Virus record (IMG/VR): IMGVR_UViG_3300031800_000001
Coordinates: 32,001 to 96,000 of that record
DNA from: a virus
Direction: 5' to 3' (one strand)
DNA length: 64,000 bases
Shown: piece after piece, positions 1 to 64,000 of the stretch
How positions within the stretch are numbered: position 1 is the first letter of the stretch
Layout of the letters: every line of letters starts with the position of its first letter
Notes under the pieces: generated by a model
Database searches by the model: none
Told to the model about the DNA's origin: nothing
Seen by the model: the letters and a program-made list of their open reading frames with translations, nothing else
Translations under genes and position numbers: made by a program

Positions 1-1
1 T

Positions 2-250
2 ATTCTTCAAGTTTGGCAAGATTTGAATCGTCTTGGAGCTTCCGGCTTGCACATAGAAGACGAAACTGTAAAAAATGTATTAGAACAAATTATTATATCA
101 GAATTCAAAGGGCTGCCCGAGGGGTACGAAATAGTGCAGAAGAAAATAACCCGAGAGCAGGCTAAAGCGATGGGAGTTGAGTTACCTGACTTTGACGCGA
201 ATATGGATATCAACGAGGTTGTGCGCGGTCAAAATTTGCTTTCTAGGTAA
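2..250 (+). CDS. hypothetical protein, 5'-truncated by the window edge
   Basis: Frame is open from base 2 to the TAA at 248-250. The ORF-track start at 23 is a TTG, probably internal. Confidence 0.55.
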   Translation: MLQVWQDLNRLGASGLHIEDETVKNVLEQIIISEFKGLPEGYEIVQKKITREQAKAMGVELPDFDANMDINEVVRGQNLLSR

Positions 251-263
251 ATTCTTTTATTTT

Positions 264-269
264 GTGTAA
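264..269 (+). promoter_or_regulatory. GTGTAA motif, putative phage late promoter element
   Basis: 11 nt upstream of the phoH ATG; the same hexamer recurs upstream of many genes in the window. Confidence 0.55.
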
Positions 270-280
270 TTACTAATAGA

Positions 281-1045
281 ATGCCTCGTAAAAAACCGAA
301 ACAAGTCGAGGGGGAACAAAAAGGTCAGCTAAACAACTCCATGAATGGAGGCCTCCCCGTAATTAGCAATCCATTAAAAACACAAATCAAGTTAAGACAG
401 TTTCCTTGGACAGATAAACAAAAGGAATTCTTTAAAGTCGCACTCAATCCATCTACTAGAATAGTATTTGTTGACGGTCCCGCGGGCACAAGTAAAACTT
501 TACTCGCAACTTACTGTGGTCTTCAGCTTCTAAATATGCATGCTGCTTCAGATATTTGCTATTTGAGGTCTGCTGTCGAATCTTCCGACTCTCATCTTGG
601 GTTTTTGCCCGGATCAGCGGATGATAAATTAAGATTTTATAATTTACCCTTTATTGATAAGCTAGACGAACTTCTAATAGGTACGAAAGTGACAAAGCTA
701 GAAGAAACTGGGCGGGTTTCTATGTTTCCTATTAATTTTGCTCGTGGACTACACTGGCCAGACAAGGTAATCATTATGGACGAGGCTCAAAACTCAACAG
801 AGCAAGAAATAGTGACGGTTTTAACAAGAATGGGCAAGAATTGCCGCTGCTTTGTGTTAGCCGACCCCATGCAAACAGATTTAAGGCGTTCCACCGGCGG
901 CTTTCAGAAGATGTTTAACATTTTTTCTGATGAAGCTAGTAAGGATATGGGTATACATACATTTGAATTTGACGAGGATGATATTATGAGATCAGAGTTA
1001 GTGAAATACGTAGTGAAGAAACTTAAAAGCGTAAACAAACAATAA
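281..1045 (+). CDS. phoH: PhoH family ATPase
   Basis: GPAGTSKT Walker A variant, RSAVES...LGFLPG, FARG, IIMDEAQN, LTRMG, D..QTDL and DIMRSELV are all PhoH family motifs. Confidence 0.92.
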   Translation: MPRKKPKQVEGEQKGQLNNSMNGGLPVISNPLKTQIKLRQFPWTDKQKEFFKVALNPSTRIVFVDGPAGTSKTLLATYCGLQLLNMHAASDICYLRSAVESSDSHLGFLPGSADDKLRFYNLPFIDKLDELLIGTKVTKLEETGRVSMFPINFARGLHWPDKVIIMDEAQNSTEQEIVTVLTRMGKNCRCFVLADPMQTDLRRSTGGFQKMFNIFSDEASKDMGIHTFEFDEDDIMRSELVKYVVKKLKSVNKQ

Positions 1046-1104
1046 ATTGGTTTTCTCAACTGAAAGTTGCTCAAGCGGCTTTCTGTAATTATGGAGGAAT
1101 AAAT

Positions 1105-1329
1105 ATGGTTAAAGTAGAATTTAGCTACGGTGACGGAACCAGTGAGGGTCTTATGATGACCGATCATGAAGCGAGTGTGGAACTTCAACATTTCTTGAAC
1201 AGATACCCCGACGCGGGGAAGAAGCAATGGATGGCCAAGATGAAAGGTAAGAACATACCCTGTCCTTGGCAAGATAATCACTATTACGGAATCAATGAAA
1301 AGCACCGGGTAGATAATGGACTAGCATAA
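1105..1329 (+). CDS. hypothetical protein
   Basis: GGAGG Shine-Dalgarno upstream, CTGTAA motif variant at 1083-1088, same strand as neighbours. Confidence 0.65.
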   Translation: MVKVEFSYGDGTSEGLMMTDHEASVELQHFLNRYPDAGKKQWMAKMKGKNIPCPWQDNHYYGINEKHRVDNGLA

Positions 1330-1530
1330 CGAAAGTTAACCTTCGTAAAGGTTGGTTACAGTAATCGTGATCCATTGTTTGTTAATCAATTCCTAACCGG
1401 ATAAGTTTTGGCGTTGATTTACTACAACCCTTCGTCATTTATTTACACTTGTTTAAAAACCAGCGGTTTCTATATTTTATAAATATTGTGGGGTTTTTTG
1501 GTCTAGGTAATTATTATAATTTGAATAGTT

Positions 1531-1902
1531 ATGAAGATTTATTGTACCAAATGCGGTAACGGGGCTGCGTACACCTCGGAGAAGCCCAACTTCTGCATGA
1601 AGTGTGGCACACCCTTCACGGGGTCTGTTGCGCAAGCATCGGAGGTTGATGATGCCGCAGAGGGCGATGAGCCCTCTGGAGAATCCATCCCTAAAATTAA
1701 TAAATTAGATTTTGAAATTATTAGTGAAGTGGTTTCACCGAAGGTCACCTTGGGCACAATCTTTCAAGATGCAGCACGACAAGATGCCCCGCCTCAAGCA
1801 GACGCAGATTATCAAGCACCCGGAATGAGCCCGGAAGAAGCCATGGAAGAGTTCAAGCGTGAAGCAGGCACGCTAAGACCAGACCGAAACAAGGATGGCT
1901 AA
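1531..1902 (+). CDS. zinc-ribbon domain protein
   Basis: N-terminal YCTKCG...NFCMKCGTPF (two CxxC) followed by an acidic region. Confidence 0.75.
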   Translation: MKIYCTKCGNGAAYTSEKPNFCMKCGTPFTGSVAQASEVDDAAEGDEPSGESIPKINKLDFEIISEVVSPKVTLGTIFQDAARQDAPPQADADYQAPGMSPEEAMEEFKREAGTLRPDRNKDG

Positions 1903-2596
1903 TTCGAAGAACAAGGAAGCGAAGCGTCCTCGCTATGAGGATGTAATCTCAGAAATCAACACCGAAATCCAAAAAAGGAAGGGTAAGTGGAATCTTACCA
2001 TTCTATCTTGGATGGATTTTGATGATGTTTCTCAAATTATAAGAATCCATATATACAAAAAATGGCACCTATACGATCCGACAAAACCCCTTGGCCCTTG
2101 GTTAAATAGAATAATCTCCAACCAAATAAAAAACCTAATAAGAAACAATTATGGAAATTTCTCCAGACCATGTTTAAAGTGTGCTGCCGCCGAGGGGGAG
2201 GACCTATGTACCATATACCAAAGACAATGCAACGACTGCCCACTGTATGCCAACTGGGAAAAAAGTAAAAAAAGAGCACACGACACAAAATTACCAGTAT
2301 CGTTAGAAAATCACTCTCAAGAAGTATTCAGTATGTCTTCTGACTATGTAGATGTCGAAAGGTCGGCGGTAAAATTGCATAAGAAAATGAAAAAAGTACT
2401 AAAGCCATCCGAGTGGGCTGTCTATGAAAAATTATATATAAAAAATATGGACGAAGAAAAAGTCGCTAAGATTATGGGGTATAAAACGTCTGAGAAAAAT
2501 AGATCACCCGGATACAAGCAACTCAAGAATATAAAGAAATCAATAATTAAAAAGGCAAAAGCACTAATATACGAAGGAGACGTGGATATACTATGA
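1895..2596 (+). CDS. phage ECF-like RNA polymerase sigma factor with Cys-rich insert
   Basis: Region-2-like DDVSQIIRIHIYKKWHLYDPTKPLGPWLNRIISNQIKNLIR and region-4 HTH-like LKPSEWAVYEKLYIKNMDEEKVAKIMG. Confidence 0.7.
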   Translation: MANSKNKEAKRPRYEDVISEINTEIQKRKGKWNLTILSWMDFDDVSQIIRIHIYKKWHLYDPTKPLGPWLNRIISNQIKNLIRNNYGNFSRPCLKCAAAEGEDLCTIYQRQCNDCPLYANWEKSKKRAHDTKLPVSLENHSQEVFSMSSDYVDVERSAVKLHKKMKKVLKPSEWAVYEKLYIKNMDEEKVAKIMGYKTSEKNRSPGYKQLKNIKKSIIKKAKALIYEGDVDIL

Positions 2597-3312
2597 GCTT
2601 CAGGACCACGGGAGATGAAAGGAGAAAAACCATGAGCAAGACGAAAGAAAACAGCACGCACCTCAAAACTAGGCTGCCCCACGAAGAAAAAGACTCTGAT
2701 GCTCTCAATATTATCCAAATAGGAACAAACGATGGGGATGATCCAGTTTTCACCTTCATAGAGCAAAACGCCTTAGAGATTAATTCATGCGTGCTCGTAG
2801 ACGCAAACCCGTGGGCGTTAGAGAAGGCGAAAGAAAAATACAAGAATTTTTCATTTTGTAATTTTAAATTCGCCGCAGTTATTCCAATAGAAATTGGCGG
2901 TAAACAGATCTCATTCCATGTCCCCAACGAGGACAGGGATTCTCCATTCTCGTCAATTGACCCAGACTTCACAGCAGCACACGCGCAGGTGGGGGAATTA
3001 TTTCAATATCAGGTGGATACAATTTCTTTAGAAAAATTAATGGGAGAAGTACCAGACATAACTCATTTAATCATAGATACGGAGGGGTATGATATGTTGA
3101 ACCTGTTTAGTATCGATTTATTGCGATATCCTTCTCTCAAGCAGGTTTGTTTTGAGCACCTTCATGCGGATGGAATGCTTACCCAAGGAAATAGATTAAG
3201 AAGCCTTATCGGTTATTTTAATAGCTGCGGGTACTATGTTCTCTATGACCACGGAAGCGACTGTAATTTAATCGCCGAGAAACAAGTCCCCACTGAGGAA
3301 TCTGATGAATAA
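2593..3312 (+). CDS. FkbM-family SAM-dependent methyltransferase
   Basis: IIQIGTNDG, LVDANP, LIIDTEGYD and VCFEH motifs. True start may be the second Met (2632). Confidence 0.8.
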   Translation: MSFRTTGDERRKTMSKTKENSTHLKTRLPHEEKDSDALNIIQIGTNDGDDPVFTFIEQNALEINSCVLVDANPWALEKAKEKYKNFSFCNFKFAAVIPIEIGGKQISFHVPNEDRDSPFSSIDPDFTAAHAQVGELFQYQVDTISLEKLMGEVPDITHLIIDTEGYDMLNLFSIDLLRYPSLKQVCFEHLHADGMLTQGNRLRSLIGYFNSCGYYVLYDHGSDCNLIAEKQVPTEESDE

Positions 3313-4393
3313 CGAAACTCAACTTAGCCCGAAGCAAGAGCAAGATATTCTGGACGCATGGAACAGCAGGCCGAATAATCCACCGTCACTAATGGAATTG
3401 ACTTCGATAGCGTTTCCAGACGTAAAAAATGCAGACGGTAGAAGTAAAGAGGGAAGGGGCGTAAAAGCCTTTCTAGCGAGCAGAGAACTAAAGGCAAGGG
3501 GGTCACACCAATATAAGGCGAAAGGGCTCCTAGAGCTAACTGAGGACCAAAAAGAATACCTTAAGAACAACGCCTCATTGCTTAAGCCCCTAGAACTCAC
3601 AAAGAATGTTTTTGATAATGACAATTTGACAACATTGAGTCAAGAGTTCAGAACCGTAACTGAATTTTTAAAGACTGCGGATGTAAAGGTTTATTCTGAG
3701 CCCGATAGGAATTTCTCCATAGAGCGGTATAGGCCCCCTAAAACTTTTTACGCAACACTGCTAGTAATAAACAGGTACATACATGTTAAAATAGACAAAG
3801 ACAAGGTTACCCATCAACAGTCAAAAGAAATAAACTCCCTTATTGGATATATGAATACATATAGATTTGGTCATCAAATCAACACGTATCAATCCGATCA
3901 AGACAGAGAATTATTCGAGAGCAGTTTCGTAAGGTATACTAATGATAAGGCGGACCTAACCCAAGAAGAGGTAGATCAATATATTGTTCTATGTACCGAG
4001 GTCGTGATATCATCCACCATCCAAGAAACTATTCAGATGCTTCAAATGCAAATCGACCAAGAAGTAACAAACAGTGGGAAAGTTCCCATGTCCTTAGTGG
4101 AGGCGAGCAATACGGCCCGCTCTGAGTACAACCAATGCGTCACGAGACAGCAAAAACTATTAAACGATTTAAAAGTCAAAAGAAGCGACAGACTAAGTAA
4201 GCTCGTCAAACAGAACGCCAGCATCTTAAATTTGGTACAAATGTGGAAAGAGGAAGAGAGCAGGGAAAAACTCATCCAGCTAGCGGAGAAAAGAAAAAAA
4301 ATCATAAAAAAAGAAATCAATAAGCTGACGACTATGGAAGAAGTCAAAGCTAGAATAATGGGAATTACGGAGGACGAGATACTCAATGGTTAA
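3305..4393 (+). CDS. hypothetical protein, helical/coiled-coil, possibly packaging-related
   Basis: 362-aa ORF overlapping both neighbours, two genes upstream of terL, C-terminal coiled coil. Confidence 0.6.
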   Translation: MNNETQLSPKQEQDILDAWNSRPNNPPSLMELTSIAFPDVKNADGRSKEGRGVKAFLASRELKARGSHQYKAKGLLELTEDQKEYLKNNASLLKPLELTKNVFDNDNLTTLSQEFRTVTEFLKTADVKVYSEPDRNFSIERYRPPKTFYATLLVINRYIHVKIDKDKVTHQQSKEINSLIGYMNTYRFGHQINTYQSDQDRELFESSFVRYTNDKADLTQEEVDQYIVLCTEVVISSTIQETIQMLQMQIDQEVTNSGKVPMSLVEASNTARSEYNQCVTRQQKLLNDLKVKRSDRLSKLVKQNASILNLVQMWKEEESREKLIQLAEKRKKIIKKEINKLTTMEEVKARIMGITEDEILNG

Positions 4394-5318
4394 CTGCAAG
4401 GTCTGCGAAAAAGAATTCGAAAACGACAGGCAATTACATGGGCACCTAAAGGCCCATGGATTGCGCATGGTAGAGTATTACCAGAAGCACTCCCCCCGCT
4501 ATGACAAACATGACGGTAAAATAATAAAATTCAAAAACAAAGAACAATACCTCACAACCGAATTCAATACTCGGACCAACCTTAGAATGTGGCTCAAGAG
4601 CATAAGTGAAAACGAAGCAAAAGAATATTGCAAAGACGTACTTATAAAAAGAAAAGAAAAACGAGACCTTATATATACCCCGTCTCAAGTAGAGCTTAGA
4701 ACCGTAATAAGCCCACCCATGCAGTACTATAATGAATTATTCGGGGATTACTATAGGCTGTGCTCTAGCCTAGGGTTCAAGAATAAGTATGGCCGCTTTA
4801 GCGACATAGTAAGTGGTTACGAGTACAATAAGCCAGAATATAAAATATTCGTAGATACCCGTGAACGTATACCACTTAAATTTGAAAGAGGCATTGAGGT
4901 GAGAAAATTGGATTTCGGAGACTATGCGTTCAGCAGCAAAACGGCGACATGCAATTGTTATATAGAAAGAAAAATGTTATCTGACTTTATAGGTACCATG
5001 AGCGGGGGATATGAGAGATTCATAAACGAAATAAAAAGAGCACAAGATGCAGATGCGTATCTTGTGGTTCTGGTGGAAGACAGCTTAACTCATGCTATGA
5101 GTTTTCCATACTTACCACATATATCAAAAAAAATAAAAGCAACCCCCGAGTTTATATTTCATAGAGTAAGGAGTATAATACAGAAATATCCGCATACCCA
5201 ATTTTTATTTGTAAATGGAAGGGCAGAGGCTTCTAGAGTTATAGAAAGAATTTTTACATGTGGATGTGTTTATAAGAAAGTTGATTTGCAATACGCTTAC
5301 GACCTAAAGAAACTATAA
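4386..5318 (+). CDS. C2H2 zinc finger + ERCC4/XPF-type nuclease
   Basis: CKVC...LHGHLKAH finger; IFVDTRE, LDFGDY, IERKMLSDF, RFINEIKR and LVVLVE match ERCC4 domain motifs. Confidence 0.8.
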   Translation: MVNCKVCEKEFENDRQLHGHLKAHGLRMVEYYQKHSPRYDKHDGKIIKFKNKEQYLTTEFNTRTNLRMWLKSISENEAKEYCKDVLIKRKEKRDLIYTPSQVELRTVISPPMQYYNELFGDYYRLCSSLGFKNKYGRFSDIVSGYEYNKPEYKIFVDTRERIPLKFERGIEVRKLDFGDYAFSSKTATCNCYIERKMLSDFIGTMSGGYERFINEIKRAQDADAYLVVLVEDSLTHAMSFPYLPHISKKIKATPEFIFHRVRSIIQKYPHTQFLFVNGRAEASRVIERIFTCGCVYKKVDLQYAYDLKKL

Positions 5319-7153
5319 TGTGGTACACGCCAGAAAAATATAATCAAGCACCGCTGAAGAACGTTAACGCCGAATTCCTTAAGCTAAAAGGTGGACTAGA
5401 CGACAGGGAAGCAAAAATTACCCTAGCTAAATTCCTGAGGAGTAACCTAGGCCTTACAACGGAACTTATTTCGGGTATAAAGCTAGCGCCCTATCAGGAG
5501 GTGACCTTAAAGGCTTTGATGAATAGGAACTTTTCTATGTGCGTATGGGGTCGCGGTTGTGGTAAGACTTTTATTGCGAGTGTATTTTGTTTCTTACAGT
5601 GCATCTTCGAACCAAGGACAAAAATTTTAATAGCTGGGCCGACCTTTAGAACCGCTAGGTTTATATTTAATAATCTGGAAAACATAGTAGAATCAGAAGG
5701 TGCCGAACTCCTAGCGCAAGCCTTTGGCGCGAAGATCAAAAGAAACGACCAGTATGAATGGAAGATAAACGAAGGGACTATAACGGCTATACCACTCAAC
5801 GGAGAAAAGATTCGTGGTTTCAGGGCAAACGTTCTTGTCCTTGATGAGTATATGCTTATTCCGGAAGATATCATAACTAATGTTCTCATGCCGTTCTTGG
5901 TCGCGCCACAAAATATAAAAGAGCGCTTGGAGATTAGAGAAATGGAAGATAATCTAATCAAGAAAGGAGTCATGAAGGAAGAGGACAGAATGGTTTTCGA
6001 AAATACGTCTAAAATGATTGCCCTTTCGTCAGCTAGCTATACATTTGAAAACCTATATAAAACATACAAAGAATGGATGGAGAAAATAACCACGGAGGAA
6101 AACGTTGGTGAGGCAAAATATTTTATTTCCCAAATGGGATACGAATCCCTCCCGAAAGAAATGATTGATCCAATCATTATCGAAGAAGCGCAGGGCGGCG
6201 GGCAAAGCCATGCCAGCTTCCAGCGGGAATATTGCGCTCAATTTACTGATGGTTCTGACTCTTATTATAGTGCAAAAAAAATGCATGAATGCACAATTCC
6301 AGATGGAGAGGAACCCACCACGCAACTATTTGGAACCAAGGGGTCAAAATATGTATTAGGCATCGACCCAAGTTTTAGTAATAGTCCATCGTCTGACTTT
6401 TTTGCAATGTCTGTGCTGGAACTAGACAGCAAAACCCAACAGGGGACACTGGTGCACAGTTATGCTGTGGCTGGTGGAAATCTGACAGACCATATAAAAT
6501 ACCTTCATTATATTTTAACTCATTTTGATATAGAGATGATTATTATTGATAATGCAGGAGCAGAATTTATAGATAGCGCTAATACATCCGCCATGTTTAA
6601 GGAAAGCAGAATTAAGGTAAATTTTTTCGAATTTAACAGCGCCAAAGACGGAGAAGACTACAGGAAAGAAACTATGAAAGCAAGTAGGTCGTACAATAAG
6701 ACCGCCAATTATATCTGTTTCAAACAGGTGTTTACTTCTGACTTTATAAGAAAAGCAAACGAACATCTTCAAACATGCATAGACCATAAGAAGGTGTGGT
6801 TTGCGTCAAAAGCAGCCGCGTGTGACTCAGCGTTCAATAGGAACACCTCTAAAGTACTCCCCTTGAAACATGTTAATGAAGTAAGCGCGTTAGAGTTTGT
6901 AGAAACCCAAGACGCTCTAGTATATCAAACAAAAAAGCAATGCGCCCTTGTAGAGGTAAAAAGCACCGCGAAGGGAACACAAACATTCGACTTGCCTCTT
7001 CACCTTAAGAAAAGCACATCCGCACACAAAGCTAGAAAAGATAATTATACTACTTTAATGCTTGGGTGTTGGGGTATTAAGTGCTATTATGATATACAAC
7101 ACGCTAGAAGAAGTGGGGTCGAGGATACCTTTACGCCATTCATGATAGAATAA
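5318..7153 (+). CDS. terL: terminase large subunit
   Basis: LAPYQ, GRGCGKT (Walker A), IRGFRANVLVLDEY (Walker B), LSSA coupling motif, FQREYCAQF, nuclease LGIDPS...D...KDNY. Confidence 0.92.
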   Translation: MWYTPEKYNQAPLKNVNAEFLKLKGGLDDREAKITLAKFLRSNLGLTTELISGIKLAPYQEVTLKALMNRNFSMCVWGRGCGKTFIASVFCFLQCIFEPRTKILIAGPTFRTARFIFNNLENIVESEGAELLAQAFGAKIKRNDQYEWKINEGTITAIPLNGEKIRGFRANVLVLDEYMLIPEDIITNVLMPFLVAPQNIKERLEIREMEDNLIKKGVMKEEDRMVFENTSKMIALSSASYTFENLYKTYKEWMEKITTEENVGEAKYFISQMGYESLPKEMIDPIIIEEAQGGGQSHASFQREYCAQFTDGSDSYYSAKKMHECTIPDGEEPTTQLFGTKGSKYVLGIDPSFSNSPSSDFFAMSVLELDSKTQQGTLVHSYAVAGGNLTDHIKYLHYILTHFDIEMIIIDNAGAEFIDSANTSAMFKESRIKVNFFEFNSAKDGEDYRKETMKASRSYNKTANYICFKQVFTSDFIRKANEHLQTCIDHKKVWFASKAAACDSAFNRNTSKVLPLKHVNEVSALEFVETQDALVYQTKKQCALVEVKSTAKGTQTFDLPLHLKKSTSAHKARKDNYTTLMLGCWGIKCYYDIQHARRSGVEDTFTPFMIE

Positions 7154-7176
7154 TCCAAAAAAAACCGAGAAAAACC

Positions 7177-7182
7177 GTGTAA
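7177..7182 (+). promoter_or_regulatory. GTGTAA motif upstream of portal
   Basis: 12 nt before ATG 7195. Confidence 0.55.
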
Positions 7183-7194
7183 ATTCTTTTTGAT

Positions 7195-9246
7195 ATGCCA
7201 AGACCAAAGAAAACTGTAGAAGTGCAACCATTAATGGCCGGAATGGAAGAGTCTCTGGCTTACGTAAACGCCGAGAAAAGAACCAGATCCCGTCGTAATA
7301 TTGCCGGGACCATAGAAAGGACCAACAGGTTCACCAACATAGAGAATGGGCTGGTTCCGTTCAATTATTCCAAGGGGACAGCAAAATACACCAATATGGA
7401 TGTGAGGGAGGCATGTGTCCTCTGTCAAAAAGCATACTGGAATTTTGCGGTGTTTCGCAATACCATCGACTTGATGACCGAATTCTCCATTGAGACTATC
7501 TATTTTACGGGAGGGTCAAAAAAGTCCAAACAATTCTTTGAAACGCTTTTGGAAAAGATTAATATATGGGCATTACAGGATAAATTTTTTAGAGAATATT
7601 TCAGATCTGGTAACGTATTTATACATAGGTTTGACGGGAAGATACCAATAAACGAAGTAAACAAGCTCACGAGAGTTTTCAAAACTAAAATCCTCTCAAG
7701 CAAAGCTCAAAATCTTATGTTACCAATAAGGTACGTCATACTTAATCCAGTAAGTATTGAATCAGGCGGAAACGTTTCATTCGTAAGGAATACTTATTAT
7801 AAGCTTCTTTCTGATTACGAAATAGAAAGATTAAGGTCGCCCAGATCAGAGGAAGATAAGGAACTTTACCAGTCGCTTCCACCAGACATAAAAAAACAAA
7901 TTGACAAACCCGGGAATCACGCAATAAGGCTCCCCTTGGACAAAGACAAAACTCTAGCTGTTTTTTATAAGAAACAAGATTATGAGCCCTTGGCGATCCC
8001 AATGGGTTGGCCTGTTCTCGAAGCAATAAACTGTAAAGCTGAAATGAGAAAAATGGACATGGCAATTACCAGAACCATGCAGCAAGCTATACTTTTAATT
8101 ACAATGGGGACTGAGCCAGACAAAGGCGGAGTTAACCAAAAAAATCTTGAGCGCATGCAGACCCTTTTTGTCAACGAGTCGATAGGAAGAGTTTTAGTTT
8201 CAGACTATACCACAAAAGCCGAATTTGTCATCCCGCAAATTGGCACTTTGCTTTCTCCGGAAAAATACGAAGTGGTCGAAAGAGATATAAATATCGGACT
8301 AAATAATATTTTAATAGGAGGAGAAAAGTATGCCAACCAGCAAACCAAGACAGAAGTTTTTATGGCGAGGCTAAAACAGGCTAGACAATCTTTCATGAAA
8401 GAGTTCTTGATGCCCGAAATTAAAAGAATATCAAGACTCATGGGCTTCAGAAAGTTTCCACAAGCTCATTTCGAAGATACGCCACTCAAACAGGATTACA
8501 ACATGCAAAGAATATACAGCAGACTAATTGAGCTTGGCGTGCTTACCCCAGAGGAGGGCATGTTGGCTATTTCGGATAATAGACTACCCGATCCCGATTC
8601 GTCTGTGGAGTCCCAAATGGAATACAAAAAACTCAGAGACAAGGGCTTATACGAGCCGTTGCTAGGAGGACCAGAAACTCAAAAAGAAATGGCAGACAAA
8701 ACCCAAAAGGGAGCGATGGAGCTTGCTGATAAAAACATTAAGTCTCAAGAGAAAATGGGTAAAGAGAAAGCGAAAGAGGCCGCGAAGGCCCCAAAACTTG
8801 TGGTGCCACCTCCCACTGGAGGAGGACCAGTGGGTAGACCTGCTGGGATTAGCACCCCGCAACCAAGTGATAGAAAACCCGGGAAAATTGGAGAGAAACA
8901 ATCAAAAGCACTCTTTAGTATAGACAAAATAAAAAACAACATGCTTCTCGCAAATAAGCTGGAAGAAAAAATAGAAACAGAACTGAAAAAGAAATTCAAG
9001 CTTGAGAAGTTGGATGACCTGCAAAAAGAAATAGTTGAAAACATAGCGCAGCTGGTGATTGCGAATGAAGATTCTAAGAATTGGAACAAGGTAACTTATA
9101 TAAGAAAATATATAAAAGACCCCAAGGACACGAATAAAGAAGCAGTAAGCGCTATTAACGAAATAGCATTCGAACATCAAGTTGACTCATATCTGGCAGG
9201 AATATTACATGCAAGCAGATCGGAAGTTGACCCATGCCAAGAGTAA
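7195..9246 (+). CDS. portal protein
   Basis: Immediately after terL; FRNTIDLMTEF, FFREYFRSGNVF and LIELGVLTPEE portal-like segments; Pro/Lys-rich C-terminal extension. Confidence 0.8.
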   Translation: MPRPKKTVEVQPLMAGMEESLAYVNAEKRTRSRRNIAGTIERTNRFTNIENGLVPFNYSKGTAKYTNMDVREACVLCQKAYWNFAVFRNTIDLMTEFSIETIYFTGGSKKSKQFFETLLEKINIWALQDKFFREYFRSGNVFIHRFDGKIPINEVNKLTRVFKTKILSSKAQNLMLPIRYVILNPVSIESGGNVSFVRNTYYKLLSDYEIERLRSPRSEEDKELYQSLPPDIKKQIDKPGNHAIRLPLDKDKTLAVFYKKQDYEPLAIPMGWPVLEAINCKAEMRKMDMAITRTMQQAILLITMGTEPDKGGVNQKNLERMQTLFVNESIGRVLVSDYTTKAEFVIPQIGTLLSPEKYEVVERDINIGLNNILIGGEKYANQQTKTEVFMARLKQARQSFMKEFLMPEIKRISRLMGFRKFPQAHFEDTPLKQDYNMQRIYSRLIELGVLTPEEGMLAISDNRLPDPDSSVESQMEYKKLRDKGLYEPLLGGPETQKEMADKTQKGAMELADKNIKSQEKMGKEKAKEAAKAPKLVVPPPTGGGPVGRPAGISTPQPSDRKPGKIGEKQSKALFSIDKIKNNMLLANKLEEKIETELKKKFKLEKLDDLQKEIVENIAQLVIANEDSKNWNKVTYIRKYIKDPKDTNKEAVSAINEIAFEHQVDSYLAGILHASRSEVDPCQE

Positions 9247-10544
9247 GGATAACTTCACAATCTCAGGCTCTGTATGTGGGTCCTGCGCCATCAACCGGTT
9301 ATCATTTTATAGATTCCGCCGGTAATCCTACCTCTGATCTAGATGCTACTAATTTGCTCAAGCAACTCAATGGTCTTCAATCTTTAGACTATGAAATAGT
9401 CAACAATAGAATTCCGATAAGTGAACTCGGGAGAAGGGAAACCGTAAAAAGAGCTATCATCACGCCTCCTGATGTTAATGTAAGTTTTTCGTATATTGCT
9501 TCTGATTTAAAAAACGAAATCAGAATGGGGTTTGATGTCAATTTTCATACTGGGTATTCTTGGACAGACCCCTTTCACGAAAACAATACTGGGATATTTT
9601 GCTTATCAGGAATGCTCAGCAGGGAAAGTTACCCAGTGTATAGCGGATTTAATACGGTGGACGATGGGGTGTTCACATCTGCTTGGCCATATTCGGATAG
9701 GGATAAAAGAAATTTGTTTTTAGGCATAGCTCCCGAAGGGTCAGACATGAAAGATATCCCAAACGAGGAATACGAGAAAATACATTGCGTGTCTTTCGGC
9801 GATTGCCACTTGGCTAAATATAATGTAGAATTTAGCCTCAATAGTCCTATAGTTGTCCAAACATCATATCAATGCGCAAACATACAATATCATTCGAGTG
9901 GATCAGGATTTATCCCCGCAATGAATACCGTAGATTTTACCCCCGTAAATGATAACATTTTTATAATTCCAAAGCTTAAGGGTGAAGTCAGCGGTAATGT
10001 ATCAGGAGTAGCTGAGCCACTAAGAATAGGAGACATGAACCTCAGAATAACCGCGCCCCAATATGGAACAGAAAAAGAAGACATACTGGACGCCGGTATA
10101 AATTATAGAGATCTTAGCGTGCAAAACGCAACCATCTCAATTGAAATAAATAGACACGCATGGAAAGGGTTGGGCCATAAATTACCTATAGATCGACCCA
10201 TAAAATACCCAATTACCGTAAAGACTAGCATAAAGGGGTTAGTGGGGGAAACCCGAACAGGCGATTTGTATAATTTCATATCTAAAGATTACAAATATGA
10301 TTTAATATTTGAATGCAGGGCCCCTACGATATGGTGTCCGGGTTTCGAGCAAGACGTAAGGGTTAGATATGATGTTCTTGGGTCAAATTTGGATAATTTT
10401 TCTTTCACAAACCAAGTAAATCAGGGGAGAGAGGTAGAGCTGAATTATATAACTGATGTAGCAGAAGGAGCCGGAGGGCAGGGTATTTTCATGAGCGGAA
10501 TGGTGTTCGAAACTGGATTTGCATTCTCTGGTTTTAACTTTTAG
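9234..10544 (+). CDS. tail-tube-like structural protein, paralogue of 37091..38398
   Basis: Collinear similarity over the whole length to the 37091 protein (QSQALYV/QSEALYV, LRIGD/LRPGD, QGIFMSG/QGLFMSG). Confidence 0.7.
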   Translation: MPRVRITSQSQALYVGPAPSTGYHFIDSAGNPTSDLDATNLLKQLNGLQSLDYEIVNNRIPISELGRRETVKRAIITPPDVNVSFSYIASDLKNEIRMGFDVNFHTGYSWTDPFHENNTGIFCLSGMLSRESYPVYSGFNTVDDGVFTSAWPYSDRDKRNLFLGIAPEGSDMKDIPNEEYEKIHCVSFGDCHLAKYNVEFSLNSPIVVQTSYQCANIQYHSSGSGFIPAMNTVDFTPVNDNIFIIPKLKGEVSGNVSGVAEPLRIGDMNLRITAPQYGTEKEDILDAGINYRDLSVQNATISIEINRHAWKGLGHKLPIDRPIKYPITVKTSIKGLVGETRTGDLYNFISKDYKYDLIFECRAPTIWCPGFEQDVRVRYDVLGSNLDNFSFTNQVNQGREVELNYITDVAEGAGGQGIFMSGMVFETGFAFSGFNF

Positions 10545-10545
10545 G

Positions 10546-10551
10546 GTGTAA
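10546..10551 (+). promoter_or_regulatory. GTGTAA motif
   Basis: Directly after the 10544 stop and upstream of the small ORF and tubulin gene. Confidence 0.55.
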
Positions 10552-10569
10552 TAGAGAGGGAAGATAAAT

Positions 10570-10731
10570 ATGCTAGAACTGTTAATTTTAAGTCTTTTGG
10601 TGAATGCTGGTCTCGGGCTTTGGGTCTTCAGGCTGAAAAGCCTTGTGGATAGAGTGCACCCGCGCTTTCTTCAGGCTGCCGAGAGACGAGCCACAAAGGG
10701 TGTGGCGTTTAGGAAAAAGGCTAAAAAATAA
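10570..10731 (+). CDS. small single-TM membrane protein (53 aa, not in ORF track)
   Basis: MLELLILSLLVNAGLGLWVFRLKSLVDRVHPRFLQAAERRATKGVAFRKKAKK; GAGAGGG upstream; fills the gap before tubulin. Confidence 0.6.
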   Translation: MLELLILSLLVNAGLGLWVFRLKSLVDRVHPRFLQAAERRATKGVAFRKKAKK

Positions 10732-10740
10732 AGGTTAATC

Positions 10741-11925
10741 ATGGAAGAACAAGACAACGATTCTATAAAAATAGACTTACCCCTAGAGGGTCAAGCCGGC
10801 CAAGGAGTAGTCGGTTACAATAACCCATCTGGACCAGATTTATCCCTGCCAGACATCCCCATGCCTGTTTCACAACCGAAGCAGACAAAGGAGGTAAAAG
10901 ACGAAATTGATGTGGCATTCAAGTTCGCATTTATCGGCGCTGGACAAGGGGGGTCAAGAATAGCTGAGACCTTCCATGGCTTGGGCTACAGAAAAATCGC
11001 AGTTTTAAATACCGCAGAGCAAGACTTAAATACCATCAACCTTGACAATAAGCTTTGCATTGGCTCGGGTGGCGCAGGAAAAGACCCTGAAATCGCTAGA
11101 AAGGTATTCGCAGAAAGAAAAGAAGATGTTATAGATTTCATGAGGTATTCTTTTGGTGAGCAGCTTGACAGAATCATGATTTGTGCTGGTGCTGGTGGAG
11201 GAACCGGGGCTGGCACTGTGGTGCCACTGGTTCGTGCCGCTAAAGAACTACAAGAGACACTCGGATGCTCCACTTCTAAAGTAGGAGTAATCCTAGCTTT
11301 ACCGAAAGCCTCAGAAGGCAAGAAGGTCAACGCTAATGCTCACGATTGTCTAAAAAGCGTTTATGAGTTAGTTAAGGAGGGCGTGGTCTCTCCTTTGGTG
11401 GTCATCGATAACGAAAGGATAGGAAAAATATACCCGAACCTTGTGGTGTCAAATTTTTGGCAAACCGCTAACATGAGCATGGCTGGACTTTTCCACCTGT
11501 TCAACTTGACCGCAGCTAGGGATAGCTCCTATACCGCGTTTGACGCAAATGATTATAAAAATGTCCTAGATTCAGGGCTTATGGTTTTCGGCGCAGCCCC
11601 GGTTGAAGAGTGGGAAAACCCCGTCAGTATTTCTAGGGCCGTGAGGGACAATTTCAACAGTGGTTTATTGGCAGGCGGAATAGATCTTTCTAGCGGTAGT
11701 TGCGCTGGAGCAATTGTCGTAGGGGGCCAAAGACAACTTGATAACATACCCCAAGCTGACCTAGACCAAGCCTTCGACCAGCTATGCAGAATGCTTGCTC
11801 CCGGAAATGTCGTGCACAGGGGAATCTACTCCGGAGATAAAGATAGTCTCACTGTATTTACGACAATCGGAGGTTTGTCAAGGCCCGACGAAAAGCTTAA
11901 GGAACTTAAGAAGCTTGGAGTATAA
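10741..11925 (+). CDS. tubulin/FtsZ superfamily GTPase (PhuZ/TubZ/CetZ-like)
   Basis: IGAGQGGSRIA (T1), GSGGAGKDPE (T3), AGAGGGTGAG tubulin signature (T4), ALPKASEG, IDNE and FDANDY (T7-like). Confidence 0.9.
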   Translation: MEEQDNDSIKIDLPLEGQAGQGVVGYNNPSGPDLSLPDIPMPVSQPKQTKEVKDEIDVAFKFAFIGAGQGGSRIAETFHGLGYRKIAVLNTAEQDLNTINLDNKLCIGSGGAGKDPEIARKVFAERKEDVIDFMRYSFGEQLDRIMICAGAGGGTGAGTVVPLVRAAKELQETLGCSTSKVGVILALPKASEGKKVNANAHDCLKSVYELVKEGVVSPLVVIDNERIGKIYPNLVVSNFWQTANMSMAGLFHLFNLTAARDSSYTAFDANDYKNVLDSGLMVFGAAPVEEWENPVSISRAVRDNFNSGLLAGGIDLSSGSCAGAIVVGGQRQLDNIPQADLDQAFDQLCRMLAPGNVVHRGIYSGDKDSLTVFTTIGGLSRPDEKLKELKKLGV

Positions 11926-11980
11926 ATTTGGTATTTTTCATAATTACCATTTATAATTAAACAGATAAGGGAATAATATT

Positions 11981-12190
11981 ATGGCAGTAAAAAAGAACGA
12001 AGTGAAGCCGGGTTGGAAAACTACGGAATTTTGGTTAACCGTTGTGGTCGCGTTAGGATCTTTGCTCTGGGGAGCAGATTTGCTCGATCCTGAGGCAGCT
12101 GGAACAGCAAACAATGTCTTCGGACTCTTGGTTTCCGGGCTGGCAGCAGTCGGATACACGGTGTCTAGAGGTTTAGCCAAAAAGGGATAA
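11981..12190 (+). CDS. putative holin (2 TM)
   Basis: KPGWKTTEFWL followed by two hydrophobic helices and a basic C-terminus. Confidence 0.6.
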   Translation: MAVKKNEVKPGWKTTEFWLTVVVALGSLLWGADLLDPEAAGTANNVFGLLVSGLAAVGYTVSRGLAKKG

Positions 12191-12196
12191 TCCATA

Positions 12197-12391
12197 ATGG
12201 CTTGGCTGACGGCATTAATTAAAGCCGTTTTAGAATGGCTGACGGCAGAAGTAAAGAAAGATACTAAAGCTTCAGACGCGGATGATATACCCCAACCACT
12301 CAAAGATAAGTGGCGACAACGAATCCAAGATCAGCTTGATAAACAAAAGAAAAAAGATGAAGAGTCTACTGAAAAATCTAACGATTCTTAG
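12197..12391 (+). CDS. small amphipathic protein, possibly spanin-associated
   Basis: Lies between the putative holin and the lipoprotein, overlapping the latter. Confidence 0.5.
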   Translation: MAWLTALIKAVLEWLTAEVKKDTKASDADDIPQPLKDKWRQRIQDQLDKQKKKDEESTEKSNDS

Positions 12392-12581
12392 TTTTGCGCT
12401 TATCCTTATAGGATGCGGAAGCACCCGCGTCGTGTTTGTTGATACCAGCGCAGATATGATAAGAATTGGCCCTAATGTAACTGGAAAATGTTACATACTT
12501 AAAAACGGAGAATGGGTGCTTAGTAAGAATAAAGTTAAATTGCCAGAGGGTTGGTACGCAGGAGGTATACCCAAGGATTAA
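12357..12581 (+). CDS. small lipoprotein, o-spanin candidate
   Basis: Start reassigned to ATG 12357: MKSLLKNLTILSFALILIGC, with lipobox LIGC. Confidence 0.65.
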   Translation: MKSLLKNLTILSFALILIGCGSTRVVFVDTSADMIRIGPNVTGKCYILKNGEWVLSKNKVKLPEGWYAGGIPKD

Positions 12582-12609
12582 CCTACATAAAAGCTTTTAC
12601 GAGTAACGG

Positions 12610-12647
12610 GGCTATGCGGGTGTAAACACTTGCGTAGCCTTTTTTTT
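12610..12647 (+). terminator. intrinsic terminator-like hairpin containing GTGTAA
   Basis: ggctatgcgggtgt-aa-acacttgcgtagcc followed by T8. Confidence 0.65.
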
Positions 12648-12670
12648 AAGGTCACTTAAGGATAATAATT

Positions 12671-13414
12671 ATGAGTGAAGAAAAAAGAACAAAAGAAGAA
12701 GTTAAGGCTGATCTTAAAGTCAAAGAGGCAGAAGTATTAAATCATCAGGCTGCAGTAAGAAAGCAGGATGCCGAAACAAGAAAGCTCCTTGCCGAAGCAG
12801 GCAAAGAAGAGATCGAGTATCAGAAAGCTTATATTGTAAGGCAAAAAGAACTGACATCCGACGAGGAGAATCATCTTTATAGATTTAATAAAGACGTTAA
12901 CTCCAACTCTGTGCAGATGTGCATGAGCAAGCTTACGCAATGGCACCGCCTAGATCCAAAATGCGATATGGAGGTTATCTTTTCGTCACCCGGAGGAAGT
13001 ATTATTGATGGTTTTGAATTATTTGATTTTCTTCAAGAAATGAGGGCCCAAGGACATAAAGTTATAACTGGCTCTTTGGGAATGGCTGCGTCTATGGCTG
13101 GGATTCTTTTGCAAGCAGGAACTCATAGATGGATAGGCCACCAAGCATGGATGATGATCCATAGAGCCGCATTTGGGGCAATTGGCAAAACATACGAAAT
13201 AGAAGACGAGGTCAAGCTGGTGAAAAGAATTGAAGAGAGATGCATTGATATCTTTGTCTCTCGTTCCAAACTAAGTAAATTGAAAATCAAAAGAAATTGG
13301 GATAGAAAAGATTGGTGGATAGACGCAGACGAATGCTTGGAGTGGGGATTGGTCGATGAAATTAAAGCAATGATGCCGGAGCACATGAGCGCTTCTAAGA
13401 AAAAGAAAAAGTGA
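12671..13414 (+). CDS. clpP: ClpP-family serine protease
   Basis: SSPGGS, GMAASMA (catalytic Ser), MMIH (His), DWWIDADECLEWGLVDEI; N-terminal coiled-coil extension. Confidence 0.88.
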   Translation: MSEEKRTKEEVKADLKVKEAEVLNHQAAVRKQDAETRKLLAEAGKEEIEYQKAYIVRQKELTSDEENHLYRFNKDVNSNSVQMCMSKLTQWHRLDPKCDMEVIFSSPGGSIIDGFELFDFLQEMRAQGHKVITGSLGMAASMAGILLQAGTHRWIGHQAWMMIHRAAFGAIGKTYEIEDEVKLVKRIEERCIDIFVSRSKLSKLKIKRNWDRKDWWIDADECLEWGLVDEIKAMMPEHMSASKKKKK

Positions 13415-13614
13415 AAAAAAAATCCTTCAAAAAAAAGCCTCACAAAAAAAGAGATGGTAGTTGGGATACCACCGACCTCTATAGAGGCGGCGAGAACCCT
13501 TTCGATGTAGAATGGATAAAGTATTATAACTCAGTGGAAGGCCGCGACCAAATACTGTTTCTTTATACGGACAAAGAAACAAAAAAAATCATAAAGCACA
13601 GAATACTTAGATAA
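13411..13614 (+). CDS. hypothetical protein
   Basis: GTGA overlap with the clpP stop; fills the gap. Confidence 0.5.
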   Translation: MKKKSFKKKPHKKRDGSWDTTDLYRGGENPFDVEWIKYYNSVEGRDQILFLYTDKETKKIIKHRILR

Positions 13615-13633
13615 AATCGTGTAAAGTTACACC

Positions 13634-13837
13634 ATGTCAAAGCCACATGGTTGTAGCTGGAAGAGATACCCTTCGGAAGATAAGACCGTTCAGTTTTTTA
13701 TCATACTGTTCTTGATTTGTTTTATCGTGCTCATTTTCGGATTTCTTTGTGTAAATACAAAAGATGAAAATCCTAAAGAAACTAAGGGAGAAAACAGGGA
13801 GCCTCCTGAAACGAACATCAAACTTCCTAAACGATAA
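13634..13837 (+). CDS. small TM protein
   Basis: Hydrophobic helix; GTGTAA at 13619-13624 upstream. Overlaps the next ORF by 74 nt, so uncertain. Confidence 0.4.
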   Translation: MSKPHGCSWKRYPSEDKTVQFFIILFLICFIVLIFGFLCVNTKDENPKETKGENREPPETNIKLPKR

Positions 13838-14237
13838 CATAAAATCCATATACGCAGTATTAGTTACTGCAATTCTTTTTACAGGATTAGGGTTAAAATA
13901 TCAGTCCGACTACGCAATTAGACTTTTAGAAATCCAAAAAGACTTCATCACTATTGAAGAAAATCTAAATTTATATAAGCTGGTCAACAAAGAACAATCA
14001 GATTTTATTAATTTCCAAGGCGAGGCAAATCATAGCCTAAGAAAATTAAATGCCAATCAGAAGGATACCCTACAACGAGCTAGCGAGGTTATTTACGAAC
14101 TCACCAACGAGCTCACCTACCGACAGGCCTTTATTCAAAAATTAGTAGAGTATTTAAAAAGCATAAAAGAGTGGCCCCCAAAAAACATGGCACCACCGGA
14201 GCGGCCTAAGCCAACCGACCCAGACAAATGGACATAG
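13764..14237 (+). CDS. TM + coiled-coil protein (i-spanin-like topology)
   Basis: One N-proximal TM helix, a long coiled coil and a Pro-rich C-terminus; GTGTAA at 13749-13754. Confidence 0.6.
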   Translation: MKILKKLREKTGSLLKRTSNFLNDNIKSIYAVLVTAILFTGLGLKYQSDYAIRLLEIQKDFITIEENLNLYKLVNKEQSDFINFQGEANHSLRKLNANQKDTLQRASEVIYELTNELTYRQAFIQKLVEYLKSIKEWPPKNMAPPERPKPTDPDKWT

Positions 14238-14246
14238 GGGATCGCG

Positions 14247-14507
14247 ATGAAAAAACTTGCGATCCTCGACGAGTCACGATCTTATAGGTGGTGGGACAAA
14301 GAAACAACCACCTATGCTTTCCAAACTAAAAATGGAGACTGGTGGGTTATGCGCCCAGAGAAGAAATCTTCTCAAAAGAAAAAGATCGTTGCAAAGAAAA
14401 AAAGCGAATCTACAGTTTGCGGCAACAGCGTCACGCTAACGGTCATCGGGTTTGCACTAGGAGTCAGCCTTGCTTTAAATTTAATTTTTTTATTATGGGG
14501 AAACTAA
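14247..14507 (+). CDS. hypothetical protein with C-terminal TM
   Basis: ORF in operon context with a C-terminal hydrophobic helix. Confidence 0.55.
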   Translation: MKKLAILDESRSYRWWDKETTTYAFQTKNGDWWVMRPEKKSSQKKKIVAKKKSESTVCGNSVTLTVIGFALGVSLALNLIFLLWGN

Positions 14508-15004
14508 GAAGAACTACACTTTGGGTGATGGCGATATGCTTATTGAATGTAAGCTGTGTCGTTTTCCATCCCGAGCAGTTTCAAAGAGATGAACTAGGAT
14601 ACTATATTAATCACTACAACGCCTGCGGTCCAGTCGCCTTAGAGAAGGCGTTTGAAGCGTTGGGGGACGAGAACGAAAGCAGAGTCGAAATAAGCAGGAA
14701 AATACAAGACAAGGGAAATTCTTTAAGGACACTTCTTTCTTTGCTTCACTATGACGGCCTATTGGTAACTTTACCAAAAGAGATAAAAACCGCGTGCAAA
14801 GAACATGGGTATAAGGTTATAGAGCTTAATAACCTAGACGAGTTAAAAGAGAAAGACGTGGCCCTTGTTTTAGTTTGGGGAAGGATTTTTAAGAGAGAAG
14901 CTCATTGGGTAGTCTTTCCGATAGATAACGAATTTAGGAAGCTCAAAGAGTGGTATGGAGAATACACTGAAATAGGCAAAATTTACCTGTTAAAAAAAAT
15001 ATAA
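14495..15004 (+). CDS. C39-like cysteine peptidase, predicted lipoprotein
   Basis: Likely start ATG 14495 (MGKLRRTTLWVMAICLLNVSC, lipobox-like); NACGPVAL catalytic Cys motif and AHWVV His motif. Confidence 0.6.
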   Translation: MGKLRRTTLWVMAICLLNVSCVVFHPEQFQRDELGYYINHYNACGPVALEKAFEALGDENESRVEISRKIQDKGNSLRTLLSLLHYDGLLVTLPKEIKTACKEHGYKVIELNNLDELKEKDVALVLVWGRIFKREAHWVVFPIDNEFRKLKEWYGEYTEIGKIYLLKKI

Positions 15005-15067
15005 TTTTTAATATCTAGTCATTTTTGTGTAATATGAATTAGTAGTCCGAATTGCATTGCCTCAAAA

Positions 15068-15625
15068 ATGAAAAATAAATTCTTTATCACCAAAAAGAAA
15101 CAGGAAACCTACTCCAAGCTTTGGGAAAAGGTTAACGAACCTACCATTGCGGAAGCTGACAAAAAGGCCGGGTACCCTCCTAAAGATAAAAAGGACGGCA
15201 AGAAAGGAGACAAAAAGGAAGATAAAAAAGAAAAAGGCAAAGATGGCAAGAAGCTCCCGCCGTGGCTAAACAAAAAGAAATCCAACTCCACTCTGTCTCA
15301 ACAAGAGGCTATAGATTATTCTAGTAAGATAATTGGGGCTTTAAGAAAAAAACAGAAAGATCACAACTCCGAATTTAATACGAAAGCTCAATTTTCAAAA
15401 ATAAAAGAAGCATACAGGCGGGGTGTCAATTTGCGCCCAAAAGGCTCAAAAAAAACATGTAACCAATGGGGGATGGCTAATGTTAATGCTTTTTTAGAGA
15501 AGGTGGAAGAACTAAATTTTGAAAAAGCCGACCAAGACATCAAGAAATACAACATAAAGGTAAGATTCAATGACTTAGAAGATCTGTATTTAGAAGAGTA
15601 TTCCCCAATTAATAAGGTGTATTAA
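15068..15625 (+). CDS. hypothetical basic protein, possibly head-associated
   Basis: K/D-rich low-complexity stretch, YRRG...QWGMANVNAFL segment; GTGTAA at 15027-15032. Confidence 0.65.
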   Translation: MKNKFFITKKKQETYSKLWEKVNEPTIAEADKKAGYPPKDKKDGKKGDKKEDKKEKGKDGKKLPPWLNKKKSNSTLSQQEAIDYSSKIIGALRKKQKDHNSEFNTKAQFSKIKEAYRRGVNLRPKGSKKTCNQWGMANVNAFLEKVEELNFEKADQDIKKYNIKVRFNDLEDLYLEEYSPINKVY

Positions 15626-15645
15626 TAAGAAGAGGGTATTTTATT

Positions 15646-15996
15646 ATGGCAAGAAAAGAAAGCGATTTCAGACAGGACGGCCTCCCGGCGGGGGTAAGTT
15701 ATGCATACAAGAAGGGAACAGATATTAGTTCCGCAGCGGATGTGGTTTCCGCGCCGTCGGTGAGCACTGATTCAATTGTGGTGACAGATATCGTTGTAAG
15801 CAAGGGGACGGCTGGAACGGTAACCGTGCAGGATGGAGCGACAGAAATTGCGGATTTATACGTGGCTGCAGGAGGGGTTAACTCGGCAAACTTATCCGGC
15901 CCGCTTAAGTTAACAGCTGGAAACGCGTTAAAAATGAAGCTGAACAACACGAACACCAATTATTCTATTTTAGTAACTTATTATCTACAATCATAA
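15646..15996 (+). CDS. small beta-rich putative virion protein
   Basis: V/T/S/G-rich; GAGGG SD; GTGTAT motif variant at 15617-15622. Confidence 0.65.
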   Translation: MARKESDFRQDGLPAGVSYAYKKGTDISSAADVVSAPSVSTDSIVVTDIVVSKGTAGTVTVQDGATEIADLYVAAGGVNSANLSGPLKLTAGNALKMKLNNTNTNYSILVTYYLQS

Positions 15997-16000
15997 GCCA

Positions 16001-17530
16001 ATGAAAAAATTCAAACACACTACGCTATTTAGCTCGGTCATAAGGCCCTTAGTGTCAGAGGAGAAGGACAAGTACCTCGCCTTGGCGAGCTCGTTAGATG
16101 TAGCAAACTTCATCCCAGAAATTGACACCGCCAAAAACATTGACCTTCTTCCCATTGCTTTCAATGCCTGTGTAGCCAATAGGGTCAACAGGAACGGGGA
16201 CGTCATTGACACGGAAACGGCTATAGAAATTTTTGAATCGTTCATTAATAAACCTATAAATGTTGAACACAACAGGCAAAGAGTAATAGGCACTATCCTT
16301 ACCGCTGGATTCAGTGAGTTTGGAACGGATGCCCCAGTAGAGAAGGACAAGGTGGCAAATGCTAGCGGGCCATTCAACATTACCCTCGGTGGAATAGTGT
16401 GGAAAGTAGTAAATAATGAATTGTCTGATATTATAGAAGAATCAAACGACCCGACAAGCGAGCACTTCATGAAAATTTCAGCAAGTTGGGAGTTAGGTTT
16501 CACAGACTACAACTTATTGGTTCTAGCAGGAGAAGAGAAGAATATCGAAAACGCGGTTCTCATTGACGACCCAGAGCAGATAAAATCATTGAAAGAAAAT
16601 TTAAAAATTTTTGGCGGATCAGGAAAGCTTGATGACGGTAGATTCATTTACCGCAAAGTAATCAACACGGTCATTCCCCTTGGGATAGGACTTACGGAAA
16701 CTCCAGCGGCGGATGTGAAAGGTGTCTTCGTCAGAAAAGAGAAAGCAAGGGAAAATCTTGCCGAAAACAGGGAGATTATCCCAGAAACCAAAAATAAAGA
16801 AAATATTTCACAAACCAATATAAACAATGTAATCAAAGAAAAGAGACTAGCTATGAAAATAAACAGTTTGAAAGATATCACTGATGAGAGCTTACAGGAA
16901 GTTTCCGCTTCTGCTATCACTGATTTTATCAAAACGGAACTCCAAGAATCTGTCGACAAGTTTGAGGCCGAAAAAACCGAACTTAACGAGTCACTAAAGG
17001 CAGCCAGAGAGGCCAATGAGAAAATCGAAAAAGCAGAAAAGAACACCCATGAGGAGCTCAATACCCTCAAGACCGAAATTGCCAAACTCGTCGAAGACAA
17101 AGAGGCGAAGGAGGCCGAAGAGAAGTTTAACCAACGTATGGCCCACATGGACGATGTCTATGAGCTTAACGACGAAGATCGTGAAGTTATTGCGTCAGAC
17201 GTAAAGGATTTGGATGATAATGGGTTCGAGACATACCAGAAGAAGATGTCTACCCTTATTCGTCACAAAAATAAAGAATTGCTGGCTGAAGAAGTCGAAG
17301 CGCAAGAAGTTGCCGTAGCGGCAGAGCCCAAGGTTGAAAAGGAGGCTACGTCTTCCGAAATCAACGCGAAACAGGAGTCCGAGGATACCGAGGAAGCTGT
17401 TGAACAGGCTTTGGAAAACGCTGAAGCGGAAGCGTCTACGGTTCCCGTTTCTACACCAGCAGAAGAGCCCACTGTTCATGACAAGTTCAAGAGAGCTTTT
17501 GATGTGGACCAATGGGAATTGAAAGAGTAA
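16001..17530 (+). CDS. prohead protease with C-terminal scaffold domain
   Basis: NRVNRNGD, KPINVEH...IGTI and ISASWE (HK97/herpes-like His and Ser positions); acidic coiled-coil C-terminus; lies upstream of decoration and MCP genes. Confidence 0.75.
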   Translation: MKKFKHTTLFSSVIRPLVSEEKDKYLALASSLDVANFIPEIDTAKNIDLLPIAFNACVANRVNRNGDVIDTETAIEIFESFINKPINVEHNRQRVIGTILTAGFSEFGTDAPVEKDKVANASGPFNITLGGIVWKVVNNELSDIIEESNDPTSEHFMKISASWELGFTDYNLLVLAGEEKNIENAVLIDDPEQIKSLKENLKIFGGSGKLDDGRFIYRKVINTVIPLGIGLTETPAADVKGVFVRKEKARENLAENREIIPETKNKENISQTNINNVIKEKRLAMKINSLKDITDESLQEVSASAITDFIKTELQESVDKFEAEKTELNESLKAAREANEKIEKAEKNTHEELNTLKTEIAKLVEDKEAKEAEEKFNQRMAHMDDVYELNDEDREVIASDVKDLDDNGFETYQKKMSTLIRHKNKELLAEEVEAQEVAVAAEPKVEKEATSSEINAKQESEDTEEAVEQALENAEAEASTVPVSTPAEEPTVHDKFKRAFDVDQWELKE

Positions 17531-17565
17531 TTAAATTTTACATTAAATAAAGGAGAAAATAAATT

Positions 17566-18129
17566 ATGGCTATTAATCTAAAACCATTTAGAATTTACGA
17601 TGAGCATGATGTTATCAATCTTTACGCCTATAGTGGAGCTATTGGCGTAAGCGCAGGTGACAAAATCCCTCGTGGATCAATTGTTAAAGTAGTTCAGGGG
17701 TGGGATAATACATCCGAACCTGTTGAAATGCTTGGAAGCCCCGGCGCTTCCTACGACGGCACTGTTTCGCAGAGATACGGAACAGTAGCGAAGGTCGCCC
17801 TTGCGTCAAGCGGTAACGTTGCCCTAGGCATGATGCTGCACGACATCCAAGAGGTCGATGAAAACGGAGAATTACTGAAGTTCCATCCCCGCAAGGCGGC
17901 TGAAATGGAAGTGGTGCTCAGCGGACAATCCGTTCCTGTGGTAACCAGAGGAGTATTCCTATACACTGGAGACACAATCGGAACAGTTGAATACGCCAAC
18001 ACGAAGCTCTATACTGCTGACGACGGCGAAATTACAACGCTAAATCAGGACAGCGCTAACCACTTGGTTGGCAAATCACTCGGGGTCAGTGACGTCGATG
18101 GTTACCTCCTGATCAAACTGGAACTTTAA
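17566..18129 (+). CDS. capsid decoration/stabilising protein
   Basis: Between scaffold and MCP; strong AAGGAG SD; DENGELLKFHP...VLSGQSVPVVTRG. Confidence 0.6.
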   Translation: MAINLKPFRIYDEHDVINLYAYSGAIGVSAGDKIPRGSIVKVVQGWDNTSEPVEMLGSPGASYDGTVSQRYGTVAKVALASSGNVALGMMLHDIQEVDENGELLKFHPRKAAEMEVVLSGQSVPVVTRGVFLYTGDTIGTVEYANTKLYTADDGEITTLNQDSANHLVGKSLGVSDVDGYLLIKLEL

Positions 18130-18154
18130 TACTAAATAAGAGAGGAAATTTACT

Positions 18155-19333
18155 ATGAAGCTTAAATTAAAAGAAACACCGGAACAAGTAGAGCTCGTAA
18201 GAGCCCTTGGCTCTAGAAATCCTGCGATTTCTCAAGAAGCCAACGAGGCTTTTGCTGCGTTTATCGGTCCCGTCGTGAGTAAGGTCCTGAATGAAGCTGG
18301 AACTTCTAGCGCCATTTATACCGATACCGTATTCGACGAAGACGATCACCCGAGCTACCCACTTGACCTATATTACAATACGGACAAGGGCTTTATCAGC
18401 GTTTGGTCCCAAGACGTTGCTGGCGGTCTTCCGTCATCCAACGCGATGGTTCCGATCCAAGAGTTGAAGCTCATGACTTACCGTCTTGACAGTGCTGTTC
18501 ACCTTCACAAACGTTATGCGCGCAAAGCGCGTTTGGACGTCGTGGCGAAGGCTATTGAGCGCATGGCGCAAGAGGTACTTCTTAAACAAGAGCGCAACGC
18601 ATGGTCAGTGATCATGAAGGCCCTCGCAGAGGGAGCCACGAAGAATGGCCGCTCTGTTGCTGCTGGAACAGGCGGATCTCTTCGTCACGTGTTGACTTCG
18701 AGAAACACTGGCGCAACAGCTGAGTTCAGACTGTCTGACCTCAACGACTTGCTGACCAGAGTTAAGAGAATCAACGTCGGTTTTGCTGGTGGTACCCCCG
18801 CTGGCTTGATGGGCAGAGGTTTGACTGATCTGTGGATGAGCCCCGAAGTGATGGCCCAAGTTCGTGCCTTTGCGTTTAACGCAATTCGTACTGACTCTGG
18901 CGCAACCGCCACGAATGCTCAGAATATGCCGGATGCGGCACGGATGGGAGTTTGGAGCTCCGCCGGAATGTCTGAGATTTATGGAGTGTCACTGCATGAG
19001 CTCATCGAGCTTGGTCTTAACGAAAGATACAACGCGCTGTTTGAGACGTTCTTTGACAGTGTTGGCTCTGCTGCCACGAACCTTGACGGTTCCACGAACA
19101 GCATTTCCAACTTCGCGACAGCCTCCCATCAAGTTCTTGTTGGGTTGGATCTGAGCCGCGAGTCGTTTGTTCGTCCAGTTGCTCGTCAGGCTGAAAGTGG
19201 TGGAACGTTCACGGCATTGCCCGATGACCAATTCTACGCCACTCGCGCTGACAAAACAGGCTGGTATGGCTTCCTTGAGGAAGGCAGACTCTGCTTGGAT
19301 GGACGCGCAGTCGTTGGACTGATTCTGGGCTAA
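18155..19333 (+). CDS. major capsid protein
   Basis: 392 aa, GAGG SD, canonical position, followed by a strong terminator; HK97-like long helix DVVAKAIERMAQEVLLKQE. Confidence 0.8.
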   Translation: MKLKLKETPEQVELVRALGSRNPAISQEANEAFAAFIGPVVSKVLNEAGTSSAIYTDTVFDEDDHPSYPLDLYYNTDKGFISVWSQDVAGGLPSSNAMVPIQELKLMTYRLDSAVHLHKRYARKARLDVVAKAIERMAQEVLLKQERNAWSVIMKALAEGATKNGRSVAAGTGGSLRHVLTSRNTGATAEFRLSDLNDLLTRVKRINVGFAGGTPAGLMGRGLTDLWMSPEVMAQVRAFAFNAIRTDSGATATNAQNMPDAARMGVWSSAGMSEIYGVSLHELIELGLNERYNALFETFFDSVGSAATNLDGSTNSISNFATASHQVLVGLDLSRESFVRPVARQAESGGTFTALPDDQFYATRADKTGWYGFLEEGRLCLDGRAVVGLILG

Positions 19334-19350
19334 TTGTTCGGAATAAATTT

Positions 19351-19382
19351 AAGGCCCGGGGGTTTCTCTCCGGGCCTTTTTT
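19351..19382 (+). terminator. intrinsic terminator after MCP
   Basis: aaggcccgggg...ctccgggcc GC-rich stem followed by T6. Confidence 0.85.
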
Positions 19383-19383
19383 C

Positions 19384-19389
19384 GTGTAA
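19384..19389 (+). promoter_or_regulatory. GTGTAA motif immediately after the MCP terminator
   Basis: Positioned to restart transcription for ORF 19410. Confidence 0.55.
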
Positions 19390-19409
19390 CCCTAAGTAAG
19401 GAAAAAGGT

Positions 19410-19835
19410 ATGAAAAGGAAAAAAAATAACACGGAAAAACCTAAGGCTTCCAAGGCAAAAACGCAAAAAAAACCCCGTAAACCTTCTGAATTATCCCAAA
19501 CCCATGGGAGAACAGAAGAACCAGAATTCCAACCCACGACGCTAGATCAAATTTGGGGGGATACGGGAAATGATAAATACGGTACGCTAGACGAAGAAGA
19601 GTATCAAAAAGAATTAGACGAGTTTTCTCTCACAGACCTCCACGCACACGCGTCACAAGTGGGTATAATTCCCATCGACAGCAGAGACATGCTGGAAAGA
19701 AGGCTTGTGAAAGAATTCAACAAACATGTAAACGTCTACAGAAAGCCATACGTCGGATCTTCTACGCCAACTAAGGAAGAAGAAATGAAACGAATCCCCA
19801 AAAAAGTGTGGGATATTTTAAAAGAAGGTAGATAA
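19410..19835 (+). CDS. hypothetical protein
   Basis: 141-aa ORF with its own GTGTAA motif and AAGG upstream. Confidence 0.7.
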   Translation: MKRKKNNTEKPKASKAKTQKKPRKPSELSQTHGRTEEPEFQPTTLDQIWGDTGNDKYGTLDEEEYQKELDEFSLTDLHAHASQVGIIPIDSRDMLERRLVKEFNKHVNVYRKPYVGSSTPTKEEEMKRIPKKVWDILKEGR

Positions 19836-19883
19836 TCTTTTGGATAAGGTTTCGCTTTCTTTCTATTATATTAGGAACAGACC

Positions 19884-20270
19884 ATGGCGACTACTTATGA
19901 CATTACCCTTGTGCAGGGAGAAACCTTAGATCTTCGATTTAAGGTCACAGATTCCGATTCTATTCCAATAAATTTAAGCGGATATTCAGCAAGAGGTGTG
20001 GCCCGAATGGGTTATGGAAACACTGGTATACTGTTGAATCTAAATCCGAAGGTAGTTTCTGGAAGCGACGATGATGCCACCCTTGGCGCAAGTGGGTTTA
20101 TTGACGTTTATATTAGGCCAACCGATACCTCCGGCGTGCCCGTGGTACAGGGGGTGTATGATGTAGAAAAATATCTAACCGTTCCTATTGCGTCAGGAGA
20201 TTGGGAGGCTGAAAAAGTGGTAAAAGGATATTTTAATGTCGTTCCAGAAGTGACAATATCACTACAGTAG
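19884..20270 (+). CDS. small beta-sandwich virion protein (BppU-N-like adaptor)
   Basis: DITLVQGETL...PINLSGYSAR...GVYDVE...VVKGYFNVVPEVT pattern typical of phage fibre adaptors. Confidence 0.6.
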   Translation: MATTYDITLVQGETLDLRFKVTDSDSIPINLSGYSARGVARMGYGNTGILLNLNPKVVSGSDDDATLGASGFIDVYIRPTDTSGVPVVQGVYDVEKYLTVPIASGDWEAEKVVKGYFNVVPEVTISLQ

Positions 20271-20280
20271 GGAACGATAA

Positions 20281-23200
20281 ATGGCTCAAAAGGAAGTATC
20301 TGTACAGATTACGCAATTGAGTGCAAGCGTAGAAGCTGCCTCTTCTGCCGGTGCTTCTGTGTCCCAATCTACATCCAGCGCTACAGTAATCAGCGCCAAA
20401 TCAGCAGGAGCACAGACTATCATGGCTGGGCCTCAGGGGCCAGCAGGGCCATCTGGTATATCTGGCATGCAAGGAATATCCGGTATGTCTGGCACAGGTC
20501 CAATAGGACCAAGTGGAGCTACTGGAGCCTCTGGCATTTCTGGAACGCAAGGAGAACAAGGTTCTCAGGGTGACCAAGGCGACCAAGGGATTCAGGGTCC
20601 AAGCGGAGCTACAGGAGTCTCGGGTATTTCTGGAACGCAGGGCATCCAAGGCCCTTCTGGGGCTACTGGCATTTCGGGTATTTCTGGAATGCAAGGAGGA
20701 CAGGGTATTCAAGGAACCCAAGGCGACCAAGGCGACCAAGGCGACCAAGGAATTCAGGGGCCAAGCGGGGCCACGGGAATTATAGGAGCCACGGGCAGCC
20801 AAGGCCCTATAGGACCGCATATCACAGGAATTAGTGGTAGTGGGACAGGGGTAAGCTTCTTTGTCTCCGGAGGAGGCATCCTCGGGCCAATAAACATACA
20901 AGGACCAAGCGGTGCGACAGGCACTAGTGGAATATCAGGGTTAAAAGGAGACTCGGGACCTCAAGGAGATGTCGGAAGTACTGGACCAACGGGCCCTCAG
21001 GGCTCGCAAGGGGATCAAGGCCTTGTTGGCGGAGACACTTTTAACTTTTATTTTAGTACAGATACCATAGACACAGACCCCACAAATGGATATTTAAAAT
21101 TTGGGAATTCCACCTACTCAAGCATAACCGAAATATACGTCGATGATATGGAAAAAGGTGGAGACTCCATAACTGACTGGGTCGATGCCTTAGATGACGT
21201 TTATCAATCAAGAATAAAAGTTTTCTCGGCTAGTGACGCAGAAAAGTGGGCGGTCTTCAAAGTAGTTTCGGACAACACCGCAAAGGTCGGCTATACCCAA
21301 ATCAATGTTAATTATATAGCTCATAGCGATTTATTCGTAGTAGACGAAGAGGTAGCAATGACTTTTGCGCCAGCCGCACAAGGCCCGAAGGGGGATACTG
21401 GACCGACGGGGCCGGGAGGCGCTCAAGGCGATCAGGGGGATCAAGGGGTTGCTGGAACTAGCGGCATTGGAATCACTGGTATAAGTGGGAGCGGAACAGG
21501 GGTAAGCTTTTTATTATCTGGTGGCGGAACTCTTGGTCCAATAAATATACAGGGCCCATCTGGTTTATCTGGTTTATCTGGAATATCAGGAATGCCGGGA
21601 GGTCTGGGAAGCACAGGCCCTCAAGGAGCTCAAGGTGACAAAGGCGACAAAGGCGACCAAGGCGACCAAGGAATTCAGGGAATCCAAGGACCAAGCGGGG
21701 CCACAGGAGCCACAGGAGCCGTGGGGCCGCACATTACAGGCGTAAGTGGCAGTGGGACAGGGGTAAGCTTTTTAGTCTCAGGAGGAGGCGTCATTGGACC
21801 AATAAATATACAAGGGCCCTCTGGGCTTACAGGAATCTCCGGAATGCCGGGAGGACTAGGAAGCGCGGGTCCCCAAGGCGATCAAGGAATCCAAGGGTCG
21901 CAAGGCATACAAGGAACCCAAGGAGACCAAGGTCTTGTTGGCGGAGATAGCTTCGATTTTTATTGGACTACTGATACGGTAGTTTCTGACCCCGGAAATG
22001 GATACATAAAGTTTGATAATTCAACTTATGCAAATGTACAAAAAGTTTTAGTTGATGACCTAGAAAAAGGAGGGGATTCAATAATCGATTGGGTTAATTC
22101 TTTGGATCACGTAACCGGCTCTAGAATAAAAATATTCGACTCGGCCACTGCCGAAAAATGGGCCGTATTTAGGATAGGAAAAGATAATACTGCTGGAGCA
22201 GGATATACCCAGCTTAATGTCAATTATATAGCTCATAGTGACTCTTTCACGTTAAACGAGGCAGTCACATTAACCTATGCACCAGCGGCCAGTGGAGCAC
22301 CGGGGGATGCCGGACCAGCAGGGCCTTCGGGAGCTACGGGAGCTACAGGCGTGGCGGGAGAGGGAACAGGGGACTTCGGTGGATATAGCTTTAGTTTTTA
22401 TTATAATAGCGGGTATTCAGAAGCTCTTTGGTCCGAGGGGCCGGGAACCAGCGGGCTTAAGTTGGTGACTCCGAATAATGATATACGTGACACGTCGGGC
22501 ATAGATATATCTTATACTAATTATCGCGGGGGAGATGCTACTTACTGGCTTGAAGATTTTGGAAATTATGGTGATGTAGCAAATAGAGGCATATTAAAAT
22601 TATTCCATCGAGATAAAGTCAATGTAGAGTGGGCTGCATTTTTGATTACTGGCCAGCCTGCAAGCCGTGATTCTTGGTCAAACGTAGGAGTTACATGGAA
22701 GTCCTCGTCGTCGAGCAGTCCGCCATTGTTTACTCACTCTGGGGAAACCGTAGTCTCTTTCGTTCCAGCTGGCCCAACCGGACAAGCAGGAGCAGCAGGA
22801 GCAGCAGGAGTAGGCGGCGGTGGCGGTGGTGGTGCTCCAGCCACTGGACATACTGGAGCATTTCAGTTCCATGGAGGCTCTATGAATGACGTTGGCGTGG
22901 GTTCGCTTTCGGGGTCGAATGTACTTTTTGAAGGGCACGACTTCAACCAATCGACTACCGGATTTGAATACGCAAACGCAATAGGGATTGGTCAGGAATT
23001 TCAAGAGCTAGCCCTCGGAAACATAGCTCAGTACCCGAACCCAGTCACGCCGGAGTACATCTTAGATTGCGGCATGTCGGGAACGTTGGACGTAAGGGGC
23101 GAGGTGTGGGTCAGTGGAAACCTTGTGCCTCATGTAAGCGGAGGCTTTAATTTGGGCTATAATGAGCCCGCCGGTCTCGGGGCAGAAACAAGAGGTAAAT

Positions 23201-24327
23201 GGTGGGGGGAGATCTTTGCAGATAGTGGGACTTTTCATGGGGCCGCAGTTAACTCGCTTGACGTTATAAATCACGGGGCAAGAGTAAGCATCGGGGCAAG
23301 CCCCGACTACATGTATGGATCGGCAGGCGGATCATTATATTGTCCTACCGGCTATTTTGACAAGATAGGATCATGGCTAGATGCACAGGGACAACCCCCA
23401 CTGAATACAACTATGCATGGAGTTTTCCTTCACCAAAATTGTCTGCATTTCTCGCCAGAGCTTGACGGAGGGGCAGATCTTGGAACCCCAGATTTATATT
23501 GGAGCAGTTTGTATTTAAACAACAACAGTCTCGTAATGTCAGGCGTAGGAATGACCGGCGCTGTGCATATCGGGTTCGATAATGATCACAACCTTAGAAT
23601 AAGCGCACCAAAGACTGGGAACGAAGTAACGATAAGCGGAACACCCTTAACGGGTTATTCTCCTAATACCGTGGCCGACATAAGGTTCTCCGGCACTGGA
23701 CTGTCGGAGGCCACAACGCTAAGGGCCAATAGCGTTGGAGAGCTAACTATATCAACCCAAGGAGACGCAGGTGGGCAGACAACTATTTCTAATGCTAAAA
23801 TAACTTCGCCAATTTTTTCTGGAAACTCTGGGGTTTTTCGATCAGGAATAAACCTAACAAACACTGATCTTGGCATAACATATTTTGACGTACATGATGA
23901 TGGTAATGCAGTAGGAGACATGACATTCTGTGGTCAAGTTAATCAATGCGTAGAAGACTTGGGGGAATTTGGCGAGACCGGATGGGTACCGGACCCATAT
24001 GGTATAGGCATGGGTGGTACTGGATTCAGCATAAATATGGCTGGCAGCAACATGAAGAAATTCAACTTATGCTCGCATGCTCGCGGGCTTAATTTGACGA
24101 ACATAAAGGCTGGGCGTTCAGTGACAATCCAGATCTTCGCAACAGACGGCTGTTTGACAGCAGACGATAATTATTACAGATTTTTAAGCGGTAACAACCT
24201 CAATTTTGTGGGAATTGAGCCGCATACCCTAAAGATAGGAAAAATGGGGCTACTGACAATAACCGCATACGGCACCGGCGCTAGCTCTTGCGTTTGTCAC
24301 TGGGCTGAATCGGATTACACGGTTTAA
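20281..24327 (+). CDS. collagen-like (Gly-X-Y) tail/head fibre protein
   Basis: Long GXY tracts (GPSGATG, GDQ, GIQ, GIS) interrupted by repeated globular modules; C-terminal small beta domain. Confidence 0.85.
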   Translation: MAQKEVSVQITQLSASVEAASSAGASVSQSTSSATVISAKSAGAQTIMAGPQGPAGPSGISGMQGISGMSGTGPIGPSGATGASGISGTQGEQGSQGDQGDQGIQGPSGATGVSGISGTQGIQGPSGATGISGISGMQGGQGIQGTQGDQGDQGDQGIQGPSGATGIIGATGSQGPIGPHITGISGSGTGVSFFVSGGGILGPINIQGPSGATGTSGISGLKGDSGPQGDVGSTGPTGPQGSQGDQGLVGGDTFNFYFSTDTIDTDPTNGYLKFGNSTYSSITEIYVDDMEKGGDSITDWVDALDDVYQSRIKVFSASDAEKWAVFKVVSDNTAKVGYTQINVNYIAHSDLFVVDEEVAMTFAPAAQGPKGDTGPTGPGGAQGDQGDQGVAGTSGIGITGISGSGTGVSFLLSGGGTLGPINIQGPSGLSGLSGISGMPGGLGSTGPQGAQGDKGDKGDQGDQGIQGIQGPSGATGATGAVGPHITGVSGSGTGVSFLVSGGGVIGPINIQGPSGLTGISGMPGGLGSAGPQGDQGIQGSQGIQGTQGDQGLVGGDSFDFYWTTDTVVSDPGNGYIKFDNSTYANVQKVLVDDLEKGGDSIIDWVNSLDHVTGSRIKIFDSATAEKWAVFRIGKDNTAGAGYTQLNVNYIAHSDSFTLNEAVTLTYAPAASGAPGDAGPAGPSGATGATGVAGEGTGDFGGYSFSFYYNSGYSEALWSEGPGTSGLKLVTPNNDIRDTSGIDISYTNYRGGDATYWLEDFGNYGDVANRGILKLFHRDKVNVEWAAFLITGQPASRDSWSNVGVTWKSSSSSSPPLFTHSGETVVSFVPAGPTGQAGAAGAAGVGGGGGGGAPATGHTGAFQFHGGSMNDVGVGSLSGSNVLFEGHDFNQSTTGFEYANAIGIGQEFQELALGNIAQYPNPVTPEYILDCGMSGTLDVRGEVWVSGNLVPHVSGGFNLGYNEPAGLGAETRGKWWGEIFADSGTFHGAAVNSLDVINHGARVSIGASPDYMYGSAGGSLYCPTGYFDKIGSWLDAQGQPPLNTTMHGVFLHQNCLHFSPELDGGADLGTPDLYWSSLYLNNNSLVMSGVGMTGAVHIGFDNDHNLRISAPKTGNEVTISGTPLTGYSPNTVADIRFSGTGLSEATTLRANSVGELTISTQGDAGGQTTISNAKITSPIFSGNSGVFRSGINLTNTDLGITYFDVHDDGNAVGDMTFCGQVNQCVEDLGEFGETGWVPDPYGIGMGGTGFSINMAGSNMKKFNLCSHARGLNLTNIKAGRSVTIQIFATDGCLTADDNYYRFLSGNNLNFVGIEPHTLKIGKMGLLTITAYGTGASSCVCHWAESDYTV
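20821..21825 (+). repeat. three copies of a ~31-aa repeat ITG[IV]SGSGTGVSFxxSGGGxxGPINIQGPSG (starting 20821, 21472, 21733)
   Basis: Visible in both protein and DNA (cagggg-taagctt in all three copies). Confidence 0.85.
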
Positions 24328-24329
24328 CG

Positions 24330-25382
24330 ATGTTCATTACACAGCCACGGAATTGCGCTCTTATTGGAAGCATACCATCAGGAATATTTGAAGGTGACGG
24401 TTCAATTCTTCCGAAGACAACTGGGCACTCGACTTCCGATAACGGCGGAACAAAGCTGGTTGGGTACTTTAACCCAAATGATACAGGTAACGTGTCGGGC
24501 TCGACATACAACAACCTAGTTAGTGGTGAAATGGACTTGGCCATCTACAACGGAATGTCTTATACCACGGGATTTGTCGATGGAGCGGGTTTCTGGAGCG
24601 AAACAAGCGGCACGTTGTTTGACGGCAAAATCGTGGACGCGTCGGATTTTAGACTTACTCGTTATTTTGAGAGCGATGGAGCGGATGATTTTTTAGGACC
24701 TATGTTGTCGTTTTCCGAAGGCTACATCCCCGACGTCCAAGAAACGGGTCTTTATTTAAATGCCGGTGACGGACCCTCGCCTCACGGTGGATATCAAAAT
24801 CACGGTTGGGCGATGTGTATGTGGGTAAATTTTCCTCAGCAAGCTTGGGGAACGAGTGGTAATGTTTTGTTTAGCTGTGGACGCGATGTTATGGATGATA
24901 GATCAACCCTAGCATATACTCTAGAGACGGGGTTTGCATATCAATTTGGTTTGGGGGCAACATATGCCGACACGCAAACACATATTAAACCAATAGAAGC
25001 CGATAGATGGTATTTTGTTGCGTATCAAAACAACGGCACTCGCAGCTTTCTTTACAATGATGATGGAACCGAGATCTCCGTTGATGGCAAGATCCTTCCT
25101 CTCCGACACGAATATGGTGAGTTTTTAAAGCAGGGGAGGTATGCTATGCCAATATACATAGGGGGGTACTACGAGCAGTACGAAATAGACCCACCACTAG
25201 CCGAAAGGGCATATGATGTATCTAAATCAGGAACAAAATTCGGAATGATGCTCCTATACAGCGGCGAAATAGGAATCAATAGAATTATACAAAATTATAT
25301 AGCTACAAGAGATATGTATAACAGAAATAGCGGAGAAAAAGATCCATATTTTGTAGAAAGCCAAGATACATTTACATATTAA
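24330..25382 (+). CDS. LamG/concanavalin-A-like lectin-fold protein
   Basis: LVGYFNP, YFESDGADDF, WAMCMWV, RWYFVA and FGMMLLY...IIQNY. Confidence 0.7.
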   Translation: MFITQPRNCALIGSIPSGIFEGDGSILPKTTGHSTSDNGGTKLVGYFNPNDTGNVSGSTYNNLVSGEMDLAIYNGMSYTTGFVDGAGFWSETSGTLFDGKIVDASDFRLTRYFESDGADDFLGPMLSFSEGYIPDVQETGLYLNAGDGPSPHGGYQNHGWAMCMWVNFPQQAWGTSGNVLFSCGRDVMDDRSTLAYTLETGFAYQFGLGATYADTQTHIKPIEADRWYFVAYQNNGTRSFLYNDDGTEISVDGKILPLRHEYGEFLKQGRYAMPIYIGGYYEQYEIDPPLAERAYDVSKSGTKFGMMLLYSGEIGINRIIQNYIATRDMYNRNSGEKDPYFVESQDTFTY

Positions 25383-25430
25383 AAATAATTAGCAAGAACA
25401 CGATCTGAACCCTAAAATAGAAAGAAGAAG

Positions 25431-26345
25431 ATGGATCTAGGAAAGAAAAATAAACAAATATTTGTAAAACAAATAAGCACATCAGGATGGGAGCAAGGCG
25501 GAGCCCATACTGACTATGAGAATGTTTTCAAAATAGGAAATCCGGGTGACGGAATATTTATTTCTTCAGAAGGAGATAGATTTACAATAACCAGCATTAC
25601 TGGCTCAAACATCACCGGCAGTTTCGCAAGCTCGGGGATTTATGTGGGAAACACAGAGAACACTCTTCTTTTCAAATCTGTAATAGGAGGCAGTGGAATA
25701 CAAATCACCGGTTATACGGGGGATTTGGTTATAGACTTTACGGGTAAACCTAGCCCAGAAGGACAAAACATAGGTACTGATTCGTCGGCTACTGGTTTAA
25801 GTGGGGTATTTAGGGGGATAGACCAAGCGGCGGATGGAACTAGTATTTTCCAATTCAGAAGCTTAACTGGTGCCGGAAATATTATTATCACAGGCGACAC
25901 GGGTAGATTAATTATAAGCGGAAATAATAGCGCCGGCGCTGGAGGTGGCGGAGGTGGCGGGGGTGGCTATACGGGTCATCATATTTATAGTGGAGGAACA
26001 AATCCGGAAGATAGCGGAATTGGGATGATTGAGCAGAGCGGATTTACGGGAAGTTTTGCGCAGTCATTTTCGCAAATGATGGTAACCGGAGATATAACTG
26101 GATTTAGTATGTCCGGAATGACAACTGGTGCGGCAGCCACAATAATGATAACCTGCCCAACCGGAAATAACGTAAGCTTCATGAACGAATTCACATTCAT
26201 AGGAGAAGAACCCGTGGCTTTTCACTCTGGAAAAACAGGCCTACTTGTTTTTACTTGCTTTGGCACTGGAGGCCCCGGGATTTCCCCACATGAGCACAAT
26301 ACGCTTCCAAGCGGAGTGTTAGCGGCATACGGAGTACAGGATTAA
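25431..26345 (+). CDS. short fibre protein, extremely S/T-G rich
   Basis: LLFKSVIGGSGIQIT / FQFRSLTGAGNIIIT fibre repeats; C-terminal domain similar to that of 20281..24327. Confidence 0.75.
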   Translation: MDLGKKNKQIFVKQISTSGWEQGGAHTDYENVFKIGNPGDGIFISSEGDRFTITSITGSNITGSFASSGIYVGNTENTLLFKSVIGGSGIQITGYTGDLVIDFTGKPSPEGQNIGTDSSATGLSGVFRGIDQAADGTSIFQFRSLTGAGNIIITGDTGRLIISGNNSAGAGGGGGGGGGYTGHHIYSGGTNPEDSGIGMIEQSGFTGSFAQSFSQMMVTGDITGFSMSGMTTGAAATIMITCPTGNNVSFMNEFTFIGEEPVAFHSGKTGLLVFTCFGTGGPGISPHEHNTLPSGVLAAYGVQD

Positions 26346-26347
26346 GG

Positions 26348-27325
26348 ATGCATATAACAGACTGGAAAAGCACTGCTTGGCTACGAGCATTGGGACAGAA
26401 GTCTAGTTCAATCGTCGATGACGTTGAATTCAGGCCCGGAAAAGTTATATCCAAAAATCTTATTGGTCACTTTGATCCGAATAATATTTCTTGTTATAAC
26501 GGCGCTGTGGGAGGGGATACATACAGCAATTTGGTGGCCGGTCAGGAAGATTTATGTCTTTGGAATATGGATACGGTGCCGACGTTTGGCGAAACGCCTG
26601 ATTTTGAATCACCGACAAGCACCTCGGTGGGCTATTTTATGGGAGATGGATTAGACAACTATATGCGCGAATGCGGGGGATATGCCGGAGGGTTCGCCCT
26701 TAATGTATCAAACGATTTTACCCTGAATGTCTGGGTTCAAGTGAATGCGGTTGCGCTTGGAAAACTAGGAGGCTCATCGTGTCCAAGATATGGAGGCTAC
26801 ATTGGGGTCGGTGCTATAAACGACAAGTCTAACGGTGGGTGTGCGGTTGGAGTTGTAGGAGACGATAGTGGGAACTACGGCAGGATTGCCCTGTTCGCGC
26901 CGTCGGCGGATAGCCCGGCGGCGTATAGTGATCGCCGCTCAATCGGGTCGAAGATTGAGTCAAATAAATGGTATATGTTTTCACTAGTAAAAGAAGTTCT
27001 TAGTCCAAATTTTGATAGAATTACTTTGTATTTAAATGGGGTTTACCAAAGGTTAATTACGGGGGCGAATTGCACGCAAACTGGCACAGGACAACACAAA
27101 GGAGAACTGATTCCGGCTGGCTATATTGGTGGGGCCCAACAGGTAGTTGTTATGGCTTTATGGCAAGAATATTACGGCATGGGTTCGCCTTCCCCCGCGT
27201 CGAGTGCTAATTTTGGCCACATTTTGGTATACAACAGGGCATTAAAACACTCAGAATTAAGACAAAACTATTTAGCGCTAAATCAACTCTATTATCCATT
27301 TAGAGAAGGAGCAATAATACAATGA
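26348..27325 (+). CDS. LamG/concanavalin-A-like lectin-fold protein
   Basis: LIGHFDP, YFMGDGLDNY, FTLNVWV, KWYMFSLV, ITLYLNG and ILVYNRALKHSELRQNY. Confidence 0.78.
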   Translation: MHITDWKSTAWLRALGQKSSSIVDDVEFRPGKVISKNLIGHFDPNNISCYNGAVGGDTYSNLVAGQEDLCLWNMDTVPTFGETPDFESPTSTSVGYFMGDGLDNYMRECGGYAGGFALNVSNDFTLNVWVQVNAVALGKLGGSSCPRYGGYIGVGAINDKSNGGCAVGVVGDDSGNYGRIALFAPSADSPAAYSDRRSIGSKIESNKWYMFSLVKEVLSPNFDRITLYLNGVYQRLITGANCTQTGTGQHKGELIPAGYIGGAQQVVVMALWQEYYGMGSPSPASSANFGHILVYNRALKHSELRQNYLALNQLYYPFREGAIIQ

Positions 27326-27567
27326 GAGAAGACCTAAAATTTGTTATATTAAACGAGAACGAAGTGGGCTATGTTGACTTCACAGAAGTCCTTCAAACTA
27401 GCCCAGCGTCAATGAGATATTCTTTAGATAGAAGCAAAACATTTGTAAAATATAAAGGGGAGCAGCCCGAGTTTATATTTGAAATTACAAACGATCTAGT
27501 GGGAAGAAAAGAATACTCACACCAAGAGTTTTTGGAAATACTTAGCACAGAAGAATGGAACCGATAA
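27322..27567 (+). CDS. small fibre-associated hypothetical protein
   Basis: ATGA overlap; VDFTEVLQTS...RYSLDRSKTFVKY...YSHQEFLEILSTEEW. Confidence 0.65.
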   Translation: MREDLKFVILNENEVGYVDFTEVLQTSPASMRYSLDRSKTFVKYKGEQPEFIFEITNDLVGRKEYSHQEFLEILSTEEWNR

Positions 27568-29846
27568 AAGAACCACCCGAAGAGTATACGCTGGCTCTGG
27601 GAGACGTGATAGTTGGCTTACGCAAACTAGACGACAGAACATTTGCGCCCAAAAATTCCAAAATTTTCAACTCCGTTTTAATCAAAAATGAAAAATCATA
27701 CCTAACGGATAGGTTCAGAGTTTGCCTATCTACAGCAAACCAAGAAGAGGATATTCTAAATATACTGAATGATATAGAAGAAAAAATGGAAGGTAAAAAA
27801 TGGATTTTCTTCGTTGCCGATTATTCGAAGGGCGATGAGGCTTTCGAAAAAATAAAGCAACACACCACCTCTGCGGGTTCATTTTTCCCGATAAAGCTTA
27901 AACACTGTAAGGACGAGTTGTCCGCCGAAAAGGCTATAGGTAAAATATCTGACATCTACGAAGAAGAGTATCCATATAAGTTAGATTTTAGAAAAGAAAA
28001 CCCCTCAAAAATTGACCACAAAATACAAAGCTTTTGCTTCGTGGCCACAAAAGAAGTAAAAGAAGAAGCAGCAATTCTGATTAAAAGCCTCAGGGGATTT
28101 CATTCTGAGCCAATATATGTTGTTTGCGACAAGGAAACTGAATATTTCTTATCATGCATAGACTTGGACTTGAATGATATTTTCTTCAGGCTCGAAATGG
28201 AACAGAAGATTTTAGACGCTATAGACAAAAAATATAATTTTGAAAGAAAAAATAATTATCACCGGCCAGAATGCATCATAAAAAAAATGGACTGCATGAG
28301 TTACGCCTTGGAAAACCACGACAACGTGTTCTTTTTGGATAGCGACATGATTGTGTTAGATTCTCTTCAGGAGAAGTTCGACAAAGACATTTTCCTGTCT
28401 CCTCACTATCACAAGACGGGCACACCCGACTCGAACAACTCTGTTGATTATGGGTTCTTTAATGCAGGGTACGTGTTTTGTGCGAATTCAGATTTGCCAA
28501 ATTTCTGGAAGGACGCTTATATAAATGATTCTGATTTTTTTGAACAAGAATGCATGAACCAAATATGTGAGAAATTTGATGTCGGATTTTTTAGTAACCG
28601 TCACAACGTAGGGTTTTGGAGAAAAAACTTTAATGCAAAAATTGAACCAAAAAGTATACATGTCCACGCGGTAGATAACGAAAATTTACAAAGGAACGCT
28701 GGGCTCAAATCAGAAAACAATAAATTAAAATTAAAAACAATTAAACTGCTGCAGTCTAGCGAAAACGAAAACCATCACGAGATATTAGAATTTATAAATA
28801 AAATAGATAGCGGGTGGGGAGGGAGACAGGAGAGTTTTAGGTTCGCAACATCAAACCCCAATGGAAAAATAAACTTAGGTTTGCAAACCGTTTTCGATTC
28901 CCATAGGAGCGGCTGGAAATATGCTGTGAGCGCACTGGCTTCTTTACACAACAACAATGGAGTTTTGTTAGACGGATTCTTAGAGAATAATTTCGCTTGG
29001 CATTTAGAAGAATACAGGAGAGAAAGAAAAGTTATACCCTATAAAATCCCTTGGGTTGGGTTTTTCCATAACCCACAGAACATGCCGCCTTGGTTTTTCA
29101 ACAAGTATTCCTTACAGAACATTATTGCGGGAGATGAGTTCCAAGAAAGCCTCGAGCATTGCGTGGGGCTATTCACGTTATCGGAATATCATGCAAAATA
29201 CCTAAGGGAAACAACCGGCAAGACGGTATGCTCGCTTATTCATCCAACAGAAATACCCGAAACTCTTTTCGACTATGATAAATTTTTAAAAAATAAAAAC
29301 AAACAAATAGTAAACATTGGCTATTGGTTGAGAAAATTAAATTCCATCTACTCAATCCCCATAGCCTCAGGAAACGAATACGTTAAACTCAGGCTGATTC
29401 CCTATTCTTCTGCTAGACCGCTGGAAGTAATAGACAAGATGCTGCGGAAAGAAAAAGATATATACGACATAAGAATAGAACAAAAATATATAGAAAACAC
29501 AATAACAAAGAGCTCCCTTTCAAACGAAGACTACGATACACTTCTTTCCGAAAATATAGTCTTTTTAGATCTTTATGATTCTAGCGCAAATAACGCAGTG
29601 ATAGAGTGTATGGCTCGCGCAACGCCGCTCCTTGTTAACCCGCTGCCGGCAGTAATAGAATACTTGGGCAAGGATTATCCATTTTACTACGACTCCCTTG
29701 AGGAAGCCGCGGGAAAGGCCGAGAACTTTGAGCTAGTAAAAGAAACTCACGAATACCTTAAAGATTGCGAAATCAGAAAAAAATTATCTCAAGAGCATTT
29801 TAAAAAATCGTTTGAAGAAAGCGAAGTGTACGGTCTATTAAAATGA
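27555..29846 (+). CDS. multidomain glycosyltransferase
   Basis: Central GT-A domain (FFLDSDMIV DxD motif, FNAGYVF, FEQECMN); C-terminal GT-B-like domain (SANNAVIECMARATPLLVN...VIEYLG); degenerate GT2-like N-terminus. Confidence 0.78.
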   Translation: MEPIKEPPEEYTLALGDVIVGLRKLDDRTFAPKNSKIFNSVLIKNEKSYLTDRFRVCLSTANQEEDILNILNDIEEKMEGKKWIFFVADYSKGDEAFEKIKQHTTSAGSFFPIKLKHCKDELSAEKAIGKISDIYEEEYPYKLDFRKENPSKIDHKIQSFCFVATKEVKEEAAILIKSLRGFHSEPIYVVCDKETEYFLSCIDLDLNDIFFRLEMEQKILDAIDKKYNFERKNNYHRPECIIKKMDCMSYALENHDNVFFLDSDMIVLDSLQEKFDKDIFLSPHYHKTGTPDSNNSVDYGFFNAGYVFCANSDLPNFWKDAYINDSDFFEQECMNQICEKFDVGFFSNRHNVGFWRKNFNAKIEPKSIHVHAVDNENLQRNAGLKSENNKLKLKTIKLLQSSENENHHEILEFINKIDSGWGGRQESFRFATSNPNGKINLGLQTVFDSHRSGWKYAVSALASLHNNNGVLLDGFLENNFAWHLEEYRRERKVIPYKIPWVGFFHNPQNMPPWFFNKYSLQNIIAGDEFQESLEHCVGLFTLSEYHAKYLRETTGKTVCSLIHPTEIPETLFDYDKFLKNKNKQIVNIGYWLRKLNSIYSIPIASGNEYVKLRLIPYSSARPLEVIDKMLRKEKDIYDIRIEQKYIENTITKSSLSNEDYDTLLSENIVFLDLYDSSANNAVIECMARATPLLVNPLPAVIEYLGKDYPFYYDSLEEAAGKAENFELVKETHEYLKDCEIRKKLSQEHFKKSFEESEVYGLLK

Positions 29847-30979
29847 ACGGAGATAAAAGACACAAAATGGCAATCCGTAAAAGGATTAGGAAAGATAATT
29901 TCCTAGATTCCGAAGGGATAGTTAATACCCCCAGAAAGTCAGAAGGAAAATTTTGCAAGAATCCTTTTGACCAATTTGAAATTCACCCTAACGGTATGGT
30001 GTCTGTTTGCTGCATGAGTTGGCTTCCCGAGAAAATAGGAAACGTCAAAGAAGAAAGCGTTAAGGAGGTTTTCAACTCGGAAAAAGCACAGGAAATAAGA
30101 GAAAGCATATTGGATGGTTCTTTCAAATACTGCGATCACAAACTATGCCCATACATACAGAACGGATCTTTGCCGGACAAGGAAGAGGTTACTGATCCTC
30201 GTCATAAATCAATTATAAAAAACAACAAAACAAAAGACCTTGAGCCGACGTTTTATAATCTTTGCTATGATGAGTCCTGTAATTTAAGCTGCCCAAGCTG
30301 TAGAAAAAATAAGATTCTTTATTACGAGGGCAAAGTTTATGAAGAAAAGAAAAAAATACAAGATAATATAATAAAACATATCTTCGGAAAGCCTCACGAC
30401 AATTACTGCCTTATTAACGTAACTGGCTCGGGAGACCCATTCGGATCGAAGCTTTTTAGGGAACTGTTGTTTAGTATAGATGGAGAAAAATTTCCTAGGG
30501 TATTTTTTAATCTACAGACAAACGGGGTAATGTTCACCCCCAAGTATTGGGAAAAGATGAAAAGAATACAAAAAAACATCAACACAGTTATGGTTTCATA
30601 TGACGCCGGAACACCAGAAACATATAAGATTACCCGCAGGGGAGGGGATTGGGATCAGCTTCAAAAAAATATGAAATTTCTGAGCTCTCTAAGACAAAAA
30701 GGTCTTATCAATGAGCTAAGAATAGACTGCGTTGTCCAAAAAGCTAACTACAAAGAATTAGATAAGCTAGTGAAGATAGGTTTAGACTTGAAAGTGGATA
30801 AAGTATTTTTTTCGCTACTCGTAGATTGGGGCACATGGACACCCGAAATATACAAACAAAATTGTATATGGAAAAAAACACATCCAGAATTTGAAGAATT
30901 TACAAAGGCTTTGCTGAATCCAATTTTCAATGACCCGATTGTGGACTTAGGAAATTTAACGGAATACAAAAAATGTTAG
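29843..30979 (+). CDS. radical SAM protein with N-terminal SPASM/twitch domain
   Basis: CNLSCPSC, TGSGDPF, LQTNG, SYDAG and TRRGG; N-terminal C..PF...G.VSVCC...IGN...YC...C. Confidence 0.88.
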   Translation: MNGDKRHKMAIRKRIRKDNFLDSEGIVNTPRKSEGKFCKNPFDQFEIHPNGMVSVCCMSWLPEKIGNVKEESVKEVFNSEKAQEIRESILDGSFKYCDHKLCPYIQNGSLPDKEEVTDPRHKSIIKNNKTKDLEPTFYNLCYDESCNLSCPSCRKNKILYYEGKVYEEKKKIQDNIIKHIFGKPHDNYCLINVTGSGDPFGSKLFRELLFSIDGEKFPRVFFNLQTNGVMFTPKYWEKMKRIQKNINTVMVSYDAGTPETYKITRRGGDWDQLQKNMKFLSSLRQKGLINELRIDCVVQKANYKELDKLVKIGLDLKVDKVFFSLLVDWGTWTPEIYKQNCIWKKTHPEFEEFTKALLNPIFNDPIVDLGNLTEYKKC

Positions 30980-31680
30980 TATTTAATAAATTAAAATGCG
31001 TGTTCACGCCCATATTGAAAGTGGGCACGAATAGTTTTTTTTACTATTGGGGAGACGTAATGTATGGAGAAGAAGACTCCTTGGTTAAGAAAGTGAAAAA
31101 AGGCACTGGTGGAGGTCACTCCACCAAACTTAGACATAGGGTTAAGAGGGATTTTAACGTGGAGTGGGACCCATCGGTTCGAGAGTCTGTTGCGGGCTAT
31201 TATAAATTTGCTTTTGTAAGAAATCCGTGGGTCAGGGCCGTGTCGGCTTTTCGGGAACTAATAAGGCGGTATCCATTTGGGCAAACCGTGGTAAACGAAG
31301 AAGCGGGGTTAACTTATTACGAAATATATGATTTAATGGATGGGCATGTGGATTTTGAAAATTTTATTAATTTTGTCGTAAATAGAGAAAGGGATCACAC
31401 AAATGTAATTAATGGGCATTGGAGAACGCAAGTCGTGACTCTTTGTATGCATCATAAGGAAGGAGCTATGGAATATGATTTTTTTGGTAAATTGGAAAAT
31501 GTTGATGATGATCTAAATAAGGCTCAAAAGCGTTTGGGTCTTGAAGAAACTAAATTATCCAAAGAGCATGAAACTGCGGCATACGATTATAAATTGTACT
31601 ACAAAAACAAAAAAATAATCGACATGGTCGGGGAATATTATAAAGAAGACATAGAGAAATTCGGTTATGATTTCGCATAA
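30973..31680 (+). CDS. sulfotransferase family 2 (carbohydrate sulfotransferase-like)
   Basis: 5'-PSB PILKVGTNS, 3'-PB FVRNPWVRAVSA, HWRTQ, GKLEN and YYKEDIEKFGY. Confidence 0.88.
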   Translation: MLVFNKLKCVFTPILKVGTNSFFYYWGDVMYGEEDSLVKKVKKGTGGGHSTKLRHRVKRDFNVEWDPSVRESVAGYYKFAFVRNPWVRAVSAFRELIRRYPFGQTVVNEEAGLTYYEIYDLMDGHVDFENFINFVVNRERDHTNVINGHWRTQVVTLCMHHKEGAMEYDFFGKLENVDDDLNKAQKRLGLEETKLSKEHETAAYDYKLYYKNKKIIDMVGEYYKEDIEKFGYDFA

Positions 31681-32302
31681 GCATAAAATAATTTTCGTGC
31701 CCATCCCAAAGAACGCCAGCCGCTCTATCGCTTTTCTTATTAATGGGGATGAATCGGATTATGGACACTCTACTGCCAAGGGTCTAATGAGAAAGCATAG
31801 GGAATATTGGGATGATTATTATAAGTTTTGTGTGGTAAGAAACCCTTATGATAGGATTGTGTCTGCATATCATCATTTCAAAACCACGCAATTCAAGCGA
31901 GGCGTAAGGGGTTCGAAGCCAAGGCGTATGCAGAATTTACTTAAACAATATTCGGGTTTTCAGGATTTTGTTTTGAATTATCTTAAAGACGCAGAGTTGG
32001 TTCAGTTCCGTTTAGTGTCGGGGGCTGATATTTCCATCAGCCCTACTGTGCATTTTTACCCTCAAATTATGTGGCTGTTAAACTCAAATGGTAAAATAAA
32101 TGACAATATAAATATATTTAAATTTGAAAAATTAGACGAAGTAGTACAAAAGCTAACGACAGAATACGATATGTCTAACGAGTTTGGCCACCTCAACAAG
32201 GGCAAACGAAACCACTACTCTGAATACTACACAGACGAGCTTTATGAAGTTATTTACAAGAAGTACCAAAAAGACTTCGAGTTATTAGGCTATGACAGAT
32301 AA
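31667..32302 (+). CDS. sulfotransferase family 2
   Basis: PIPKNASRS, VVRNPYDRIVSA, HFYPQ, FKFE and YQKDFELLGY. Confidence 0.9.
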   Translation: MISHKHKIIFVPIPKNASRSIAFLINGDESDYGHSTAKGLMRKHREYWDDYYKFCVVRNPYDRIVSAYHHFKTTQFKRGVRGSKPRRMQNLLKQYSGFQDFVLNYLKDAELVQFRLVSGADISISPTVHFYPQIMWLLNSNGKINDNINIFKFEKLDEVVQKLTTEYDMSNEFGHLNKGKRNHYSEYYTDELYEVIYKKYQKDFELLGYDR

Positions 32303-33623
32303 AATTTATTGCACCAGAGCTTTTGATCATGTTCAATTATTGGACAATGGAGAAATGACACCGTGTTGTCCTCCGTGGGTTGATCATTATTCTATAGGCA
32401 ATATAAATGAACAATCATATGAGGAAATTTGGAACGGCGAAAAAGCTCAAAAATTTAGGGAGTCCATATTAGACGGCTCTTTTCGATATTGTAACGCTAA
32501 ATCTTGTCCACATTTACAATCCCAAACACATTGCGTCGGGACAGTAAAACAATTAAAACAACGCAAATTAATAAATGATTCAATACTTTACGACATACTG
32601 CATGAAGATGTCGTTTTAAATCATGGGCCTCATGAAATACAATTTTGTTACGACAGATCATGCAATCTATCTTGTCCATCATGCAGGAGAGGAATAATAA
32701 TGGTTTCTGGCAAAAAGAAACAAAAATTGTTAGATATGCAAAACAAGCTACAAGCAGACTTTCTAAAAGACGCGGATCGACTTATCGTTACTGGATCTGG
32801 AGACGCATTTGCTAGTCCTATTTTTCGAAAATTCCTGCAAACATTCACAAAAGAACAAGCGCCGAAGCTGCGGCATATAAATATATTGACAAACGGCTTA
32901 CTCATTAAGAAGCACTGGGCAACGCTTAGCGAGTATGCCAAGGAAAAAATTCAATACATTAGCGTATCTATAGACGCAGCAACGCCGGAAACATATACTA
33001 TAAACAGGAGGGGTGGAGACTGGAATTTGCTACATGAAAATTTAAAATTTGTTGAAGACTTGAAGGCTGCTAATGAAATTAAAGCATTTCAGACTAGTAT
33101 CGTGGTACAAGATAATAATTTTCGTGAACTGTTTGATTTTATTTTAATGTGTGAAAAATATGCCGTGGACTCTGTTCAGTTGCAAATTATTGAGCCAGAT
33201 TTTATACGGGATTTGGGATACGGTGATTATCTTGAGGAATGGATTCAAAAAGCTGTCCACGAAAAGGTTCATCCTAATCATAACGAATTATTAAACATTC
33301 TCAAAGATGACTTCTTTAATATTTATATAAACAGATATAACGGTGAAGCTCCAGCCGGAACAGCCGTTTCAATGGGTCAATTGTTTAATTTAAGAAACGG
33401 TAGCGATATATCGCAATATGATCAACTACTAGAAGAAGAAGAAAAACTAAAGTTAGCTAAAAAAAGCTCGCTAAAGGACATATGGTACAATAACAAAGTT
33501 TATTTTGTCGCTCCCGAAACCCTGAAAAAAATAAACGGAACCGACACAGCCAAGCTACCAACGGGAGAAACGATCATCTGGGACGAAGATAAAGAGAAGT
33601 GGGCAAAATACCATGCCTATTAA
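32292..33623 (+). CDS. radical SAM protein with N-terminal SPASM/twitch domain
   Basis: CNLSCPSC, TGSGDAF, ILTNG, SIDAA and NRRGG; N-terminal CTRAF...PCC...IGN...YC...C. Paralogue of 29843..30979. Confidence 0.88.
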   Translation: MTDKIYCTRAFDHVQLLDNGEMTPCCPPWVDHYSIGNINEQSYEEIWNGEKAQKFRESILDGSFRYCNAKSCPHLQSQTHCVGTVKQLKQRKLINDSILYDILHEDVVLNHGPHEIQFCYDRSCNLSCPSCRRGIIMVSGKKKQKLLDMQNKLQADFLKDADRLIVTGSGDAFASPIFRKFLQTFTKEQAPKLRHINILTNGLLIKKHWATLSEYAKEKIQYISVSIDAATPETYTINRRGGDWNLLHENLKFVEDLKAANEIKAFQTSIVVQDNNFRELFDFILMCEKYAVDSVQLQIIEPDFIRDLGYGDYLEEWIQKAVHEKVHPNHNELLNILKDDFFNIYINRYNGEAPAGTAVSMGQLFNLRNGSDISQYDQLLEEEEKLKLAKKSSLKDIWYNNKVYFVAPETLKKINGTDTAKLPTGETIIWDEDKEKWAKYHAY

Positions 33624-34284
33624 CAGAAAAAGCGAGTTGCTCTTCATTCACATCCCCAAAACAGGCGGAACAAAAATAGAAGAAATACTAGATATGAAAT
33701 TCGCGGGGGATGACCCTAAGGTTTCAAGCGAAAAACTATATGGGTTTGTAAGAATATACGACGAACTCCATGAACTACAGCACTTAACATACAAACAAAC
33801 ATTAGATTTTGGGCTGGTCGACAAAAGCCTGTTCGATAAATGCTATAAATTCGCATTCGTCAGAAATCCGCTTGACAGGGTTGTGTCTGAATATTTTTGG
33901 TTAGGATACAAATACTTTTCTAAGTTCGAGGACTTCGTTGAGTTTTTACATAAGAGAAAAGGAGAACCGGATGTTCGCGGTACTGTAGAAAATTACATGT
34001 CTCTCGACTGGCTTTTAAATTCCCCCTTCTATGCGCCCCAACATAAATTCATTTGCGACAGAAGAGGTAAATTAATGGTTGATTTTTTAGGCAGATTTGA
34101 AAACTTCCCTAAAGATTTAGCTACCCTATTGGACAATCTAGGAGTGGAATACGACGAAGAATTTTTATTTAAAAAAGTAAATGCTACGAAACACGAAAAA
34201 TATACCACTTACTACAACAAAAAAACAAGAGACATGGTTAAATCCATATATAAGAGAGATTTCGAAATATTTGGTTACGAATAA
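33613..34284 (+). CDS. sulfotransferase family 2
   Basis: HIPKTGGTK, FVRNPLDRVVSE, GRFEN and YKRDFEIFGY. Confidence 0.9.
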   Translation: MPINRKSELLFIHIPKTGGTKIEEILDMKFAGDDPKVSSEKLYGFVRIYDELHELQHLTYKQTLDFGLVDKSLFDKCYKFAFVRNPLDRVVSEYFWLGYKYFSKFEDFVEFLHKRKGEPDVRGTVENYMSLDWLLNSPFYAPQHKFICDRRGKLMVDFLGRFENFPKDLATLLDNLGVEYDEEFLFKKVNATKHEKYTTYYNKKTRDMVKSIYKRDFEIFGYE

Positions 34285-34298
34285 GTGTAAATATCAGT

Positions 34299-34550
34299 AT
34301 GCCTTACTATGACAGCGTAAACCTACTCAAAACTAACTGTACAGTGGAATGGGATGGTGACCCCGGCAAAAAGATCTGCTCTGCTCGCGGAGGAGAGTTA
34401 ATACATCCCGGGTGGCCCCTACAGAGAGATGTCAGGGCCAGAACAAGAAGATTAGACATAGACAGACTGGGGTCAATAAGGTACGACCAGCCCGGGAGAA
34501 GGGTTTCTGACGGTAAGTTTCCACGTTTTACAGAACAATGGATTAGTTAA
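34299..34550 (+). CDS. hypothetical protein
   Basis: GTGTAA at 34285-34290, 8 nt upstream. Confidence 0.6.
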   Translation: MPYYDSVNLLKTNCTVEWDGDPGKKICSARGGELIHPGWPLQRDVRARTRRLDIDRLGSIRYDQPGRRVSDGKFPRFTEQWIS

Positions 34551-34576
34551 GCTCTTTCCGGTGTAATCTTAATTGT

Positions 34577-35086
34577 ATGAAAGCCGTAGATATTGCAGAC
34601 CAAATCCACAGAGAATTAGGAAGCCCGACAGACCTAGGCATAGCCGCTATAGCATTTTGGGTACGCACAAACATTGGCGCGCTGAATAACTACCTGAATA
34701 CCAGCTATGCAATTAATCAATCTTCGTATGAAATAGAGAGAGATATCAATGGTACAGCAACCGCAATAGGTATTAATGAAGGGGGTATACTCAAAAAAAT
34801 GTATACAATACACTATTACGACAATAAACTGAGGAGCGTATTATCCGCAGCAACCTCAGATGCGGTTATCGCTTTGTCTTCAGACGGGTCATCAATTAAA
34901 AAGATTAACAAAAACGAACAAGCAAAGCTCTATGCGACCATACGCGGCGCAAGCCAATCAGAATTGGAGCGCATGGTGGGTCAATACAAGCTGAACGACG
35001 TACAACCATTACAGGTGGCAGGGGACGACGATCAATCGGCGTATATACTTCCGAATAGAGAATATGTAAGAATTAGGAAATACTAA
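34577..35086 (+). CDS. putative head-tail adaptor
   Basis: Position at the start of the neck/tail block; helical; GTGTAA at 34561-34566. Confidence 0.55.
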   Translation: MKAVDIADQIHRELGSPTDLGIAAIAFWVRTNIGALNNYLNTSYAINQSSYEIERDINGTATAIGINEGGILKKMYTIHYYDNKLRSVLSAATSDAVIALSSDGSSIKKINKNEQAKLYATIRGASQSELERMVGQYKLNDVQPLQVAGDDDQSAYILPNREYVRIRKY

Positions 35087-35088
35087 TT

Positions 35089-35529
35089 ATGGCGAGCTTA
35101 GTATCAGCAGACGAAATCAACTCGTTCACGGGTGATTTTCAGAATTTATTTGACACTTTTAAGAGGTCGATCACGGTGCACAAGGCACCTAAAAAGATCA
35201 TTAACCAAATAAATACTGATTTTTTACATGGTTACGGCGATTCATCTGATCAGGTTAATTATACATATTCTCCGGTGTCTAAAGCTTTTGATTGCATGGT
35301 GCTATACAAAGACAGACAGGAGGCAGACGAAATGGAAAATATTAACTTAACCTATTTCGCCGGAGACATAAGAATAAAGGTCGACGAAGAAACGAAAGAC
35401 TACATACGAAACGGAAAAACAGAAAAGATTTCAGTAGACGGAAAAGACTTTCAGCTAATGACTGAAGAATCTGTGAAGTATTTTTTCGGAATAAAGCTTT
35501 ATGTTTTTCATCTACAATTTACCAAGTAA
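35089..35529 (+). CDS. putative head closure/stopper protein
   Basis: Size, beta-rich pattern and synteny. Confidence 0.5.
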   Translation: MASLVSADEINSFTGDFQNLFDTFKRSITVHKAPKKIINQINTDFLHGYGDSSDQVNYTYSPVSKAFDCMVLYKDRQEADEMENINLTYFAGDIRIKVDEETKDYIRNGKTEKISVDGKDFQLMTEESVKYFFGIKLYVFHLQFTK

Positions 35530-36116
35530 TGAGAATAAACCCAATAAAAATCAAAAGAAAGATAGTAAGGAACATAAAAAAAGTTCCTGAAAGGGTTAAA
35601 ATAGAGGCTCAAAGAAAGTTTAACCGAGCAAAACGAGAAATGATAACTGAATTTGAAAGCCACCCGATTACTCAAGAGCTAGAAGGCGGACCTATGGGAG
35701 GAAACGTCTCTGGCACGCTTGGAGGAGTAGGAAATCTATTTAGTTTCATAGGTTTTCAAGAAGGATCAAATCCAATAGCTACGCTAAGAGAGATGCTAAA
35801 TAATTACCGGATCAATATTATGTCACCAAAGATAATTAAAAGAAGTTCCGGGGTAGACTTTCAATTTAGGGTAACTGGCCCAAGTATGGCAGAAATTGAA
35901 GCAGCAACATATCTAAGTTGGCTTGGGAAAAGTTGGGTAAGAGGCGTAGAAAGAGGTATGACTGGGTTGGGAAACTATTTAGCGCTGATGGGAGCAATCG
36001 GAAGTAGATCAGGAGGGGGTATACAGGCAAAAACATCATATAGGGGAGGAGCCTATAGGCCCACTAAATACATGAGTTCGTTATTGAGAACGTTCTTTTT
36101 AAATTTTAGAAGATAA
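35529..36116 (+). CDS. putative neck/tail completion protein
   Basis: Basic protein in the position of HK97-gp10-like genes. Confidence 0.5.
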   Translation: MRINPIKIKRKIVRNIKKVPERVKIEAQRKFNRAKREMITEFESHPITQELEGGPMGGNVSGTLGGVGNLFSFIGFQEGSNPIATLREMLNNYRINIMSPKIIKRSSGVDFQFRVTGPSMAEIEAATYLSWLGKSWVRGVERGMTGLGNYLALMGAIGSRSGGGIQAKTSYRGGAYRPTKYMSSLLRTFFLNFRR

Positions 36117-37031
36117 ATGAAAGCACAATTTGACAATAAAGTGATGTCCAGCTTCTTGCTGTGGTTCGACCACACGCTGCTTAGAGAAGGCGAAGCGTTT
36201 ACGGACATCTCTAGTTGGTTTTACCCCGTGGAGAGCCTACATAATAACCTGTATACATACGGTGCCCCATTCAAGCAGTTCGTAAGTGATTTTTCTATAA
36301 CAGGAACCGGCGCGGCATTCGCCAACAGAACAGTACAGATTCCTACCGGAATCTATCTAGATGGTTCGCTCATAGGAACGGGGACAAGCAATTTTAGTGG
36401 CATGAGTTACGAGCAGGGGCAAGTTTATTTTGGCACAGAAATAACAACCCCCGAAACAAGGCTGAGTGGTGATTATGCCGTAAAGGATTTCAATGTATAT
36501 CTAACTAACGAGCCAGAAGAAAAATTGCTTTTTGAGACGAAGTTCCACCTAAGGCCTAAAACCGCCGAAACACAAACAGGCTTAGCTTCTAACGCGATAA
36601 CCTATCCAGCTATTTTTTTAAGATATAACGGTTCCCACAGTGAACCATTGGCGTTTGGCGGGTATGACATGACGACCATAAATCTAAGGGCGGTAGTCTT
36701 GGCGGATAATCAATTTAATTTAGACGCTGTTTGTTCCATAATGAGGGACAAGGTAAGAACATTTTTTACGTTATTTGGTACAGGGGATATGCCTTACAAC
36801 ACTCTTGGTGACTATAAAAGCGGTGTGCCTTGGAGCTATACCGGAAAGAAAGCAAGTTATGAAGAAAACAGTTACATTTTCATAGAAAACGTAGGAATTT
36901 CTAAATTTTCTAGAGATGTGAACGTTAAGGTAAATAATTTGAACCCGGATGTCTTTAATGGTGTAATTGACTTTGAGGTTACGAAACCTAGGTATCCTCG
37001 AAAGGCTAATAGAAATCAGGATTTACAATAA
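36117..37031 (+). CDS. putative tail terminator/structural protein
   Basis: Immediately upstream of the tail tube gene; YPAIFL motif. Confidence 0.5.
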   Translation: MKAQFDNKVMSSFLLWFDHTLLREGEAFTDISSWFYPVESLHNNLYTYGAPFKQFVSDFSITGTGAAFANRTVQIPTGIYLDGSLIGTGTSNFSGMSYEQGQVYFGTEITTPETRLSGDYAVKDFNVYLTNEPEEKLLFETKFHLRPKTAETQTGLASNAITYPAIFLRYNGSHSEPLAFGGYDMTTINLRAVVLADNQFNLDAVCSIMRDKVRTFFTLFGTGDMPYNTLGDYKSGVPWSYTGKKASYEENSYIFIENVGISKFSRDVNVKVNNLNPDVFNGVIDFEVTKPRYPRKANRNQDLQ

Positions 37032-37090
37032 CAAAAAAAGTTTTCCCTAAAAACTAAAAAATATGTAATAAAAAGAAAGGATTATAAATC

Positions 37091-38398
37091 ATGGCAAGAA
37101 ACAGAGTTATTTATCAAAGTGAGGCTCTCTATGTGAGTCAAACACCGGCTGTTAGTGGCTTCTTTACTGACAAAACTGCCGTTGGTGCAGAAGGATATAT
37201 CAGCGCTCCGCTGCATCCATCTGGAAACCAAGTAAGGCAGTTGCACAGAATTCAGACCGCTAACTATTCGTTTAACATACCGCGCACAGACATTAACCAG
37301 TTTGGCGAGTTGGCTGCTATCGACAGAGTTGTAATGGACACTCCCACGGTAGCATTGGACTTCAGTTACATACTAGCAACCATGGAAAACGAAATGAATC
37401 TTGGATTCGTTACGGATGGACATGCTAGCTGCATTTCTGGGATTCTTAATAAGACACAAGACGAGAAAAACTACTTCATCAAGACTGTTGGTGAGGGTGT
37501 TGACGCCGTCGGAGATCTTGGACCCGAAAAAGACAGCATCGCAATCGAAGGAGATTACGAGTTTGTAATTGGAATTGGCAATGGATTCATTACCTCGTAC
37601 ACGACAGAGTGTTCGGTGGGTAATTTCCCAACTGTTACAATAAATGTTGAGGGTCTTAACATGACTTTCGAGAGCGGCGTGAGTGGCGCAAGCCCCGCGG
37701 TGAAGCCCGAAAGTGGAACAAGACTTGAGCATTTCAAGTATATTCTTCCGACTACCACAGGCAGCGCCGAGACAGGAATTATGGCAACAAGCGCCCTGCG
37801 CCCCGGAGACATCACCTTCGCCTTCGCGAAAGCCGATAGAGAATCAGTGCAATTATCTGGTACGCTCTTCGATTCGGTTACCGACGACGAGGATACGTAT
37901 GATGCTCCCGGAGCACACCTCGGAAACATGGATTCCAAAGCACACGCTAAGATTCAAAGCTACAACATCAGTCTAGATATGGCAAGAGAGCCGATCAACA
38001 GACTCGGAAGCCGGTTTGCGTTCTCTCGTGAGATCACATTCCCGATGTCCGTGACCTGTACGATTGACGCTCTGGTGGCCGATCTGACCACTGGTAGTTT
38101 GTCGGATATCATCAATTGTGATGATTCTTACGACATCGTAGTTAACCTTCTGCGTCCCACAAGCTGCCCCGGCACGCTTACTGATGGAACCGCAAAGGAT
38201 ATCTTCGCCCAGTATTGGTTGAAGAACTGCAAAGTGAATAGCCAAGCGTTTAGCTCGGATATCGGCAGCAACAAGAGTGTGACTCTCGAGTTCGCAACTC
38301 AGGTTGGTGGACCGAACCAGAAGAACCAAGGCTTGTTTATGAGCGGTATCTCGACTGGATATCTCTCGATGCAAAGAGATGCGAGTGCTGATTCCTAA
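37091..38398 (+). CDS. major tail tube protein
   Basis: Followed by a strong terminator, two chaperone genes and the TMP; beta-rich; ATGTAA motif variant at 37063-37068. Confidence 0.72.
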   Translation: MARNRVIYQSEALYVSQTPAVSGFFTDKTAVGAEGYISAPLHPSGNQVRQLHRIQTANYSFNIPRTDINQFGELAAIDRVVMDTPTVALDFSYILATMENEMNLGFVTDGHASCISGILNKTQDEKNYFIKTVGEGVDAVGDLGPEKDSIAIEGDYEFVIGIGNGFITSYTTECSVGNFPTVTINVEGLNMTFESGVSGASPAVKPESGTRLEHFKYILPTTTGSAETGIMATSALRPGDITFAFAKADRESVQLSGTLFDSVTDDEDTYDAPGAHLGNMDSKAHAKIQSYNISLDMAREPINRLGSRFAFSREITFPMSVTCTIDALVADLTTGSLSDIINCDDSYDIVVNLLRPTSCPGTLTDGTAKDIFAQYWLKNCKVNSQAFSSDIGSNKSVTLEFATQVGGPNQKNQGLFMSGISTGYLSMQRDASADS

Positions 38399-38426
38399 GC
38401 CGAATTAAGCAACTAAACCTTAACCA

Positions 38427-38455
38427 GCCCCCGGTGAAAACCGGGGGTTTTTTTT
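38427..38455 (+). terminator. intrinsic terminator after tail tube gene
   Basis: gcccccggt-gaaa-accgggggt followed by a T-run. Confidence 0.88.
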
Positions 38456-38511
38456 ATTTTACAGGTTGTGGTTAAAATGTGTAAATCTTTGCAGGAAAAA
38501 GGCTGAAAGGA

Positions 38512-38757
38512 ATGCATGGAGACATGAACAAAGGGGGTGAAAAATCCAAGGACTTCTTAGTATTTCAACTACGTCGCAAGATAGTCAATCTTTATAAAAA
38601 TTATCTTTTTATTTTAGAAGATTTAGAAAAGTCTGGCTATGATATTCCAGAAGAAGAGTTCCAAAGAATAAGGAAAAGAATTCTTGATTACGGGAATGAT
38701 ACCATAAGGGAAATTGAGGAAAATTTAGATAAATTTGACATTGAGCTAAAGTTATGA
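38512..38757 (+). CDS. hypothetical protein
   Basis: GTGTAA at 38479-38484; ATGA overlap with the next gene. Confidence 0.65.
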   Translation: MHGDMNKGGEKSKDFLVFQLRRKIVNLYKNYLFILEDLEKSGYDIPEEEFQRIRKRILDYGNDTIREIEENLDKFDIELKL

Positions 38758-39737
38758 AAAAACTATATGAATTTGCAGTAACTAAAGTAGAGTCCGTTGT
38801 GAAGAGGGATACTACTACTAACGAAAAAGGCGAGAAAGTAACCACGGAAAAAACCGTGGATGAGAAGGTTAAACATCAATTTTTTCTCAGAAAACCCACC
38901 AGATCCCTTTATGACGAGGCCGAGTTATTTTACGGCATAGAACTTTCCAAGGGCATTAAGGCCGGACTCCTTACGAAGGCCCTTCTAGCTAAAAGGTACG
39001 AAAACGACGGTGGCTCTTTAAGCGACGGTGAAATAGAAAGATACGGCAACTTATATCTAGATTTCTACAGAAAAACAGACGAATATCAAAAACTATTAAT
39101 AAAAGACGAAGAGAATTTAACTCAAGAAAACCGGGACGATATGGAGCGACTGGAAAAGGAATTGACAGATAATCGAAGTACCCTGACTCAATTTGAGATG
39201 GAACAGCAGAGTCTGTACGAACAGACAGCGGAAGTCAGAGCCAGAAATAAAACCATCTTATGGTGGATTTTAGCACTGTCATATGGGGGCGACGATAATG
39301 CGTATTTTCCCGGCAAAACATTTGACGATAAACTTGCGGTATATGACGAACTAAGTGAAGAGGAAGACGATTTTATAAATACTGTGATTCAAAGGCTTAC
39401 ATACTTTGTGAGTTTTTGGTTTGTGGGTAGGGCATCTACACAAGAAGAGTTCGACGCTATGCTTAGGGAACAAGGCCTACAAGAAATTGAAGAAGAAGAA
39501 GAACAAGAAGACCTTGATGCACAAGAAGAGCTCCCAGTAGAAGATGACACAAAAGCAACTCAAGATATAGTCCTTGAGAACGTGGTAAGTGAAGAGAAAC
39601 CCGCGGAAGAGAAACCCGCCGAGGTTAAGCCTAAAAAGAACAAGAAAACAAAAAAGAAAGCTCCCGTAAAGAAAGAGCTTAAGAATGATGATGATAATAA
39701 TCCTGAAGAACCGACGGAGCAGCAAGAGACAGAGTAA
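38754..39737 (+). CDS. tail assembly chaperone (G-like)
   Basis: Acidic helical protein between tail tube and TMP. Confidence 0.55.
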   Translation: MKKLYEFAVTKVESVVKRDTTTNEKGEKVTTEKTVDEKVKHQFFLRKPTRSLYDEAELFYGIELSKGIKAGLLTKALLAKRYENDGGSLSDGEIERYGNLYLDFYRKTDEYQKLLIKDEENLTQENRDDMERLEKELTDNRSTLTQFEMEQQSLYEQTAEVRARNKTILWWILALSYGGDDNAYFPGKTFDDKLAVYDELSEEEDDFINTVIQRLTYFVSFWFVGRASTQEEFDAMLREQGLQEIEEEEEQEDLDAQEELPVEDDTKATQDIVLENVVSEEKPAEEKPAEVKPKKNKKTKKKAPVKKELKNDDDNNPEEPTEQQETE

Positions 39738-39755
39738 CAATGGAAAACTAACCTG

Positions 39756-39785
39756 AACTCCCCCGCCTCAGGTGGGGGTTTTTTT
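39756..39785 (+). terminator. terminator-like hairpin between the two chaperone genes
   Basis: cccccgcc-tca-ggtggggg followed by T7. Confidence 0.65.
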
Positions 39786-39791
39786 ATACAT

Positions 39792-40814
39792 ATGACCAAA
39801 GAGAAAGAAAAAATGAACAGTGCCTCACTGAGGCTTCTTTATGCTGATATAATAAAGGGCTACTCCAAGACCGAGGACAAGAGATACAAAGCCACATACA
39901 TAAAACACCTCGGCACTATTGACGCCGCCGGCATGGACGAAATAAAAAGTAGGTACTACGAAGAAGCTAAAAAAGAAGGGCTACCAACAGAAGATGACAA
40001 GCTCGAGTATCTCCATAAAGAGGGGGACTGGACGAAACAAGACGAGGCTAAGTTGGATGGATTAAGAAGCTGGGTCAAACAACTAAAAGTAAATAAATCC
40101 AAACTCTTCTTGGAGAGAGACAAGAATCAATTAATTAACCAAATAAGAGAAACAGAAGGCGAAATACAAGTAAAAGAAAACAGAAGGTTAGAGTGGATCG
40201 GGATGACTTGCGACTCTTATAGCTCAAAAAAATCAAACGAACACTATATATTTCAATCATTATTTAAAAATTCCGAATGTCTTGATCATTTGCTCTCTGC
40301 AGAAGAATTCGACGAGTTGAGCACTCAGGAAATTTTTTATTTAGTTAAGCTTTACAATGGAAAAATGGAGCCATTTTTTCCGAGAAACCTAAAAAAAATA
40401 GCTTTATCAGGTTTTTTTCTTAATTTCTTTTATTTGTGTGACGACAACCCAATGACATTCTTTGGTGAACCAGCGGTAAGCTTAACCTTTTATCAGGCTG
40501 AACTTTTCGGCCATGCGAAATATTTTAAATCTATACTCCAAGATTCGAAAAATAAACCCCCACATGATGTAATGGATGATCCAGACGCCATTATAGACTG
40601 GTATGAGTCCAGCAAAGCGTCTCAGGCTGCGTTTGATAAGGTCAAGGATACCGGTAATGTGGGCGGAAGCTCAATAGTGGGTGCATCCAAGCAAGAAATG
40701 ACAAAACTTGGGGCTATAGACGACGGTGAAAAATTTATTGATTTGGCCCAAGAAGCTATGAAGAAAGGCGGATCGCTTAATATGGAGGAGCTTATAAAGT
40801 TACATGGGCAGTGA
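39792..40814 (+). CDS. tail assembly chaperone (T-like)
   Basis: Immediately upstream of the TMP; PAVSLTFYQ...DDPDAIIDW segment. Confidence 0.55.
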   Translation: MTKEKEKMNSASLRLLYADIIKGYSKTEDKRYKATYIKHLGTIDAAGMDEIKSRYYEEAKKEGLPTEDDKLEYLHKEGDWTKQDEAKLDGLRSWVKQLKVNKSKLFLERDKNQLINQIRETEGEIQVKENRRLEWIGMTCDSYSSKKSNEHYIFQSLFKNSECLDHLLSAEEFDELSTQEIFYLVKLYNGKMEPFFPRNLKKIALSGFFLNFFYLCDDNPMTFFGEPAVSLTFYQAELFGHAKYFKSILQDSKNKPPHDVMDDPDAIIDWYESSKASQAAFDKVKDTGNVGGSSIVGASKQEMTKLGAIDDGEKFIDLAQEAMKKGGSLNMEELIKLHGQ

Positions 40815-40821
40815 TTTTTTA

Positions 40822-40827
40822 GTGTAA
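40822..40827 (+). promoter_or_regulatory. GTGTAA motif upstream of TMP
   Basis: Intergenic, 19 nt before ATG 40847. Confidence 0.55.
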
Positions 40828-40846
40828 TTAATAAAAACACAAGGCC

Positions 40847-43800
40847 ATGGCGGATAGTTTTATCACACTAGGAACAAGGTTAGATAGCGCATCGCTGCAA
40901 AGCACTTTAAGGCAAATAAACAGCGCTATTACCCGAGTAGAAAGGAAAGGGGTTAACATTAAAGTTGACTCTGGGAAATTTACTAGACCCCTTGGGAAGA
41001 TCACTGGTGCCACAAATGAATTCACAAGATCACTCGAAGCATCAAATGCGCGTGTTTTAGCGTTTGGAGCTTCTGCCGGGGCAATTTTTCAAGTTCAAAG
41101 GGCGTTTGAATTTTTACTTAAAAGCACTATTGAGGTCGAGAAAAGACTTCAGGATGTCAATGTAATTTTGGCGCAAACAGACCGAGGCCTCGCCAAGTTC
41201 GGAAACAACCTTTTCTCGATAGCTCAAAAAACGGCACAGAGTTTCGATACTGTCGCTGAAGCAGCGACAGAATTAGCTAGGCAAGGCTTGACAGTCGAAG
41301 AGACCCTTCAGAGGACAAACGACGCCCTCATTCTTACGAGGCTTTCCGGTATGGATGCGGCAGCATCAGTTTCTTCCTTGACAGCAGCATTAAATACGTT
41401 CAACAGGGAGGCGTTAACTTCTACTCAGGTAATTAATAAGCTTGCCAATGTGGATGCGGCGTTTGCTGTAAGCACAGACGATTTAGCCCAAGCCATGAGG
41501 CGCGTGGGAAGTACCGCTCAGGACGTTGGCGTATCCTTCGACCAACTTCTTGCAATTACAGCCTCTGTTCAGCAAACAACTGCTCGCGGTGGCCCCGTAA
41601 TTGGTAACGCATTAAAAAGTATATTCACAAGAATCCAAAGAAAAGACACTCTTAATCTTTTAGAAGAGTTGGGGATAAAGGTGAGGGACTTAGAGGGGCA
41701 AATGCTACCCGCAATGAATGTTCTTGGCAATTTGGCCAAAAAGTTTCCCGAGCTATCTAAGGCTCAACAAGCTCATACTGCTGAGGTGACTGCTGGCGTA
41801 TTCCAAATGAATAACTTAAGAGCGATACTCGCTGACCTTGGGAAAGAATATTCGATTTACGATAAAGCCGTGCAGATATCGACAGGGTCTACAAATGAAG
41901 CAATATTAAGAAATGAGATGCTCAACAAAACCCTCGATGCCCAAGTAAAAAAGACGATGGCTTTAGCCACGCAGGCAGCCAAGAAAATAGGAGACCTAAC
42001 CTTAAGGCCGGTCTCAGAGAGAGTGGTTGGGATCATGCAGAAAGTTTTGGGCGATATTAATGATAAAGACACAAATGACATAGGCGGAAAGATAGCGCAA
42101 GGGATGCTGTCCGGAATTGGAAATTTTTTATCGGGCCCGGGGCTACTTTTGTTAACTGGATTCCTTGGAAAACTTGGAATGAACCTAGCTAAATTCGTTA
42201 AGGAATCTGGAGCTCAATTTATGGGGCTGAACACGGCTGCGGTTCAACAAAAAAGCATACAAGAAGGAATAGCCAGAATATTGCAATCTCAGCCACAACT
42301 TATAGCAAGGGCAGCGACATCCACACAGGCAAGAGTGGTGGTAGAAAGAGAAATAATCGGTATACTCGAACAAGAGACTCTTGCGATGCTAAACTTGGAG
42401 AAGGTTGCCCAAAGAATGGCTGGCATGATGGTAAGAGGCGGGGTAACCGTAAGTGGTTCAGGACAAGTGGCGGCACCGGCGTATTTGAGGGGGAGAGGAC
42501 CCAAGGCTGCGGCGAGGGGGACCGGCATTTCGGCACAAGGGCACATACCGAATTTTGCTAAAAAAAGCGAAGTAAGCGAAATAATAAGCGCAGCCGAGGG
42601 CGGATACAAAGCGGGGCAAATAAAACAAATGAAAATGCCCGGGCTTGGAACAATGACCTACAACTCAAGAGAACAGGTTAAACATGTTCCCGGCTTTGCT
42701 CAGCCATTCATTAATCCACCACTGCACTCAAAGGCCGGCAGGCAACATAGGGAAAAATCAGTGGCTGAAACCGGTGTCGATCCTTATGCAGTTCCAAATT
42801 TTGCCAACCCAGCGATGCTTTCCTTATATGCTCGAGGCAGATTGGGGGTGGGTACCATAGGTATGCCCGGCAAAGGAGCCGCTGCTTCTTTAGAAAGTTT
42901 TGGAATAGGGAGATTTTATAAATCCGGGCCCAAGGTTCCCAAAGGTCAAAAAAATGTATTAAGGACTGCTTATGATCATGCAATAGCGGGTCATGGTGTA
43001 TCAGCCGTAAAGGGGAAAATAGCGTTAGGAGAAATAGGAGAAGTAGCAGTCGCGAGAGCTACAATGCCAAGCGATGTTGCAAAACGATTTTATAATGATC
43101 TATTGTCTCCGGCGATGGGCAAGACAGCGTACAAGGGTTTTACTGATGCACTTGGAGGGAAAACCAAGGCGGCGGGCATAGCGCAAGATATAGTATACCA
43201 TCAAAACGGAACAGCGCGGTCATTCCAAGGGGCAAGAGAAAGGGCAATGGAAGTGCTTGCAAATAATCCCGCCGCTAAAGGTTCATTTTTCGCAAAAGCA
43301 GAATTGACTCATTCTACTTTGTTAGAAAAAGCCCTTTTTGAACGCGGTGCCGGTCAGCATCTTCTGCCATTCAGCAAGGTGAAGATGGGGCAAGGAGAGA
43401 CAATTCTAGACGCAATAACTGTAAAAGGAGGAAAAGTAATTGGACCTGCTGAATTCAAACCAACTTTTCATGCGGGAATGTCCGGCAGAGATGCCAGAGG
43501 AAGCCTGTCGTACAAGTCGTTATTCTCTTCTGACTCAGGTAAAGAGGGCGGACTATTGCATTTTTTACGGTCAGGAATGGAAAAGAATATTGCCCGCGGT
43601 GGCTACAAAGACAAATCCGGTCAATTCCATGGCCCAGAGAAGTTAAGAGGCGATCTAAACAAATTAGATGATTATATAAGTACCGCAAAAACGTCAGACT
43701 TCGCTAGAATGCAAAGAGTTTCCCAAGGTGAAATTACGCTTGAGGGAGCTAAATCCGCAACAGCAATAAAAGATATTTTTGGCAAGGATGTAATGAAACT

Positions 43801-46800
43801 CCTTGAATCGACCCCGTCGGCATCAAATTATGATAAATTAATGGCGCATTTTGGTGCGGCCCAAGGCTTCATTCCTAATCTCATGATGCGGGGATCAATG
43901 AAAAAGAAATTAGCCACTGCGAGCACGAGTGGAAAAGGAAATATTTTCGATTTTGATGGGACGCTAGGTATACCCCCGAAAGGGATGGTTACCACCCCAA
44001 CAGGCATGAGAAAAATGCAAGAATCAGATACGTGGCATGGTTGGTCTGTCGGTCATATGAAACCAACTGAATTAGCAATGGCAGCGGCTAAAAATAAAGA
44101 GCCAATAACAGTTTTAACCGCAAGAGGGCAAGATTCAGTTCCGTATATCCAGAGTTGGTTAAAGGCCCAAAAAATTCCATACAGTGAAGTAATAGCTACT
44201 GGAAGCAGACAATACCCCAAAGGGATAGAGAAAACCCACCAGAAGAAGGCCTATGAAATTTTTGAACGCCCACATTTACGAAACGCAAAGTTCTATGAAG
44301 ACTCACGGGCAAACGCATATTACGCGGCACTAAGAGGTGCAAGCAAAGATATGAATATACAGCCCCGAATAGTAGATTTTGGCAGCCGTTGGGGGCAGGT
44401 TAATCCAGCTGGCCAAGGGCTCATTCCGAATTTCAGTAAAGATTCATCACTAACGGCTGCGTTTAAAAGGGAAAAGAAAGCCACCGGGTTACCCGAAAAT
44501 CAACTTTATGCAGCTTCCATAGATACTCCAGAATACAAAGGTTTGGCGGTAGGAAATAAGAGAGATGAGCGGACAAGGACGGATCTAATTAAAGCTGTCA
44601 AGTCTCACCCGAACCCAGCAAGAGCAGGCATGAAGGCAAGCGGGGGTTATATACCCAACTTTGCCGCAGATAGCGTGGATTACATGGCCATGACATCAGG
44701 AATGATGATGGCGGGAATGATGATGCAAATGGGCGGATCCAGCGCTCAAGAAAAACAAATGCTGGCCGACCAAAAGAGTGACTTTAGAAAACAAGAAAAT
44801 ATTAAGAAAAAAGCAAGAGCAGCCGCTAAAAATCAAGAGAGAGCACAAAAAAGCCAAGAACGAGAAAGAACTAGATTACAAACAGAAGTCAAGACTGCTG
44901 AGCGCGAGGGACAGCAGGCGACCAAGGCGCAATTGCAGGCCAAACATGGAACGGCAACCACTCCGGGGGGGCCGAGAACGGGAGGCGTAAAACAAGCTCA
45001 AGCGGCGCAGCAAAGAGCAGCAGATAGAATAGTCCGAAGAGAAGTAAACAGGGCAATAATGCACGGTGGCACGCCAGCGACTTTGGCGGGGGGTGCCCCA
45101 ATTCCCACTGGCGGTACACCCGCAAGAATTGCGGGACTGGGAATGGCTGGGGTACACGCTGAAGCTGGCGGGGGGCGGGGCATAAACCCAGCCACTGGTC
45201 TACCACATACGGCAGCATACAACGCGAAAATCGAAAAGCTAAGAGGGGTTGGTTTCGGGAAAGCGCAACAAATAATTGCACAATCCACACAGACTACAGG
45301 AACAACCCCAAGGGGAGCCGTCGCTGTACATGGTGGCGACAAAGCAGCCAAGGACCTAACCAAAAAAACCTTACTCCTTCAAAAGGCGAGAGAGGCTGAA
45401 GCCCGCGCCGCTGATCGAGTAAAGGCAGCAAGCGACAAAAAGACCGCCGCGGCAGCAAAAATTATTGCGCAAGATAAAGAAATAGCAAAGTCCTCAAGGA
45501 AAGTAACCGCCGCAAAGGCCGCAGAAGCAAAAGCGACAGAAAGGGCCGCGGCAATGAAGCCGGACAGAAAAGCTGCCATCAGTAAGTGGGTCAAAGGAAA
45601 AGGTTTTGGACTGGGAATAGGCATTCAAATGATGGCTGGAGTGGCCGAACAATTTGTGGGAGGCAAAGGTGAAACCCCAGAAGAAAGAGCAGAAAAAGCA
45701 AAAGTTAGAGGGGTTGGCACCGCGGCAGGAATGGCCGGAACTGGCGCAATGATTGGCGGTGTGCCCGGCGCGCTCATTGGCTTAGCTATTGGTTCAGGGC
45801 TAGCCGTCATGGATCATCAAAAAGCCAGCAAGAAAACAGCGGAAGACTACGCGAAAGCTATTCAAAAAGAGACAGAAGCAAGAAAGAAAGCCTTACTTGG
45901 CGCGGAGTCATATATTAAATTGCAGGGGAGATTAACCGGCATGTTTAATAGGGGCGCTGGTCCTGCCGAACAGGGGTTGATGCGCAGACAAATGAAAGAA
46001 CAACTCATGCAGGTTGAGGACGCGGGGCTAAGAAGAGGGCTAATTGAGGCGGCTGGTGATGAAAGTAAAATGCGAGAAGCTATGGCTAAAGTGCAGGAAA
46101 CTATTAGCATACAGGAAAAGAAAGGTGGGATAGGCGTATTAGCGGCAAAGGCAGCAGAGGCCGGTGGGGGAACGCGGACACCGCTAATGAAGGACTTGGC
46201 GAAAACCCTGTCTTCTGCATTCGAATTAAAAGGAATTAAGACTTGGGAGCTCATGGGTAAATCTGGCGCTGAGCTAACGACTACACTCGAAGGGATGGGC
46301 GTTGGTGCTAAAGAAGCCGCAGACATGATAGCAGCACTTGGAGAAGAAAATCAAGGTCTTATACCGCAGATAATGGCTCAAGCCCAAGGATATGAAGAGC
46401 TCGAAGCAGAAACTTCAAGATCTGTAGAATCAATAGAAAGAATGGCGCTAGCTACGGCTGATCTAAACTATAGGTTATCACAAATATCAAATTCATTTGA
46501 ACATTTAATGAATGTATCAAAGCAGTTCTTTGACCACAGTCAGAAAGTGACCAAAGCGTTATCAGGCTCCATCACGGGAGATGACACGATTGGTAAGGAG
46601 CGCAGAGAAAGGTTTGGGCTTACCGGTAATATACTCAAAAACATCGAAACTAACACCTTAAAAAATACCCTGTTGCAAAAAAGATTTCACGACGCAATCC
46701 TTAAGATGACCATGGAAAAAAGTAGCGCGGGAGGAAGCTTGCCGGGGGGATTGCAGCAACTTCAAGTCTTGGCGCGGGAAATGATAGTCGGCCCAGCTAG

Positions 46801-49800
46801 TCTTGCCGCGGAGGCATACAGAGAAATAATCGGTGATAAGGAAGGAACAGGGGGGCTCGGAAGAGTGACGGCTAGAAAACTAGAAGATGCACTTTCCAAA
46901 GCAGAAAATGAAATAAAAGAAAATAGTTTAAAGCTTGCCCAATCAAACAGGCTTCTGATAATTCAAAATCAGCTTGCAGTATCAAACAGGTCGTTTCAAA
47001 GAAGAAGAACCCTGCAGGAATCCATGACAGCAGGGGGAGCTTTTGGCGGGGGAGGCATTATCGACGCTTTGAAGAACTTAACGACTGTGGCGGGGATTCC
47101 AACTAGACGCGAAACTTCAAGAGTGGCGATGATGCAGATGCAGGGGCTAAGAGATCTAGAAAAAATGGGATTTGATTTTGCAAATGGAATAGGTAAAGCC
47201 ATAAAAGAAAACCTTCTAGAAAGAACCTTCAGGGCAGAAGCTCCTGATGCTTTAGAGGCTCTTGGAATGAGTCCGGACAACGTAAGTAAAATCATTAATA
47301 GCAACTTTAATCCAGACGTATCAAAAAATATAATAGAAAGCATGAATTCTGCTCAAGGCGGAATGATGGCGCAGGTTATAGACTCAGCTAATTTATCAAA
47401 AATTGCACAAGAGGAAAGACAATACAAAGCTAAACTTCTAGAGGCCGAGTTCAAAAACAGAAACATGTTAGTGGAGAGCTTGGGTGCAAATGTTGACGTA
47501 ACTGCTTTGCTTATTGGCAGTAATTACGATCTTATAGTTTCAAATGAGAAACTTGGCGAAGATTCAATGGACGCGCAGGAATTCGGCGCAAGGGAGCGGA
47601 GAACTAACGATCAAATTTATAAAGCTGCGATAGACACTGCGATGAAAGGGGCTGTGTCAAAAATGGGCGAAATCATGGTTAAGGCGAACCAAGGGTTCAT
47701 GCAGGCGGTAGAGGTATTTAGGGGGGAACAAGACCTACAGCATACCAGAATAAACCAAGAAAAAGCCTTTGCCTCTTTAGCAGGTAAAACAGCAGGTGCC
47801 GAGGATATGCTGAGCAGCTTGAGCAGGGGGGAAAAATTCGAAATGACTCCCCCCAAGGCAGAAGAGATCTTCGACAAATCAGGTTTTACGAGGGCGTTGA
47901 GCTGGGTCCTGAGGCACGAAGCTGCGTTTTTGGGAATGTTTAGCCCGACTGAGACCATGACGTGGGAAAACCTTACCGAGAGCTTGGACACCTCGGGGGT
48001 TATTGGGGTACGTGGACATGATGTCAAGGCAAGTGCCTTCGACGAAAATATGATGGCCTTCATGAAGAGGATGCAAAGGGGCGGAGGCGAAGAGGATAAG
48101 CTGAGAATGAAGGCTGGCTTTGAGGCGTATCGATCCACTTTGACTGATGCAAATGTCCCTCAGTTTGAGCAAATGTCGATATCCATGGTAAGAGCACAGG
48201 AGGGCCTGCTGATGGCCTTTGCTAAAATAAGCGAAATAGCAGATAAGCAGGGACTGATCGAAAGAATAGAAGACCCCGGAGGAGGAGCAAACATTATACG
48301 CGGTGCTCTGCCCTTGGACTTAGCAGATTGGCCAAAAATCGCGGAGTTTATGGGTGCAACCGCCGATCCCGCCGAGGCGATGAGGCAAATGAAAAAAGCA
48401 TTAAGCGAAATGGTTTTCGAGGGTGATGCGGGAAAATGGCAGCCAAACATGATAGCGGAATTATCCAACTTGTCGGAAGTCGTAAGGTTAATGGGAAGAG
48501 AAAAGGGATTCGAAGCGTATGAACTAAAAGCAGACCCTGCGAAACTTCTTACAGCATTATTGGCTATACAAACAGCCGTGATCGGAGTTCACCCGAGTCA
48601 ACAGGGTCAGATATATACCAGACGAGAAGGAAGCGTAATCGGACACGGTACGGCGCAAGGACAAACATTCGAACAGGCTGTTCAACGTGGTGAGCGGACA
48701 TCTAGGGAGTTTTGGAACGAAATACCAGTCTTTAGTCAGCAACAACCGTTGCCAGAAGGCGAATATGAGAAGATGATGGGGGCGGTTAGCTCCATGATGG
48801 AGGATTACCGCTCAGCAGGGAGGCTGTTATTTTCCAATTTTCAAAAGACCTTTAAGGAAGGGGGAACGGTAAATACCGACATTGCTAAGCAACTTAAGCG
48901 CTCTATAGATACTCTTGAAGGGAACGAGGGCAGGATCAGAACAATCTTAGCAGCCTTGGCTAAAAGAACCGGCGGAGAGGAGGGGTTCTTTGAGACACAC
49001 GATGATCTATTACCTCTCTTGGACGGCTTTGACACAATAACAGATGAGTTTCTTGCCATGCTTAGGGCAATTATTGATCCAGACAAAGGGATTGTAGTAG
49101 ATAAAAAATTAGCGGAGCAGATAGCCGATCTTTTGAAGGACACACTCCCCCCCCTCAAACCATTCCGGGCAGGACAGATATATACTGGAAAGCCGATTCC
49201 GGACAGGCCGGAAGGCGGGGGTACCGGTGATCTTGGGAAAGCATGGGCAACTGCGTTTAGCACGAAGGTAAAAGATGATTTAAAAAATTGGAAGATGTCC
49301 ATGGATCCCGCGGGGGAACTTGGATCCGCCATGAGCCAATTCGAGGGAACGGGGCCCGAGTGGACCGATGCACTCGGCGTTCTCAGGAGCGTTGTTACCG
49401 CCCTTGACGAGCTAGACCTTACGATATCAGCAGACCCACTTGAAACTCCTTTATTGGCTATACAGCAATCGATGGACGCCTTGAAGAAGATTAATACAAA
49501 CGGCAACGAAGACATAAGAAACGCTTTCAACAATAAAGAAGACGTAGTTATAGAGACTCTTAGAAACATACTCGAAGCTATACTATCCGACGAATCTACT
49601 TCATCAAGTCAACGAGAAGAAATAAGAAAAGCACTCAATCTGTTGCCGGATGCATACAAAAGGACAATGGAGGATATAGCAGGAAGGTCTGGCACAAGAA
49701 TGATAAGAGACGAACTTCTCAAGCTCAGGCAAAGAGGCAACAACGGGACCCCACTGTCTCCCCCGCTTATACCGGGTAGTATGCTTGCTGGCCAAGTACG

Positions 49801-52800
49801 ACGAGGGACGCAACAAACTTCTCGTCCACTCACCACAATGGCTAGACAAACATTTGGTAAATACGGAAGAGCATTCTTAGGAGGAAATAAAGACTATAAG
49901 GGGCCAAGAAGCGGATTGCCAAGCGCAAACAGCCTTTTAGGCATCAAAACTAGTTTTAAGAATATTCCTGATCCTAGCAAGATAGATGACATGATGAGGG
50001 ACATACAGAAAGCGTCTCCAGATATAAAGGACCCCGCAAAAAGGGCAAGTCTGAGCTATCTATCGATGCTGAAAACAGGGCAAAAAACAATATTTAATGT
50101 AGCACAACAAGTTGCGGAACGGTTAAGGGGCGACAACACGCTAATGATTGAAGAAATTCATAAATTGGCACCGGTTTTGGGCGATCTACCTTTCCGCGAA
50201 TTAGAAGAAGGTTTAAAAGCCGCGAACAAAGATATGTCCGCCGTAGTTAGGGATCAAACCGACGCCACGAGTAAAGCAGCTGGTATGGCAAAAACGCTAA
50301 GTAAGCACACTATGGAGATGGCCAACATTTTCATAAATCAGAATCTGCTTGCGAACTTCAGGGGGCCTCAACAGATCGACAAGGCAAGAAAAGTTGGGAA
50401 GCAATGGATGGATACGCTAAAGGAGGGGATTCCGGACATTGGTGGTAAGATGGATCCTTCGCGCCTCGGCCCCGAGGGTTTGAAACCCGGTACTTACAAA
50501 GGGGGTTTGTTTGGCGGTAAACTGAACCAAGATGGCTTGTGGCGACGGGCAGCAGCGAGAAAAGAAGGGGACCCATTCATCCCGGACCGCACCCGTGACT
50601 ATGAACACTCAATGATGGGCCCCGGTAGTATATGGCAACTCTCACCAACAAGGGGCGATGACACGTTTGCTAATAAGCGAGACATGGCGTACAGATTTTT
50701 GGAGAAGCTAAAGCAGGGCAAGGCTCATCAACGGATGATGGCAGCACCCGGCGGAACTACCGGGGGGCCACCGGCACTTGGATTTCAGCCGGGGCGGGAA
50801 CACACGATATTGGGTGGCGAGACAGCTGGCGTGATAGCGCAAAAATTCGGCGTCTCTCTGGAGAATTTAAAAGAGGCAAATTCCCAAATTGCAGACATTA
50901 ATAGAATTAATGCTGGGGACAAAATGAATATCCCGGCCCAATATAGTATTGAACACACGCTGGGGCAGAAACTCACCGCCAATCAACAAAAGAAAATTGC
51001 TGAACAACTCGACAAACAATTTAAAGAAGGCGTAGTCTACCATAACGAAATGCACAAGGCAACTGTAGCCCGGAAAAAAATAGCAGAGAACGCTAAGGAG
51101 ATTGCAGGAATAGAAGAAAAAATAAAAAACAGAACGATTGAGGCTAGCAAAGCACAAGACAAATTAAAGGCTTTATACGCTCAGAGAGTGATGATTGAAT
51201 CGAAGCTAAACGAAAAGGAAAAATCGCTGGCAATCCAGAGTTCGAAAATTGGGGACGATAATATAAGAGCGCGGCATCAAGCGGTGGTATTAAGAGCAGC
51301 TTTAGAACAGAGAGCTATAAAAGAAAGAACAGACCAAACGGCCATGCTCCAAAAAACCGTAGATGTGCATGGTGGCAGAGCGCTGCTCCCCGAGGAGATA
51401 AAAGACCCAAGAGCAAAGGCTGCCGCGGACCAAATAGCGATAAATGAGGCAGCAAACGAGCAGGGCCAGCGGTTCGTTGACTCTTTACAAGCAGAAAGAG
51501 ATGCTTTGCTTCAAGCCAATGCCGCGCTTGAAGGGTTCTCTAAAGCAATTGGAATTTCCTCAAAAGATTTGCAAAACATGTCTCCTTTCGAGCTTAACCT
51601 TGAGCTTATAAGACAAGAGGGTTTGCCAAGACAAAATTTATTGGATGCGATGCGCAGCCCAAGAATGCCACAGCCGGGTGGCAAATTTGCCGCGCAGACA
51701 TTTAGCGCAATTTCACCATCAAGAGTGGGGGAAGCGCAGCAAAAAAATCTCAAGGAAGAGATGGAGAAAATTTTACGCATCGAAAAAGAAGCAGCTGCGG
51801 GACCAAGAAAAATACATCTCGCAGAGAGCAAGGTGGCGGAAGCAAAAATCATCACGGCGGGTTTTATGCGGGAACCGGAATTCAAAGCTTTTGAGAAAAG
51901 CTCGGGGGCTTTGAAAACTGCGGAAAATAAGAGGGTGTCTGAGGAGGAAAAGGTGGTTACCTTGCTCGTCGCCAAAGGTGAACTACTGAAGAAGGAGGGC
52001 GACAATGCAAAAGCTCTCGACGCCTTGGGAGAGGAGATTGAGAATGCAAACACAGCGGTAGTGATAGCAAGGGGAGTTGAAAAAACCGCCATCGATAAGC
52101 ATAACGCAACATATGCCGAGTACATAAATGTTATAAAGGCAGGAGAAGATGCTGAAAATGAATTAAACAAAGCAAAACAATCACACATTGACGCGCTGGG
52201 CGCTCAAGGAGTAATTATTAGAAACTGGGGGTCGGTAGCTGAAGCAGCTATAGAAATACAAAAGAGATTTGTAACTGCAGAACACGTGAAGAGGATGGAG
52301 CAACTCGATACGCAAATAGCTAGCACGACAATGAGTTTAGCCCTAATGGACGACCCAAAAAAATTCAGAGAATTATTAGAATCAACGAAAAAGCTAACAG
52401 AGGCCCAATTAAGGCTAGCGGCAAAACAAGCCAGACTAGAAGAAGCAGCAGGCATAGGAACTGCTCAGGACACATACCAAAGAGAACAGGATGTAACCCG
52501 TCAGCAACTAAGAACGGGAAAAATAGGCGTCTGGGAAGCGTTTGGAGCGGATACATTTGAAAAAGGCGAAGCGATGTCAAGAGGATGGAAAGAAAGGGTC
52601 CTCGACGACATGATCGAAATAAGAGAGGGAATGATTTCGTCTTTCTCAGACGGTTGGGCCGCTTTCGCGCTAGAGGGCAAAAGCGCATCCGAGGTAGCGA
52701 AACAGTGGGGAAGAGATTTTTTACGGATGATAAATCAAGCGTTCTATAACGCTACGATAGGTAGATTTATGGGGAACTTGATGAGTGGCGGCTTTGGAAG

Positions 52801-55800
52801 CTATGGGAGACCGAGCTTGCCGAGACAACAGTCAGGCGGAGAACTCCATGGTCCTTCTCATTCGAAGGGGGGTATCAAGCTCGAGGCAGAAGGTGGCGAA
52901 TTCATAGTTAGAAAAAGCGAAGTCAGAAAACCCGGAGTGCTGGGTCATTTACGCGAGATAAATGAAGGACGAGTTTTTCAGCAGGGCGGCCCAGTGGGGA
53001 TAAATAGGAATATTTGGCGGCACCCAACTACTTGGCCAGATCAGCAACCAGTTATGCCGGGATGGGGCGGAGGCCGGCAATTAGGTGGAAAATTCCAAGG
53101 TCAACAGAACTGGGCTGGGCAAAAAGTTCTGCCCAATGCCGCGGGTAATCCCGGGGGCCAACATGGAATTTTTGCTAATGACTTTGCCCCCCCGGCATTT
53201 CATCATAGACAATCTGAATTAGAGATGATAGACCTATTTAATCAAAGAGCGGGGGCAGCGGGTAACCCATTCAATCTTCAGAAAGGGAAAGGTGCCGCAT
53301 TTGCGAAAAATCGAATGGACAACATGATGCAAGCCATTGCTGGAGGTGGTTACCTTGACAATGAGCACACGCTGTTGGGTTTTGGGCATCGAATTGGCCC
53401 TAACGGCCCCATGCTCCCCTTGCCCGCCAGACTTAACGAGAAAGAACACGCAGCCAGAGAACAGCTACAATTTTTTCAGGATGAAAACCCTCTTGCCTTT
53501 AATCATCTAAATCAGTGGTGGAGAAAAAATAAATCCGGATGGACTAACCCACAGGTTTATCAAGAAGGTGGCCACGTGATGCCGCTGGGCGCACCGGGCT
53601 TCTCTATAGCAGAAAAAAGGGAGGCATTTAAGAATCAAACACTTCGCGATCTTAAGAGACTCAAGATGGATCACCCACGCGGCTGGGACATAGAAGGTTG
53701 GCCCCCAATGTGGACGCCGTGGAAACAGTTTGACAACGAGCAAGAATACAAAAAAGCTATCGTCGCACAACGAAGGGCTGACTGGCAGGCCGACATGAAT
53801 CGTGAGGACGAGATACAAGGGATGAGGAAAGCGGGATTTGGTCCAAAAGGCATGCTGTTGCGCCGCGACCCATGGCCCGGGCCCGCGCCGGTGGGACCGC
53901 CTTTCGTGCCCGGTCCGGCCATGTTTGCACCCGACCCCCGCAACAATCAGGGCGGTGCGGGTATGCTAGATCGGATGGAGGCGATGCGACGCCAGATTGA
54001 GGCGGCGCGGGGTAACAGGCCGGAGTTGGTAAGGCCAGACAAATATGAAGATGGCGGCAGGGTTACGCTTTCAAAGCCCACCGTTGCAAACGTACCGAAA
54101 TTAGACAAGAATTATATATTAAAGCTGGCTAATAACCCTCACGTATTGAACTGGATGAAAGATCCAAATACTATAGAAAGATTTAACCTTAAAGGGAATG
54201 AAACATTTGAGGGGGCTTACATGAAGATGATTCGTCACGCCGAAAAGATTAAATTAAAACCGGGAAGAATGAACCAGACGTTGTCGGGGGCGGGTATCCC
54301 GCTATGGAGAGACGGTATGACTCCCGACGTAGCGAATAAGATGATGGGTGCCGGGTGGATTAGACCAGAAGCTTTTGGAGTATTAAACGAATGGTTTAAC
54401 ATAAGGGATGGAGGCAGGGGGGGAATGTGGGCGAGGGATGAAAAAAATACGGGTAGGTGGGGGGGCGGCGTGAACGCGTTCTACACCGGCGAGAGCGAAA
54501 TAAAAGACCAACAAAGAGGTCTTAATAAAAATTTAACCAGCATGGGTCTCATGTCGCCAAATCCTAAACCCGGTCAGATTAAGCCCCTTAAGGTAGACGG
54601 CTGGGATGGAGACGCTACTACTGCGGCATTAACATTATTCCGAAACAAAAAAGGTATACCGATCCCGTCACGTGCAGCAACCAATGACGAGATACTCGCC
54701 CACCCCACGTTTGCCCCACACAGAATTCCATTGCCGGGGAAGCTCCGCGACAAGAAGACTAGAGATGCATTAGGTATGGTTGGTCATCACCCGGGGATGT
54801 CCAGAGCCGGGTGGAGAGGTGTGGCACCTTGGGATATGATGAAGGAAAAACGTTTTAAATCGACGAACCGCGCTGAAGTGGAGGTACATCCATATACTGG
54901 CATGGTCGACCAAGACGGGCCCGGGGTGAGGGAGGGGTGGGAGTTGGATCCCAAAAGCAAATGGTACCGCGAGGAGGAAGGTTTTCCGTCAAGATACGAA
55001 ATAATTCCCGGAAAAGGACTGGGTCACGTGGTAAAGGTGGGAGAAAGTATTACCGCCATAGGTCAACAGTACAAAAAAGAAATGATGTTGTCTGGTTCAA
55101 AAGACGGATCGGCGACCACCCTTTCTTTGGCGCTGCAGGCGGCTAATCCAAAATTAATGGAAACATTAAAACAGAGAGCTGGGGGGAAACCTGATATTAG
55201 CAAATTCCTTATGCCAAATGACGTTGTTCTTATACCGGGAGGGGGAAATTTGTTCGATCCAAAAGCAAACATGAAAGCTGGTGAGCTTGATGGAAAACCG
55301 TTCCCGGGCTTTAGGCGAGGATGGTGGGATCAATTCAATAAGCAACATTCATCATTCAAGATGGATTACATGGAATACGGGGCTGGCGGTGTTGTTTGGG
55401 ATCCCAGAAGTTCAGCCTCTGTTCCAAATCGATTTACAAGACAATCAAGACTTCAAATTCCCGGAACCCCCGTGTCGGGTATAGAGGGTAACCAATTGCT
55501 ACCGCAACACCGAGCATGGAACAATAGACTCTCGGCATTTTGGGCAACAACTTTCGCAGCTTCTGGCAACAACGTACCGTTAGCTACCCAAAGATTTTAC
55601 GATGGAATTCAGGACCACATGACTGCTGGACGCGTGAGGGCAGCGGGTGGACAGCACGGCGTTTCTCCCGGTGGATATAGATATACAAGGGGGCCAGCAG
55701 TAAGCACCCTAGTGGGAGGTAATATTGATGACGGTGGAGTAGCAGGAATGGGCCCGCCAGCAAGAGGTCATCGTATAGCGATGAGAAATGCCAATAGCTA

Positions 55801-58800
55801 TTTCCAAAGAGAAGAAACCCCAGACTTTGCACCGTGGGGAATACACCCGTCAGCTGTAGATAAAGACGTAGCTAGGGTAATATTTTCAGAAGTCGGAGCA
55901 CAGCACGAGGATCTTGTGCATGTCGTTGGGGACGCAATGAGAAATAGATACGATAATCAAGCATCAAGAACAAGGCACGGCATTTCTACTGAGCACGGAA
56001 TATCGGTTAACGGTGCCAGATATCCAGCAAGGGTTAGAGACAGGGCGTGGCAAGTTCAAGCGCCGAATAGAAACGGGAGGGGACTTACTTGGCGTGCCGC
56101 AACAGCGGCAGAGGGGGTAACGGCAAGCAAGATTGGCATGAAGGATATCGCGTGGCAGGGCGCACCGGGGGGATTCCGTCCCGAAACAACACAACAATTT
56201 ACCGCCATTGGTCATCGAGAGAACGATAATTGGCATTTATCCGGAAGACTGTCGGTATTCCACCAAAGCCCACAGGGGTTTGCCGACATGAATACTTGGC
56301 TCGGCGGGGGTCCAGCGGGACGCGCCGTTACAGCGCAATATAGCAGGCATTACGGAAGCGATGTTCTGGGAAATGCGACTGACGGGTGGATCGGTGCACG
56401 CGAAAGCATTCAAAATGTATGGAAAAAATCCCTAGCACAATCCGCATCAAATAAAAGAATAGGAAATCCAGCAGATGGAGTAACGCTACCCGGCCAGCAG
56501 CAATCAGGCTTATTAGCTAAAGATGATGAATGGTATAAATCTTGGCAGATAGGAATGAGCTCAGAATTTGATCCTCGAATGAAGCCTACGGCCATGACGC
56601 AAAATGTAGGTCCATTTTGGCTGTGGAGAGCTGATTACACAACGGATTGGCAATCCAGAGCTAATGATCAGCAGCGCAGTGATCGCGGCTTGCCCACCCG
56701 TCGAGGAAGAGTGCAAGCTGATCGAAGACAAAGAGGAGGATTGATTACCGCTGGCTCGGGAGTGACAGATGACGTACCGGTGTACCTGAAAAAGGGCGAA
56801 ATGGTGATGACCCAGAAAGCAGTACAAGATAATGGCGTCCAGTATTTCAAGGACATAGAGGCGGGAAGAGTACGCATGGAGGAAGGTGGCGAAGTTGATG
56901 AGGAAATGATTAATGAAGCCAACAAGGCGACTGAAAAAAATCAAGAGAACGAGGGGGAGGAGACTGGAGAGAGGAATCCGCCAAGCCTGAATGAAAAATA
57001 CGGGATGAACCTTGCAGAGGCGTGGGGTGGAGCTCCCGGCGAATTTAAAATGGAAGGCATAGCAACGCAAGATAAAAAGTGGTATAACTCTGGAAATATG
57101 CCGGGTCAAGGTATGCGACGTGTTGCTGAGGTTGTGGAAGAACGATTTGGAAAAGGATTTAAATACGGTGGGACAAACACATTCGCCTACAATGACCCCG
57201 ACAAGCCATCATTAGGAAGATTTTTCGTGGATAATAAGATGAGCATGTACGCCATGGAAGCTAAAGATAACCCACAGAATGAGATGCGTGAGAAACGAAG
57301 GAAGATGTTCGTTGATTATAAGGTTTATCTTAATGACGAATACAAAAATAGAAAACAACAATTTGACGACTTCAAGAAGAAAAAGAAACAGATGCTCAAG
57401 GCGGCGTGGATTCAGTTCGCCGTCGCAATGGTGCAGGTTGGAGTGGCGGCCAAGTCGGAATCAGCAAATGCAGAATATGGTACCGAGGAACAAGTCAAGG
57501 CCAATCCGGGGAAATATAAGTCTATGAAAGGCGCGCCGAAAGGTACGAAGGCGGGATCGTATGTCAATCCGACAGCGCAGGCGTCTTGGGCGAACAAAAT
57601 GAAATGGGCGGATAGTCCGGGGGGGTCGGCGCTGATAGCAGGTACAACAACTGCCGCTATAGGCTATGGCATGGGTATGGAGGGGAAGGACATAGCCCTG
57701 ACTGCTGGAACAGCAATGGCAACGGCTGCTATAACATCCTACGCAAAAATTAAAGGGATGGGCAAACAAGAACAGAACGCCTTAAACAGCAACGATCCCG
57801 CGATTCAGCAGGCTGCATTAGACCGGTGGAAGAAACACCTGAGACCCGAAGAAATAGCAGGCGCAGAACAAAGCATTGAATTTCACGGAACCGAACAGCA
57901 ACTCAAACAGTGGGTTAAGGAAGAGAACAAATGGCAAAAGAGTAGCATGCATTGGGCTAACCTCGCGAATGACGACCAGACGCCAGAAGGACAGAGAGCC
58001 TTGGCGAAAAGGACTGCCCAGTCCCACGCAAATAAATTACGGCATGTCCAAGCGCAGAAGAATGCCTTCATTGGAAACAGCCAAGCTCTTCACCCGGACC
58101 TTCTTGTGCGTGATGCCAAGAACAATGTGTGGGGGATGAACGCTAAAACAAGGGCAAATCTTAAATCAATTAAAATCGGATGGGCAAGAAGTAAAGAAGC
58201 GGCGACGGTAAGAAGAAACCAGTTGGAAGGCATGAACGAAAACGCGGACATGCTTGGGCGGATGATGCAGCCCGGCGGCAACATGGGCGGGTTTCCTATA
58301 CCAAGAAAAGCCCAAGGAGGACTAATAACTGGTGCGGATGGACCTCCCGGCGAGGACACAGTTAGAGCCTTACTTACGAGAGGAGAGTTTGTGGTCAGCA
58401 AGGAGGGAGTTGACAAATTCCCCGGCGGAGCAAACGCACTCCTCAGGTACAACGACATAGCAAAACATGGAGGTCAGGTTGCAAGGTTTGCAGAAGGAGG
58501 GATGGTTACAGGAAGAGAATCTCAATTTAACCCCACCTCTCCCATCACTGCGGCAACTGGTGGTGCTTTGGGTCTGAATGTGGGGCAGGGAGCCGAAGGG
58601 ATGACGGATTCTCTTATGCAATTGGTTGATATAGTTCAATCAATCAGAGACACAGTCGATAAAGAAACAGCAGAAAAACAAAGAGAAAAGACCGCTGGGG
58701 GGCAAAACGACACTCAAAATGGCACTAGTGGTGTAAATCAAGAGATAACAAATAACGTTGCGGTAACGGTCAATGTAAACAATGACGGTACAACAGACGC

Positions 58801-58960
58801 AACCTCGACGTCGTCCACGGAGGGTGGGGGAGATTCGAAGGAAGATAGCGAAGCAGACGCGGATAACCATGAAAGATTTGCAGAGTTAATGCAGGCGGTT
58901 GTTCTGCAGACAATAGTTGAGGAACAGAGGCCGGGAGGTTTATTGTGGAAAACGGCGTAA
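40847..58960 (+). CDS. giant tape measure protein (6037 aa) with embedded HAD, LysM, PG-binding and SleB-like domains
   Basis: TP901-type TMP core (AEAATELARQG...KLANVDAAFAVSTDDLA...GNALKSIFTR); long Ala/Lys/Glu coiled coils; TMP-C modules (DDVPVYLKKGEMV, DTVRALLTRGEFV); EEQRPGGLL C-terminus. Confidence 0.88.
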   Translation: MADSFITLGTRLDSASLQSTLRQINSAITRVERKGVNIKVDSGKFTRPLGKITGATNEFTRSLEASNARVLAFGASAGAIFQVQRAFEFLLKSTIEVEKRLQDVNVILAQTDRGLAKFGNNLFSIAQKTAQSFDTVAEAATELARQGLTVEETLQRTNDALILTRLSGMDAAASVSSLTAALNTFNREALTSTQVINKLANVDAAFAVSTDDLAQAMRRVGSTAQDVGVSFDQLLAITASVQQTTARGGPVIGNALKSIFTRIQRKDTLNLLEELGIKVRDLEGQMLPAMNVLGNLAKKFPELSKAQQAHTAEVTAGVFQMNNLRAILADLGKEYSIYDKAVQISTGSTNEAILRNEMLNKTLDAQVKKTMALATQAAKKIGDLTLRPVSERVVGIMQKVLGDINDKDTNDIGGKIAQGMLSGIGNFLSGPGLLLLTGFLGKLGMNLAKFVKESGAQFMGLNTAAVQQKSIQEGIARILQSQPQLIARAATSTQARVVVEREIIGILEQETLAMLNLEKVAQRMAGMMVRGGVTVSGSGQVAAPAYLRGRGPKAAARGTGISAQGHIPNFAKKSEVSEIISAAEGGYKAGQIKQMKMPGLGTMTYNSREQVKHVPGFAQPFINPPLHSKAGRQHREKSVAETGVDPYAVPNFANPAMLSLYARGRLGVGTIGMPGKGAAASLESFGIGRFYKSGPKVPKGQKNVLRTAYDHAIAGHGVSAVKGKIALGEIGEVAVARATMPSDVAKRFYNDLLSPAMGKTAYKGFTDALGGKTKAAGIAQDIVYHQNGTARSFQGARERAMEVLANNPAAKGSFFAKAELTHSTLLEKALFERGAGQHLLPFSKVKMGQGETILDAITVKGGKVIGPAEFKPTFHAGMSGRDARGSLSYKSLFSSDSGKEGGLLHFLRSGMEKNIARGGYKDKSGQFHGPEKLRGDLNKLDDYISTAKTSDFARMQRVSQGEITLEGAKSATAIKDIFGKDVMKLLESTPSASNYDKLMAHFGAAQGFIPNLMMRGSMKKKLATASTSGKGNIFDFDGTLGIPPKGMVTTPTGMRKMQESDTWHGWSVGHMKPTELAMAAAKNKEPITVLTARGQDSVPYIQSWLKAQKIPYSEVIATGSRQYPKGIEKTHQKKAYEIFERPHLRNAKFYEDSRANAYYAALRGASKDMNIQPRIVDFGSRWGQVNPAGQGLIPNFSKDSSLTAAFKREKKATGLPENQLYAASIDTPEYKGLAVGNKRDERTRTDLIKAVKSHPNPARAGMKASGGYIPNFAADSVDYMAMTSGMMMAGMMMQMGGSSAQEKQMLADQKSDFRKQENIKKKARAAAKNQERAQKSQERERTRLQTEVKTAEREGQQATKAQLQAKHGTATTPGGPRTGGVKQAQAAQQRAADRIVRREVNRAIMHGGTPATLAGGAPIPTGGTPARIAGLGMAGVHAEAGGGRGINPATGLPHTAAYNAKIEKLRGVGFGKAQQIIAQSTQTTGTTPRGAVAVHGGDKAAKDLTKKTLLLQKAREAEARAADRVKAASDKKTAAAAKIIAQDKEIAKSSRKVTAAKAAEAKATERAAAMKPDRKAAISKWVKGKGFGLGIGIQMMAGVAEQFVGGKGETPEERAEKAKVRGVGTAAGMAGTGAMIGGVPGALIGLAIGSGLAVMDHQKASKKTAEDYAKAIQKETEARKKALLGAESYIKLQGRLTGMFNRGAGPAEQGLMRRQMKEQLMQVEDAGLRRGLIEAAGDESKMREAMAKVQETISIQEKKGGIGVLAAKAAEAGGGTRTPLMKDLAKTLSSAFELKGIKTWELMGKSGAELTTTLEGMGVGAKEAADMIAALGEENQGLIPQIMAQAQGYEELEAETSRSVESIERMALATADLNYRLSQISNSFEHLMNVSKQFFDHSQKVTKALSGSITGDDTIGKERRERFGLTGNILKNIETNTLKNTLLQKRFHDAILKMTMEKSSAGGSLPGGLQQLQVLAREMIVGPASLAAEAYREIIGDKEGTGGLGRVTARKLEDALSKAENEIKENSLKLAQSNRLLIIQNQLAVSNRSFQRRRTLQESMTAGGAFGGGGIIDALKNLTTVAGIPTRRETSRVAMMQMQGLRDLEKMGFDFANGIGKAIKENLLERTFRAEAPDALEALGMSPDNVSKIINSNFNPDVSKNIIESMNSAQGGMMAQVIDSANLSKIAQEERQYKAKLLEAEFKNRNMLVESLGANVDVTALLIGSNYDLIVSNEKLGEDSMDAQEFGARERRTNDQIYKAAIDTAMKGAVSKMGEIMVKANQGFMQAVEVFRGEQDLQHTRINQEKAFASLAGKTAGAEDMLSSLSRGEKFEMTPPKAEEIFDKSGFTRALSWVLRHEAAFLGMFSPTETMTWENLTESLDTSGVIGVRGHDVKASAFDENMMAFMKRMQRGGGEEDKLRMKAGFEAYRSTLTDANVPQFEQMSISMVRAQEGLLMAFAKISEIADKQGLIERIEDPGGGANIIRGALPLDLADWPKIAEFMGATADPAEAMRQMKKALSEMVFEGDAGKWQPNMIAELSNLSEVVRLMGREKGFEAYELKADPAKLLTALLAIQTAVIGVHPSQQGQIYTRREGSVIGHGTAQGQTFEQAVQRGERTSREFWNEIPVFSQQQPLPEGEYEKMMGAVSSMMEDYRSAGRLLFSNFQKTFKEGGTVNTDIAKQLKRSIDTLEGNEGRIRTILAALAKRTGGEEGFFETHDDLLPLLDGFDTITDEFLAMLRAIIDPDKGIVVDKKLAEQIADLLKDTLPPLKPFRAGQIYTGKPIPDRPEGGGTGDLGKAWATAFSTKVKDDLKNWKMSMDPAGELGSAMSQFEGTGPEWTDALGVLRSVVTALDELDLTISADPLETPLLAIQQSMDALKKINTNGNEDIRNAFNNKEDVVIETLRNILEAILSDESTSSSQREEIRKALNLLPDAYKRTMEDIAGRSGTRMIRDELLKLRQRGNNGTPLSPPLIPGSMLAGQVRRGTQQTSRPLTTMARQTFGKYGRAFLGGNKDYKGPRSGLPSANSLLGIKTSFKNIPDPSKIDDMMRDIQKASPDIKDPAKRASLSYLSMLKTGQKTIFNVAQQVAERLRGDNTLMIEEIHKLAPVLGDLPFRELEEGLKAANKDMSAVVRDQTDATSKAAGMAKTLSKHTMEMANIFINQNLLANFRGPQQIDKARKVGKQWMDTLKEGIPDIGGKMDPSRLGPEGLKPGTYKGGLFGGKLNQDGLWRRAAARKEGDPFIPDRTRDYEHSMMGPGSIWQLSPTRGDDTFANKRDMAYRFLEKLKQGKAHQRMMAAPGGTTGGPPALGFQPGREHTILGGETAGVIAQKFGVSLENLKEANSQIADINRINAGDKMNIPAQYSIEHTLGQKLTANQQKKIAEQLDKQFKEGVVYHNEMHKATVARKKIAENAKEIAGIEEKIKNRTIEASKAQDKLKALYAQRVMIESKLNEKEKSLAIQSSKIGDDNIRARHQAVVLRAALEQRAIKERTDQTAMLQKTVDVHGGRALLPEEIKDPRAKAAADQIAINEAANEQGQRFVDSLQAERDALLQANAALEGFSKAIGISSKDLQNMSPFELNLELIRQEGLPRQNLLDAMRSPRMPQPGGKFAAQTFSAISPSRVGEAQQKNLKEEMEKILRIEKEAAAGPRKIHLAESKVAEAKIITAGFMREPEFKAFEKSSGALKTAENKRVSEEEKVVTLLVAKGELLKKEGDNAKALDALGEEIENANTAVVIARGVEKTAIDKHNATYAEYINVIKAGEDAENELNKAKQSHIDALGAQGVIIRNWGSVAEAAIEIQKRFVTAEHVKRMEQLDTQIASTTMSLALMDDPKKFRELLESTKKLTEAQLRLAAKQARLEEAAGIGTAQDTYQREQDVTRQQLRTGKIGVWEAFGADTFEKGEAMSRGWKERVLDDMIEIREGMISSFSDGWAAFALEGKSASEVAKQWGRDFLRMINQAFYNATIGRFMGNLMSGGFGSYGRPSLPRQQSGGELHGPSHSKGGIKLEAEGGEFIVRKSEVRKPGVLGHLREINEGRVFQQGGPVGINRNIWRHPTTWPDQQPVMPGWGGGRQLGGKFQGQQNWAGQKVLPNAAGNPGGQHGIFANDFAPPAFHHRQSELEMIDLFNQRAGAAGNPFNLQKGKGAAFAKNRMDNMMQAIAGGGYLDNEHTLLGFGHRIGPNGPMLPLPARLNEKEHAAREQLQFFQDENPLAFNHLNQWWRKNKSGWTNPQVYQEGGHVMPLGAPGFSIAEKREAFKNQTLRDLKRLKMDHPRGWDIEGWPPMWTPWKQFDNEQEYKKAIVAQRRADWQADMNREDEIQGMRKAGFGPKGMLLRRDPWPGPAPVGPPFVPGPAMFAPDPRNNQGGAGMLDRMEAMRRQIEAARGNRPELVRPDKYEDGGRVTLSKPTVANVPKLDKNYILKLANNPHVLNWMKDPNTIERFNLKGNETFEGAYMKMIRHAEKIKLKPGRMNQTLSGAGIPLWRDGMTPDVANKMMGAGWIRPEAFGVLNEWFNIRDGGRGGMWARDEKNTGRWGGGVNAFYTGESEIKDQQRGLNKNLTSMGLMSPNPKPGQIKPLKVDGWDGDATTAALTLFRNKKGIPIPSRAATNDEILAHPTFAPHRIPLPGKLRDKKTRDALGMVGHHPGMSRAGWRGVAPWDMMKEKRFKSTNRAEVEVHPYTGMVDQDGPGVREGWELDPKSKWYREEEGFPSRYEIIPGKGLGHVVKVGESITAIGQQYKKEMMLSGSKDGSATTLSLALQAANPKLMETLKQRAGGKPDISKFLMPNDVVLIPGGGNLFDPKANMKAGELDGKPFPGFRRGWWDQFNKQHSSFKMDYMEYGAGGVVWDPRSSASVPNRFTRQSRLQIPGTPVSGIEGNQLLPQHRAWNNRLSAFWATTFAASGNNVPLATQRFYDGIQDHMTAGRVRAAGGQHGVSPGGYRYTRGPAVSTLVGGNIDDGGVAGMGPPARGHRIAMRNANSYFQREETPDFAPWGIHPSAVDKDVARVIFSEVGAQHEDLVHVVGDAMRNRYDNQASRTRHGISTEHGISVNGARYPARVRDRAWQVQAPNRNGRGLTWRAATAAEGVTASKIGMKDIAWQGAPGGFRPETTQQFTAIGHRENDNWHLSGRLSVFHQSPQGFADMNTWLGGGPAGRAVTAQYSRHYGSDVLGNATDGWIGARESIQNVWKKSLAQSASNKRIGNPADGVTLPGQQQSGLLAKDDEWYKSWQIGMSSEFDPRMKPTAMTQNVGPFWLWRADYTTDWQSRANDQQRSDRGLPTRRGRVQADRRQRGGLITAGSGVTDDVPVYLKKGEMVMTQKAVQDNGVQYFKDIEAGRVRMEEGGEVDEEMINEANKATEKNQENEGEETGERNPPSLNEKYGMNLAEAWGGAPGEFKMEGIATQDKKWYNSGNMPGQGMRRVAEVVEERFGKGFKYGGTNTFAYNDPDKPSLGRFFVDNKMSMYAMEAKDNPQNEMREKRRKMFVDYKVYLNDEYKNRKQQFDDFKKKKKQMLKAAWIQFAVAMVQVGVAAKSESANAEYGTEEQVKANPGKYKSMKGAPKGTKAGSYVNPTAQASWANKMKWADSPGGSALIAGTTTAAIGYGMGMEGKDIALTAGTAMATAAITSYAKIKGMGKQEQNALNSNDPAIQQAALDRWKKHLRPEEIAGAEQSIEFHGTEQQLKQWVKEENKWQKSSMHWANLANDDQTPEGQRALAKRTAQSHANKLRHVQAQKNAFIGNSQALHPDLLVRDAKNNVWGMNAKTRANLKSIKIGWARSKEAATVRRNQLEGMNENADMLGRMMQPGGNMGGFPIPRKAQGGLITGADGPPGEDTVRALLTRGEFVVSKEGVDKFPGGANALLRYNDIAKHGGQVARFAEGGMVTGRESQFNPTSPITAATGGALGLNVGQGAEGMTDSLMQLVDIVQSIRDTVDKETAEKQREKTAGGQNDTQNGTSGVNQEITNNVAVTVNVNNDGTTDATSTSSTEGGGDSKEDSEADADNHERFAELMQAVVLQTIVEEQRPGGLLWKTA

Positions 58961-58988
58961 ATCAAGTTAAATAAGGATACAACAGAAA

Positions 58989-59885
58989 ATGGCAAAAGAA
59001 TCAATTTATAATCGGGGCTCCATAAAGGAAGGCGGGAACACGGTTGTCTGCCAATCAAGGTTTCATGCGCCAACACACGCAAGGGTCGGATCTTACATAA
59101 GGTTCTATGGCGACAACGAGATGTATCAAATAGCAAAGATGGAGCCATTTTTTTGCATACTTGATTTTGAAACAATAATATCAGATAGGGTTTTTGTGAA
59201 AGATGAAGACGCCGTGGGATTGGTCGTGGGAGACCTAGTAGAAATTTCATACAAAGAGTACGAGCTCTCAGCCTCTATAAACGTAATGAACGGGGGAGAA
59301 GGGTACTTAAAAGGTGACACTTTTATCGTAAAAGATGGTGTGCCAGCGGAAGACGTGATAAGTACAGAGAAAAGTCATGCAAAAATTGAAGTAATTGAAG
59401 TGGATAAAAACGGTTGCGTCATAAAAGTTAAAGTCGTTGATTGCGGGAAATATTGGGAATCTCCGCCGGAGCAAGTTTCATTAGGTTGGGAACCGAAAGG
59501 CGGTTCAGGAAAAGGCGCAGAACTAGCTTTAGTATATAAGACAACAGATTATCGGTCCGCGATGACAAGAGAGGTCACCTCGCTGGAGGTTGCAGAAGGG
59601 GGCTGGAGGGTAATTTTTTCGAATACGCTCCCTCCTAATGTGCTTGGGGGCAAGCTTTCTTGTAAAAAACATAAATTGATTTTAAGTTCTACTTATGTTT
59701 CTATGACAAAATGGTCGGAGCATTTTCAACTTATAGTAGACTTTACGCCTAATTGTGGGGTGCCATTGATGCTGGAGAATAGTTTATCTGTGTCGTTGGT
59801 ATACAATAAGGCTATGATACTTTTAGATAAGAAAATAAAAATGCTTGAAAAAGAAATCGAAAGCCTAAAAGAGAAAGCGGATTAA
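58989..59885 (+). CDS. hypothetical virion protein
   Basis: INVMNGGEGY...VKVVDCGKY beta repeats and a C-terminal coiled coil; GCGTAA motif variant at 58955-58960. Confidence 0.65.
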   Translation: MAKESIYNRGSIKEGGNTVVCQSRFHAPTHARVGSYIRFYGDNEMYQIAKMEPFFCILDFETIISDRVFVKDEDAVGLVVGDLVEISYKEYELSASINVMNGGEGYLKGDTFIVKDGVPAEDVISTEKSHAKIEVIEVDKNGCVIKVKVVDCGKYWESPPEQVSLGWEPKGGSGKGAELALVYKTTDYRSAMTREVTSLEVAEGGWRVIFSNTLPPNVLGGKLSCKKHKLILSSTYVSMTKWSEHFQLIVDFTPNCGVPLMLENSLSVSLVYNKAMILLDKKIKMLEKEIESLKEKAD

Positions 59886-60841
59886 AACTCTTTGGGTAAT
59901 CTGTCCTCTAGTTCTTCCTGTGTGAAACTAGGGTATTCTTGTATGACTCTGTTGTAAATCTTCGCGGAAACAACGGCCTGTTTACCGTTAGGAGAAGTTG
60001 GTTTGGACACGATAAGCTTGGGGTCTTCTATGTATCCGCATCCGGGTGTTATAACTATAACCTCAGTTAACGAACCGTTTTCTATGATACATTGATATTT
60101 AGGAGACATAGCTCCAACATATTCACACTGAAACTCTATAGTCGGGGGGGCTGTGTAGCTTGATCCACCGCTCAGAATATCCACGATTAAAATATTATGG
60201 AATGGCGTAAATCTTAAGGCGTCTTGCCTGCCGTATCTTTGGTTGAAAAGCTCCACGTAAAATCTCTGTTGAGAGGTGGTAAACGCATCGAAGGAGTCGA
60301 CCAAACCAACGGGTGTGCCTTTGTAATAAATTTGACCATTTCTTTGGCTAAATCTAGAATCGTTCTGAGATATACCTGTCCACTCCCCATTGCTTTTCAC
60401 AACCTCAAGGGTTTCAGCCCATTTTGTGAGCACAAAGTTCGGCAAGTCTCTTAGGAACTCTTTGTTGGTAACTATTATTTTCTTTTCTTTTTCGTCATTT
60501 TTTTCTAGAGCTCGCATGAATTGAATATCCAAATCCTTAAGCAACTCTCTTCTTTGTGGCATCCAATAATTAAAATTTAATTCTATCATTTTAGCAGAAT
60601 CCCATTTTACGGAATCGGTTGCTCGATCATAGACAAGACACGGCAAATAAAATTCAGGTATGACTTTGTCGCCAGAATCGACAACCGTGGCGTGAAGGAC
60701 ATCGTCCATCGTTTTTTTATTAGTGTCGAGGGTGTAGTGGAAAAGGAAGTCGATATCTTGCCCAGCCCTTATAATGTGCATCTCAGACGGAGGGGCTTGA
60801 TTTTTATCCTCGGGCTTAAAAAATATAACTAAAATTTGCAT
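59882..60841 (-). CDS. tail fibre assembly chaperone-like protein with C-terminal beta repeats
   Basis: QRRELLKDLDIQFMRALE...KEFLRDLP chaperone-like segment; ILSGGSSYTAPPTI and VITPGCGYIEDP repeats. Confidence 0.6.
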   Translation of the reverse strand: MQILVIFFKPEDKNQAPPSEMHIIRAGQDIDFLFHYTLDTNKKTMDDVLHATVVDSGDKVIPEFYLPCLVYDRATDSVKWDSAKMIELNFNYWMPQRRELLKDLDIQFMRALEKNDEKEKKIIVTNKEFLRDLPNFVLTKWAETLEVVKSNGEWTGISQNDSRFSQRNGQIYYKGTPVGLVDSFDAFTTSQQRFYVELFNQRYGRQDALRFTPFHNILIVDILSGGSSYTAPPTIEFQCEYVGAMSPKYQCIIENGSLTEVIVITPGCGYIEDPKLIVSKPTSPNGKQAVVSAKIYNRVIQEYPSFTQEELEDRLPKEF

Positions 60842-60843
60842 GA

Positions 60844-63800
60844 TTAACTTAAATTGTAAGTGCTAATACCTTGGTCTTGTCCGTACTTAGTAGCTTTTGT
60901 CGTGTCCCAAGTATCAAAATTGTAATCAAAAACTGGATCAGAACTTAATTGGCCAAATCCACCAAGGTCTTCTCCTCCCGGTGGGAAAGGCGAGCCGAGT
61001 AATATGCCAACAAAAAGATTTCCTTGTACTGGCCTGCTACCTTGACCGAAGCCTCCAAGCGCAGAGTCTTTGAGGGTGAAGTGAGTCGTTGTCTTTTGGA
61101 GAACGCCATCCTTTGTGAGTATTTGCATATTTGGAGAAAGAGATGAGTCCGACCCATAAACGGGGATTCTGTCAGTTGCTGTCCTCCATTTGGGCGTCGC
61201 AGAGAACCAAACAACTATTTCATACTGATCTGTGGGTTGTGGCGTAGTAAATGTAAATTTGCGAGCTTGTCTGTATGCTTGGATAGTTGTGAAATTATAT
61301 TTTGTTTCTGGGCTTTTACCTCCAGTACTCCAAGCTCTTCTTATTTGATAGTCTCCGGCGTAATCCACAAGGGTAATTGTATCGAAACCTCCTAGGTGAT
61401 AGCTAAGGTCTGTCGCGCAATCCCAGTTAACGTTTACGACTGCCCAAGCTCTCCACGACAAAGAGCCAGCCAAGAAGGCGTTTCTCGCTCCAATCTTGAT
61501 AACGTTATCGGAAAACTCGTTGCCCCATAATAATTTTTTAACTATATCTTTTTTGGTGGGTCTTTGTTTTCCGGCTTCCGATAAAAAATGATCAACAAAC
61601 GCAACGGCCATATAAAGATGCGTAAATGATCCGACCTCTCCTATAGCGCTCTCGGATTGAATGTTCTGGAACGGAGTAGGCACGCTAAGTGCATAATCAA
61701 GACTGGAGGTAAACCCTTGGCCCATAACGAGATACGTCTCGGCGCTCAAATTGAGTCTATACGGACTCGTTAGCTCTGCTGAGTTATCGCCCCCAAGGCT
61801 TCCATCGTCATCTATGAGGCCATTTTGTAGCATCGTTGGTATGTCGGAGGTGTCAAAGTGACTTCTTGAAATTAAGAAGGCGGCATTTGTAACATCAGCT
61901 TGTCCTGTAACGCGTCCCGGAAGATCTCTTCTAAGGAGAAAATTAAGAGTTCCATCGGCGTTTAACCATTGGTCGGTACAGTAATTGACAGTGTTTGGGT
62001 GCACGCAGTTTTCTGCAGCTTGACCGGGTCCTTCTGCAACTCGGTGAGTTAATCTTATTCCACTTGCGGGTGTGTTTTGAATATATAATATATCATATCC
62101 AGCTGGATTTTCAGCATGAGAGGAGTCCTGAGTGAGGACACCGGCGGGAGTATATAAAACTTGACCTCCAGCAGAAGAGTTGCCGTCTGCATCTATAGCT
62201 TCTACAACGACATCCATTGCTCTAAGTGGGGTAACGATTTCCCCTCTTACGGAGGGATAATCGTATCCAGCGGGCAAAGCAATGTCCATATTATCATTTA
62301 AAGAAAGAGAATAATTAAGGTCAGCAGGAGTCTGGCCAGTAATCTCCTTATGAATCAAGGGGTCTGGGAAATCATTTCCGGGACCAGATGGTTTTCTAAA
62401 GGTTATCCTAAATGTATAATCTTGAGGGAGAGCCAGCCCTGCCAGTTCAGTTGGATCACCCGCGAAACCGGCTTGCCAAGCTATGTTGGCGTTCCCAAGA
62501 TGATAATAGGGCCAGCCGTCTTTGCTTCCAGCGTCGTTATCAACGTTAGTTAACGCGTAGTTTGCCGCTTCTGATACCTGCTGTGTAAAGTCTGATAAAT
62601 CTGTGGCCCCAGCTAAAGAAAGCGCAGATATGGATACGTCCCTAATAAGATTAATATCACTGACGGTTACGCTAGCTGCGCAGTGAGCGTTCCTACTTTC
62701 TGATCTTCCGTGTTTGTTTACCGAATAAATCCTTACATAGTATGTTCCGTTTTGGAATGGAATAAAATATGTGGATGGAGAACTGCCATCGTCAGGAACA
62801 AACCTACTAAAATATACACCGTTTGGGTGGGCTCCCCATATATCTTCATGAAAATCTTCGCTGTTAACGAAATTGGCGTCCCTCTTTATGTAAATATTAT
62901 AGCCAGCTAAATTAGTGTCTGGACTTGGCTTATTCCATCGAATCGTAACCTTTTTTGCTGTTAAGCTGCCTAGCTGAGAAATGGTAAATGGACTAGACGA
63001 GAACGTAGGAGCATTTGGGGTGCCTATAGATTCCGTCACGAGGGGCTCGTATTTTTTATCAACAAAATCAAACTTATCGGGGTCATGCGCTACGCATTGA
63101 ACTCCATATCTGAAATTATTTTTTTCTTCTACCCCGATGACTTTCCAGAGCTCTTGATCTCGTTTACCGCCGTGTCCTTGGAGCAAAGCGCCGGTATATG
63201 CCACTGACCAGATGAAACTGTCTGGCGAATCCTCTACGAACCCGGAATAGTTGACCCCATCAGGAGCTAATTGTTCATTCCCGTTTCTGTCCCAAAGCAG
63301 CCCTGTGAATCCTGTTACGTTGTAATCTTTGTCGTTGAGTACGTTTGTTCCGTTGTGGTATAGCCCCGTGAAATGTATTATAGTGTGGTTTTCAATGGAC
63401 GTTTTGTCATAGTCAGAAATTGATAATGACCCATCAGCCATTAAGTCATTGGTGGCCCAACCACTTTCTCCCACGAAGTTGGTTAATGTTCCGACCCCGG
63501 CATCTGCTTTCCTGAAATTAAGATTCTGAACAGCGGATTTTCTGCTATAAAGATTTGCCAAATCGCTTGTGCTAAGGTCAGTTACCAGAGGGTCACCATA
63601 AGCTGGAGGGGTTACGATGCTAAAATTTAATTGAGCCTTATCGCCGAGCTCAGGTATTGAATAATGAGCGCCACCATCAAGCCAACCAGATATCGAGCTA
63701 TCAAGAACTGCTCTCCCCGTCCAGTTCGGTTGGCCGTCCATGTTATGGCCAGAAGAAATCTGAAAATTAAGAATTCTCCCCCCCCTTCTCCTTGTAGCTA

Positions 63801-63999
63801 CGTCTTGATACGTCCCCCTGTTTGCGTCTGACGTAGCAACAATATCCCCCGCCTGAAGATAAGCCCCTTCTATTCCGGCTGTAAAGTTGCAGGTTTCTGT
63901 TTCGAGCCTTTCGGTGGCTAAGGTCCATTGTCCCCATCTTTGTGCTTGATTTTTTGAGGTCGTACCAAAGGCGGTTATATCTTTTACTCTTATTCCATA
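60844..63999 (-). CDS. lambda gpJ-like tail tip/host specificity protein with FN3 domain, 5'-truncated
   Basis: Frame stays open beyond the track start (63741) to the window edge: YGIRVKDITAFGTTSKNQAQRWGQWTLATERLETETCNFTAGIEGAYLQAGDIV...RRGGRI, the J-family signature. FN3-like IRWNKP...LAGYNIY...YYVRIYSVN. Confidence 0.82.
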   Translation of the reverse strand, partial: YGIRVKDITAFGTTSKNQAQRWGQWTLATERLETETCNFTAGIEGAYLQAGDIVATSDANRGTYQDVATRRRGGRILNFQISSGHNMDGQPNWTGRAVLDSSISGWLDGGAHYSIPELGDKAQLNFSIVTPPAYGDPLVTDLSTSDLANLYSRKSAVQNLNFRKADAGVGTLTNFVGESGWATNDLMADGSLSISDYDKTSIENHTIIHFTGLYHNGTNVLNDKDYNVTGFTGLLWDRNGNEQLAPDGVNYSGFVEDSPDSFIWSVAYTGALLQGHGGKRDQELWKVIGVEEKNNFRYGVQCVAHDPDKFDFVDKKYEPLVTESIGTPNAPTFSSSPFTISQLGSLTAKKVTIRWNKPSPDTNLAGYNIYIKRDANFVNSEDFHEDIWGAHPNGVYFSRFVPDDGSSPSTYFIPFQNGTYYVRIYSVNKHGRSESRNAHCAASVTVSDINLIRDVSISALSLAGATDLSDFTQQVSEAANYALTNVDNDAGSKDGWPYYHLGNANIAWQAGFAGDPTELAGLALPQDYTFRITFRKPSGPGNDFPDPLIHKEITGQTPADLNYSLSLNDNMDIALPAGYDYPSVRGEIVTPLRAMDVVVEAIDADGNSSAGGQVLYTPAGVLTQDSSHAENPAGYDILYIQNTPASGIRLTHRVAEGPGQAAENCVHPNTVNYCTDQWLNADGTLNFLLRRDLPGRVTGQADVTNAAFLISRSHFDTSDIPTMLQNGLIDDDGSLGGDNSAELTSPYRLNLSAETYLVMGQGFTSSLDYALSVPTPFQNIQSESAIGEVGSFTHLYMAVAFVDHFLSEAGKQRPTKKDIVKKLLWGNEFSDNVIKIGARNAFLAGSLSWRAWAVVNVNWDCATDLSYHLGGFDTITLVDYAGDYQIRRAWSTGGKSPETKYNFTTIQAYRQARKFTFTTPQPTDQYEIVVWFSATPKWRTATDRIPVYGSDSSLSPNMQILTKDGVLQKTTTHFTLKDSALGGFGQGSRPVQGNLFVGILLGSPFPPGGEDLGGFGQLSSDPVFDYNFDTWDTTKATKYGQDQGISTYNLS

Positions 64000-64000
64000 T

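Follow-up and report, generated by a model that had tools for sequence, protein, structure and literature searches.

Enrichment of Ser/Thr-Gly in tail, neck and fibre proteins of an uncultured siphophage with a glycan-tailoring gene cassette: a probable structural signature

In pelagimyophages and cyanomyophages, the host recognition cluster (HRC) combines fibre genes with cassettes of GT8-like glycosyltransferases (GTs) and radical SAM enzymes (Zaragoza-Solas et al. 2020, PMC7029224). A similar arrangement is found in the uncultured phage described here, of which we analysed a stretch of 64,000 nucleotides (hereafter the window; positions 32,001 to 96,000 of IMG/VR record IMGVR_UViG_3300031800_000001). 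In both systems, a hypervariable island containing fibre, GT and radical SAM genes is located in the structural region by the neck genes, and the functions of the enzymes are putative. However, the HRC belongs to T4-like myophages (between VrlC and gp14), whereas the present phage is a siphophage with a T5 pb6/P74-26-type tube and a TP901-type tape measure protein of 6,037 amino acids. In addition, three Sulfotransfer_2 genes are present here, whereas PMC7029224 contains no mention of sulfotransferases. In mycobacteriophages, according to the summary of Freeman et al. (2023) given in PMC12619734, virion glycans are attached to capsid and tube subunits at their C-termini. The two systems are alike in that capsid or tail subunits are possible substrates of a phage-encoded GT, and the tube protein carries a C-terminal extension in the GT-bearing clade of our phage. 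They differ in that the mycobacteriophage glycans, as summarised there, are at C-termini and not at [S/T]-G dipeptides, and in that modification in the present system is putative.

The original prediction was that [S/T]-G dipeptides, concentrated in exposed virion proteins, are the acceptor sites of an adjacent GT/radical SAM/sulfotransferase cluster that glycosylates the virion. Our analysis confirmed the dipeptide bias and the enzyme cluster; the link between the two was not supported. The cluster comprises one bifunctional GT, two radical SAM enzymes and three Sulfotransfer_2 sulfotransferases (genes are named here by their start positions in the window, and all features given below as start..end are on the plus strand). 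The GT (27555; 27555..29846) contains a GT-A domain with an invariant DxD motif (D262, D264) and a GT-B domain, as judged from an AF2 model (pLDDT 81.5), which matched the GT-B enzymes BshA, GlgM, SdgB and SenB and the GT-A enzymes LARGE1, alpha3GalT and GlyE in Foldseek (E ~1e-7 to 1e-8). No match to 27555 was detected in Pfam, PHROG or NCBIfam (the latter scanned at E 0.01), and two of its homologues carry PF00535. It also did not match the curated autotransporter heptosyltransferase (BAHT; TibC/Aah) model, and the TibC structure is absent among the Foldseek matches listed. Both radical SAM enzymes (29843..30979 and 32292..33623) possess an N-terminal SPASM/twitch domain, with PF13186 and PF04055 above their cut-offs and the CxxxCxxC motif in the form CNLSCPSC; their best NCBIfam model was NF033640 (N_Twi_rSAM), at 85.6 and 71.4 bits, below the curated cut-off of 170. 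The sulfotransferases (30973..31680, 31667..32302 and 33613..34284) match PF03567 at 80.3, 64.5 and 73.9 bits (E 3e-22, 2e-17 and 3e-20; gathering cut-off 22), and the first and third also match phrog_3347 (E 9e-25 for the third). All six enzymes look soluble, without membrane segments. These genes form a soluble glycan-tailoring cassette, which is a real feature separate from the [S/T]-G bias and whose target may be the fibre or the host envelope.

Strong terminator-like hairpins, each with a T-run, were found after the capsid gene (19351..19378; 12-bp stem with 8 GC pairs) and after the tube gene (38426..38449; 10-bp stem with 7 GC pairs). The six enzyme genes and the fibre, neck and tube genes are all located between these only two strong plus-strand terminators, which bound the unit upstream and downstream. 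This arrangement suggests that the cassette shares a transcript with the fibre, neck and tube genes and that it would be expressed late, together with the structural genes.

Rather than a demonstrated modification sequon, the excess of [S/T]-G is probably a sequence signature of structure, namely that of the beta-rich virion proteins of this lineage, which are built from repeats. The dipeptide occurs at about twice the chance level in tail, neck and fibre proteins. The site numbers given in the original prediction were exact for the Gly-rich fibre protein 25431 (28), the tube-like paralogue 9234 (13), the tube protein 37091 (12), 36117 (10) and 19884 (6), as well as for the site-poor terminase (2), ClpP (1) and 683-amino acid protein at the portal position (4); the 'dozens' of sites attributed to the collagen-like fibre 20281 amounted to 91. 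After correction for composition, an approximately 2- to 2.8-fold excess was observed in 9234, 19884, 20281, 24330, 25431, 36117 and 37091. Significance was assessed by shuffling within each protein, and the z values were 7.8 for 20281, 5.6 for 25431, 4.0 for 9234, 3.7 for 36117, 3.0 for 19884, 2.9 for 24330 and 2.3 for 37091. Only 20281, 25431 and 9234 passed the Bonferroni correction for 41 proteins and 36117 was borderline, although the excess in 36117 and 19884 is backed by the conservation of sites in orthologues. No excess was found after composition correction in the terminase, the portal protein, ClpP, the major capsid protein or the enzymes. The protein encoded at 40847-58960, which had been regarded as a site-rich J protein, contains 66 sites, as many as expected (observed/expected ratio (O/E) 0.98). 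Its assignment as a J protein was also rejected, as PF10145 and LysM identify it as the 6,037-amino acid tape measure protein.

The codons used at the [S/T]-G sites are diverse and in proportion to the overall usage, indicating that the bias exists at the protein level and is not a DNA motif. The reverse dipeptide, G[S/T], is not enriched (O/E of 0.82 for fibre-block proteins and 1.16 for those of the neck/tail core, compared with ~1.9-2.0 for [S/T]-G); therefore, the bias is directional and does not reflect local richness in Ser, Thr and Gly. Among X-G pairs, enrichment is confined to SG and TG (NG 0.58, DG 0.98), and the sites are followed by a hydrophobic residue in ~54% of cases, as had been noted. 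In the non-structural ORFs (C1:1-32000 of the genome), the pooled O/E of [S/T]-G is 0.88, and the preference is for NG (1.52) and DG (1.38) over SG (0.86) and TG (0.91). The reversal of this preference in the 19884 and 36117 families favours the structural interpretation, and so does the lack of excess in the major capsid protein. The virion proteins of lambda and SPP1 show no systematic [S/T]-G bias; virion folds in general thus do not entail it, a result that counts against a structural origin.

In the fibre proteins, the sites would come from two sources. One is the collagen Gly-X-Y triplet with Ser or Thr at Y. The collagen-like fibre (20281..24327; 1,348 amino acids) matches PF01391 (111.6 bits; cut-off 27.2) and tail-fibre PHROGs, and contains 363 residues within Gly-X-Y runs. 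As in other collagen-like phage fibres and in the Gly-X-Thr repeats of the BclA type, Ser or Thr at Y (45 of ~120 triplets) automatically yields [S/T]-G. Accordingly, 46 of the 91 sites are inside the Gly-X-Y runs, and this half of the sites is in line with the structural reading. The collagen likeness applies to none of the sites in the other six proteins, and sites also occur in the non-collagen part of 20281, as had been noted (O/E 1.85 outside the runs). The other source would be short tandem units of [S/T]-G-x-x-hydrophobic-x, of the beta-roll or beta-solenoid type, in which Gly would be placed at a turn, the preceding hydroxyl residue would cap it and the following residues would begin a strand. 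The clearest example of tandem sites is a giant fibre of at least 3,676 amino acids encoded just outside the window (G000:C1:105057-116086), which contains 300 sites versus 123 expected (z 19.8). Of its 299 site spacings, 156 are 6 or 7 residues, and the units include TGTTYA and TGGTNYI. By sequence, this repeat region scored best against PF21300, the grass antifreeze beta-roll (17.7 bits; cut-off 30), in Pfam and against 3ULT, the ice-binding beta-roll of Lolium perenne (E 0.03), in the PDB. The Lolium protein and the giant fibre both consist of tandem units of ~7 residues ending in [S/T]-Gly, and their repeats align with SG/TG in register. However, both matches are weak and below threshold and provide a structural precedent, not homology, and the phage units are Thr-rich and 6-7 residues long. 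In the fibres of relatives (z 6.8-8.6), the sites are likewise at fixed places of the repeats (e.g. YTTGDQxISGxKTF), which together with the periodicity of the giant fibre supports the structural reading.

Within the window, the strongest excess is that of 25431 (25431..26345; 304 amino acids; 12.4 sites expected), where the sites are grouped at 3- to 8-residue spacing. The C-terminal part of this protein weakly resembles phage tail-fibre C-terminal domains, which serves as a lead only. The excess is moderate in 24330 (24330..25382; 350 amino acids; 13 sites versus 6.5 expected), for which no family match was found in profile searches, and is absent from a further protein of the fibre block (26348..27325; O/E 0.76), which weakly matches a PHROG of virion structural proteins.

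For the tube-like proteins and those of the neck module and the terminator position, the excess would correspond to a handful of conserved turn positions, at which the lineage may use Ser/Thr-Gly where its non-structural proteins favour Asn/Asp-Gly. In the 19884, 36117 and tube families, the sites are conserved in position at 40-50% identity, with Ser and Thr interchanging and Gly invariant. Five of the six sites of the small virion-module protein 19884 (19884..20270; phrog_1084) are shared by 7 or more of 11 orthologues, and four sites of the 304-amino acid protein 36117 (36117..37031), which is encoded directly upstream of the tube gene in a terminator-like position, are conserved in 23-25 of 25 orthologues. 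The nearest named Atlas clusters of 36117 are tail-terminator families (0.78-0.85), again a lead only. The major tail tube protein (37091..38398), identified by Foldseek matches to the T5, DT57C and P74-26 tubes (E 1e-8 to 1e-10), has five sites that are conserved throughout the family, whereas its remaining sites are specific to the clade and mostly in low-confidence loops. Some tube columns exchange with Asp or Asn (D12/N9/S4 at position 208 and S14/N10 at position 418), and this exchange and the conservation of positions agree with a role in turns. On the other hand, the tube is the sole biased protein that was modelled, and its pLDDT of only 58 weakens this argument. The paralogue 9234 (9234..10544; 436 amino acids; 5.1 sites expected) aligns with the tube at 25% identity, and in distant relatives such paralogues are biased as well (O/E 2.6-2.75).

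The block from 20281 to 34284 is absent from six relatives (L008-L012 and L020), in which the homologues of 19884 and 34577 are adjacent and the slot is thus empty, and other gene content takes its place in other relatives. The fibre block is therefore a variable segment inserted between the head and neck modules, and its cassette content turns over fast between relatives. Orthologues of 19884, 36117 and 9234 retain sites under any enzyme cassette or beside an empty slot; the 19884 family beside an empty slot keeps an O/E of 2.3-2.5, and 9234-like paralogues are biased also in G001, a genome without PF03567 or PF13469 sulfotransferases. The mean O/E of the tube family is even lower with enzymes in the slot (~1.07) than with an empty slot (1.31). 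These findings favour a structural origin of the bias. Against it, nearly every relative has some GT or sulfotransferase: several have GT25 or Sulfotransfer_3/1 genes in the same slot, beside [S/T]-G-rich fibres, and no relative free of both GTs and sulfotransferases was found, so that a modification system using these sites may exist across the lineage. Furthermore, in the clade of our phage, the tube gained 7-8 additional sites, most of them in variable loops, alongside the 27555-type GT, and a 14-residue C-terminal extension of the tube is present only in the five phages with this GT.

The proteoglycan-like nature proposed for the sites was not borne out. The xylosyltransferase sequon of animal proteoglycans is Ser-Gly flanked by acidic residues. 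Ser-Gly is common to both systems, but here no acidic cluster is present and Thr is as frequent as Ser: among the 82 sites of the six non-collagen proteins, Asp or Glu follows in 10 and precedes in 9, and hydrophobic residues dominate. No xylosyltransferase-type family was detected in the Pfam and NCBIfam scans, and the fold matches listed for 27555 belong to other GT-A/GT-B families.

That [S/T]-G or an exposed subset of it is O-glycosylated by a late-expressed 27555, with the radical SAM enzymes tailoring and the sulfotransferases sulfating the glycans to give sulfated glycoprotein fibres and tail, seems quite improbable. The case for it consists of the apparently soluble enzymes inside the fibre block (one GT with GT-A and GT-B domains, two radical SAM enzymes and three sulfotransferases of the carbohydrate type), the lack of a strong terminator anywhere from the hairpin at 19351 to that at 38426, the unrelated enzymes in the same slot of relatives, the preference for Ser/Thr over Asn/Asp before Gly, and the tube sites and extension gained in the GT-bearing clade. 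However, these tube gains represent a single evolutionary event, and collagen triplets and 6- to 7-residue tandem repeats account for sites. The retention of sites with different cassettes or an empty slot, the Asn/Asp exchanges, the non-acidic context and the unenriched capsid protein also argue against acceptor sites, and 27555 matches no protein O-GT family model, including that of the TibC type. About as improbable is a narrower version, in which 27555 would glycosylate only a subset of the sites, be it on the fibres, in variable loops of the tube or on its C-terminal tail, which would be followed by editing of the glycan by the radical SAM enzymes and its sulfation, and the lineage bias would reflect selection for acceptor sites.

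The cassette may instead decorate the virion at other residues, such as those of the collagen-like region, of the C-terminal ends of the fibres or of the C-terminal tail that the tube has in this clade, with the [S/T]-G bias being unrelated and structural. We regard this as unlikely, even though the gene arrangement suggests late co-expression, the pairing of fibres and enzymes recurs in the variable slot, the tube extension is confined to the five GT-bearing phages, and the mycobacteriophage glycans summarised in PMC12619734 are C-terminal; the connection between extension and GT comes from one clade, and the capsid protein has no C-terminal extension. Modification of the host envelope, e.g. 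of precursors of the O-antigen or capsule at its cytoplasmic face, which could block superinfection or re-adsorption and would leave the virion unmodified and the bias structural, is a decidedly improbable explanation. It is the published reading of the fibre-adjacent GT8 and radical SAM cassettes (PMC7029224), and it is consistent with the rapid cassette turnover and with PF03567 and phrog_3347 being carbohydrate sulfotransferase families, the latter filed under auxiliary/moron functions. However, a place in an apparently late structural unit fits poorly with the need for early expression, and the enzymes contain no membrane segments.

The structural signature that we favour is compatible with an acceptor role of the same dipeptides. 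Our results indicate that a striking dipeptide bias can come from fibre repeat architecture and the choice of turn residues, and they confirm a real glycan-tailoring cassette in what seems to be a late structural unit, in a phage whose tube is of the T5 type. Candidates for analysis by mass spectrometry or co-expression are the proteins 25431 and 20281, the C-terminus of the tube and the giant fibre of TG repeats. Were the sites acceptors, they would amount to the first prediction, at the level of a sequon, of virion glycosylation and sulfation in phages other than mycobacteriophages and would provide a function for the widespread fibre-adjacent GT/radical SAM/sulfotransferase cassettes of aquatic phages; if only a subset were modified, this uncultured aquatic siphophage would carry a sulfated glycoprotein coat.

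Seven proteins encoded in the window contain more Ser-Gly and Thr-Gly dipeptides ([ST]G) than expected. A recount returned the same numbers as the original prediction, and the excess survived correction for composition by residue shuffling within each protein. It is largest in the collagen-like fibre 20281 (genes are named by their start positions; 91 sites versus 47 expected, z 7.8) and the Gly-rich fibre 25431 (28 versus 12.4, z 5.6), followed by the tube-like paralogue 9234 (13 versus 5.1, z 4.0), the 304-aa protein 36117 encoded upstream of the tube gene (10 versus 3.7, z 3.7), the small virion-module protein 19884 (6 versus 2.1, z 3.0), the fibre-block protein 24330 (13 versus 6.5, z 2.9) and the tube 37091 (12 versus 6.9, z 2.3). 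No excess was found in the terminase, the protein at the portal position, ClpP, the 392-aa protein at the capsid position or the enzymes; the tape measure (O/E 0.98) and the pooled ORFs of the upstream part of the contig (C1:1-32000; O/E 0.88) are at expectation.

Among the X-Gly pairs of the six non-collagen proteins, only SG (2.33) and TG (2.15) are enriched (NG 0.58, DG 0.98), and the reverse pair G[ST] shows no enrichment in the biased proteins. A DNA-level motif was ruled out, as many different codons and hexamers occur at the sites, in proportion to their overall usage. Because only SG and TG are enriched, their reverse pairs are not and the codons are diverse, the signal resides at the protein level and is directional. 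Local richness in Ser, Thr and Gly was likewise ruled out by the lack of enrichment of G[ST], SS, ST and GG in the biased proteins. The signal is therefore neither a composition artefact nor a DNA-motif artefact. Nor is it a universal property of virion proteins, because the lambda and SPP1 virion proteins lack a systematic bias.

The source record is a single viral contig of 116 kb (∼71% complete), of which the window comprises bases 32001-96000. All of the listed genes are on the plus strand. Those for PhoH, a sigma factor, an ERCC4 nuclease and the large terminase come first, followed by those for the 683-aa protein at the portal position, the tube-like paralogue 9234, a tubulin homologue, ClpP, the head proteins 16001, 17566 and 18155, and then 19410 and 19884. 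Fibre and enzyme genes occupy the next 14 kb (20281-34284) and precede the neck-module genes 34577, 35089, 35529 and 36117, the tube gene 37091, two genes at the chaperone position and the gene for a 6037-aa protein. Foldseek grouped 37091 with the tail tubes of T5 (pb6), DT57C and P74-26 (E 1e-8 to 1e-10). The 6037-aa protein (40847-58960), originally taken for a J protein, is instead the tape measure, with PF10145 (tape-measure core) and LysM domains; the tape measures of relatives have 2000-2500 aa, so that of the window is ∼2.5 times longer. The tubulin/FtsZ-family GTPase gene (10741-11925; PF00091, E 4e-12) lies within the head-morphogenesis region, flanked by the genes for the tube-like paralogue and ClpP, and relatives retain it (63% identity in L008).

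The distribution of the bias was examined in 29 related viral contigs retrieved with the tube protein as query. In the orthologues of 19884 (19884-20270), [ST]G O/E is 2.2-3.0 throughout, and it averages 1.94 in those of 36117 (36117-37031); the tube orthologues average only 1.23, versus 1.8 in the window's own clade. The 9234-like paralogues of distant relatives retain the bias (O/E 2.75 in G001 and 2.6 in G023). The bias is real and lineage-wide. Many sites in the core proteins are conserved in position at 40-50% sequence identity, with Ser and Thr interchanging and Gly invariant, and some columns exchange with Asp or Asn (D12/N9/S4 at tube position 208, S14/N10 at position 418). In the non-structural ORFs of C1:1-32000, NG (1.52) and DG (1.38) are favoured and SG (0.86) and TG (0.91) are not. 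This preference is reversed in the 19884 and 36117 families, where NG and DG are depleted (0.2-0.7) and Ser/Thr-Gly is favoured. From the alignments and dipeptide ratios, we read the core-protein pattern as a putative swap of turn residues, by which labile, deamidation-prone Asn-Gly and Asp-Gly may possibly be avoided in long-lived particles. The AF2 model of the tube is of low quality (pLDDT 58) and does not allow secondary structure to be assigned firmly at the sites; in it, 9 of the 12 sites fall in coil and the clade-specific ones mostly in low-confidence loops. PDB sequence searches with the tube and 25431 gave nothing useful. Contigs with tube homologues were also encountered in MAG bins assigned to very different phyla (L043-L051; three Flavobacteriales bins, Verrucomicrobiales, Halobacteriovorax, Heimdallarchaeota and others), which are probably phage contigs that were mis-binned or carried along.

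In the fibres, the sites largely follow the repeats. Approximately half of those in 20281 (46 of 91) lie within Gly-X-Y runs, where they arise automatically because 45 of ∼120 triplets have Ser or Thr as Y; outside these runs, O/E is still 1.85. Just beyond the 3' end of the window, at least 3676 aa are encoded by an open-ended ORF (G000:C1:105057-116086; L042:9057-20000), with 300 sites where 123 are expected (z 19.8). Most of its length is made up of hundreds of hexa- and heptapeptides in tandem (TGTTYA, TGGTNYI, SGNFVYV), and 156 of the 299 site spacings are 6 or 7 residues. The sole Pfam and PDB sequence matches of this repeat region, both weak, are to the grass antifreeze beta-roll (PF21300, 17.7 bits; 3ULT, E 0.03), with SG/TG in register in the alignments, which provides a structural precedent rather than homology. 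The three ORFs preceding it (C1:102033-105054) have z values of 2.3-3.1, and one contains a TIG domain. In fibre-like proteins encoded by relatives, z rises to 6.8-8.6 and the sites are fixed within repeats such as YTTGDQxISGxKTF; when the [ST]G-rich fibre of one relative was compared with cultured phages by tblastn, no match was obtained. Since triplets and tandem repeats carry the sites, repeat architecture explains most of the signal in the fibres.

The enzyme cassette is real. Its predicted glycosyltransferase, 27555, had no family match in family-model searches, the TibC-type model included, and the profile of its family reached only E 0.16 against PDB sequences (a GT2 enzyme). The AF2 model (pLDDT 81.5), however, matched both GT-B enzymes (BshA, GlgM, SdgB, SenB and OtsA) and GT-A enzymes (LARGE1, alpha-1,3-GalT, GlyE and UGGT) in Foldseek (E ∼1e-7 to 1e-8), and a DxD motif is invariant in the 23-sequence alignment of the family. 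These fold matches and the motif confirm the assignment; among its homologues, one is a fusion with a sulfotransferase and two contain PF00535. Radical SAM enzymes, each with a SPASM/twitch domain at the N-terminus and a CNLSCPSC motif (best NCBIfam match NF033640, under its cut-off), are encoded by 29843 and 32292, and PF03567 sulfotransferases by 30973, 31667 and 33613. No membrane segments were found in any of the six enzymes. Strong plus-strand terminators occur only at 19351-19378, 3' of the capsid gene, and at 38426-38449, 3' of the tube gene, so the fibre, enzyme, neck and tube genes look like one late transcription unit, and the cassette is probably expressed late.

The stretch between the 19884 and 34577 homologues is a variable slot. 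The two genes are adjacent in L008-L012 and L020, which therefore lack the entire block 20281-34284, and relatives with an occupied slot carry other fibres plus enzymes: Sulfotransfer_3/1 in L005, L024, L026 and L027, GT25 in L005, L019, L026 and L027, and only the GT-A part of 27555 in L003 and L004. The Sulfotransfer_3/1 and GT25 genes are non-orthologous and lie upstream of the neck genes, beside the fibre genes of their own phages (L005:5390-6870, L026:5-1458, L024:5818-6651, L019:2074-2817). Directly upstream of the 34577 homologue, many relatives encode a conserved ∼288-aa family without a Pfam match (L023:6631-7497; homologues in L013, L016, L019, L022 and L024), which is absent from the window.

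According to the original prediction, [ST]G would be the acceptor site of these enzymes, a reading that we consider unlikely. Two single-clade events fit it, namely the extra tube sites of the window's clade and a 14-residue C-terminal extension of the tube (38356-38398, the last 14 codons; e.g. GYLSMQRDASADS), which is restricted to the five phages that encode a 27555-type GT (the window and L001-L004) and absent in 19 other orthologues. However, nothing connects the cassette specifically to [ST]G. The bias of the 19884 and 9234 families is independent of cassette type and slot occupancy, and tube O/E is no higher with an enzyme-filled slot (mean ∼1.07) than with an empty one (1.31). Scans for PF03567, PF13469 and PF01755 detected at least one GT or sulfotransferase gene in many of the 29 records, most of which are fragments, and several carry GT25 or PF03567 genes outside the slot as well; among these mostly fragmentary records, no relative was shown to be without all such genes.

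The proteoglycan sequon requires acidic flanks, which are absent at the window sites. The glycans reported for mycobacteriophages, as summarised in PMC12619734, are attached to the C-termini of the capsid and tube subunits rather than to [ST]G sites. Islands of GT8-type glycosyltransferase genes and radical SAM cassettes that lie beside fibre and neck genes have been described in pelagimyophages and cyanomyophages as the host recognition cluster, and modification of the host O-chain was the role preferred in that study (PMC7029224). On balance, the [ST]G bias of this phage lineage is best explained as a structural signature of turns and repeats.

Follow-up and report, generated by a model that had tools for sequence, protein, structure and literature searches.

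A translationally coupled glycosyltransferase, radical SAM and sulfotransferase cassette among marine phage virion genes as a probable sugar-tailoring pathway

Six overlapping enzyme genes set among the virion genes of an uncultured marine phage raise the question of what they make together and on which acceptor they act. The window, that is, the whole 64,000-nucleotide stretch of DNA that we analysed, belongs to a 116-kb contig that is about 71% complete, and the cassette occupies 6.7 kb of its plus strand (27555-34284). A sequence-only reading had proposed the order glycosyltransferase (GT), radical SAM enzyme (rSAM), sulfotransferase (ST), ST, rSAM, ST, each gene overlapping the preceding stop codon. 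The ORF list agrees: the six ORFs lie on the plus strand where they had been placed, and from 27322 through 33613 the starts overlap the preceding stops by 4 to 14 nt (start/preceding-stop pairs 27322/27325, 27555/27567, 29843/29846, 30973/30979, 31667/31680, 32292/32302 and 33613/33623), while a gap of 14 nt separates the cassette from the ORF at 34299. What is supported, in our view, is a single translationally coupled cassette of six enzyme genes within a morphogenesis operon, with the following features.

5318-7153, terminase, upstream of the cassette
12671-13414, ClpP-like protease, upstream of the cassette
18155-19333, probable capsid gene, upstream of the cassette
19351-19378, plus strand, strong intrinsic terminator 3' of the probable capsid gene (12-bp stem with 8 GC pairs, T-run)
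20281-24327, plus strand, collagen-repeat virion fibre protein of 1,348 aa (Pfam Collagen 1.5e-32, 6 stretches), candidate acceptor
27322-27567, plus strand, p81, small acidic protein at the left island edge, single copy in the contig
27555-29846, plus strand, three-domain glycosyltransferase of 763 aa by predicted fold
27555-27989, plus strand, N-terminal alpha/beta domain of the GT (residues 1-145)
28017-28835, plus strand, predicted GT8-like GT-A domain (residues 155-427)
28857-29843, plus strand, predicted GT4-like GT-B domain (residues 435-763)
29843-30979, plus strand, rSAM1, with N-terminal twitch/SPASM domain
30973-31680, plus strand, ST1, Sulfotransfer_2
31667-32302, plus strand, ST2, Sulfotransfer_2, at a swappable position
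32292-33623, plus strand, rSAM2, with N-terminal twitch/SPASM domain and C-terminal beta-rich extension
33613-34284, plus strand, ST3, Sulfotransfer_2
34299-34550, plus strand, p83, small basic protein at the right island edge
34577-35086, plus strand, p169, right anchor of the variable slot
40847-58960, ORF of 6,037 aa, downstream of the cassette

The terminator at 19351-19378 is taken as the upstream limit of the transcription unit, since it is the last strong plus-strand terminator before the cassette, no other being found between 17000 and 36900. The proposed position between fibre and head-tail genes holds, with the capsid and collagen genes upstream and the 6,037-aa ORF downstream; late expression, the other half of that claim, we infer from this position among virion genes together with the lone strong upstream terminator. 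The collagen-repeat gene ends about 3 kb before the cassette, and its product contains about 118 G-X-Y triplets, with Ser or Thr at Y in 44 of them. No transmembrane segment was found in any cassette protein.

The 763-aa protein had no match in Pfam, NCBIfam or PHROG, and its designation as a glycosyltransferase comes only from the predicted fold of an AlphaFold (AF2) model with a mean pLDDT of 80. In structure alignments of this model, residues 155-427 resembled LgtC (Z 17.1, rmsd 3.2, 226 aligned) and glycogenin (Z 16.4), and residues 435-763 resembled SenB (Z 20.6, rmsd 3.6, 275 aligned) and GT4 enzymes (Z about 17). D262 and D264 of a DxD motif, together with H369 and H371, were at least 90% conserved across 40 homologues. 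Thus, the earlier GT call stands as a GT-A plus GT-B prediction made without any Pfam match. The suggestion that the enzyme polymerises a glycosaminoglycan-like chain is not supported: there is no sign of a polymer, both GT domains are of the retaining type, and in the majority of relatives the GT-A domain is fused to a sulfotransferase domain in place of GT-B (e.g. P0226).

Both radical SAM assignments were confirmed by profile searches, with SPASM and Radical_SAM matches above the Pfam cut-offs in rSAM1 (residues 38-98, 46 bits, and 146-285, 44 bits) and rSAM2 (residues 7-72, 56 bits, and 123-254). Each retains the CX3CX2C motif (C146, C150 and C153 in rSAM1) and a BtrN-like pattern of auxiliary-cluster cysteines; in rSAM2, C124, C128, C131, C67 and C72 were invariant among 60 sequences and C7, C25 and C26 at least 90% conserved. 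The auxiliary-cluster (twitch/SPASM) domain is N-terminal in both enzymes, whereas that of BtrN is C-terminal, and a profile search related the two domains with an E-value of 2e-4. The best NCBIfam match of both, near full length, was NF033640 (N_Twi_rSAM), which likewise has an N-terminal Cys-rich twitch/SPASM domain followed by a radical SAM core; the scores of 85.6 bits for rSAM1 and 71.4 bits for the other enzyme, however, remain below the curated cut-off of 170, and our literature search found no paper on this family. The AF2 model of rSAM2 (pLDDT 93) had DesII (Z 16.4, rmsd 4.5, 257 aligned) and BlsE (Z 14.8, rmsd 3.3, 223 aligned) as its closest structural neighbours, by a small margin over MoaA and viperin (Z 14.6) and at no more than 14% identity. 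DesII and BlsE act on nucleotide-linked sugars. In sequence, the best PDB matches of the rSAM profile were viperin-like enzymes (E 3e-6), which are nucleotide dehydratases, and SuiB, SkfB and CteB were also among the fold matches. Epimerisation or oxidation, as earlier proposed, is one of several possible chemistries, the best structural neighbours being DesII and BlsE.

All three sulfotransferases matched Sulfotransfer_2 (PF03567) above its cut-off of 22 bits, with 80.3 bits for ST1, 64.5 for ST2 and 73.9 for ST3, which also matched phrog_3347 (8.7e-25). Their mutual identity is only 25-31%. Cofactor motifs are intact throughout: in addition to the CX3CX2C motifs of the rSAM enzymes, the PAPS-binding Lys and the RNPxxR..S motif are kept, as K16 in PILKVGT and VRNPWVRAVS in ST1, IPKNASRS and VRNPYDRIVS in ST2, and IPKTGGT and VRNPLDRVVS in ST3. 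The reported lack of PAPS-synthesis genes in the window extends to the entire contig, in which neither APS kinase, ATP sulfurylase nor PAPS reductase was found and sugar-nucleotide (NDP-sugar) genes were likewise absent, so that the activity needs host supply.

Surveyed in 78 viral and 80 cellular loci, the radical SAM family was linked to glycan genes. Among 150 neighbouring viral proteins we counted GT1 (11), Sulfotransfer_2 (10), further radical SAM enzymes (7), NTP_transferase and PfkB (4 each), and cytidylyltransferase, GDP-mannose dehydratase and RmlD (3 each); the 122 bacterial and archaeal neighbours included Methyltransf_24 (16), GT1/GT4 (6), GT2 (4) and Sulfotransfer_3 (3). One homologue (P0112) is fused to GT2, and at L005 an rSAM2 homologue of 62% identity is preceded by an RfbA-type nucleotidyltransferase. 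This context points to sugar chemistry.

The cassette occupies a variable slot with defined edges. On the left, p81 was detected as 24 ORFs, several of them from loci that overlap within a contig, and each is immediately followed by the GT; at E<=1e-3 the family numbers 745 representatives. In P0344, a secreted protein of 561 aa, p81 makes up the C-terminal domain, while the N-terminal region looks by eye like a lectin-type jelly roll and gave only weak matches to the tetanus-toxin heavy chain (E about 0.008). Probably, p81 is part of the fibre module and not of the enzyme set. On the right, p83 had no family match in Pfam, NCBIfam or PHROG and is 100% identical in the relative L087 and 98.8% in L089, where its neighbours show 83-97% identity. 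Beyond it, p169 (42-95% identity) follows directly after the island in 15 relatives and is the first gene of a conserved anchoring block (p169, p146, p195, p304b, p435). Islands between p81 and p169 span 2.5-7.3 kb and carry methyltransferases, GT2, Capsule_synth, sulfotransferases and radical SAM enzymes. Close relatives exchange single tailoring genes at gene boundaries: L004 and L087 have a class I methyltransferase in place of ST2, the breaks against L087 at 30966 and 32299 coincide with the gene boundaries of ST1 and ST2, and ST1 is only 54% identical to its L087 counterpart, ST3 99.6%.

Parts of the pathway also occur in other arrangements. Three loci (L192, L204, L210) carry an overlapping triad of GT-B (46-50% identity with the C-terminal domain of the 763-aa protein, p763), ST and an rSAM1-type enzyme (56-59% identical), and in L174-L178 GT-B and ST are followed by an 812-aa protein in which an rSAM2-type and an rSAM1-type half are fused. 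The proposed coupling to the fibre operon applies here, where the cassette is part of the morphogenesis operon, but not generally: in L204 and L210 the triad lies in a different slot, between a tubulin gene and the scaffold region, and 6 of 13 relatives found via the tail-side protein p304b lack the GT upstream of p169. Divergence of GT-A and p81 did not significantly track that of structural proteins (Spearman 0.20, p 0.45, n 16).

We consider it very probable that the cassette is a single sugar-tailoring pathway, and its product is most likely a sulfated sugar decoration. In the mechanism that we propose, the 763-aa enzyme would use host NDP-sugars, its GT8-like GT-A domain putting the first sugar on the acceptor and its GT4-like GT-B domain adding the second. 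Both N-terminal-twitch rSAM enzymes would abstract a sugar C-H and so oxidise, deoxygenate/deaminate or epimerise the sugar, either in the NDP-sugar donor or once it is bound (compare DesII, BlsE, BtrN and NeoN), and the three STs would place sulfate from host PAPS on different hydroxyls. Our leading reading, to which we give an even chance, is that this soluble, cytoplasmic building and tailoring pathway, transcribed with the virion genes, serves exposed virion proteins as its most likely acceptor. On the acceptor itself our judgement is evenly balanced; candidates would be the collagen-repeat fibre of the same operon and its paralogous neighbours, and the particles would then bear a variable, negatively charged sugar coat.

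That the infecting phage uses the cassette to remodel a glycan of the host envelope (LPS O-chain, core or capsule), blocking superinfection or keeping progeny from sticking to debris, seems unlikely to us. Such a target is compatible with the missing transmembrane helices, since lipid-linked precursors at the inner face of the membrane are also substrates of soluble GTs. Bacterial rSAM homologues lie in clusters with genes for GT4, GT2, ABC transporters and methyltransferases, as is typical of loci for surface polysaccharides, and the viral neighbours include heptose-type PfkB and cytidylyltransferase genes. A published account reads the GT genes in the host recognition cluster (HRC) of marine myophages in the same way and favours O-chain modification (PMC7029224). 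The island, however, encodes no flippase, polymerase, ligase, initiating phosphoglycosyl transferase or any membrane protein; it lies in an apparently late morphogenesis operon, coupled to virion genes, whereas exclusion functions would be expected early; and the phage looks like a large, lytic one. None of this is decisive.

We give little credence to a direct modification of virion proteins without a glycan, in which rSAM/SPASM enzymes would act on fibre peptides in the manner of RiPP maturases or anSME, and the collagen-like fibre would receive sulfate on Ser, Thr, Tyr or modified residues. Twitch/SPASM enzymes are often peptide maturases, as the SuiB, SkfB and CteB matches recall, the collagen-repeat gene is close by, and bacterial operons have been predicted to hydroxylate and then sulfate collagen-like or tail-collar proteins (Iyer et al. 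2010, PMC2938197). Against this, the family's neighbours in viruses and cells are mostly sugar-nucleotide and GT genes, not precursor peptides, as the GT2 fusion and the NTP_transferase adjacency also illustrate; relatives replace a sulfotransferase by sugar-type methyltransferases, GT2 or Capsule_synth; and neither a RiPP recognition element nor a leader peptide was seen. Least probable to us is a pathway that yields a soluble product (a sulfated or edited nucleotide-sugar or a nucleoside metabolite) or modifies nucleic acid by glycan hypermodification of DNA: DNA-glycosylating phage GTs are well known (as cited in PMC12619734) and viperin-like enzymes lead the PDB sequence matches, but the fold matches to viperin are limited to the common radical SAM core, the contig has no thymidylate-synthase-type hydroxymethylase, and the cassette sits in the structural operon, not in a replication module.

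Islands of GT and radical SAM genes comparable to the cassette are already published for marine myophages. The HRC of pelagimyophages and cyanomyophages is a hypervariable island (Zaragoza-Solas et al. 2020, PMC7029224) in which radical SAM cassettes accompany fibre genes, GT8-type GTs and LPS-type sugar genes, and as here it lies within the structural region, close relatives differing by gained or lost cassettes. It belongs, however, to T4-like myophages and lies between VrlC and gp14, whereas our phage, for which there is no cultured relative, carries a tape-measure-type ORF of 6,037 aa, and our island is compact and rich in sulfotransferases, a word that does not occur in that paper. In mycobacteriophages (Freeman et al. 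2023, PMC10527164, as cited in PMC12619734), soluble phage-encoded GTs from the structural operon put glycans on virion proteins of capsid and tail. According to the citing text, which mentions no radical SAM enzyme or sulfotransferase, those glycans are on the C-termini of capsid and tail-tube subunits; Ser/Thr-rich acceptor tails of that type were not seen here. The function of phage sulfotransferases has been called unclear (PMC10580990). The phrog_3347 genes, with examples in Ralstonia phage phiRSL1, Synechococcus phage ACG-2014f, Stenotrophomonas phage DLP_6 and Pelagibacter phage Mosig, are 25-33% identical to ST3; they are single and lie outside radical SAM cassettes, whereas here three STs share one cassette; the ACG-2014f gene adjoins a heptose epimerase and GT25.

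The cassette is AT-richer than its flanks, as had been noticed, with a GC content of 0.36-0.38 against 0.44-0.49 upstream. This does not indicate a foreign origin, since its GC3 (0.32-0.42) is the same as in the remaining contig and amino-acid composition accounts for the low GC: the difference lies in GC2 and stems from the abundance of Gly and Ala in the flanking proteins.

The cassette at 27555-34284 lies within bases 32001-96000 of a linear 116-kb IMG/VR phage contig that is ~71% complete. The observation made from the sequence alone was confirmed, its coordinates, overlaps and enzyme families included: every open reading frame is present where it had been placed, and start and stop codons overlap by 4-14 nucleotides throughout 27322-34284. 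The features used below are as follows, in window coordinates.

5318-7153, terminase gene, upstream of the cassette
10741-11925, plus strand, tubulin homologue of 394 aa with a Tubulin/FtsZ GTPase domain (Pfam, 4.4e-12), between a portal-like gene and the gene for a ClpP-like protease
12671-13414, ClpP-like protease gene, upstream of the cassette
17566-18129, cement protein gene (weak match), upstream of the cassette
18155-19333, gene of 392 aa following the cement-protein match
19351-19378, plus strand, strong terminator hairpin with a 12-bp stem, directly 3' of the 392-aa gene
20281-24327, collagen-repeat protein of 1,348 aa, 3' of the terminator, followed by three related proteins
27322-27567, p81, the gene at the left edge of the cassette
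27555-29846, plus strand, p763, the glycosyltransferase (GT)
29843-30979, plus strand, rSAM1, a radical SAM gene with SPASM and Radical_SAM domains (Pfam, over curated cut-offs)
30973-31680, plus strand, ST1, a Sulfotransfer_2 gene (Pfam)
31667-32302, plus strand, ST2, a Sulfotransfer_2 gene (Pfam)
32292-33623, plus strand, rSAM2, a radical SAM gene with SPASM and Radical_SAM domains (Pfam, over curated cut-offs)
33613-34284, plus strand, ST3, a Sulfotransfer_2 gene (Pfam)

Judged from its position, the 392-aa gene probably encodes the major capsid protein, and the hairpin behind it is the sole strong plus-strand terminator within 17000-36900. Such a layout is characteristic of capsid genes that are expressed at a high level, part of the transcription reading through to the virion genes that follow. 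On its 3' side the cassette is followed by a conserved five-gene block and then by a 6,037-aa open reading frame. The GT gene of this phage sits inside the structural operon, and from this gene layout we infer late expression of the cassette. The flanking structural genes had almost no matches in PHROGs, and Pfam detected no LamG domain at E<=0.01 in 24330-27325. A search of 50,697 GenBank phage records at the DNA and protein levels returned no match to the cassette DNA, rSAM2, p763, the probable capsid protein or p435, a protein of the five-gene block; ST3 alone gave distant matches. The cassette has a GC content of 0.36-0.38, the low value being due to GC2, that is, to amino-acid composition; since GC3 equals that of the remaining contig, the low GC was rejected as a sign of foreign origin. 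The tubulin homologue is 63-65% identical to those of the related loci L204 and L210; the phage is of ~160 kb and is not a known jumbo myophage.

The three sulfotransferases that had been called from the sequence matched PF03567 at 80.3 (ST1), 64.5 (ST2) and 73.9 bits (ST3) against a gathering cut-off of 22, and an examination of the catalytic residues found that the lysine which binds PAPS is kept, as is the motif VRNPxxR..S, with K16 and V83-R-N-P..R89 invariant in 8 sequences. In this family, the lysine binds the 5'-phosphosulfate and the R..S pair binds the 3'-phosphate. ST1, ST2 and ST3 are predicted to be PAPS-dependent carbohydrate sulfotransferases, and since their mutual identity is only 25-31%, they are old paralogues, probably with different specificities. 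Phage sulfotransferases have been annotated before but left unexplained (PMC10580990).

The two radical SAM assignments held too (PF04055, cut-off 29.5 bits, with scores of 44.1 for rSAM1 and 36.7 for rSAM2), and both proteins keep the CX3CX2C motif, as C146/C150/C153 in rSAM1 and as C124/C128/C131, invariant in 60 sequences, in rSAM2. Whereas the SPASM/twitch domain usually follows the radical SAM core on its C-terminal side, here the SPASM match (PF13186, 46.2 and 56.5 bits against 21.5) is N-terminal, at residues 38-98 of rSAM1 and 7-72 of rSAM2. Five conserved cysteines of rSAM2 (C7, C25, C26, C67 and C72) would fit one cluster, of the twitch type, as in BtrN, and in a profile search the N-terminal domain matched the auxiliary-cluster domain of that enzyme. 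For both proteins the best NCBIfam match was NF033640 (N_Twi_rSAM), which has the same architecture; as they scored 85.6 and 71.4 bits against a curated cut-off of 170, they are relatives of this family and not members by NCBI's rule. The structural model of rSAM2 (pLDDT 93) was nearest to DesII (Z 16.4) and BlsE (Z 14.8), by a small margin over MoaA and viperin (14.6). The substrates of DesII and BlsE are nucleotide-linked sugars. Sulfatase maturation of the anSME type was considered and rejected, there being only a weak SPASM-domain match and no sulfatase gene. Our literature search found nothing useful on N-terminal-twitch radical SAM enzymes or on PDB 9DFU.

The first gene, p763 (763 aa), had no Pfam, NCBIfam or PHROG match, Pfam giving none even at E<=10, and the sole weak match, to DUF273 (0.0022), concerned an isolated middle part only. 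An AlphaFold model built with 40 homologues (mean pLDDT 80) showed three domains. Residues 1-145 form an alpha/beta domain; residues 155-427 are modelled as a GT-A fold (LgtC, Z 17.1, rmsd 3.2, 226 aligned; glycogenin, Z 16.4), and residues 435-763 as a GT-B fold (SenB, Z 20.6, rmsd 3.6, 275 aligned), with the GT4-type proteins HepE, PimA, BshA, PglA and MshA at Z ~17; Pfam Glycos_transf_1 did not match the latter domain. The residues D262-x-D264, H369 and H371 are >=90% conserved and may be metal ligands (DxD plus distal histidine). The earlier GT call is therefore right, on the strength of fold and motifs rather than of a family match, the GT8-type family HMM included. Among giant-virus metagenome bins (GVMAG contigs, L152-L164), relatives of the GT-A domain are 26-29% identical.

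The radical SAM family is large, with at least 410 cellular and at least 351 viral stretches matched. At 80 cellular loci its immediate neighbours included Methyltransf_24 (16), DUF6473 (7), GT1/GT4 (6), GT2 (4), Sulfotransfer_3 (3) and ABC transporters, and at 78 viral loci GT1 (11), Sulfotransfer_2 (10), further radical SAM/SPASM genes (7), NTP_transferase and PfkB (4 each), and cytidylyltransferase, GDP-mannose dehydratase and RmlD (3 each). One homologue is fused to GT2, and in a myophage fragment a 62% identical one lies behind an RfbA-type nucleotidyltransferase gene. With our own HMMs, Sulfotransfer_2-type genes were found beside rSAM at 22 of 77 viral but 0 of 80 cellular loci, and beside GT-A at 31 of 79 viral loci; all three enzyme types occur together in the nearest relatives only. 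L192, L204 and L210 each have a run of three overlapping genes: first a GT-B that stands alone (46-50% identity with the p763 C-terminal domain), then a sulfotransferase, then an enzyme of the rSAM1 type (56-59%). In L174-L178, five contigs of 28-145 kb that have no other genes in common with the cassette phage, GT-B and sulfotransferase genes are followed (~6001-8439) by an 812-aa fusion of two N-terminal-twitch units, rSAM2-type then rSAM1-type, whose halves are 46% identical to rSAM2 and 44% to rSAM1. Because of these triads, the rSAM2-rSAM1 fusion, the co-occurrence with sulfotransferases and the fusions of GT-A to sulfotransferase-like domains, the GT, radical SAM and sulfotransferase genes are best read as one sugar pathway.

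The cassette occupies a variable slot. The stretch between p81 and p169 (34577-35086), the first gene of the five-gene block, measures 2.5-7.3 kb in 15 relatives and holds a GT together with varying mixes of class I methyltransferases, GT2, Capsule_synth, sulfotransferases and radical SAM enzymes. Alignment with L087, a close relative, gives 88.6% nucleotide identity as far as 30966 and 90.6% from 32299 onward, whereas between these points the ST1 protein is only 54% identical and a methyltransferase stands in place of ST2; the exchange is gene-precise. The small, basic p83 (34299-34550, plus strand), which has no family match, is 100% identical in L087 and 98.8% in the related locus L089, against 83-97% for neighbouring proteins, and has a GC content of 0.48 against 0.36 in the adjoining cassette.

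The coupling to the fibre operon that the sequence-only reading had proposed stands as regards the overlapping genes from 27322 to 34284 but is weakened by comparison, since in an unbiased check that started from p304b, a tail-side protein, just 7 of the 13 relatives recovered have the GT upstream of p169. In L204 and L210, whose portal-like protein is 46% and whose tubulin is 63-65% identical to that of the cassette phage, the triad lies between the tubulin gene and the scaffold region. This second glycan cassette, in another slot of the head-gene region (L210:4156-10377, L204:3355-7035), contains GT-B, ST, rSAM1-type, methyltransferase-like, 429-aa, P-loop sulfotransferase-like and 230-aa genes. 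The divergence of GT-A or p81 did not significantly track that of structural proteins, and the idea of the GT as a core structural-module gene was therefore dropped. The p81 family is very large, with 745 representatives, stand-alone proteins of ~80 aa; p81 itself had no usable match in the ESM Atlas. In one case, the homologous protein P0344, the p81 domain is fused to the C-terminus of a secreted protein, the N-terminal region of which looks lectin-like by eye and matched the heavy chain of tetanus toxin only weakly. Hence p81 is probably one of the fibre genes and not part of the enzyme set, and its family could be a module associated with fibres.

As to the product, the sequence-only interpretation is partly supported, but its polymer synthesis and its glycosaminoglycan analogy are not. 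There are two GT domains in p763, and LARGE1, a two-domain co-polymerase, was among the Foldseek matches of the model. Most relatives have GT-A fused to a sulfotransferase-like domain and not to GT-B (counted by direct BLAST against p763 residues 440-763), relatives of ~565 aa having such sulfotransferase-like C-termini. We infer a pathway that would build a short sulfated glycan and edit it by radical SAM chemistry, taking sulfate from host PAPS and sugars from host NDP-sugars. The 116-kb contig, ~71% complete, contains no APS kinase, ATP sulfurylase or PAPS reductase, no sugar nucleotidyltransferase or NDP-sugar epimerase/dehydratase, and no thymidylate-synthase-type enzyme.

The most likely acceptor would be virion proteins, to which we give about an even chance. 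Virion glycosylation by structural-operon GTs is established in mycobacteriophages (Freeman et al. 2023, as cited in PMC12619734); GT genes in the structural operon are common to both systems. Sulfation of bacterial collagen-like and tail-collar proteins has been predicted by Iyer et al. (PMC2938197). Ser/Thr-rich acceptor tails were not seen, and the cassette proteins have no membrane-spanning hydrophobic stretch. The host envelope is an unlikely acceptor in our estimate; it is the reading published for the hypervariable 'host recognition clusters' that Zaragoza-Solas et al. described in marine T4-like myophages. Fibre genes are found there together with GT8-type GTs, sugar genes of the LPS type and radical SAM cassettes, and modification of the host O-chain was proposed (PMC7029224). 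Like the cassette, these clusters are hypervariable, belong to the structural region and combine fibre, GT and radical SAM genes, but they lie on a T4-like myophage backbone between VrlC and gp14, whereas the 6,037-aa tape-measure-type open reading frame argues for a lineage other than T4-like.

Returning to the virion as acceptor, we propose tentatively, and with more doubt than confidence, that an uncultured marine phage lineage coats its own particles, either the collagen-like fibres or a decoration of the head, with a radical-SAM-edited sulfated glycan. Close relatives would exchange its chemistry one gene at a time, as in an O-antigen locus, but for the virion. If true, no sulfated bacteriophage particle would precede this one, and the N-terminal-twitch radical SAM family, for which we know of no reaction, would gain its first function. 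Marine phages would then vary their surface chemistry by sulfate, methyl groups and radical-edited sugars, which bears on host recognition, sticking to marine gels or mucus and escape from adsorption traps. The finding is tempered by the comparable islands already published at the genomic level (PMC7029224); new here are the different uncultured phage lineage, the compact form with three sulfotransferases, the GT-A/sulfotransferase fusion, the fusion of two radical SAM types and the gene-precise swaps between close relatives. The cassette, the GT-B/ST/radical SAM triad and the two-type fusion provide a small, defined enzyme set for N-terminal-twitch chemistry. Within this set, rSAM2 carries at residues ~375-443 (window 33400-33620) a beta-rich C-terminal extension that is absent from rSAM1 and cellular homologues; a 44-aa segment of this extension stands alone, at 52% identity, in another related locus (L090:15767-15898).

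Follow-up and report, generated by a model that had tools for sequence, protein, structure and literature searches.

The window, a 64,000-nucleotide stretch of viral DNA (positions 32,001 to 96,000 of IMG/VR record IMGVR_UViG_3300031800_000001), encodes a giant tape measure protein (TMP) in which, with high confidence, an array of modules is joined by a short repeated peptide. Comparison of homologues shows that module gain, loss and reordering take place at this peptide. The best explanation of the whole, advanced tentatively, is a modular TMP array in which the motif is read at the junctions and the cargo acts early in the cell.

Organisation of the tape measure gene

The TMP gene (P0001) is a single unbroken open reading frame at 40847..58960 (+) encoding 6,037 aa; its homologues of 5,946-6,429 aa and 77-84% identity each lie on an independent contig, and relatives are encoded on at least 500 IMG/VR contigs. 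The TP901-type core (PhageMin_Tail, PF10145; aa 126-312, 41222..41782, +) lies inside a conserved N-terminal region of ~540 aa and was recognised using both Pfam (115.6 bits vs a gathering cut-off of 33.2) and PHROG, in which P0001 matches 24 TMP families (best E = 1e-50). Pfam also places a LysM domain downstream of the module array. As read from its sequence, P0001 is a TP901-family TMP of an uncultured aquatic (marine) phage with a very long tail. Upstream of the gene, the ORFs spanning 35089 to 40814 accompany the TMP in 44-68 of 82 loci, placing it in a conserved tail-gene block.

Across the family the core is followed by module m1, variable cargo, module m4, and then a membrane and coiled-coil body, and the arrays hold 4-20 motif-fenced modules (338 modules in 87 clusters were catalogued from 80 loci). 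In P0001 the middle of the array consists of an orphan segment, B, and a PnkP-type HAD phosphatase, bracketed by m1 and m4. The conserved first "bookend", m1 (~75 aa, 42560..42784, +), belongs to cluster cl0, which is found in 62 loci and almost always fills slot 1. At the other end of the array, the conserved closing bookend, m4 (~68 aa, 44435..44638, +; consensus …RE…GLAV-N-RDEP…), was identified by clustering and MAFFT alignment; the corresponding cluster, cl1, occurs in 57 loci of the 80-locus catalogue, nearly always in the last slot. The window's own copy of m4 was not grouped into cl1 by BLAST in that catalogue; it groups with P0003 (cluster M) in protein-set clustering, and MAFFT puts it with the C-type modules that close the array in other homologues. 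No cultured phage with a motif-fenced TMP architecture and no published description of one were found.

The junction peptide and module exchange

Five copies of the motif listed in an earlier note on this DNA all lie in frame in P0001 (+ strand), at the positions which that note gave. Copy 1 (SAQGHIPNFA) is at 42530..42559. Copy 2 (PYA-VPNFA, with VPNFA at 42791..42805) has no Gly, and a PY-A-x-G-x-VPNF form is conserved at the same position in homologues. Copies 3 (AAQGFIPNL, 43856..43882) and 4 (AGQGLIPNF, 44408..44434; GLIPSF in homologue P0002) flank the HAD module, and copy 5 (ASGGYIPNFA, 44636..44665) is followed by a Met-rich hydrophobic segment. The pattern [IV]PN[FL] occurs five times in P0001, all within aa 567-1272, vs 0.11 expected (2000 shuffles, maximum 2), and the G-x-[IV]-P-N-F form is confined to the TMP ORF across the whole 116-kb record. 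The consensus is [AS]-x-G-Φ-[IV]-P-[N>S]-[FY]-[AS], with Φ being F, L, Y or H. Its constraint is strongest at Pro (96/96) and Gly (96/100), while Asn is kept in 96 of 108 copies and replaced by Ser in nine (8%) and by Gly or Thr in three; some of the replaced copies are in close relatives of P0001. The motif is present in 78 of the 80 fetched loci and has no copies in TP901-type TMPs from Clostridia-lineage MAGs (1,817-2,398 aa), and these comparisons establish it as specific to this TMP family.

The earlier note had proposed that the motif delimits modules and that the slots between copies are exchangeable, and the comparison of homologues agrees on both points. Module order varies among homologues, and of 15 large indels among close relatives, ten both start and stop no more than 8 aa from a motif edge (0.32 expected). 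The HAD module was gained or lost exactly motif-to-motif in two lineages (P0004 vs the window, and L009 vs P0007). P0004 has no HAD module; copies 3 and 4 of the window are the left and right edges of this indel, and the deletion leaves one hybrid copy behind.

Indels and shuffling that fall exactly at the motif would also be expected of a recombination signal acting only on DNA, which would promote cassette exchange with no role for the peptide. Junction motifs of polymorphic toxins, which are thought to aid recombination, offer a parallel. This reading is given next to no credence: the five copies in the window differ in their codons, and it is contradicted by 354 distinct copies in which the choice among synonymous codons for Gly, Pro, Asn and Phe is the same as in the background and has the same entropy. 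Because of this background-level usage, the motif is conserved as a peptide and not as DNA, under selection at the peptide level.

The motif could alternatively be a purely structural junction with neither an external reader nor cleavage. It would then act as a rigid insulator containing Pro, or as a short strand that brings the three TMP chains back into register from one globular insert to the next, and any module could be inserted without upsetting tail assembly. It is found at all junctions regardless of the kind of module they join, one hybrid copy persists after deletion, and in the 80α TMP trimer register is set by short N-terminal β-strands, all of which favour such a role. However, a nine-residue pattern with an invariant Pro and near-invariant Gly is far tighter than ordinary linkers, tandem copies lie only 7-10 aa apart, and the spacing is irregular (about 30 to over 1,000 aa) and therefore argues against a periodic structural role. 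We consider a purely structural junction improbable, and prefer a motif that is read by a partner.

Cargo modules

The module between copies 3 and 4 (aa 1013-1190, 43883..44416, +) is predicted with good confidence to be a PnkP-type HAD phosphatase, as the earlier note had suggested. IFDFDGTL begins at 43943 and FYEDS (motif IV region) at 44291, both where that note had placed them; the catalytic motifs are DFDGT (I; aa 1035-1039, including D1035 and D1037), VLTAR (II), QKKA (III) and YED (IV). Alignment with hhalign to five phage PnkP-type HADs gave 96.9% probability (E = 1.8e-10), and 17 of 22 weak tblastn matches fell on phage polynucleotide kinase/3'-phosphatase genes. The nearest Atlas clusters are HAD_SAK_1, Acid_phosphat_B and T5 dNMPase, and PHROGs 1238 and 415 match weakly (2e-4 and 8e-4). 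DFDGT aligns with DLDGT of the phage PnkP HADs and with DFDET of the L009 cassette, and VLTAR aligns with ILTGR within the hhalign match; QKKA and YED are matched to RK/IKEE and FDD by the MAFFT multiple alignment only, as the 96 columns aligned by hhalign do not reach motifs III and IV. Neither Pfam nor NCBIfam gave a HAD match, even at E = 10, and an AF2 model built from a 3-sequence alignment has a pLDDT of 33. Standalone phage PnkP-type HADs (T1/TLS-like; for example Aeromonas phage Aer_P220 UTQ78246.1 and Enterobacter phage F20 YP_009666188.1) resemble the cassette in size (145-178 aa) and in motifs I and II, but identity is only about 24%, and they are free early proteins encoded beside repair exonuclease, ligase or kinase genes, whereas the HAD of P0001 is internal to a virion structural protein.

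Segment B (aa 653-1005, 42806..43864, +) is an orphan cargo with no Pfam, PHROG, NCBIfam, PDB or Atlas match, and among 1.84 billion representatives its relatives are confined to its own clade. It is probably two fused modules: homologue P0005 carries a true motif copy within its counterpart of segment B, and a decayed copy in the window (G-K-I-A-L-G, aa 723-728, 43013..43030, +) aligns with SSGHVPNFSRFG of P0005. An AF2 model of segment B has a pLDDT of 35.

A PD-(D/E)xK nuclease pattern had been proposed in this ~350-aa segment. The pattern is present in the window sequence, but its residues are not conserved in the divergent P0005, in which the ETILDAI stretch is deleted and E-F-K is replaced by N-F-M, and "GEIGE" adjoins the decayed motif copy; the nuclease reading is not supported. 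The plural "enzyme cassettes" of the earlier note was likewise an overstatement, as 70 representative cargo modules gave only five weak Pfam matches, 65 had none, and the HAD is the one cargo module with a recognisable function.

Proposed reading of the junctions and relation to known systems

In the proposed mechanism, a protein partner would read the motif at every junction, the likeliest being a tail-maturation or host protease that cuts beside Pro, as with T5 pb2. T5 pb2 is cut once after R1127 to give pb2* and pb2C, both of which remain in the tail, and the cut separates a hydrophobic (ruler/membrane) stretch from a peptidase domain (Linares et al. 2023, PMC10038345). The site, read as NANSFVPR|AEGG, agrees with the motif from P5 to P2 (small, aromatic, Val, Pro) but has R at P1 and A at P1', where the motif has N and F/Y. 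It is also a single site near the C-terminus, with a cell-wall peptidase as cargo and no cassette variation.

TMP N-termini are located at the neck, beside the DNA end. From the orientation of the 80α TMP and from gp96 of Thermus phage P23-45, the array would occupy the part of the tail lumen nearest the head and exit last, just before the DNA, and cargo such as the HAD phosphatase would be at work in the cell from the first moments of infection. The N-terminal part of P23-45 gp96, a TMP of 5,002 aa, is a virion RNA polymerase that is active on phage DNA 5 min into infection, and gp96 is full-length in virions (Chaban et al. 2024, PMC10770324). Both gp96 and P0001 are giant TMPs of very long-tailed phages with an N-proximal enzyme, which in gp96 is virion-carried and acts in the cytoplasm; gp96 has one fixed enzyme with no repeated junction motif described, whereas the P0001 family has 4-20 shuffled, motif-fenced modules.

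Together, the partial match to the T5 pb2 cut site and the gp96 precedent make cleavage and delivery plausible. Taken separately, and by analogy with these systems, delivery of cargo into the cell appears about evenly balanced, and cleavage at the motif falls somewhat short of that. It is doubtful, though conceivable, that the full combination holds, in which the junction peptide would be the recognition site of the TMP-cutting machinery, with the pb2 logic used many times, and the ruler would be a plug-in polyprotein releasing interchangeable, mostly unrecognised cargo into the host with the DNA end.

TMPs often appear fragmented on gels, a point in favour of the proposed mechanism. A ruler cut at 4-20 places would need to wait for the finished tail, and this, like the Ser found for Asn in some copies, speaks against cleavage. 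As gp96 works uncleaved, cargo need not be freed, which speaks against release.

Searches for a peptidase family came back empty for the TMP (Pfam) and for ten neighbouring ORFs of the record, which is about 71% complete, and profiles of the two upstream ORFs matched nothing in the PDB; this too counts against the proposed protease. A missing nearby protease would suit autocatalytic cleavage through the Asn side chain (a succinimide at N↓F), as in capsid maturation of nodaviruses and tetraviruses, where the scissile bonds are Asn-aromatic or Asn-small. Such chemistry is very improbable here, since 12 of 108 copies, including some in close relatives, replace the Asn, and it needs a structured catalytic environment that the linker does not have.

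That Asn can give way to Ser, Gly or Thr suits binding better than Asn-specific chemistry, and the motif may instead be an uncut docking peptide for a chaperone, which would keep the modules soluble or unfolded or ratchet the chain forward. The chaperone could be a host periplasmic PPIase-type protein, such as SurA or FkpA, that the unfolded TMP meets on its way through the envelope, or it could be one of the tail-assembly chaperones that the phage itself encodes; two unusually large ORFs at the chaperone position are kept with the family (64/82 and 68/82 loci). The motif resembles a short hydrophobic island within Gly- and polar-rich linkers, and its core, Ar-[IV]-P-N-Φ, agrees with the Y-I-P-N-V stretch of WEYIPNV, a peptide selected by phage display that binds the SurA P1 domain (Kd 1-14 µM; PMC11401910). 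The HK97 TMP is reported to require the periplasmic chaperone FkpA (Cumby et al. 2015). Relatives come from diderm aquatic lineages, although their hosts are assigned from MAG binning alone. The second aromatic, the non-polar residue and the Pro of the SurA consensus, Ar-X-Ar-X-Pro, are present, with Asn also as in WEYIPNV, but the first aromatic is missing and position -3 is G, S, R, K or Q. A profile of the upstream 327-aa protein had no SurA or parvulin match, and a HAD nucleic-acid/nucleotide phosphatase suits the cytoplasm better than the periplasm. Chaperone docking is rather unlikely, and the preferred reading is still that the junctions are read, with a protease as the likeliest partner.

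Other systems share parts of this architecture. Mycobacteriophage TM4 TMP has an embedded cell-wall hydrolase motif (Piuri & Hatfull 2006); TM4-type TMPs, like P0001 with its LysM, have enzymatic or binding domains embedded in the ruler, but these act on peptidoglycan and have no known repeated-motif fence, whereas the P0001 cargo is a nucleic-acid-type HAD. Polyvalent proteins of phages and conjugative elements combine unrelated modules thought to act early in the recipient and sometimes released by processing (Iyer et al. 2017, PMC5512222). Like P0001, they are large, virion-borne or transferred proteins; tape measures have no occurrence in that paper. A zincin-like peptidase is typically embedded in them, together with many enzymes that can be recognised, whereas in P0001 no peptidase and one recognisable enzyme were found, with the LysM elsewhere, and the repeated junction peptide, the hallmark of the P0001 family, sets the two apart. 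Sle1-type TMP-related effectors of actinobacterial contractile injection systems (Nagakubo et al. 2026, PMC13277306) also have a TMP-like scaffold with an exchangeable functional domain loaded in a tail-like tube, but they belong to a bacterial injection system and have one C-terminal variable domain, with no repeated junction motif reported in the abstract.

TMPs are usually seen as rulers, sometimes with a cell-wall enzyme. In this large uncultured family the ruler has a cassette site that is marked by a defined junction peptide and framed by two conserved bookends, with fast-changing cargo almost all of unrecognised function. The cassette site is a natural insertion point for engineering proteins into phage tails, and the cargo catalogue offers dozens of candidate early-acting phage proteins. 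The motif is a multi-copy, sequence-defined handle on how TMPs are cleaved; the λ site is unmapped (PMC12617516). If true, a virion-carried HAD phosphatase of the end-healing type would be a novel type of ready-made early function, with a logic like that of the P23-45 virion RNA polymerase.

The tape measure gene and its neighbourhood

The tape measure protein (TMP) of the window is encoded by a single, uninterrupted open reading frame (ORF) of 6,037 aa on the plus strand (40847..58960), which contains the whole array of junction motifs. Pfam places PhageMin_Tail (PF10145) at residues 126-312 (115.6 bits), and the first 561 aa match 24 PHROG tape-measure families; beyond this generic core, no match to the protein was found among cultured phages. 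Near-full-length homologues of 5,946-6,429 aa (77-84% identity) come from independent contigs, which shows that the giant ORF is genuine rather than a product of assembly. A LysM domain (window 50804-50935, plus strand, aa 3320-3363; Pfam E = 7.7e-7) lies within the coiled-coil body of the TMP. The window covers bases 32001-96000 of the 116-kb IMG/VR virus record, whose estimated completeness is 71%.

Just 5' of the TMP gene lie ORFs of 327 aa (window 38754-39737) and 340 aa (window 39792-40814, adjoining the TMP). Of 82 related loci, 64 keep the former and 68 the latter. They stand in the usual position of the tail-assembly chaperones, yet are two to three times as large as is normal for these, and neither had a match in Pfam, PHROG or PDB searches. 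PHROG searches matched a radical SAM protein (window 29843-30976; 3.4e-7) and a galactose-3-O-sulfotransferase (window 33613-34281; 8.7e-25) upstream of the tail genes, on the same plus strand. Downstream of the TMP (window 58989-63741), one further plus-strand ORF (298 aa) is followed by a strand switch. None of the three ORFs there is conserved among related loci (0-1 matches each), and the distal tail genes are therefore not at their usual place.

A peptide motif at module junctions

The five motif copies reported in the earlier note (SAQGHIPNFA, VPNFA, AAQGFIPNL, AGQGLIPNF and ASGGYIPNFA, window 42530-44665) were confirmed, all within aa 567-1272; shuffled sequences gave an expectation of 0.11 for [IV]PN[FL], and across the whole 116-kb record the G-x-[IV]-P-N-F form is confined to this ORF. 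Irregularly spaced copies, 2-20 per protein, occur in all 13 long protein-database homologues, and the motif is present in 78 of 80 related loci taken from IMG/VR; at least 500 contigs encode relatives. Between 2 and 12 copies are found in relatives on metagenome-assembled genome (MAG) contigs of diderm aquatic lineages, most commonly Flavobacteriia, followed by Cellvibrionales/Pseudomonadales, Neomarinimicrobiota and others, and TP901-type TMPs (1,817-2,398 aa) in Clostridia/Lachnospiraceae MAGs carry none. The motif is a hallmark of this TMP family.

The consensus of 119 copies reads [AS]-x-G-(F/L/Y/H)-(I/V)-P-N-(F/Y)-(A/S), with Gly- and polar-rich flanks. When each position was freed in turn, Pro was kept in 96/96 copies, Gly in 96/100 and F/Y in 96/100, and the Asn position held N in 96/108, Ser in nine, Gly in two, Thr in one and Asp in none. 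Codons differ among the five window copies, and over 354 distinct copies the synonymous codons for Gly, Pro, Asn and Phe are used as in the background; selection therefore acts on the peptide, and a signal read at the DNA level only is excluded. Tandem copies 7-10 residues apart in the homologues P0009 (aa 4600-4615, GFIPNFAPTKGFIPNFG) and P0012 (aa 1854-1866, GYIPNFANFVPNY) are thus junctions that enclose no module.

That the slots between motifs could be exchanged, as had been suggested, was upheld: module order differs among homologues and indels fall on motif edges. The homologue P0004, 77% identical to the window TMP, lacks the entire HAD module (window 43883-44416), the gap running from motif 3 to motif 4 with one hybrid copy, GFIPGFNK, remaining. 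In an independent case, a 152-aa unit of one motif plus a HAD cassette (L009:7338-7769) separates the IMG/VR locus L009 from the ~90%-identical homologue P0007. A second close relative of P0007, L010, has its HAD cassette (TMP aa 2048-2183) in a further, different slot, and P0007 has none. The L010 cassette sits within a 306-aa module, perhaps because a motif was lost. Comparison of pairs with a stretch of 70-99.5% identity in common gave 15 indels that were 40 aa or longer; both ends lay at a motif edge (within 8 aa of a motif) in 10 of them, against 0.32 expected, and at least one end did so in every event, with seven of the 15 being the same P0004 event and thus roughly eight events being independent. 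The motif is a peptide-level junction signal.

Splitting the proteins at the motif and clustering the pieces revealed a consistent order: a conserved core of ~540 aa, module m1, at least one variable module, module m4, a hydrophobic segment and a long coiled-coil body. Module m1 (~75 aa; between copies 1 and 2 in the window) is found in 62 loci, nearly always in slot 1, and m4 (~65-70 aa; between copies 4 and 5; catalogue cluster cl1) in 57, nearly always in the final slot. The window's m4 was left out of cl1 by BLAST; MAFFT aligns it to the same module type, with a consensus common to both. Many TMPs of 2,000-2,300 aa have a minimal form with four motifs and one cargo slot of ~250-310 aa, of which the window TMP is an expanded version. 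The catalogue holds 338 modules in 87 clusters, 43 of them singletons. Order and copy number of the common modules vary by protein (H-N-O in P0007, O…H in P0010), module D being present one to three times per protein, and hhalign on a reduced set of module clusters related cl2, cl4 and cl9 to one another and cl5 marginally.

Contents of the array

The HAD segment was not recognized by Pfam or NCBIfam (noise only in the latter), had no match in PDB sequence and profile searches, and had no standalone relatives by word-based search. Weak matches to two HAD-type PHROGs were obtained, and Atlas places the segment among viral HAD_SAK_1, Acid_phosphat_B and T5 dNMPase clusters at 0.93. In a permissive tblastn search of cultured phages, 17 of 22 matches carried polynucleotide kinase (PNK) or 3'-phosphatase annotations, the other five being mostly duplicate entries for those phages, labelled hypothetical; the matched genes encode HAD-only proteins of 145-178 aa and adjoin repair exonuclease, ligase or kinase genes. 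An hhalign comparison of three TMP cassettes with five such phage proteins gave 96.9% probability (E = 1.8e-10) over 96 columns spanning motifs I and II, and DFDGT, VLTAR, QKKA and YED align with their phage counterparts in a multiple alignment; the L009 cassette, 29% identical, reads DFDET, ILTAR, QKKA and LIDDAP. The PNK-type HAD proposed in the earlier note is therefore supported at profile level, and the window module is predicted to be a phosphatase of this type, with 3'-phosphate ends or nucleotides as candidate substrates. AF2 returned a pLDDT of 33 for motif3-HAD-motif4-m4-motif5 (3-sequence alignment) and 35 for segment B, the stretch between copies 2 and 3 (window 42806-43864, aa 653-1005; 5-sequence alignment).

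Segment B had no match in any library searched, and a search of 1.84 billion representatives returned three matches, its own cluster and two spurious ones. The PD-(D/E)xK nuclease once suspected here was not supported by comparison with the divergent homologue P0005, which lacks the stretch with the putative catalytic Asp and has N-F-M in place of E-F-K. A true motif copy in P0005, SSGHVPNFSRFG, occupies exactly the position of the window's KGKIALGEIGEV, so the "GEIGE" helix motif marks a junction that has decayed, and two modules have probably fused to form segment B. By hhalign this segment is not related to the cargo families that commonly fill slot 2; those families are mutual remote homologues.

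Pfam searches of eight whole homologues yielded two sub-threshold hints only, SNase (P0011 aa 1292-1389; 0.0018) and cytidylyltransferase-like (P0014 aa 1145-1233; 0.0049), and cargo modules of alignment A6 gave sub-threshold GNAT (0.003) and RhoGAP (0.0003) hints in one member each. For 70 module-cluster representatives there were five weak matches (best E = 3e-4), near chance. "Enzyme cassettes" is thus a label not established for any module but the HAD; the array is accurately described as holding variable and mostly dark cargo.

Possible readings of the motif and probable position in the tail

The nearest known parallels are P23-45 gp96, T5 pb2, TMPs with cell-wall hydrolase motifs, polyvalent proteins and Sle1-type CIS effectors. 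The window family combines a repeated junction peptide with cassette shuffling, which none of these five does (for Sle1, as judged by the abstract). The paper on polyvalent proteins makes no mention of tape measures (PMC5512222), and literature searches on the motif strings and on TMP polyproteins found nothing relevant.

What might read this junction signal is inferred. The motif may be a cleavage site: in T5 pb2 the cut follows R1127 and lies between a hydrophobic stretch and an enzyme domain, and both pieces remain in the tail (PMC10038345). The cut site in the T5 record, NANS-F-V-P-R↓A-E-G-G, agrees at P5-P2 with the G-Φ-[IV]-P of the motif but disagrees at P1 and P1'. T5 and λ are the only TMPs known to be cut (PMC12617516), and fragmentation of the 80α TMP is often seen. 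Against cleavage, no peptidase was found in the TMP gene or beside it, Ser replaces Asn in 8% of copies, and P23-45 gp96 functions uncleaved (PMC10770324). Self-cleavage mediated by the Asn is possible, if less likely. Near the C-terminus, the element RFAEGGMVTG (window 58487-58513, aa ~5881-5889) closely resembles the post-cut residues of T5 pb2, R↓AEGGMMYPG. It belongs to the xxxGG punctuation motifs that recur in the last third of the TMP, a class that may correspond more closely to the T5 site.

Alternatively, the motif may be a docking peptide, since its core is the same as the Y-I-P-N-V part of WEYIPNV, which binds the SurA P1 domain with micromolar affinity (PMC11401910). The leading aromatic of Ar-X-Ar-X-Pro, the pattern preferred by that domain, is missing from the motif. 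The 327- and 340-aa ORFs are candidate partners of the motif; a parvulin/SurA-like chaperone identity for the former arose from a match at E = 1.3 and was rejected by the family profile search. A purely structural insulator, separating modules with no reader, is a possible but less likely role.

In 80α, the neck holds the N-termini of all three TMP chains, next to the tail-completion protein and the end of the DNA, and the C-termini are at the baseplate. In P23-45, the N-terminal polymerase of the TMP is on phage DNA at 5 min post-infection (PMC10770324). By analogy with these two phages, the N-proximal array would leave last, just ahead of the DNA, where a nucleic-acid-type phosphatase would make sense.
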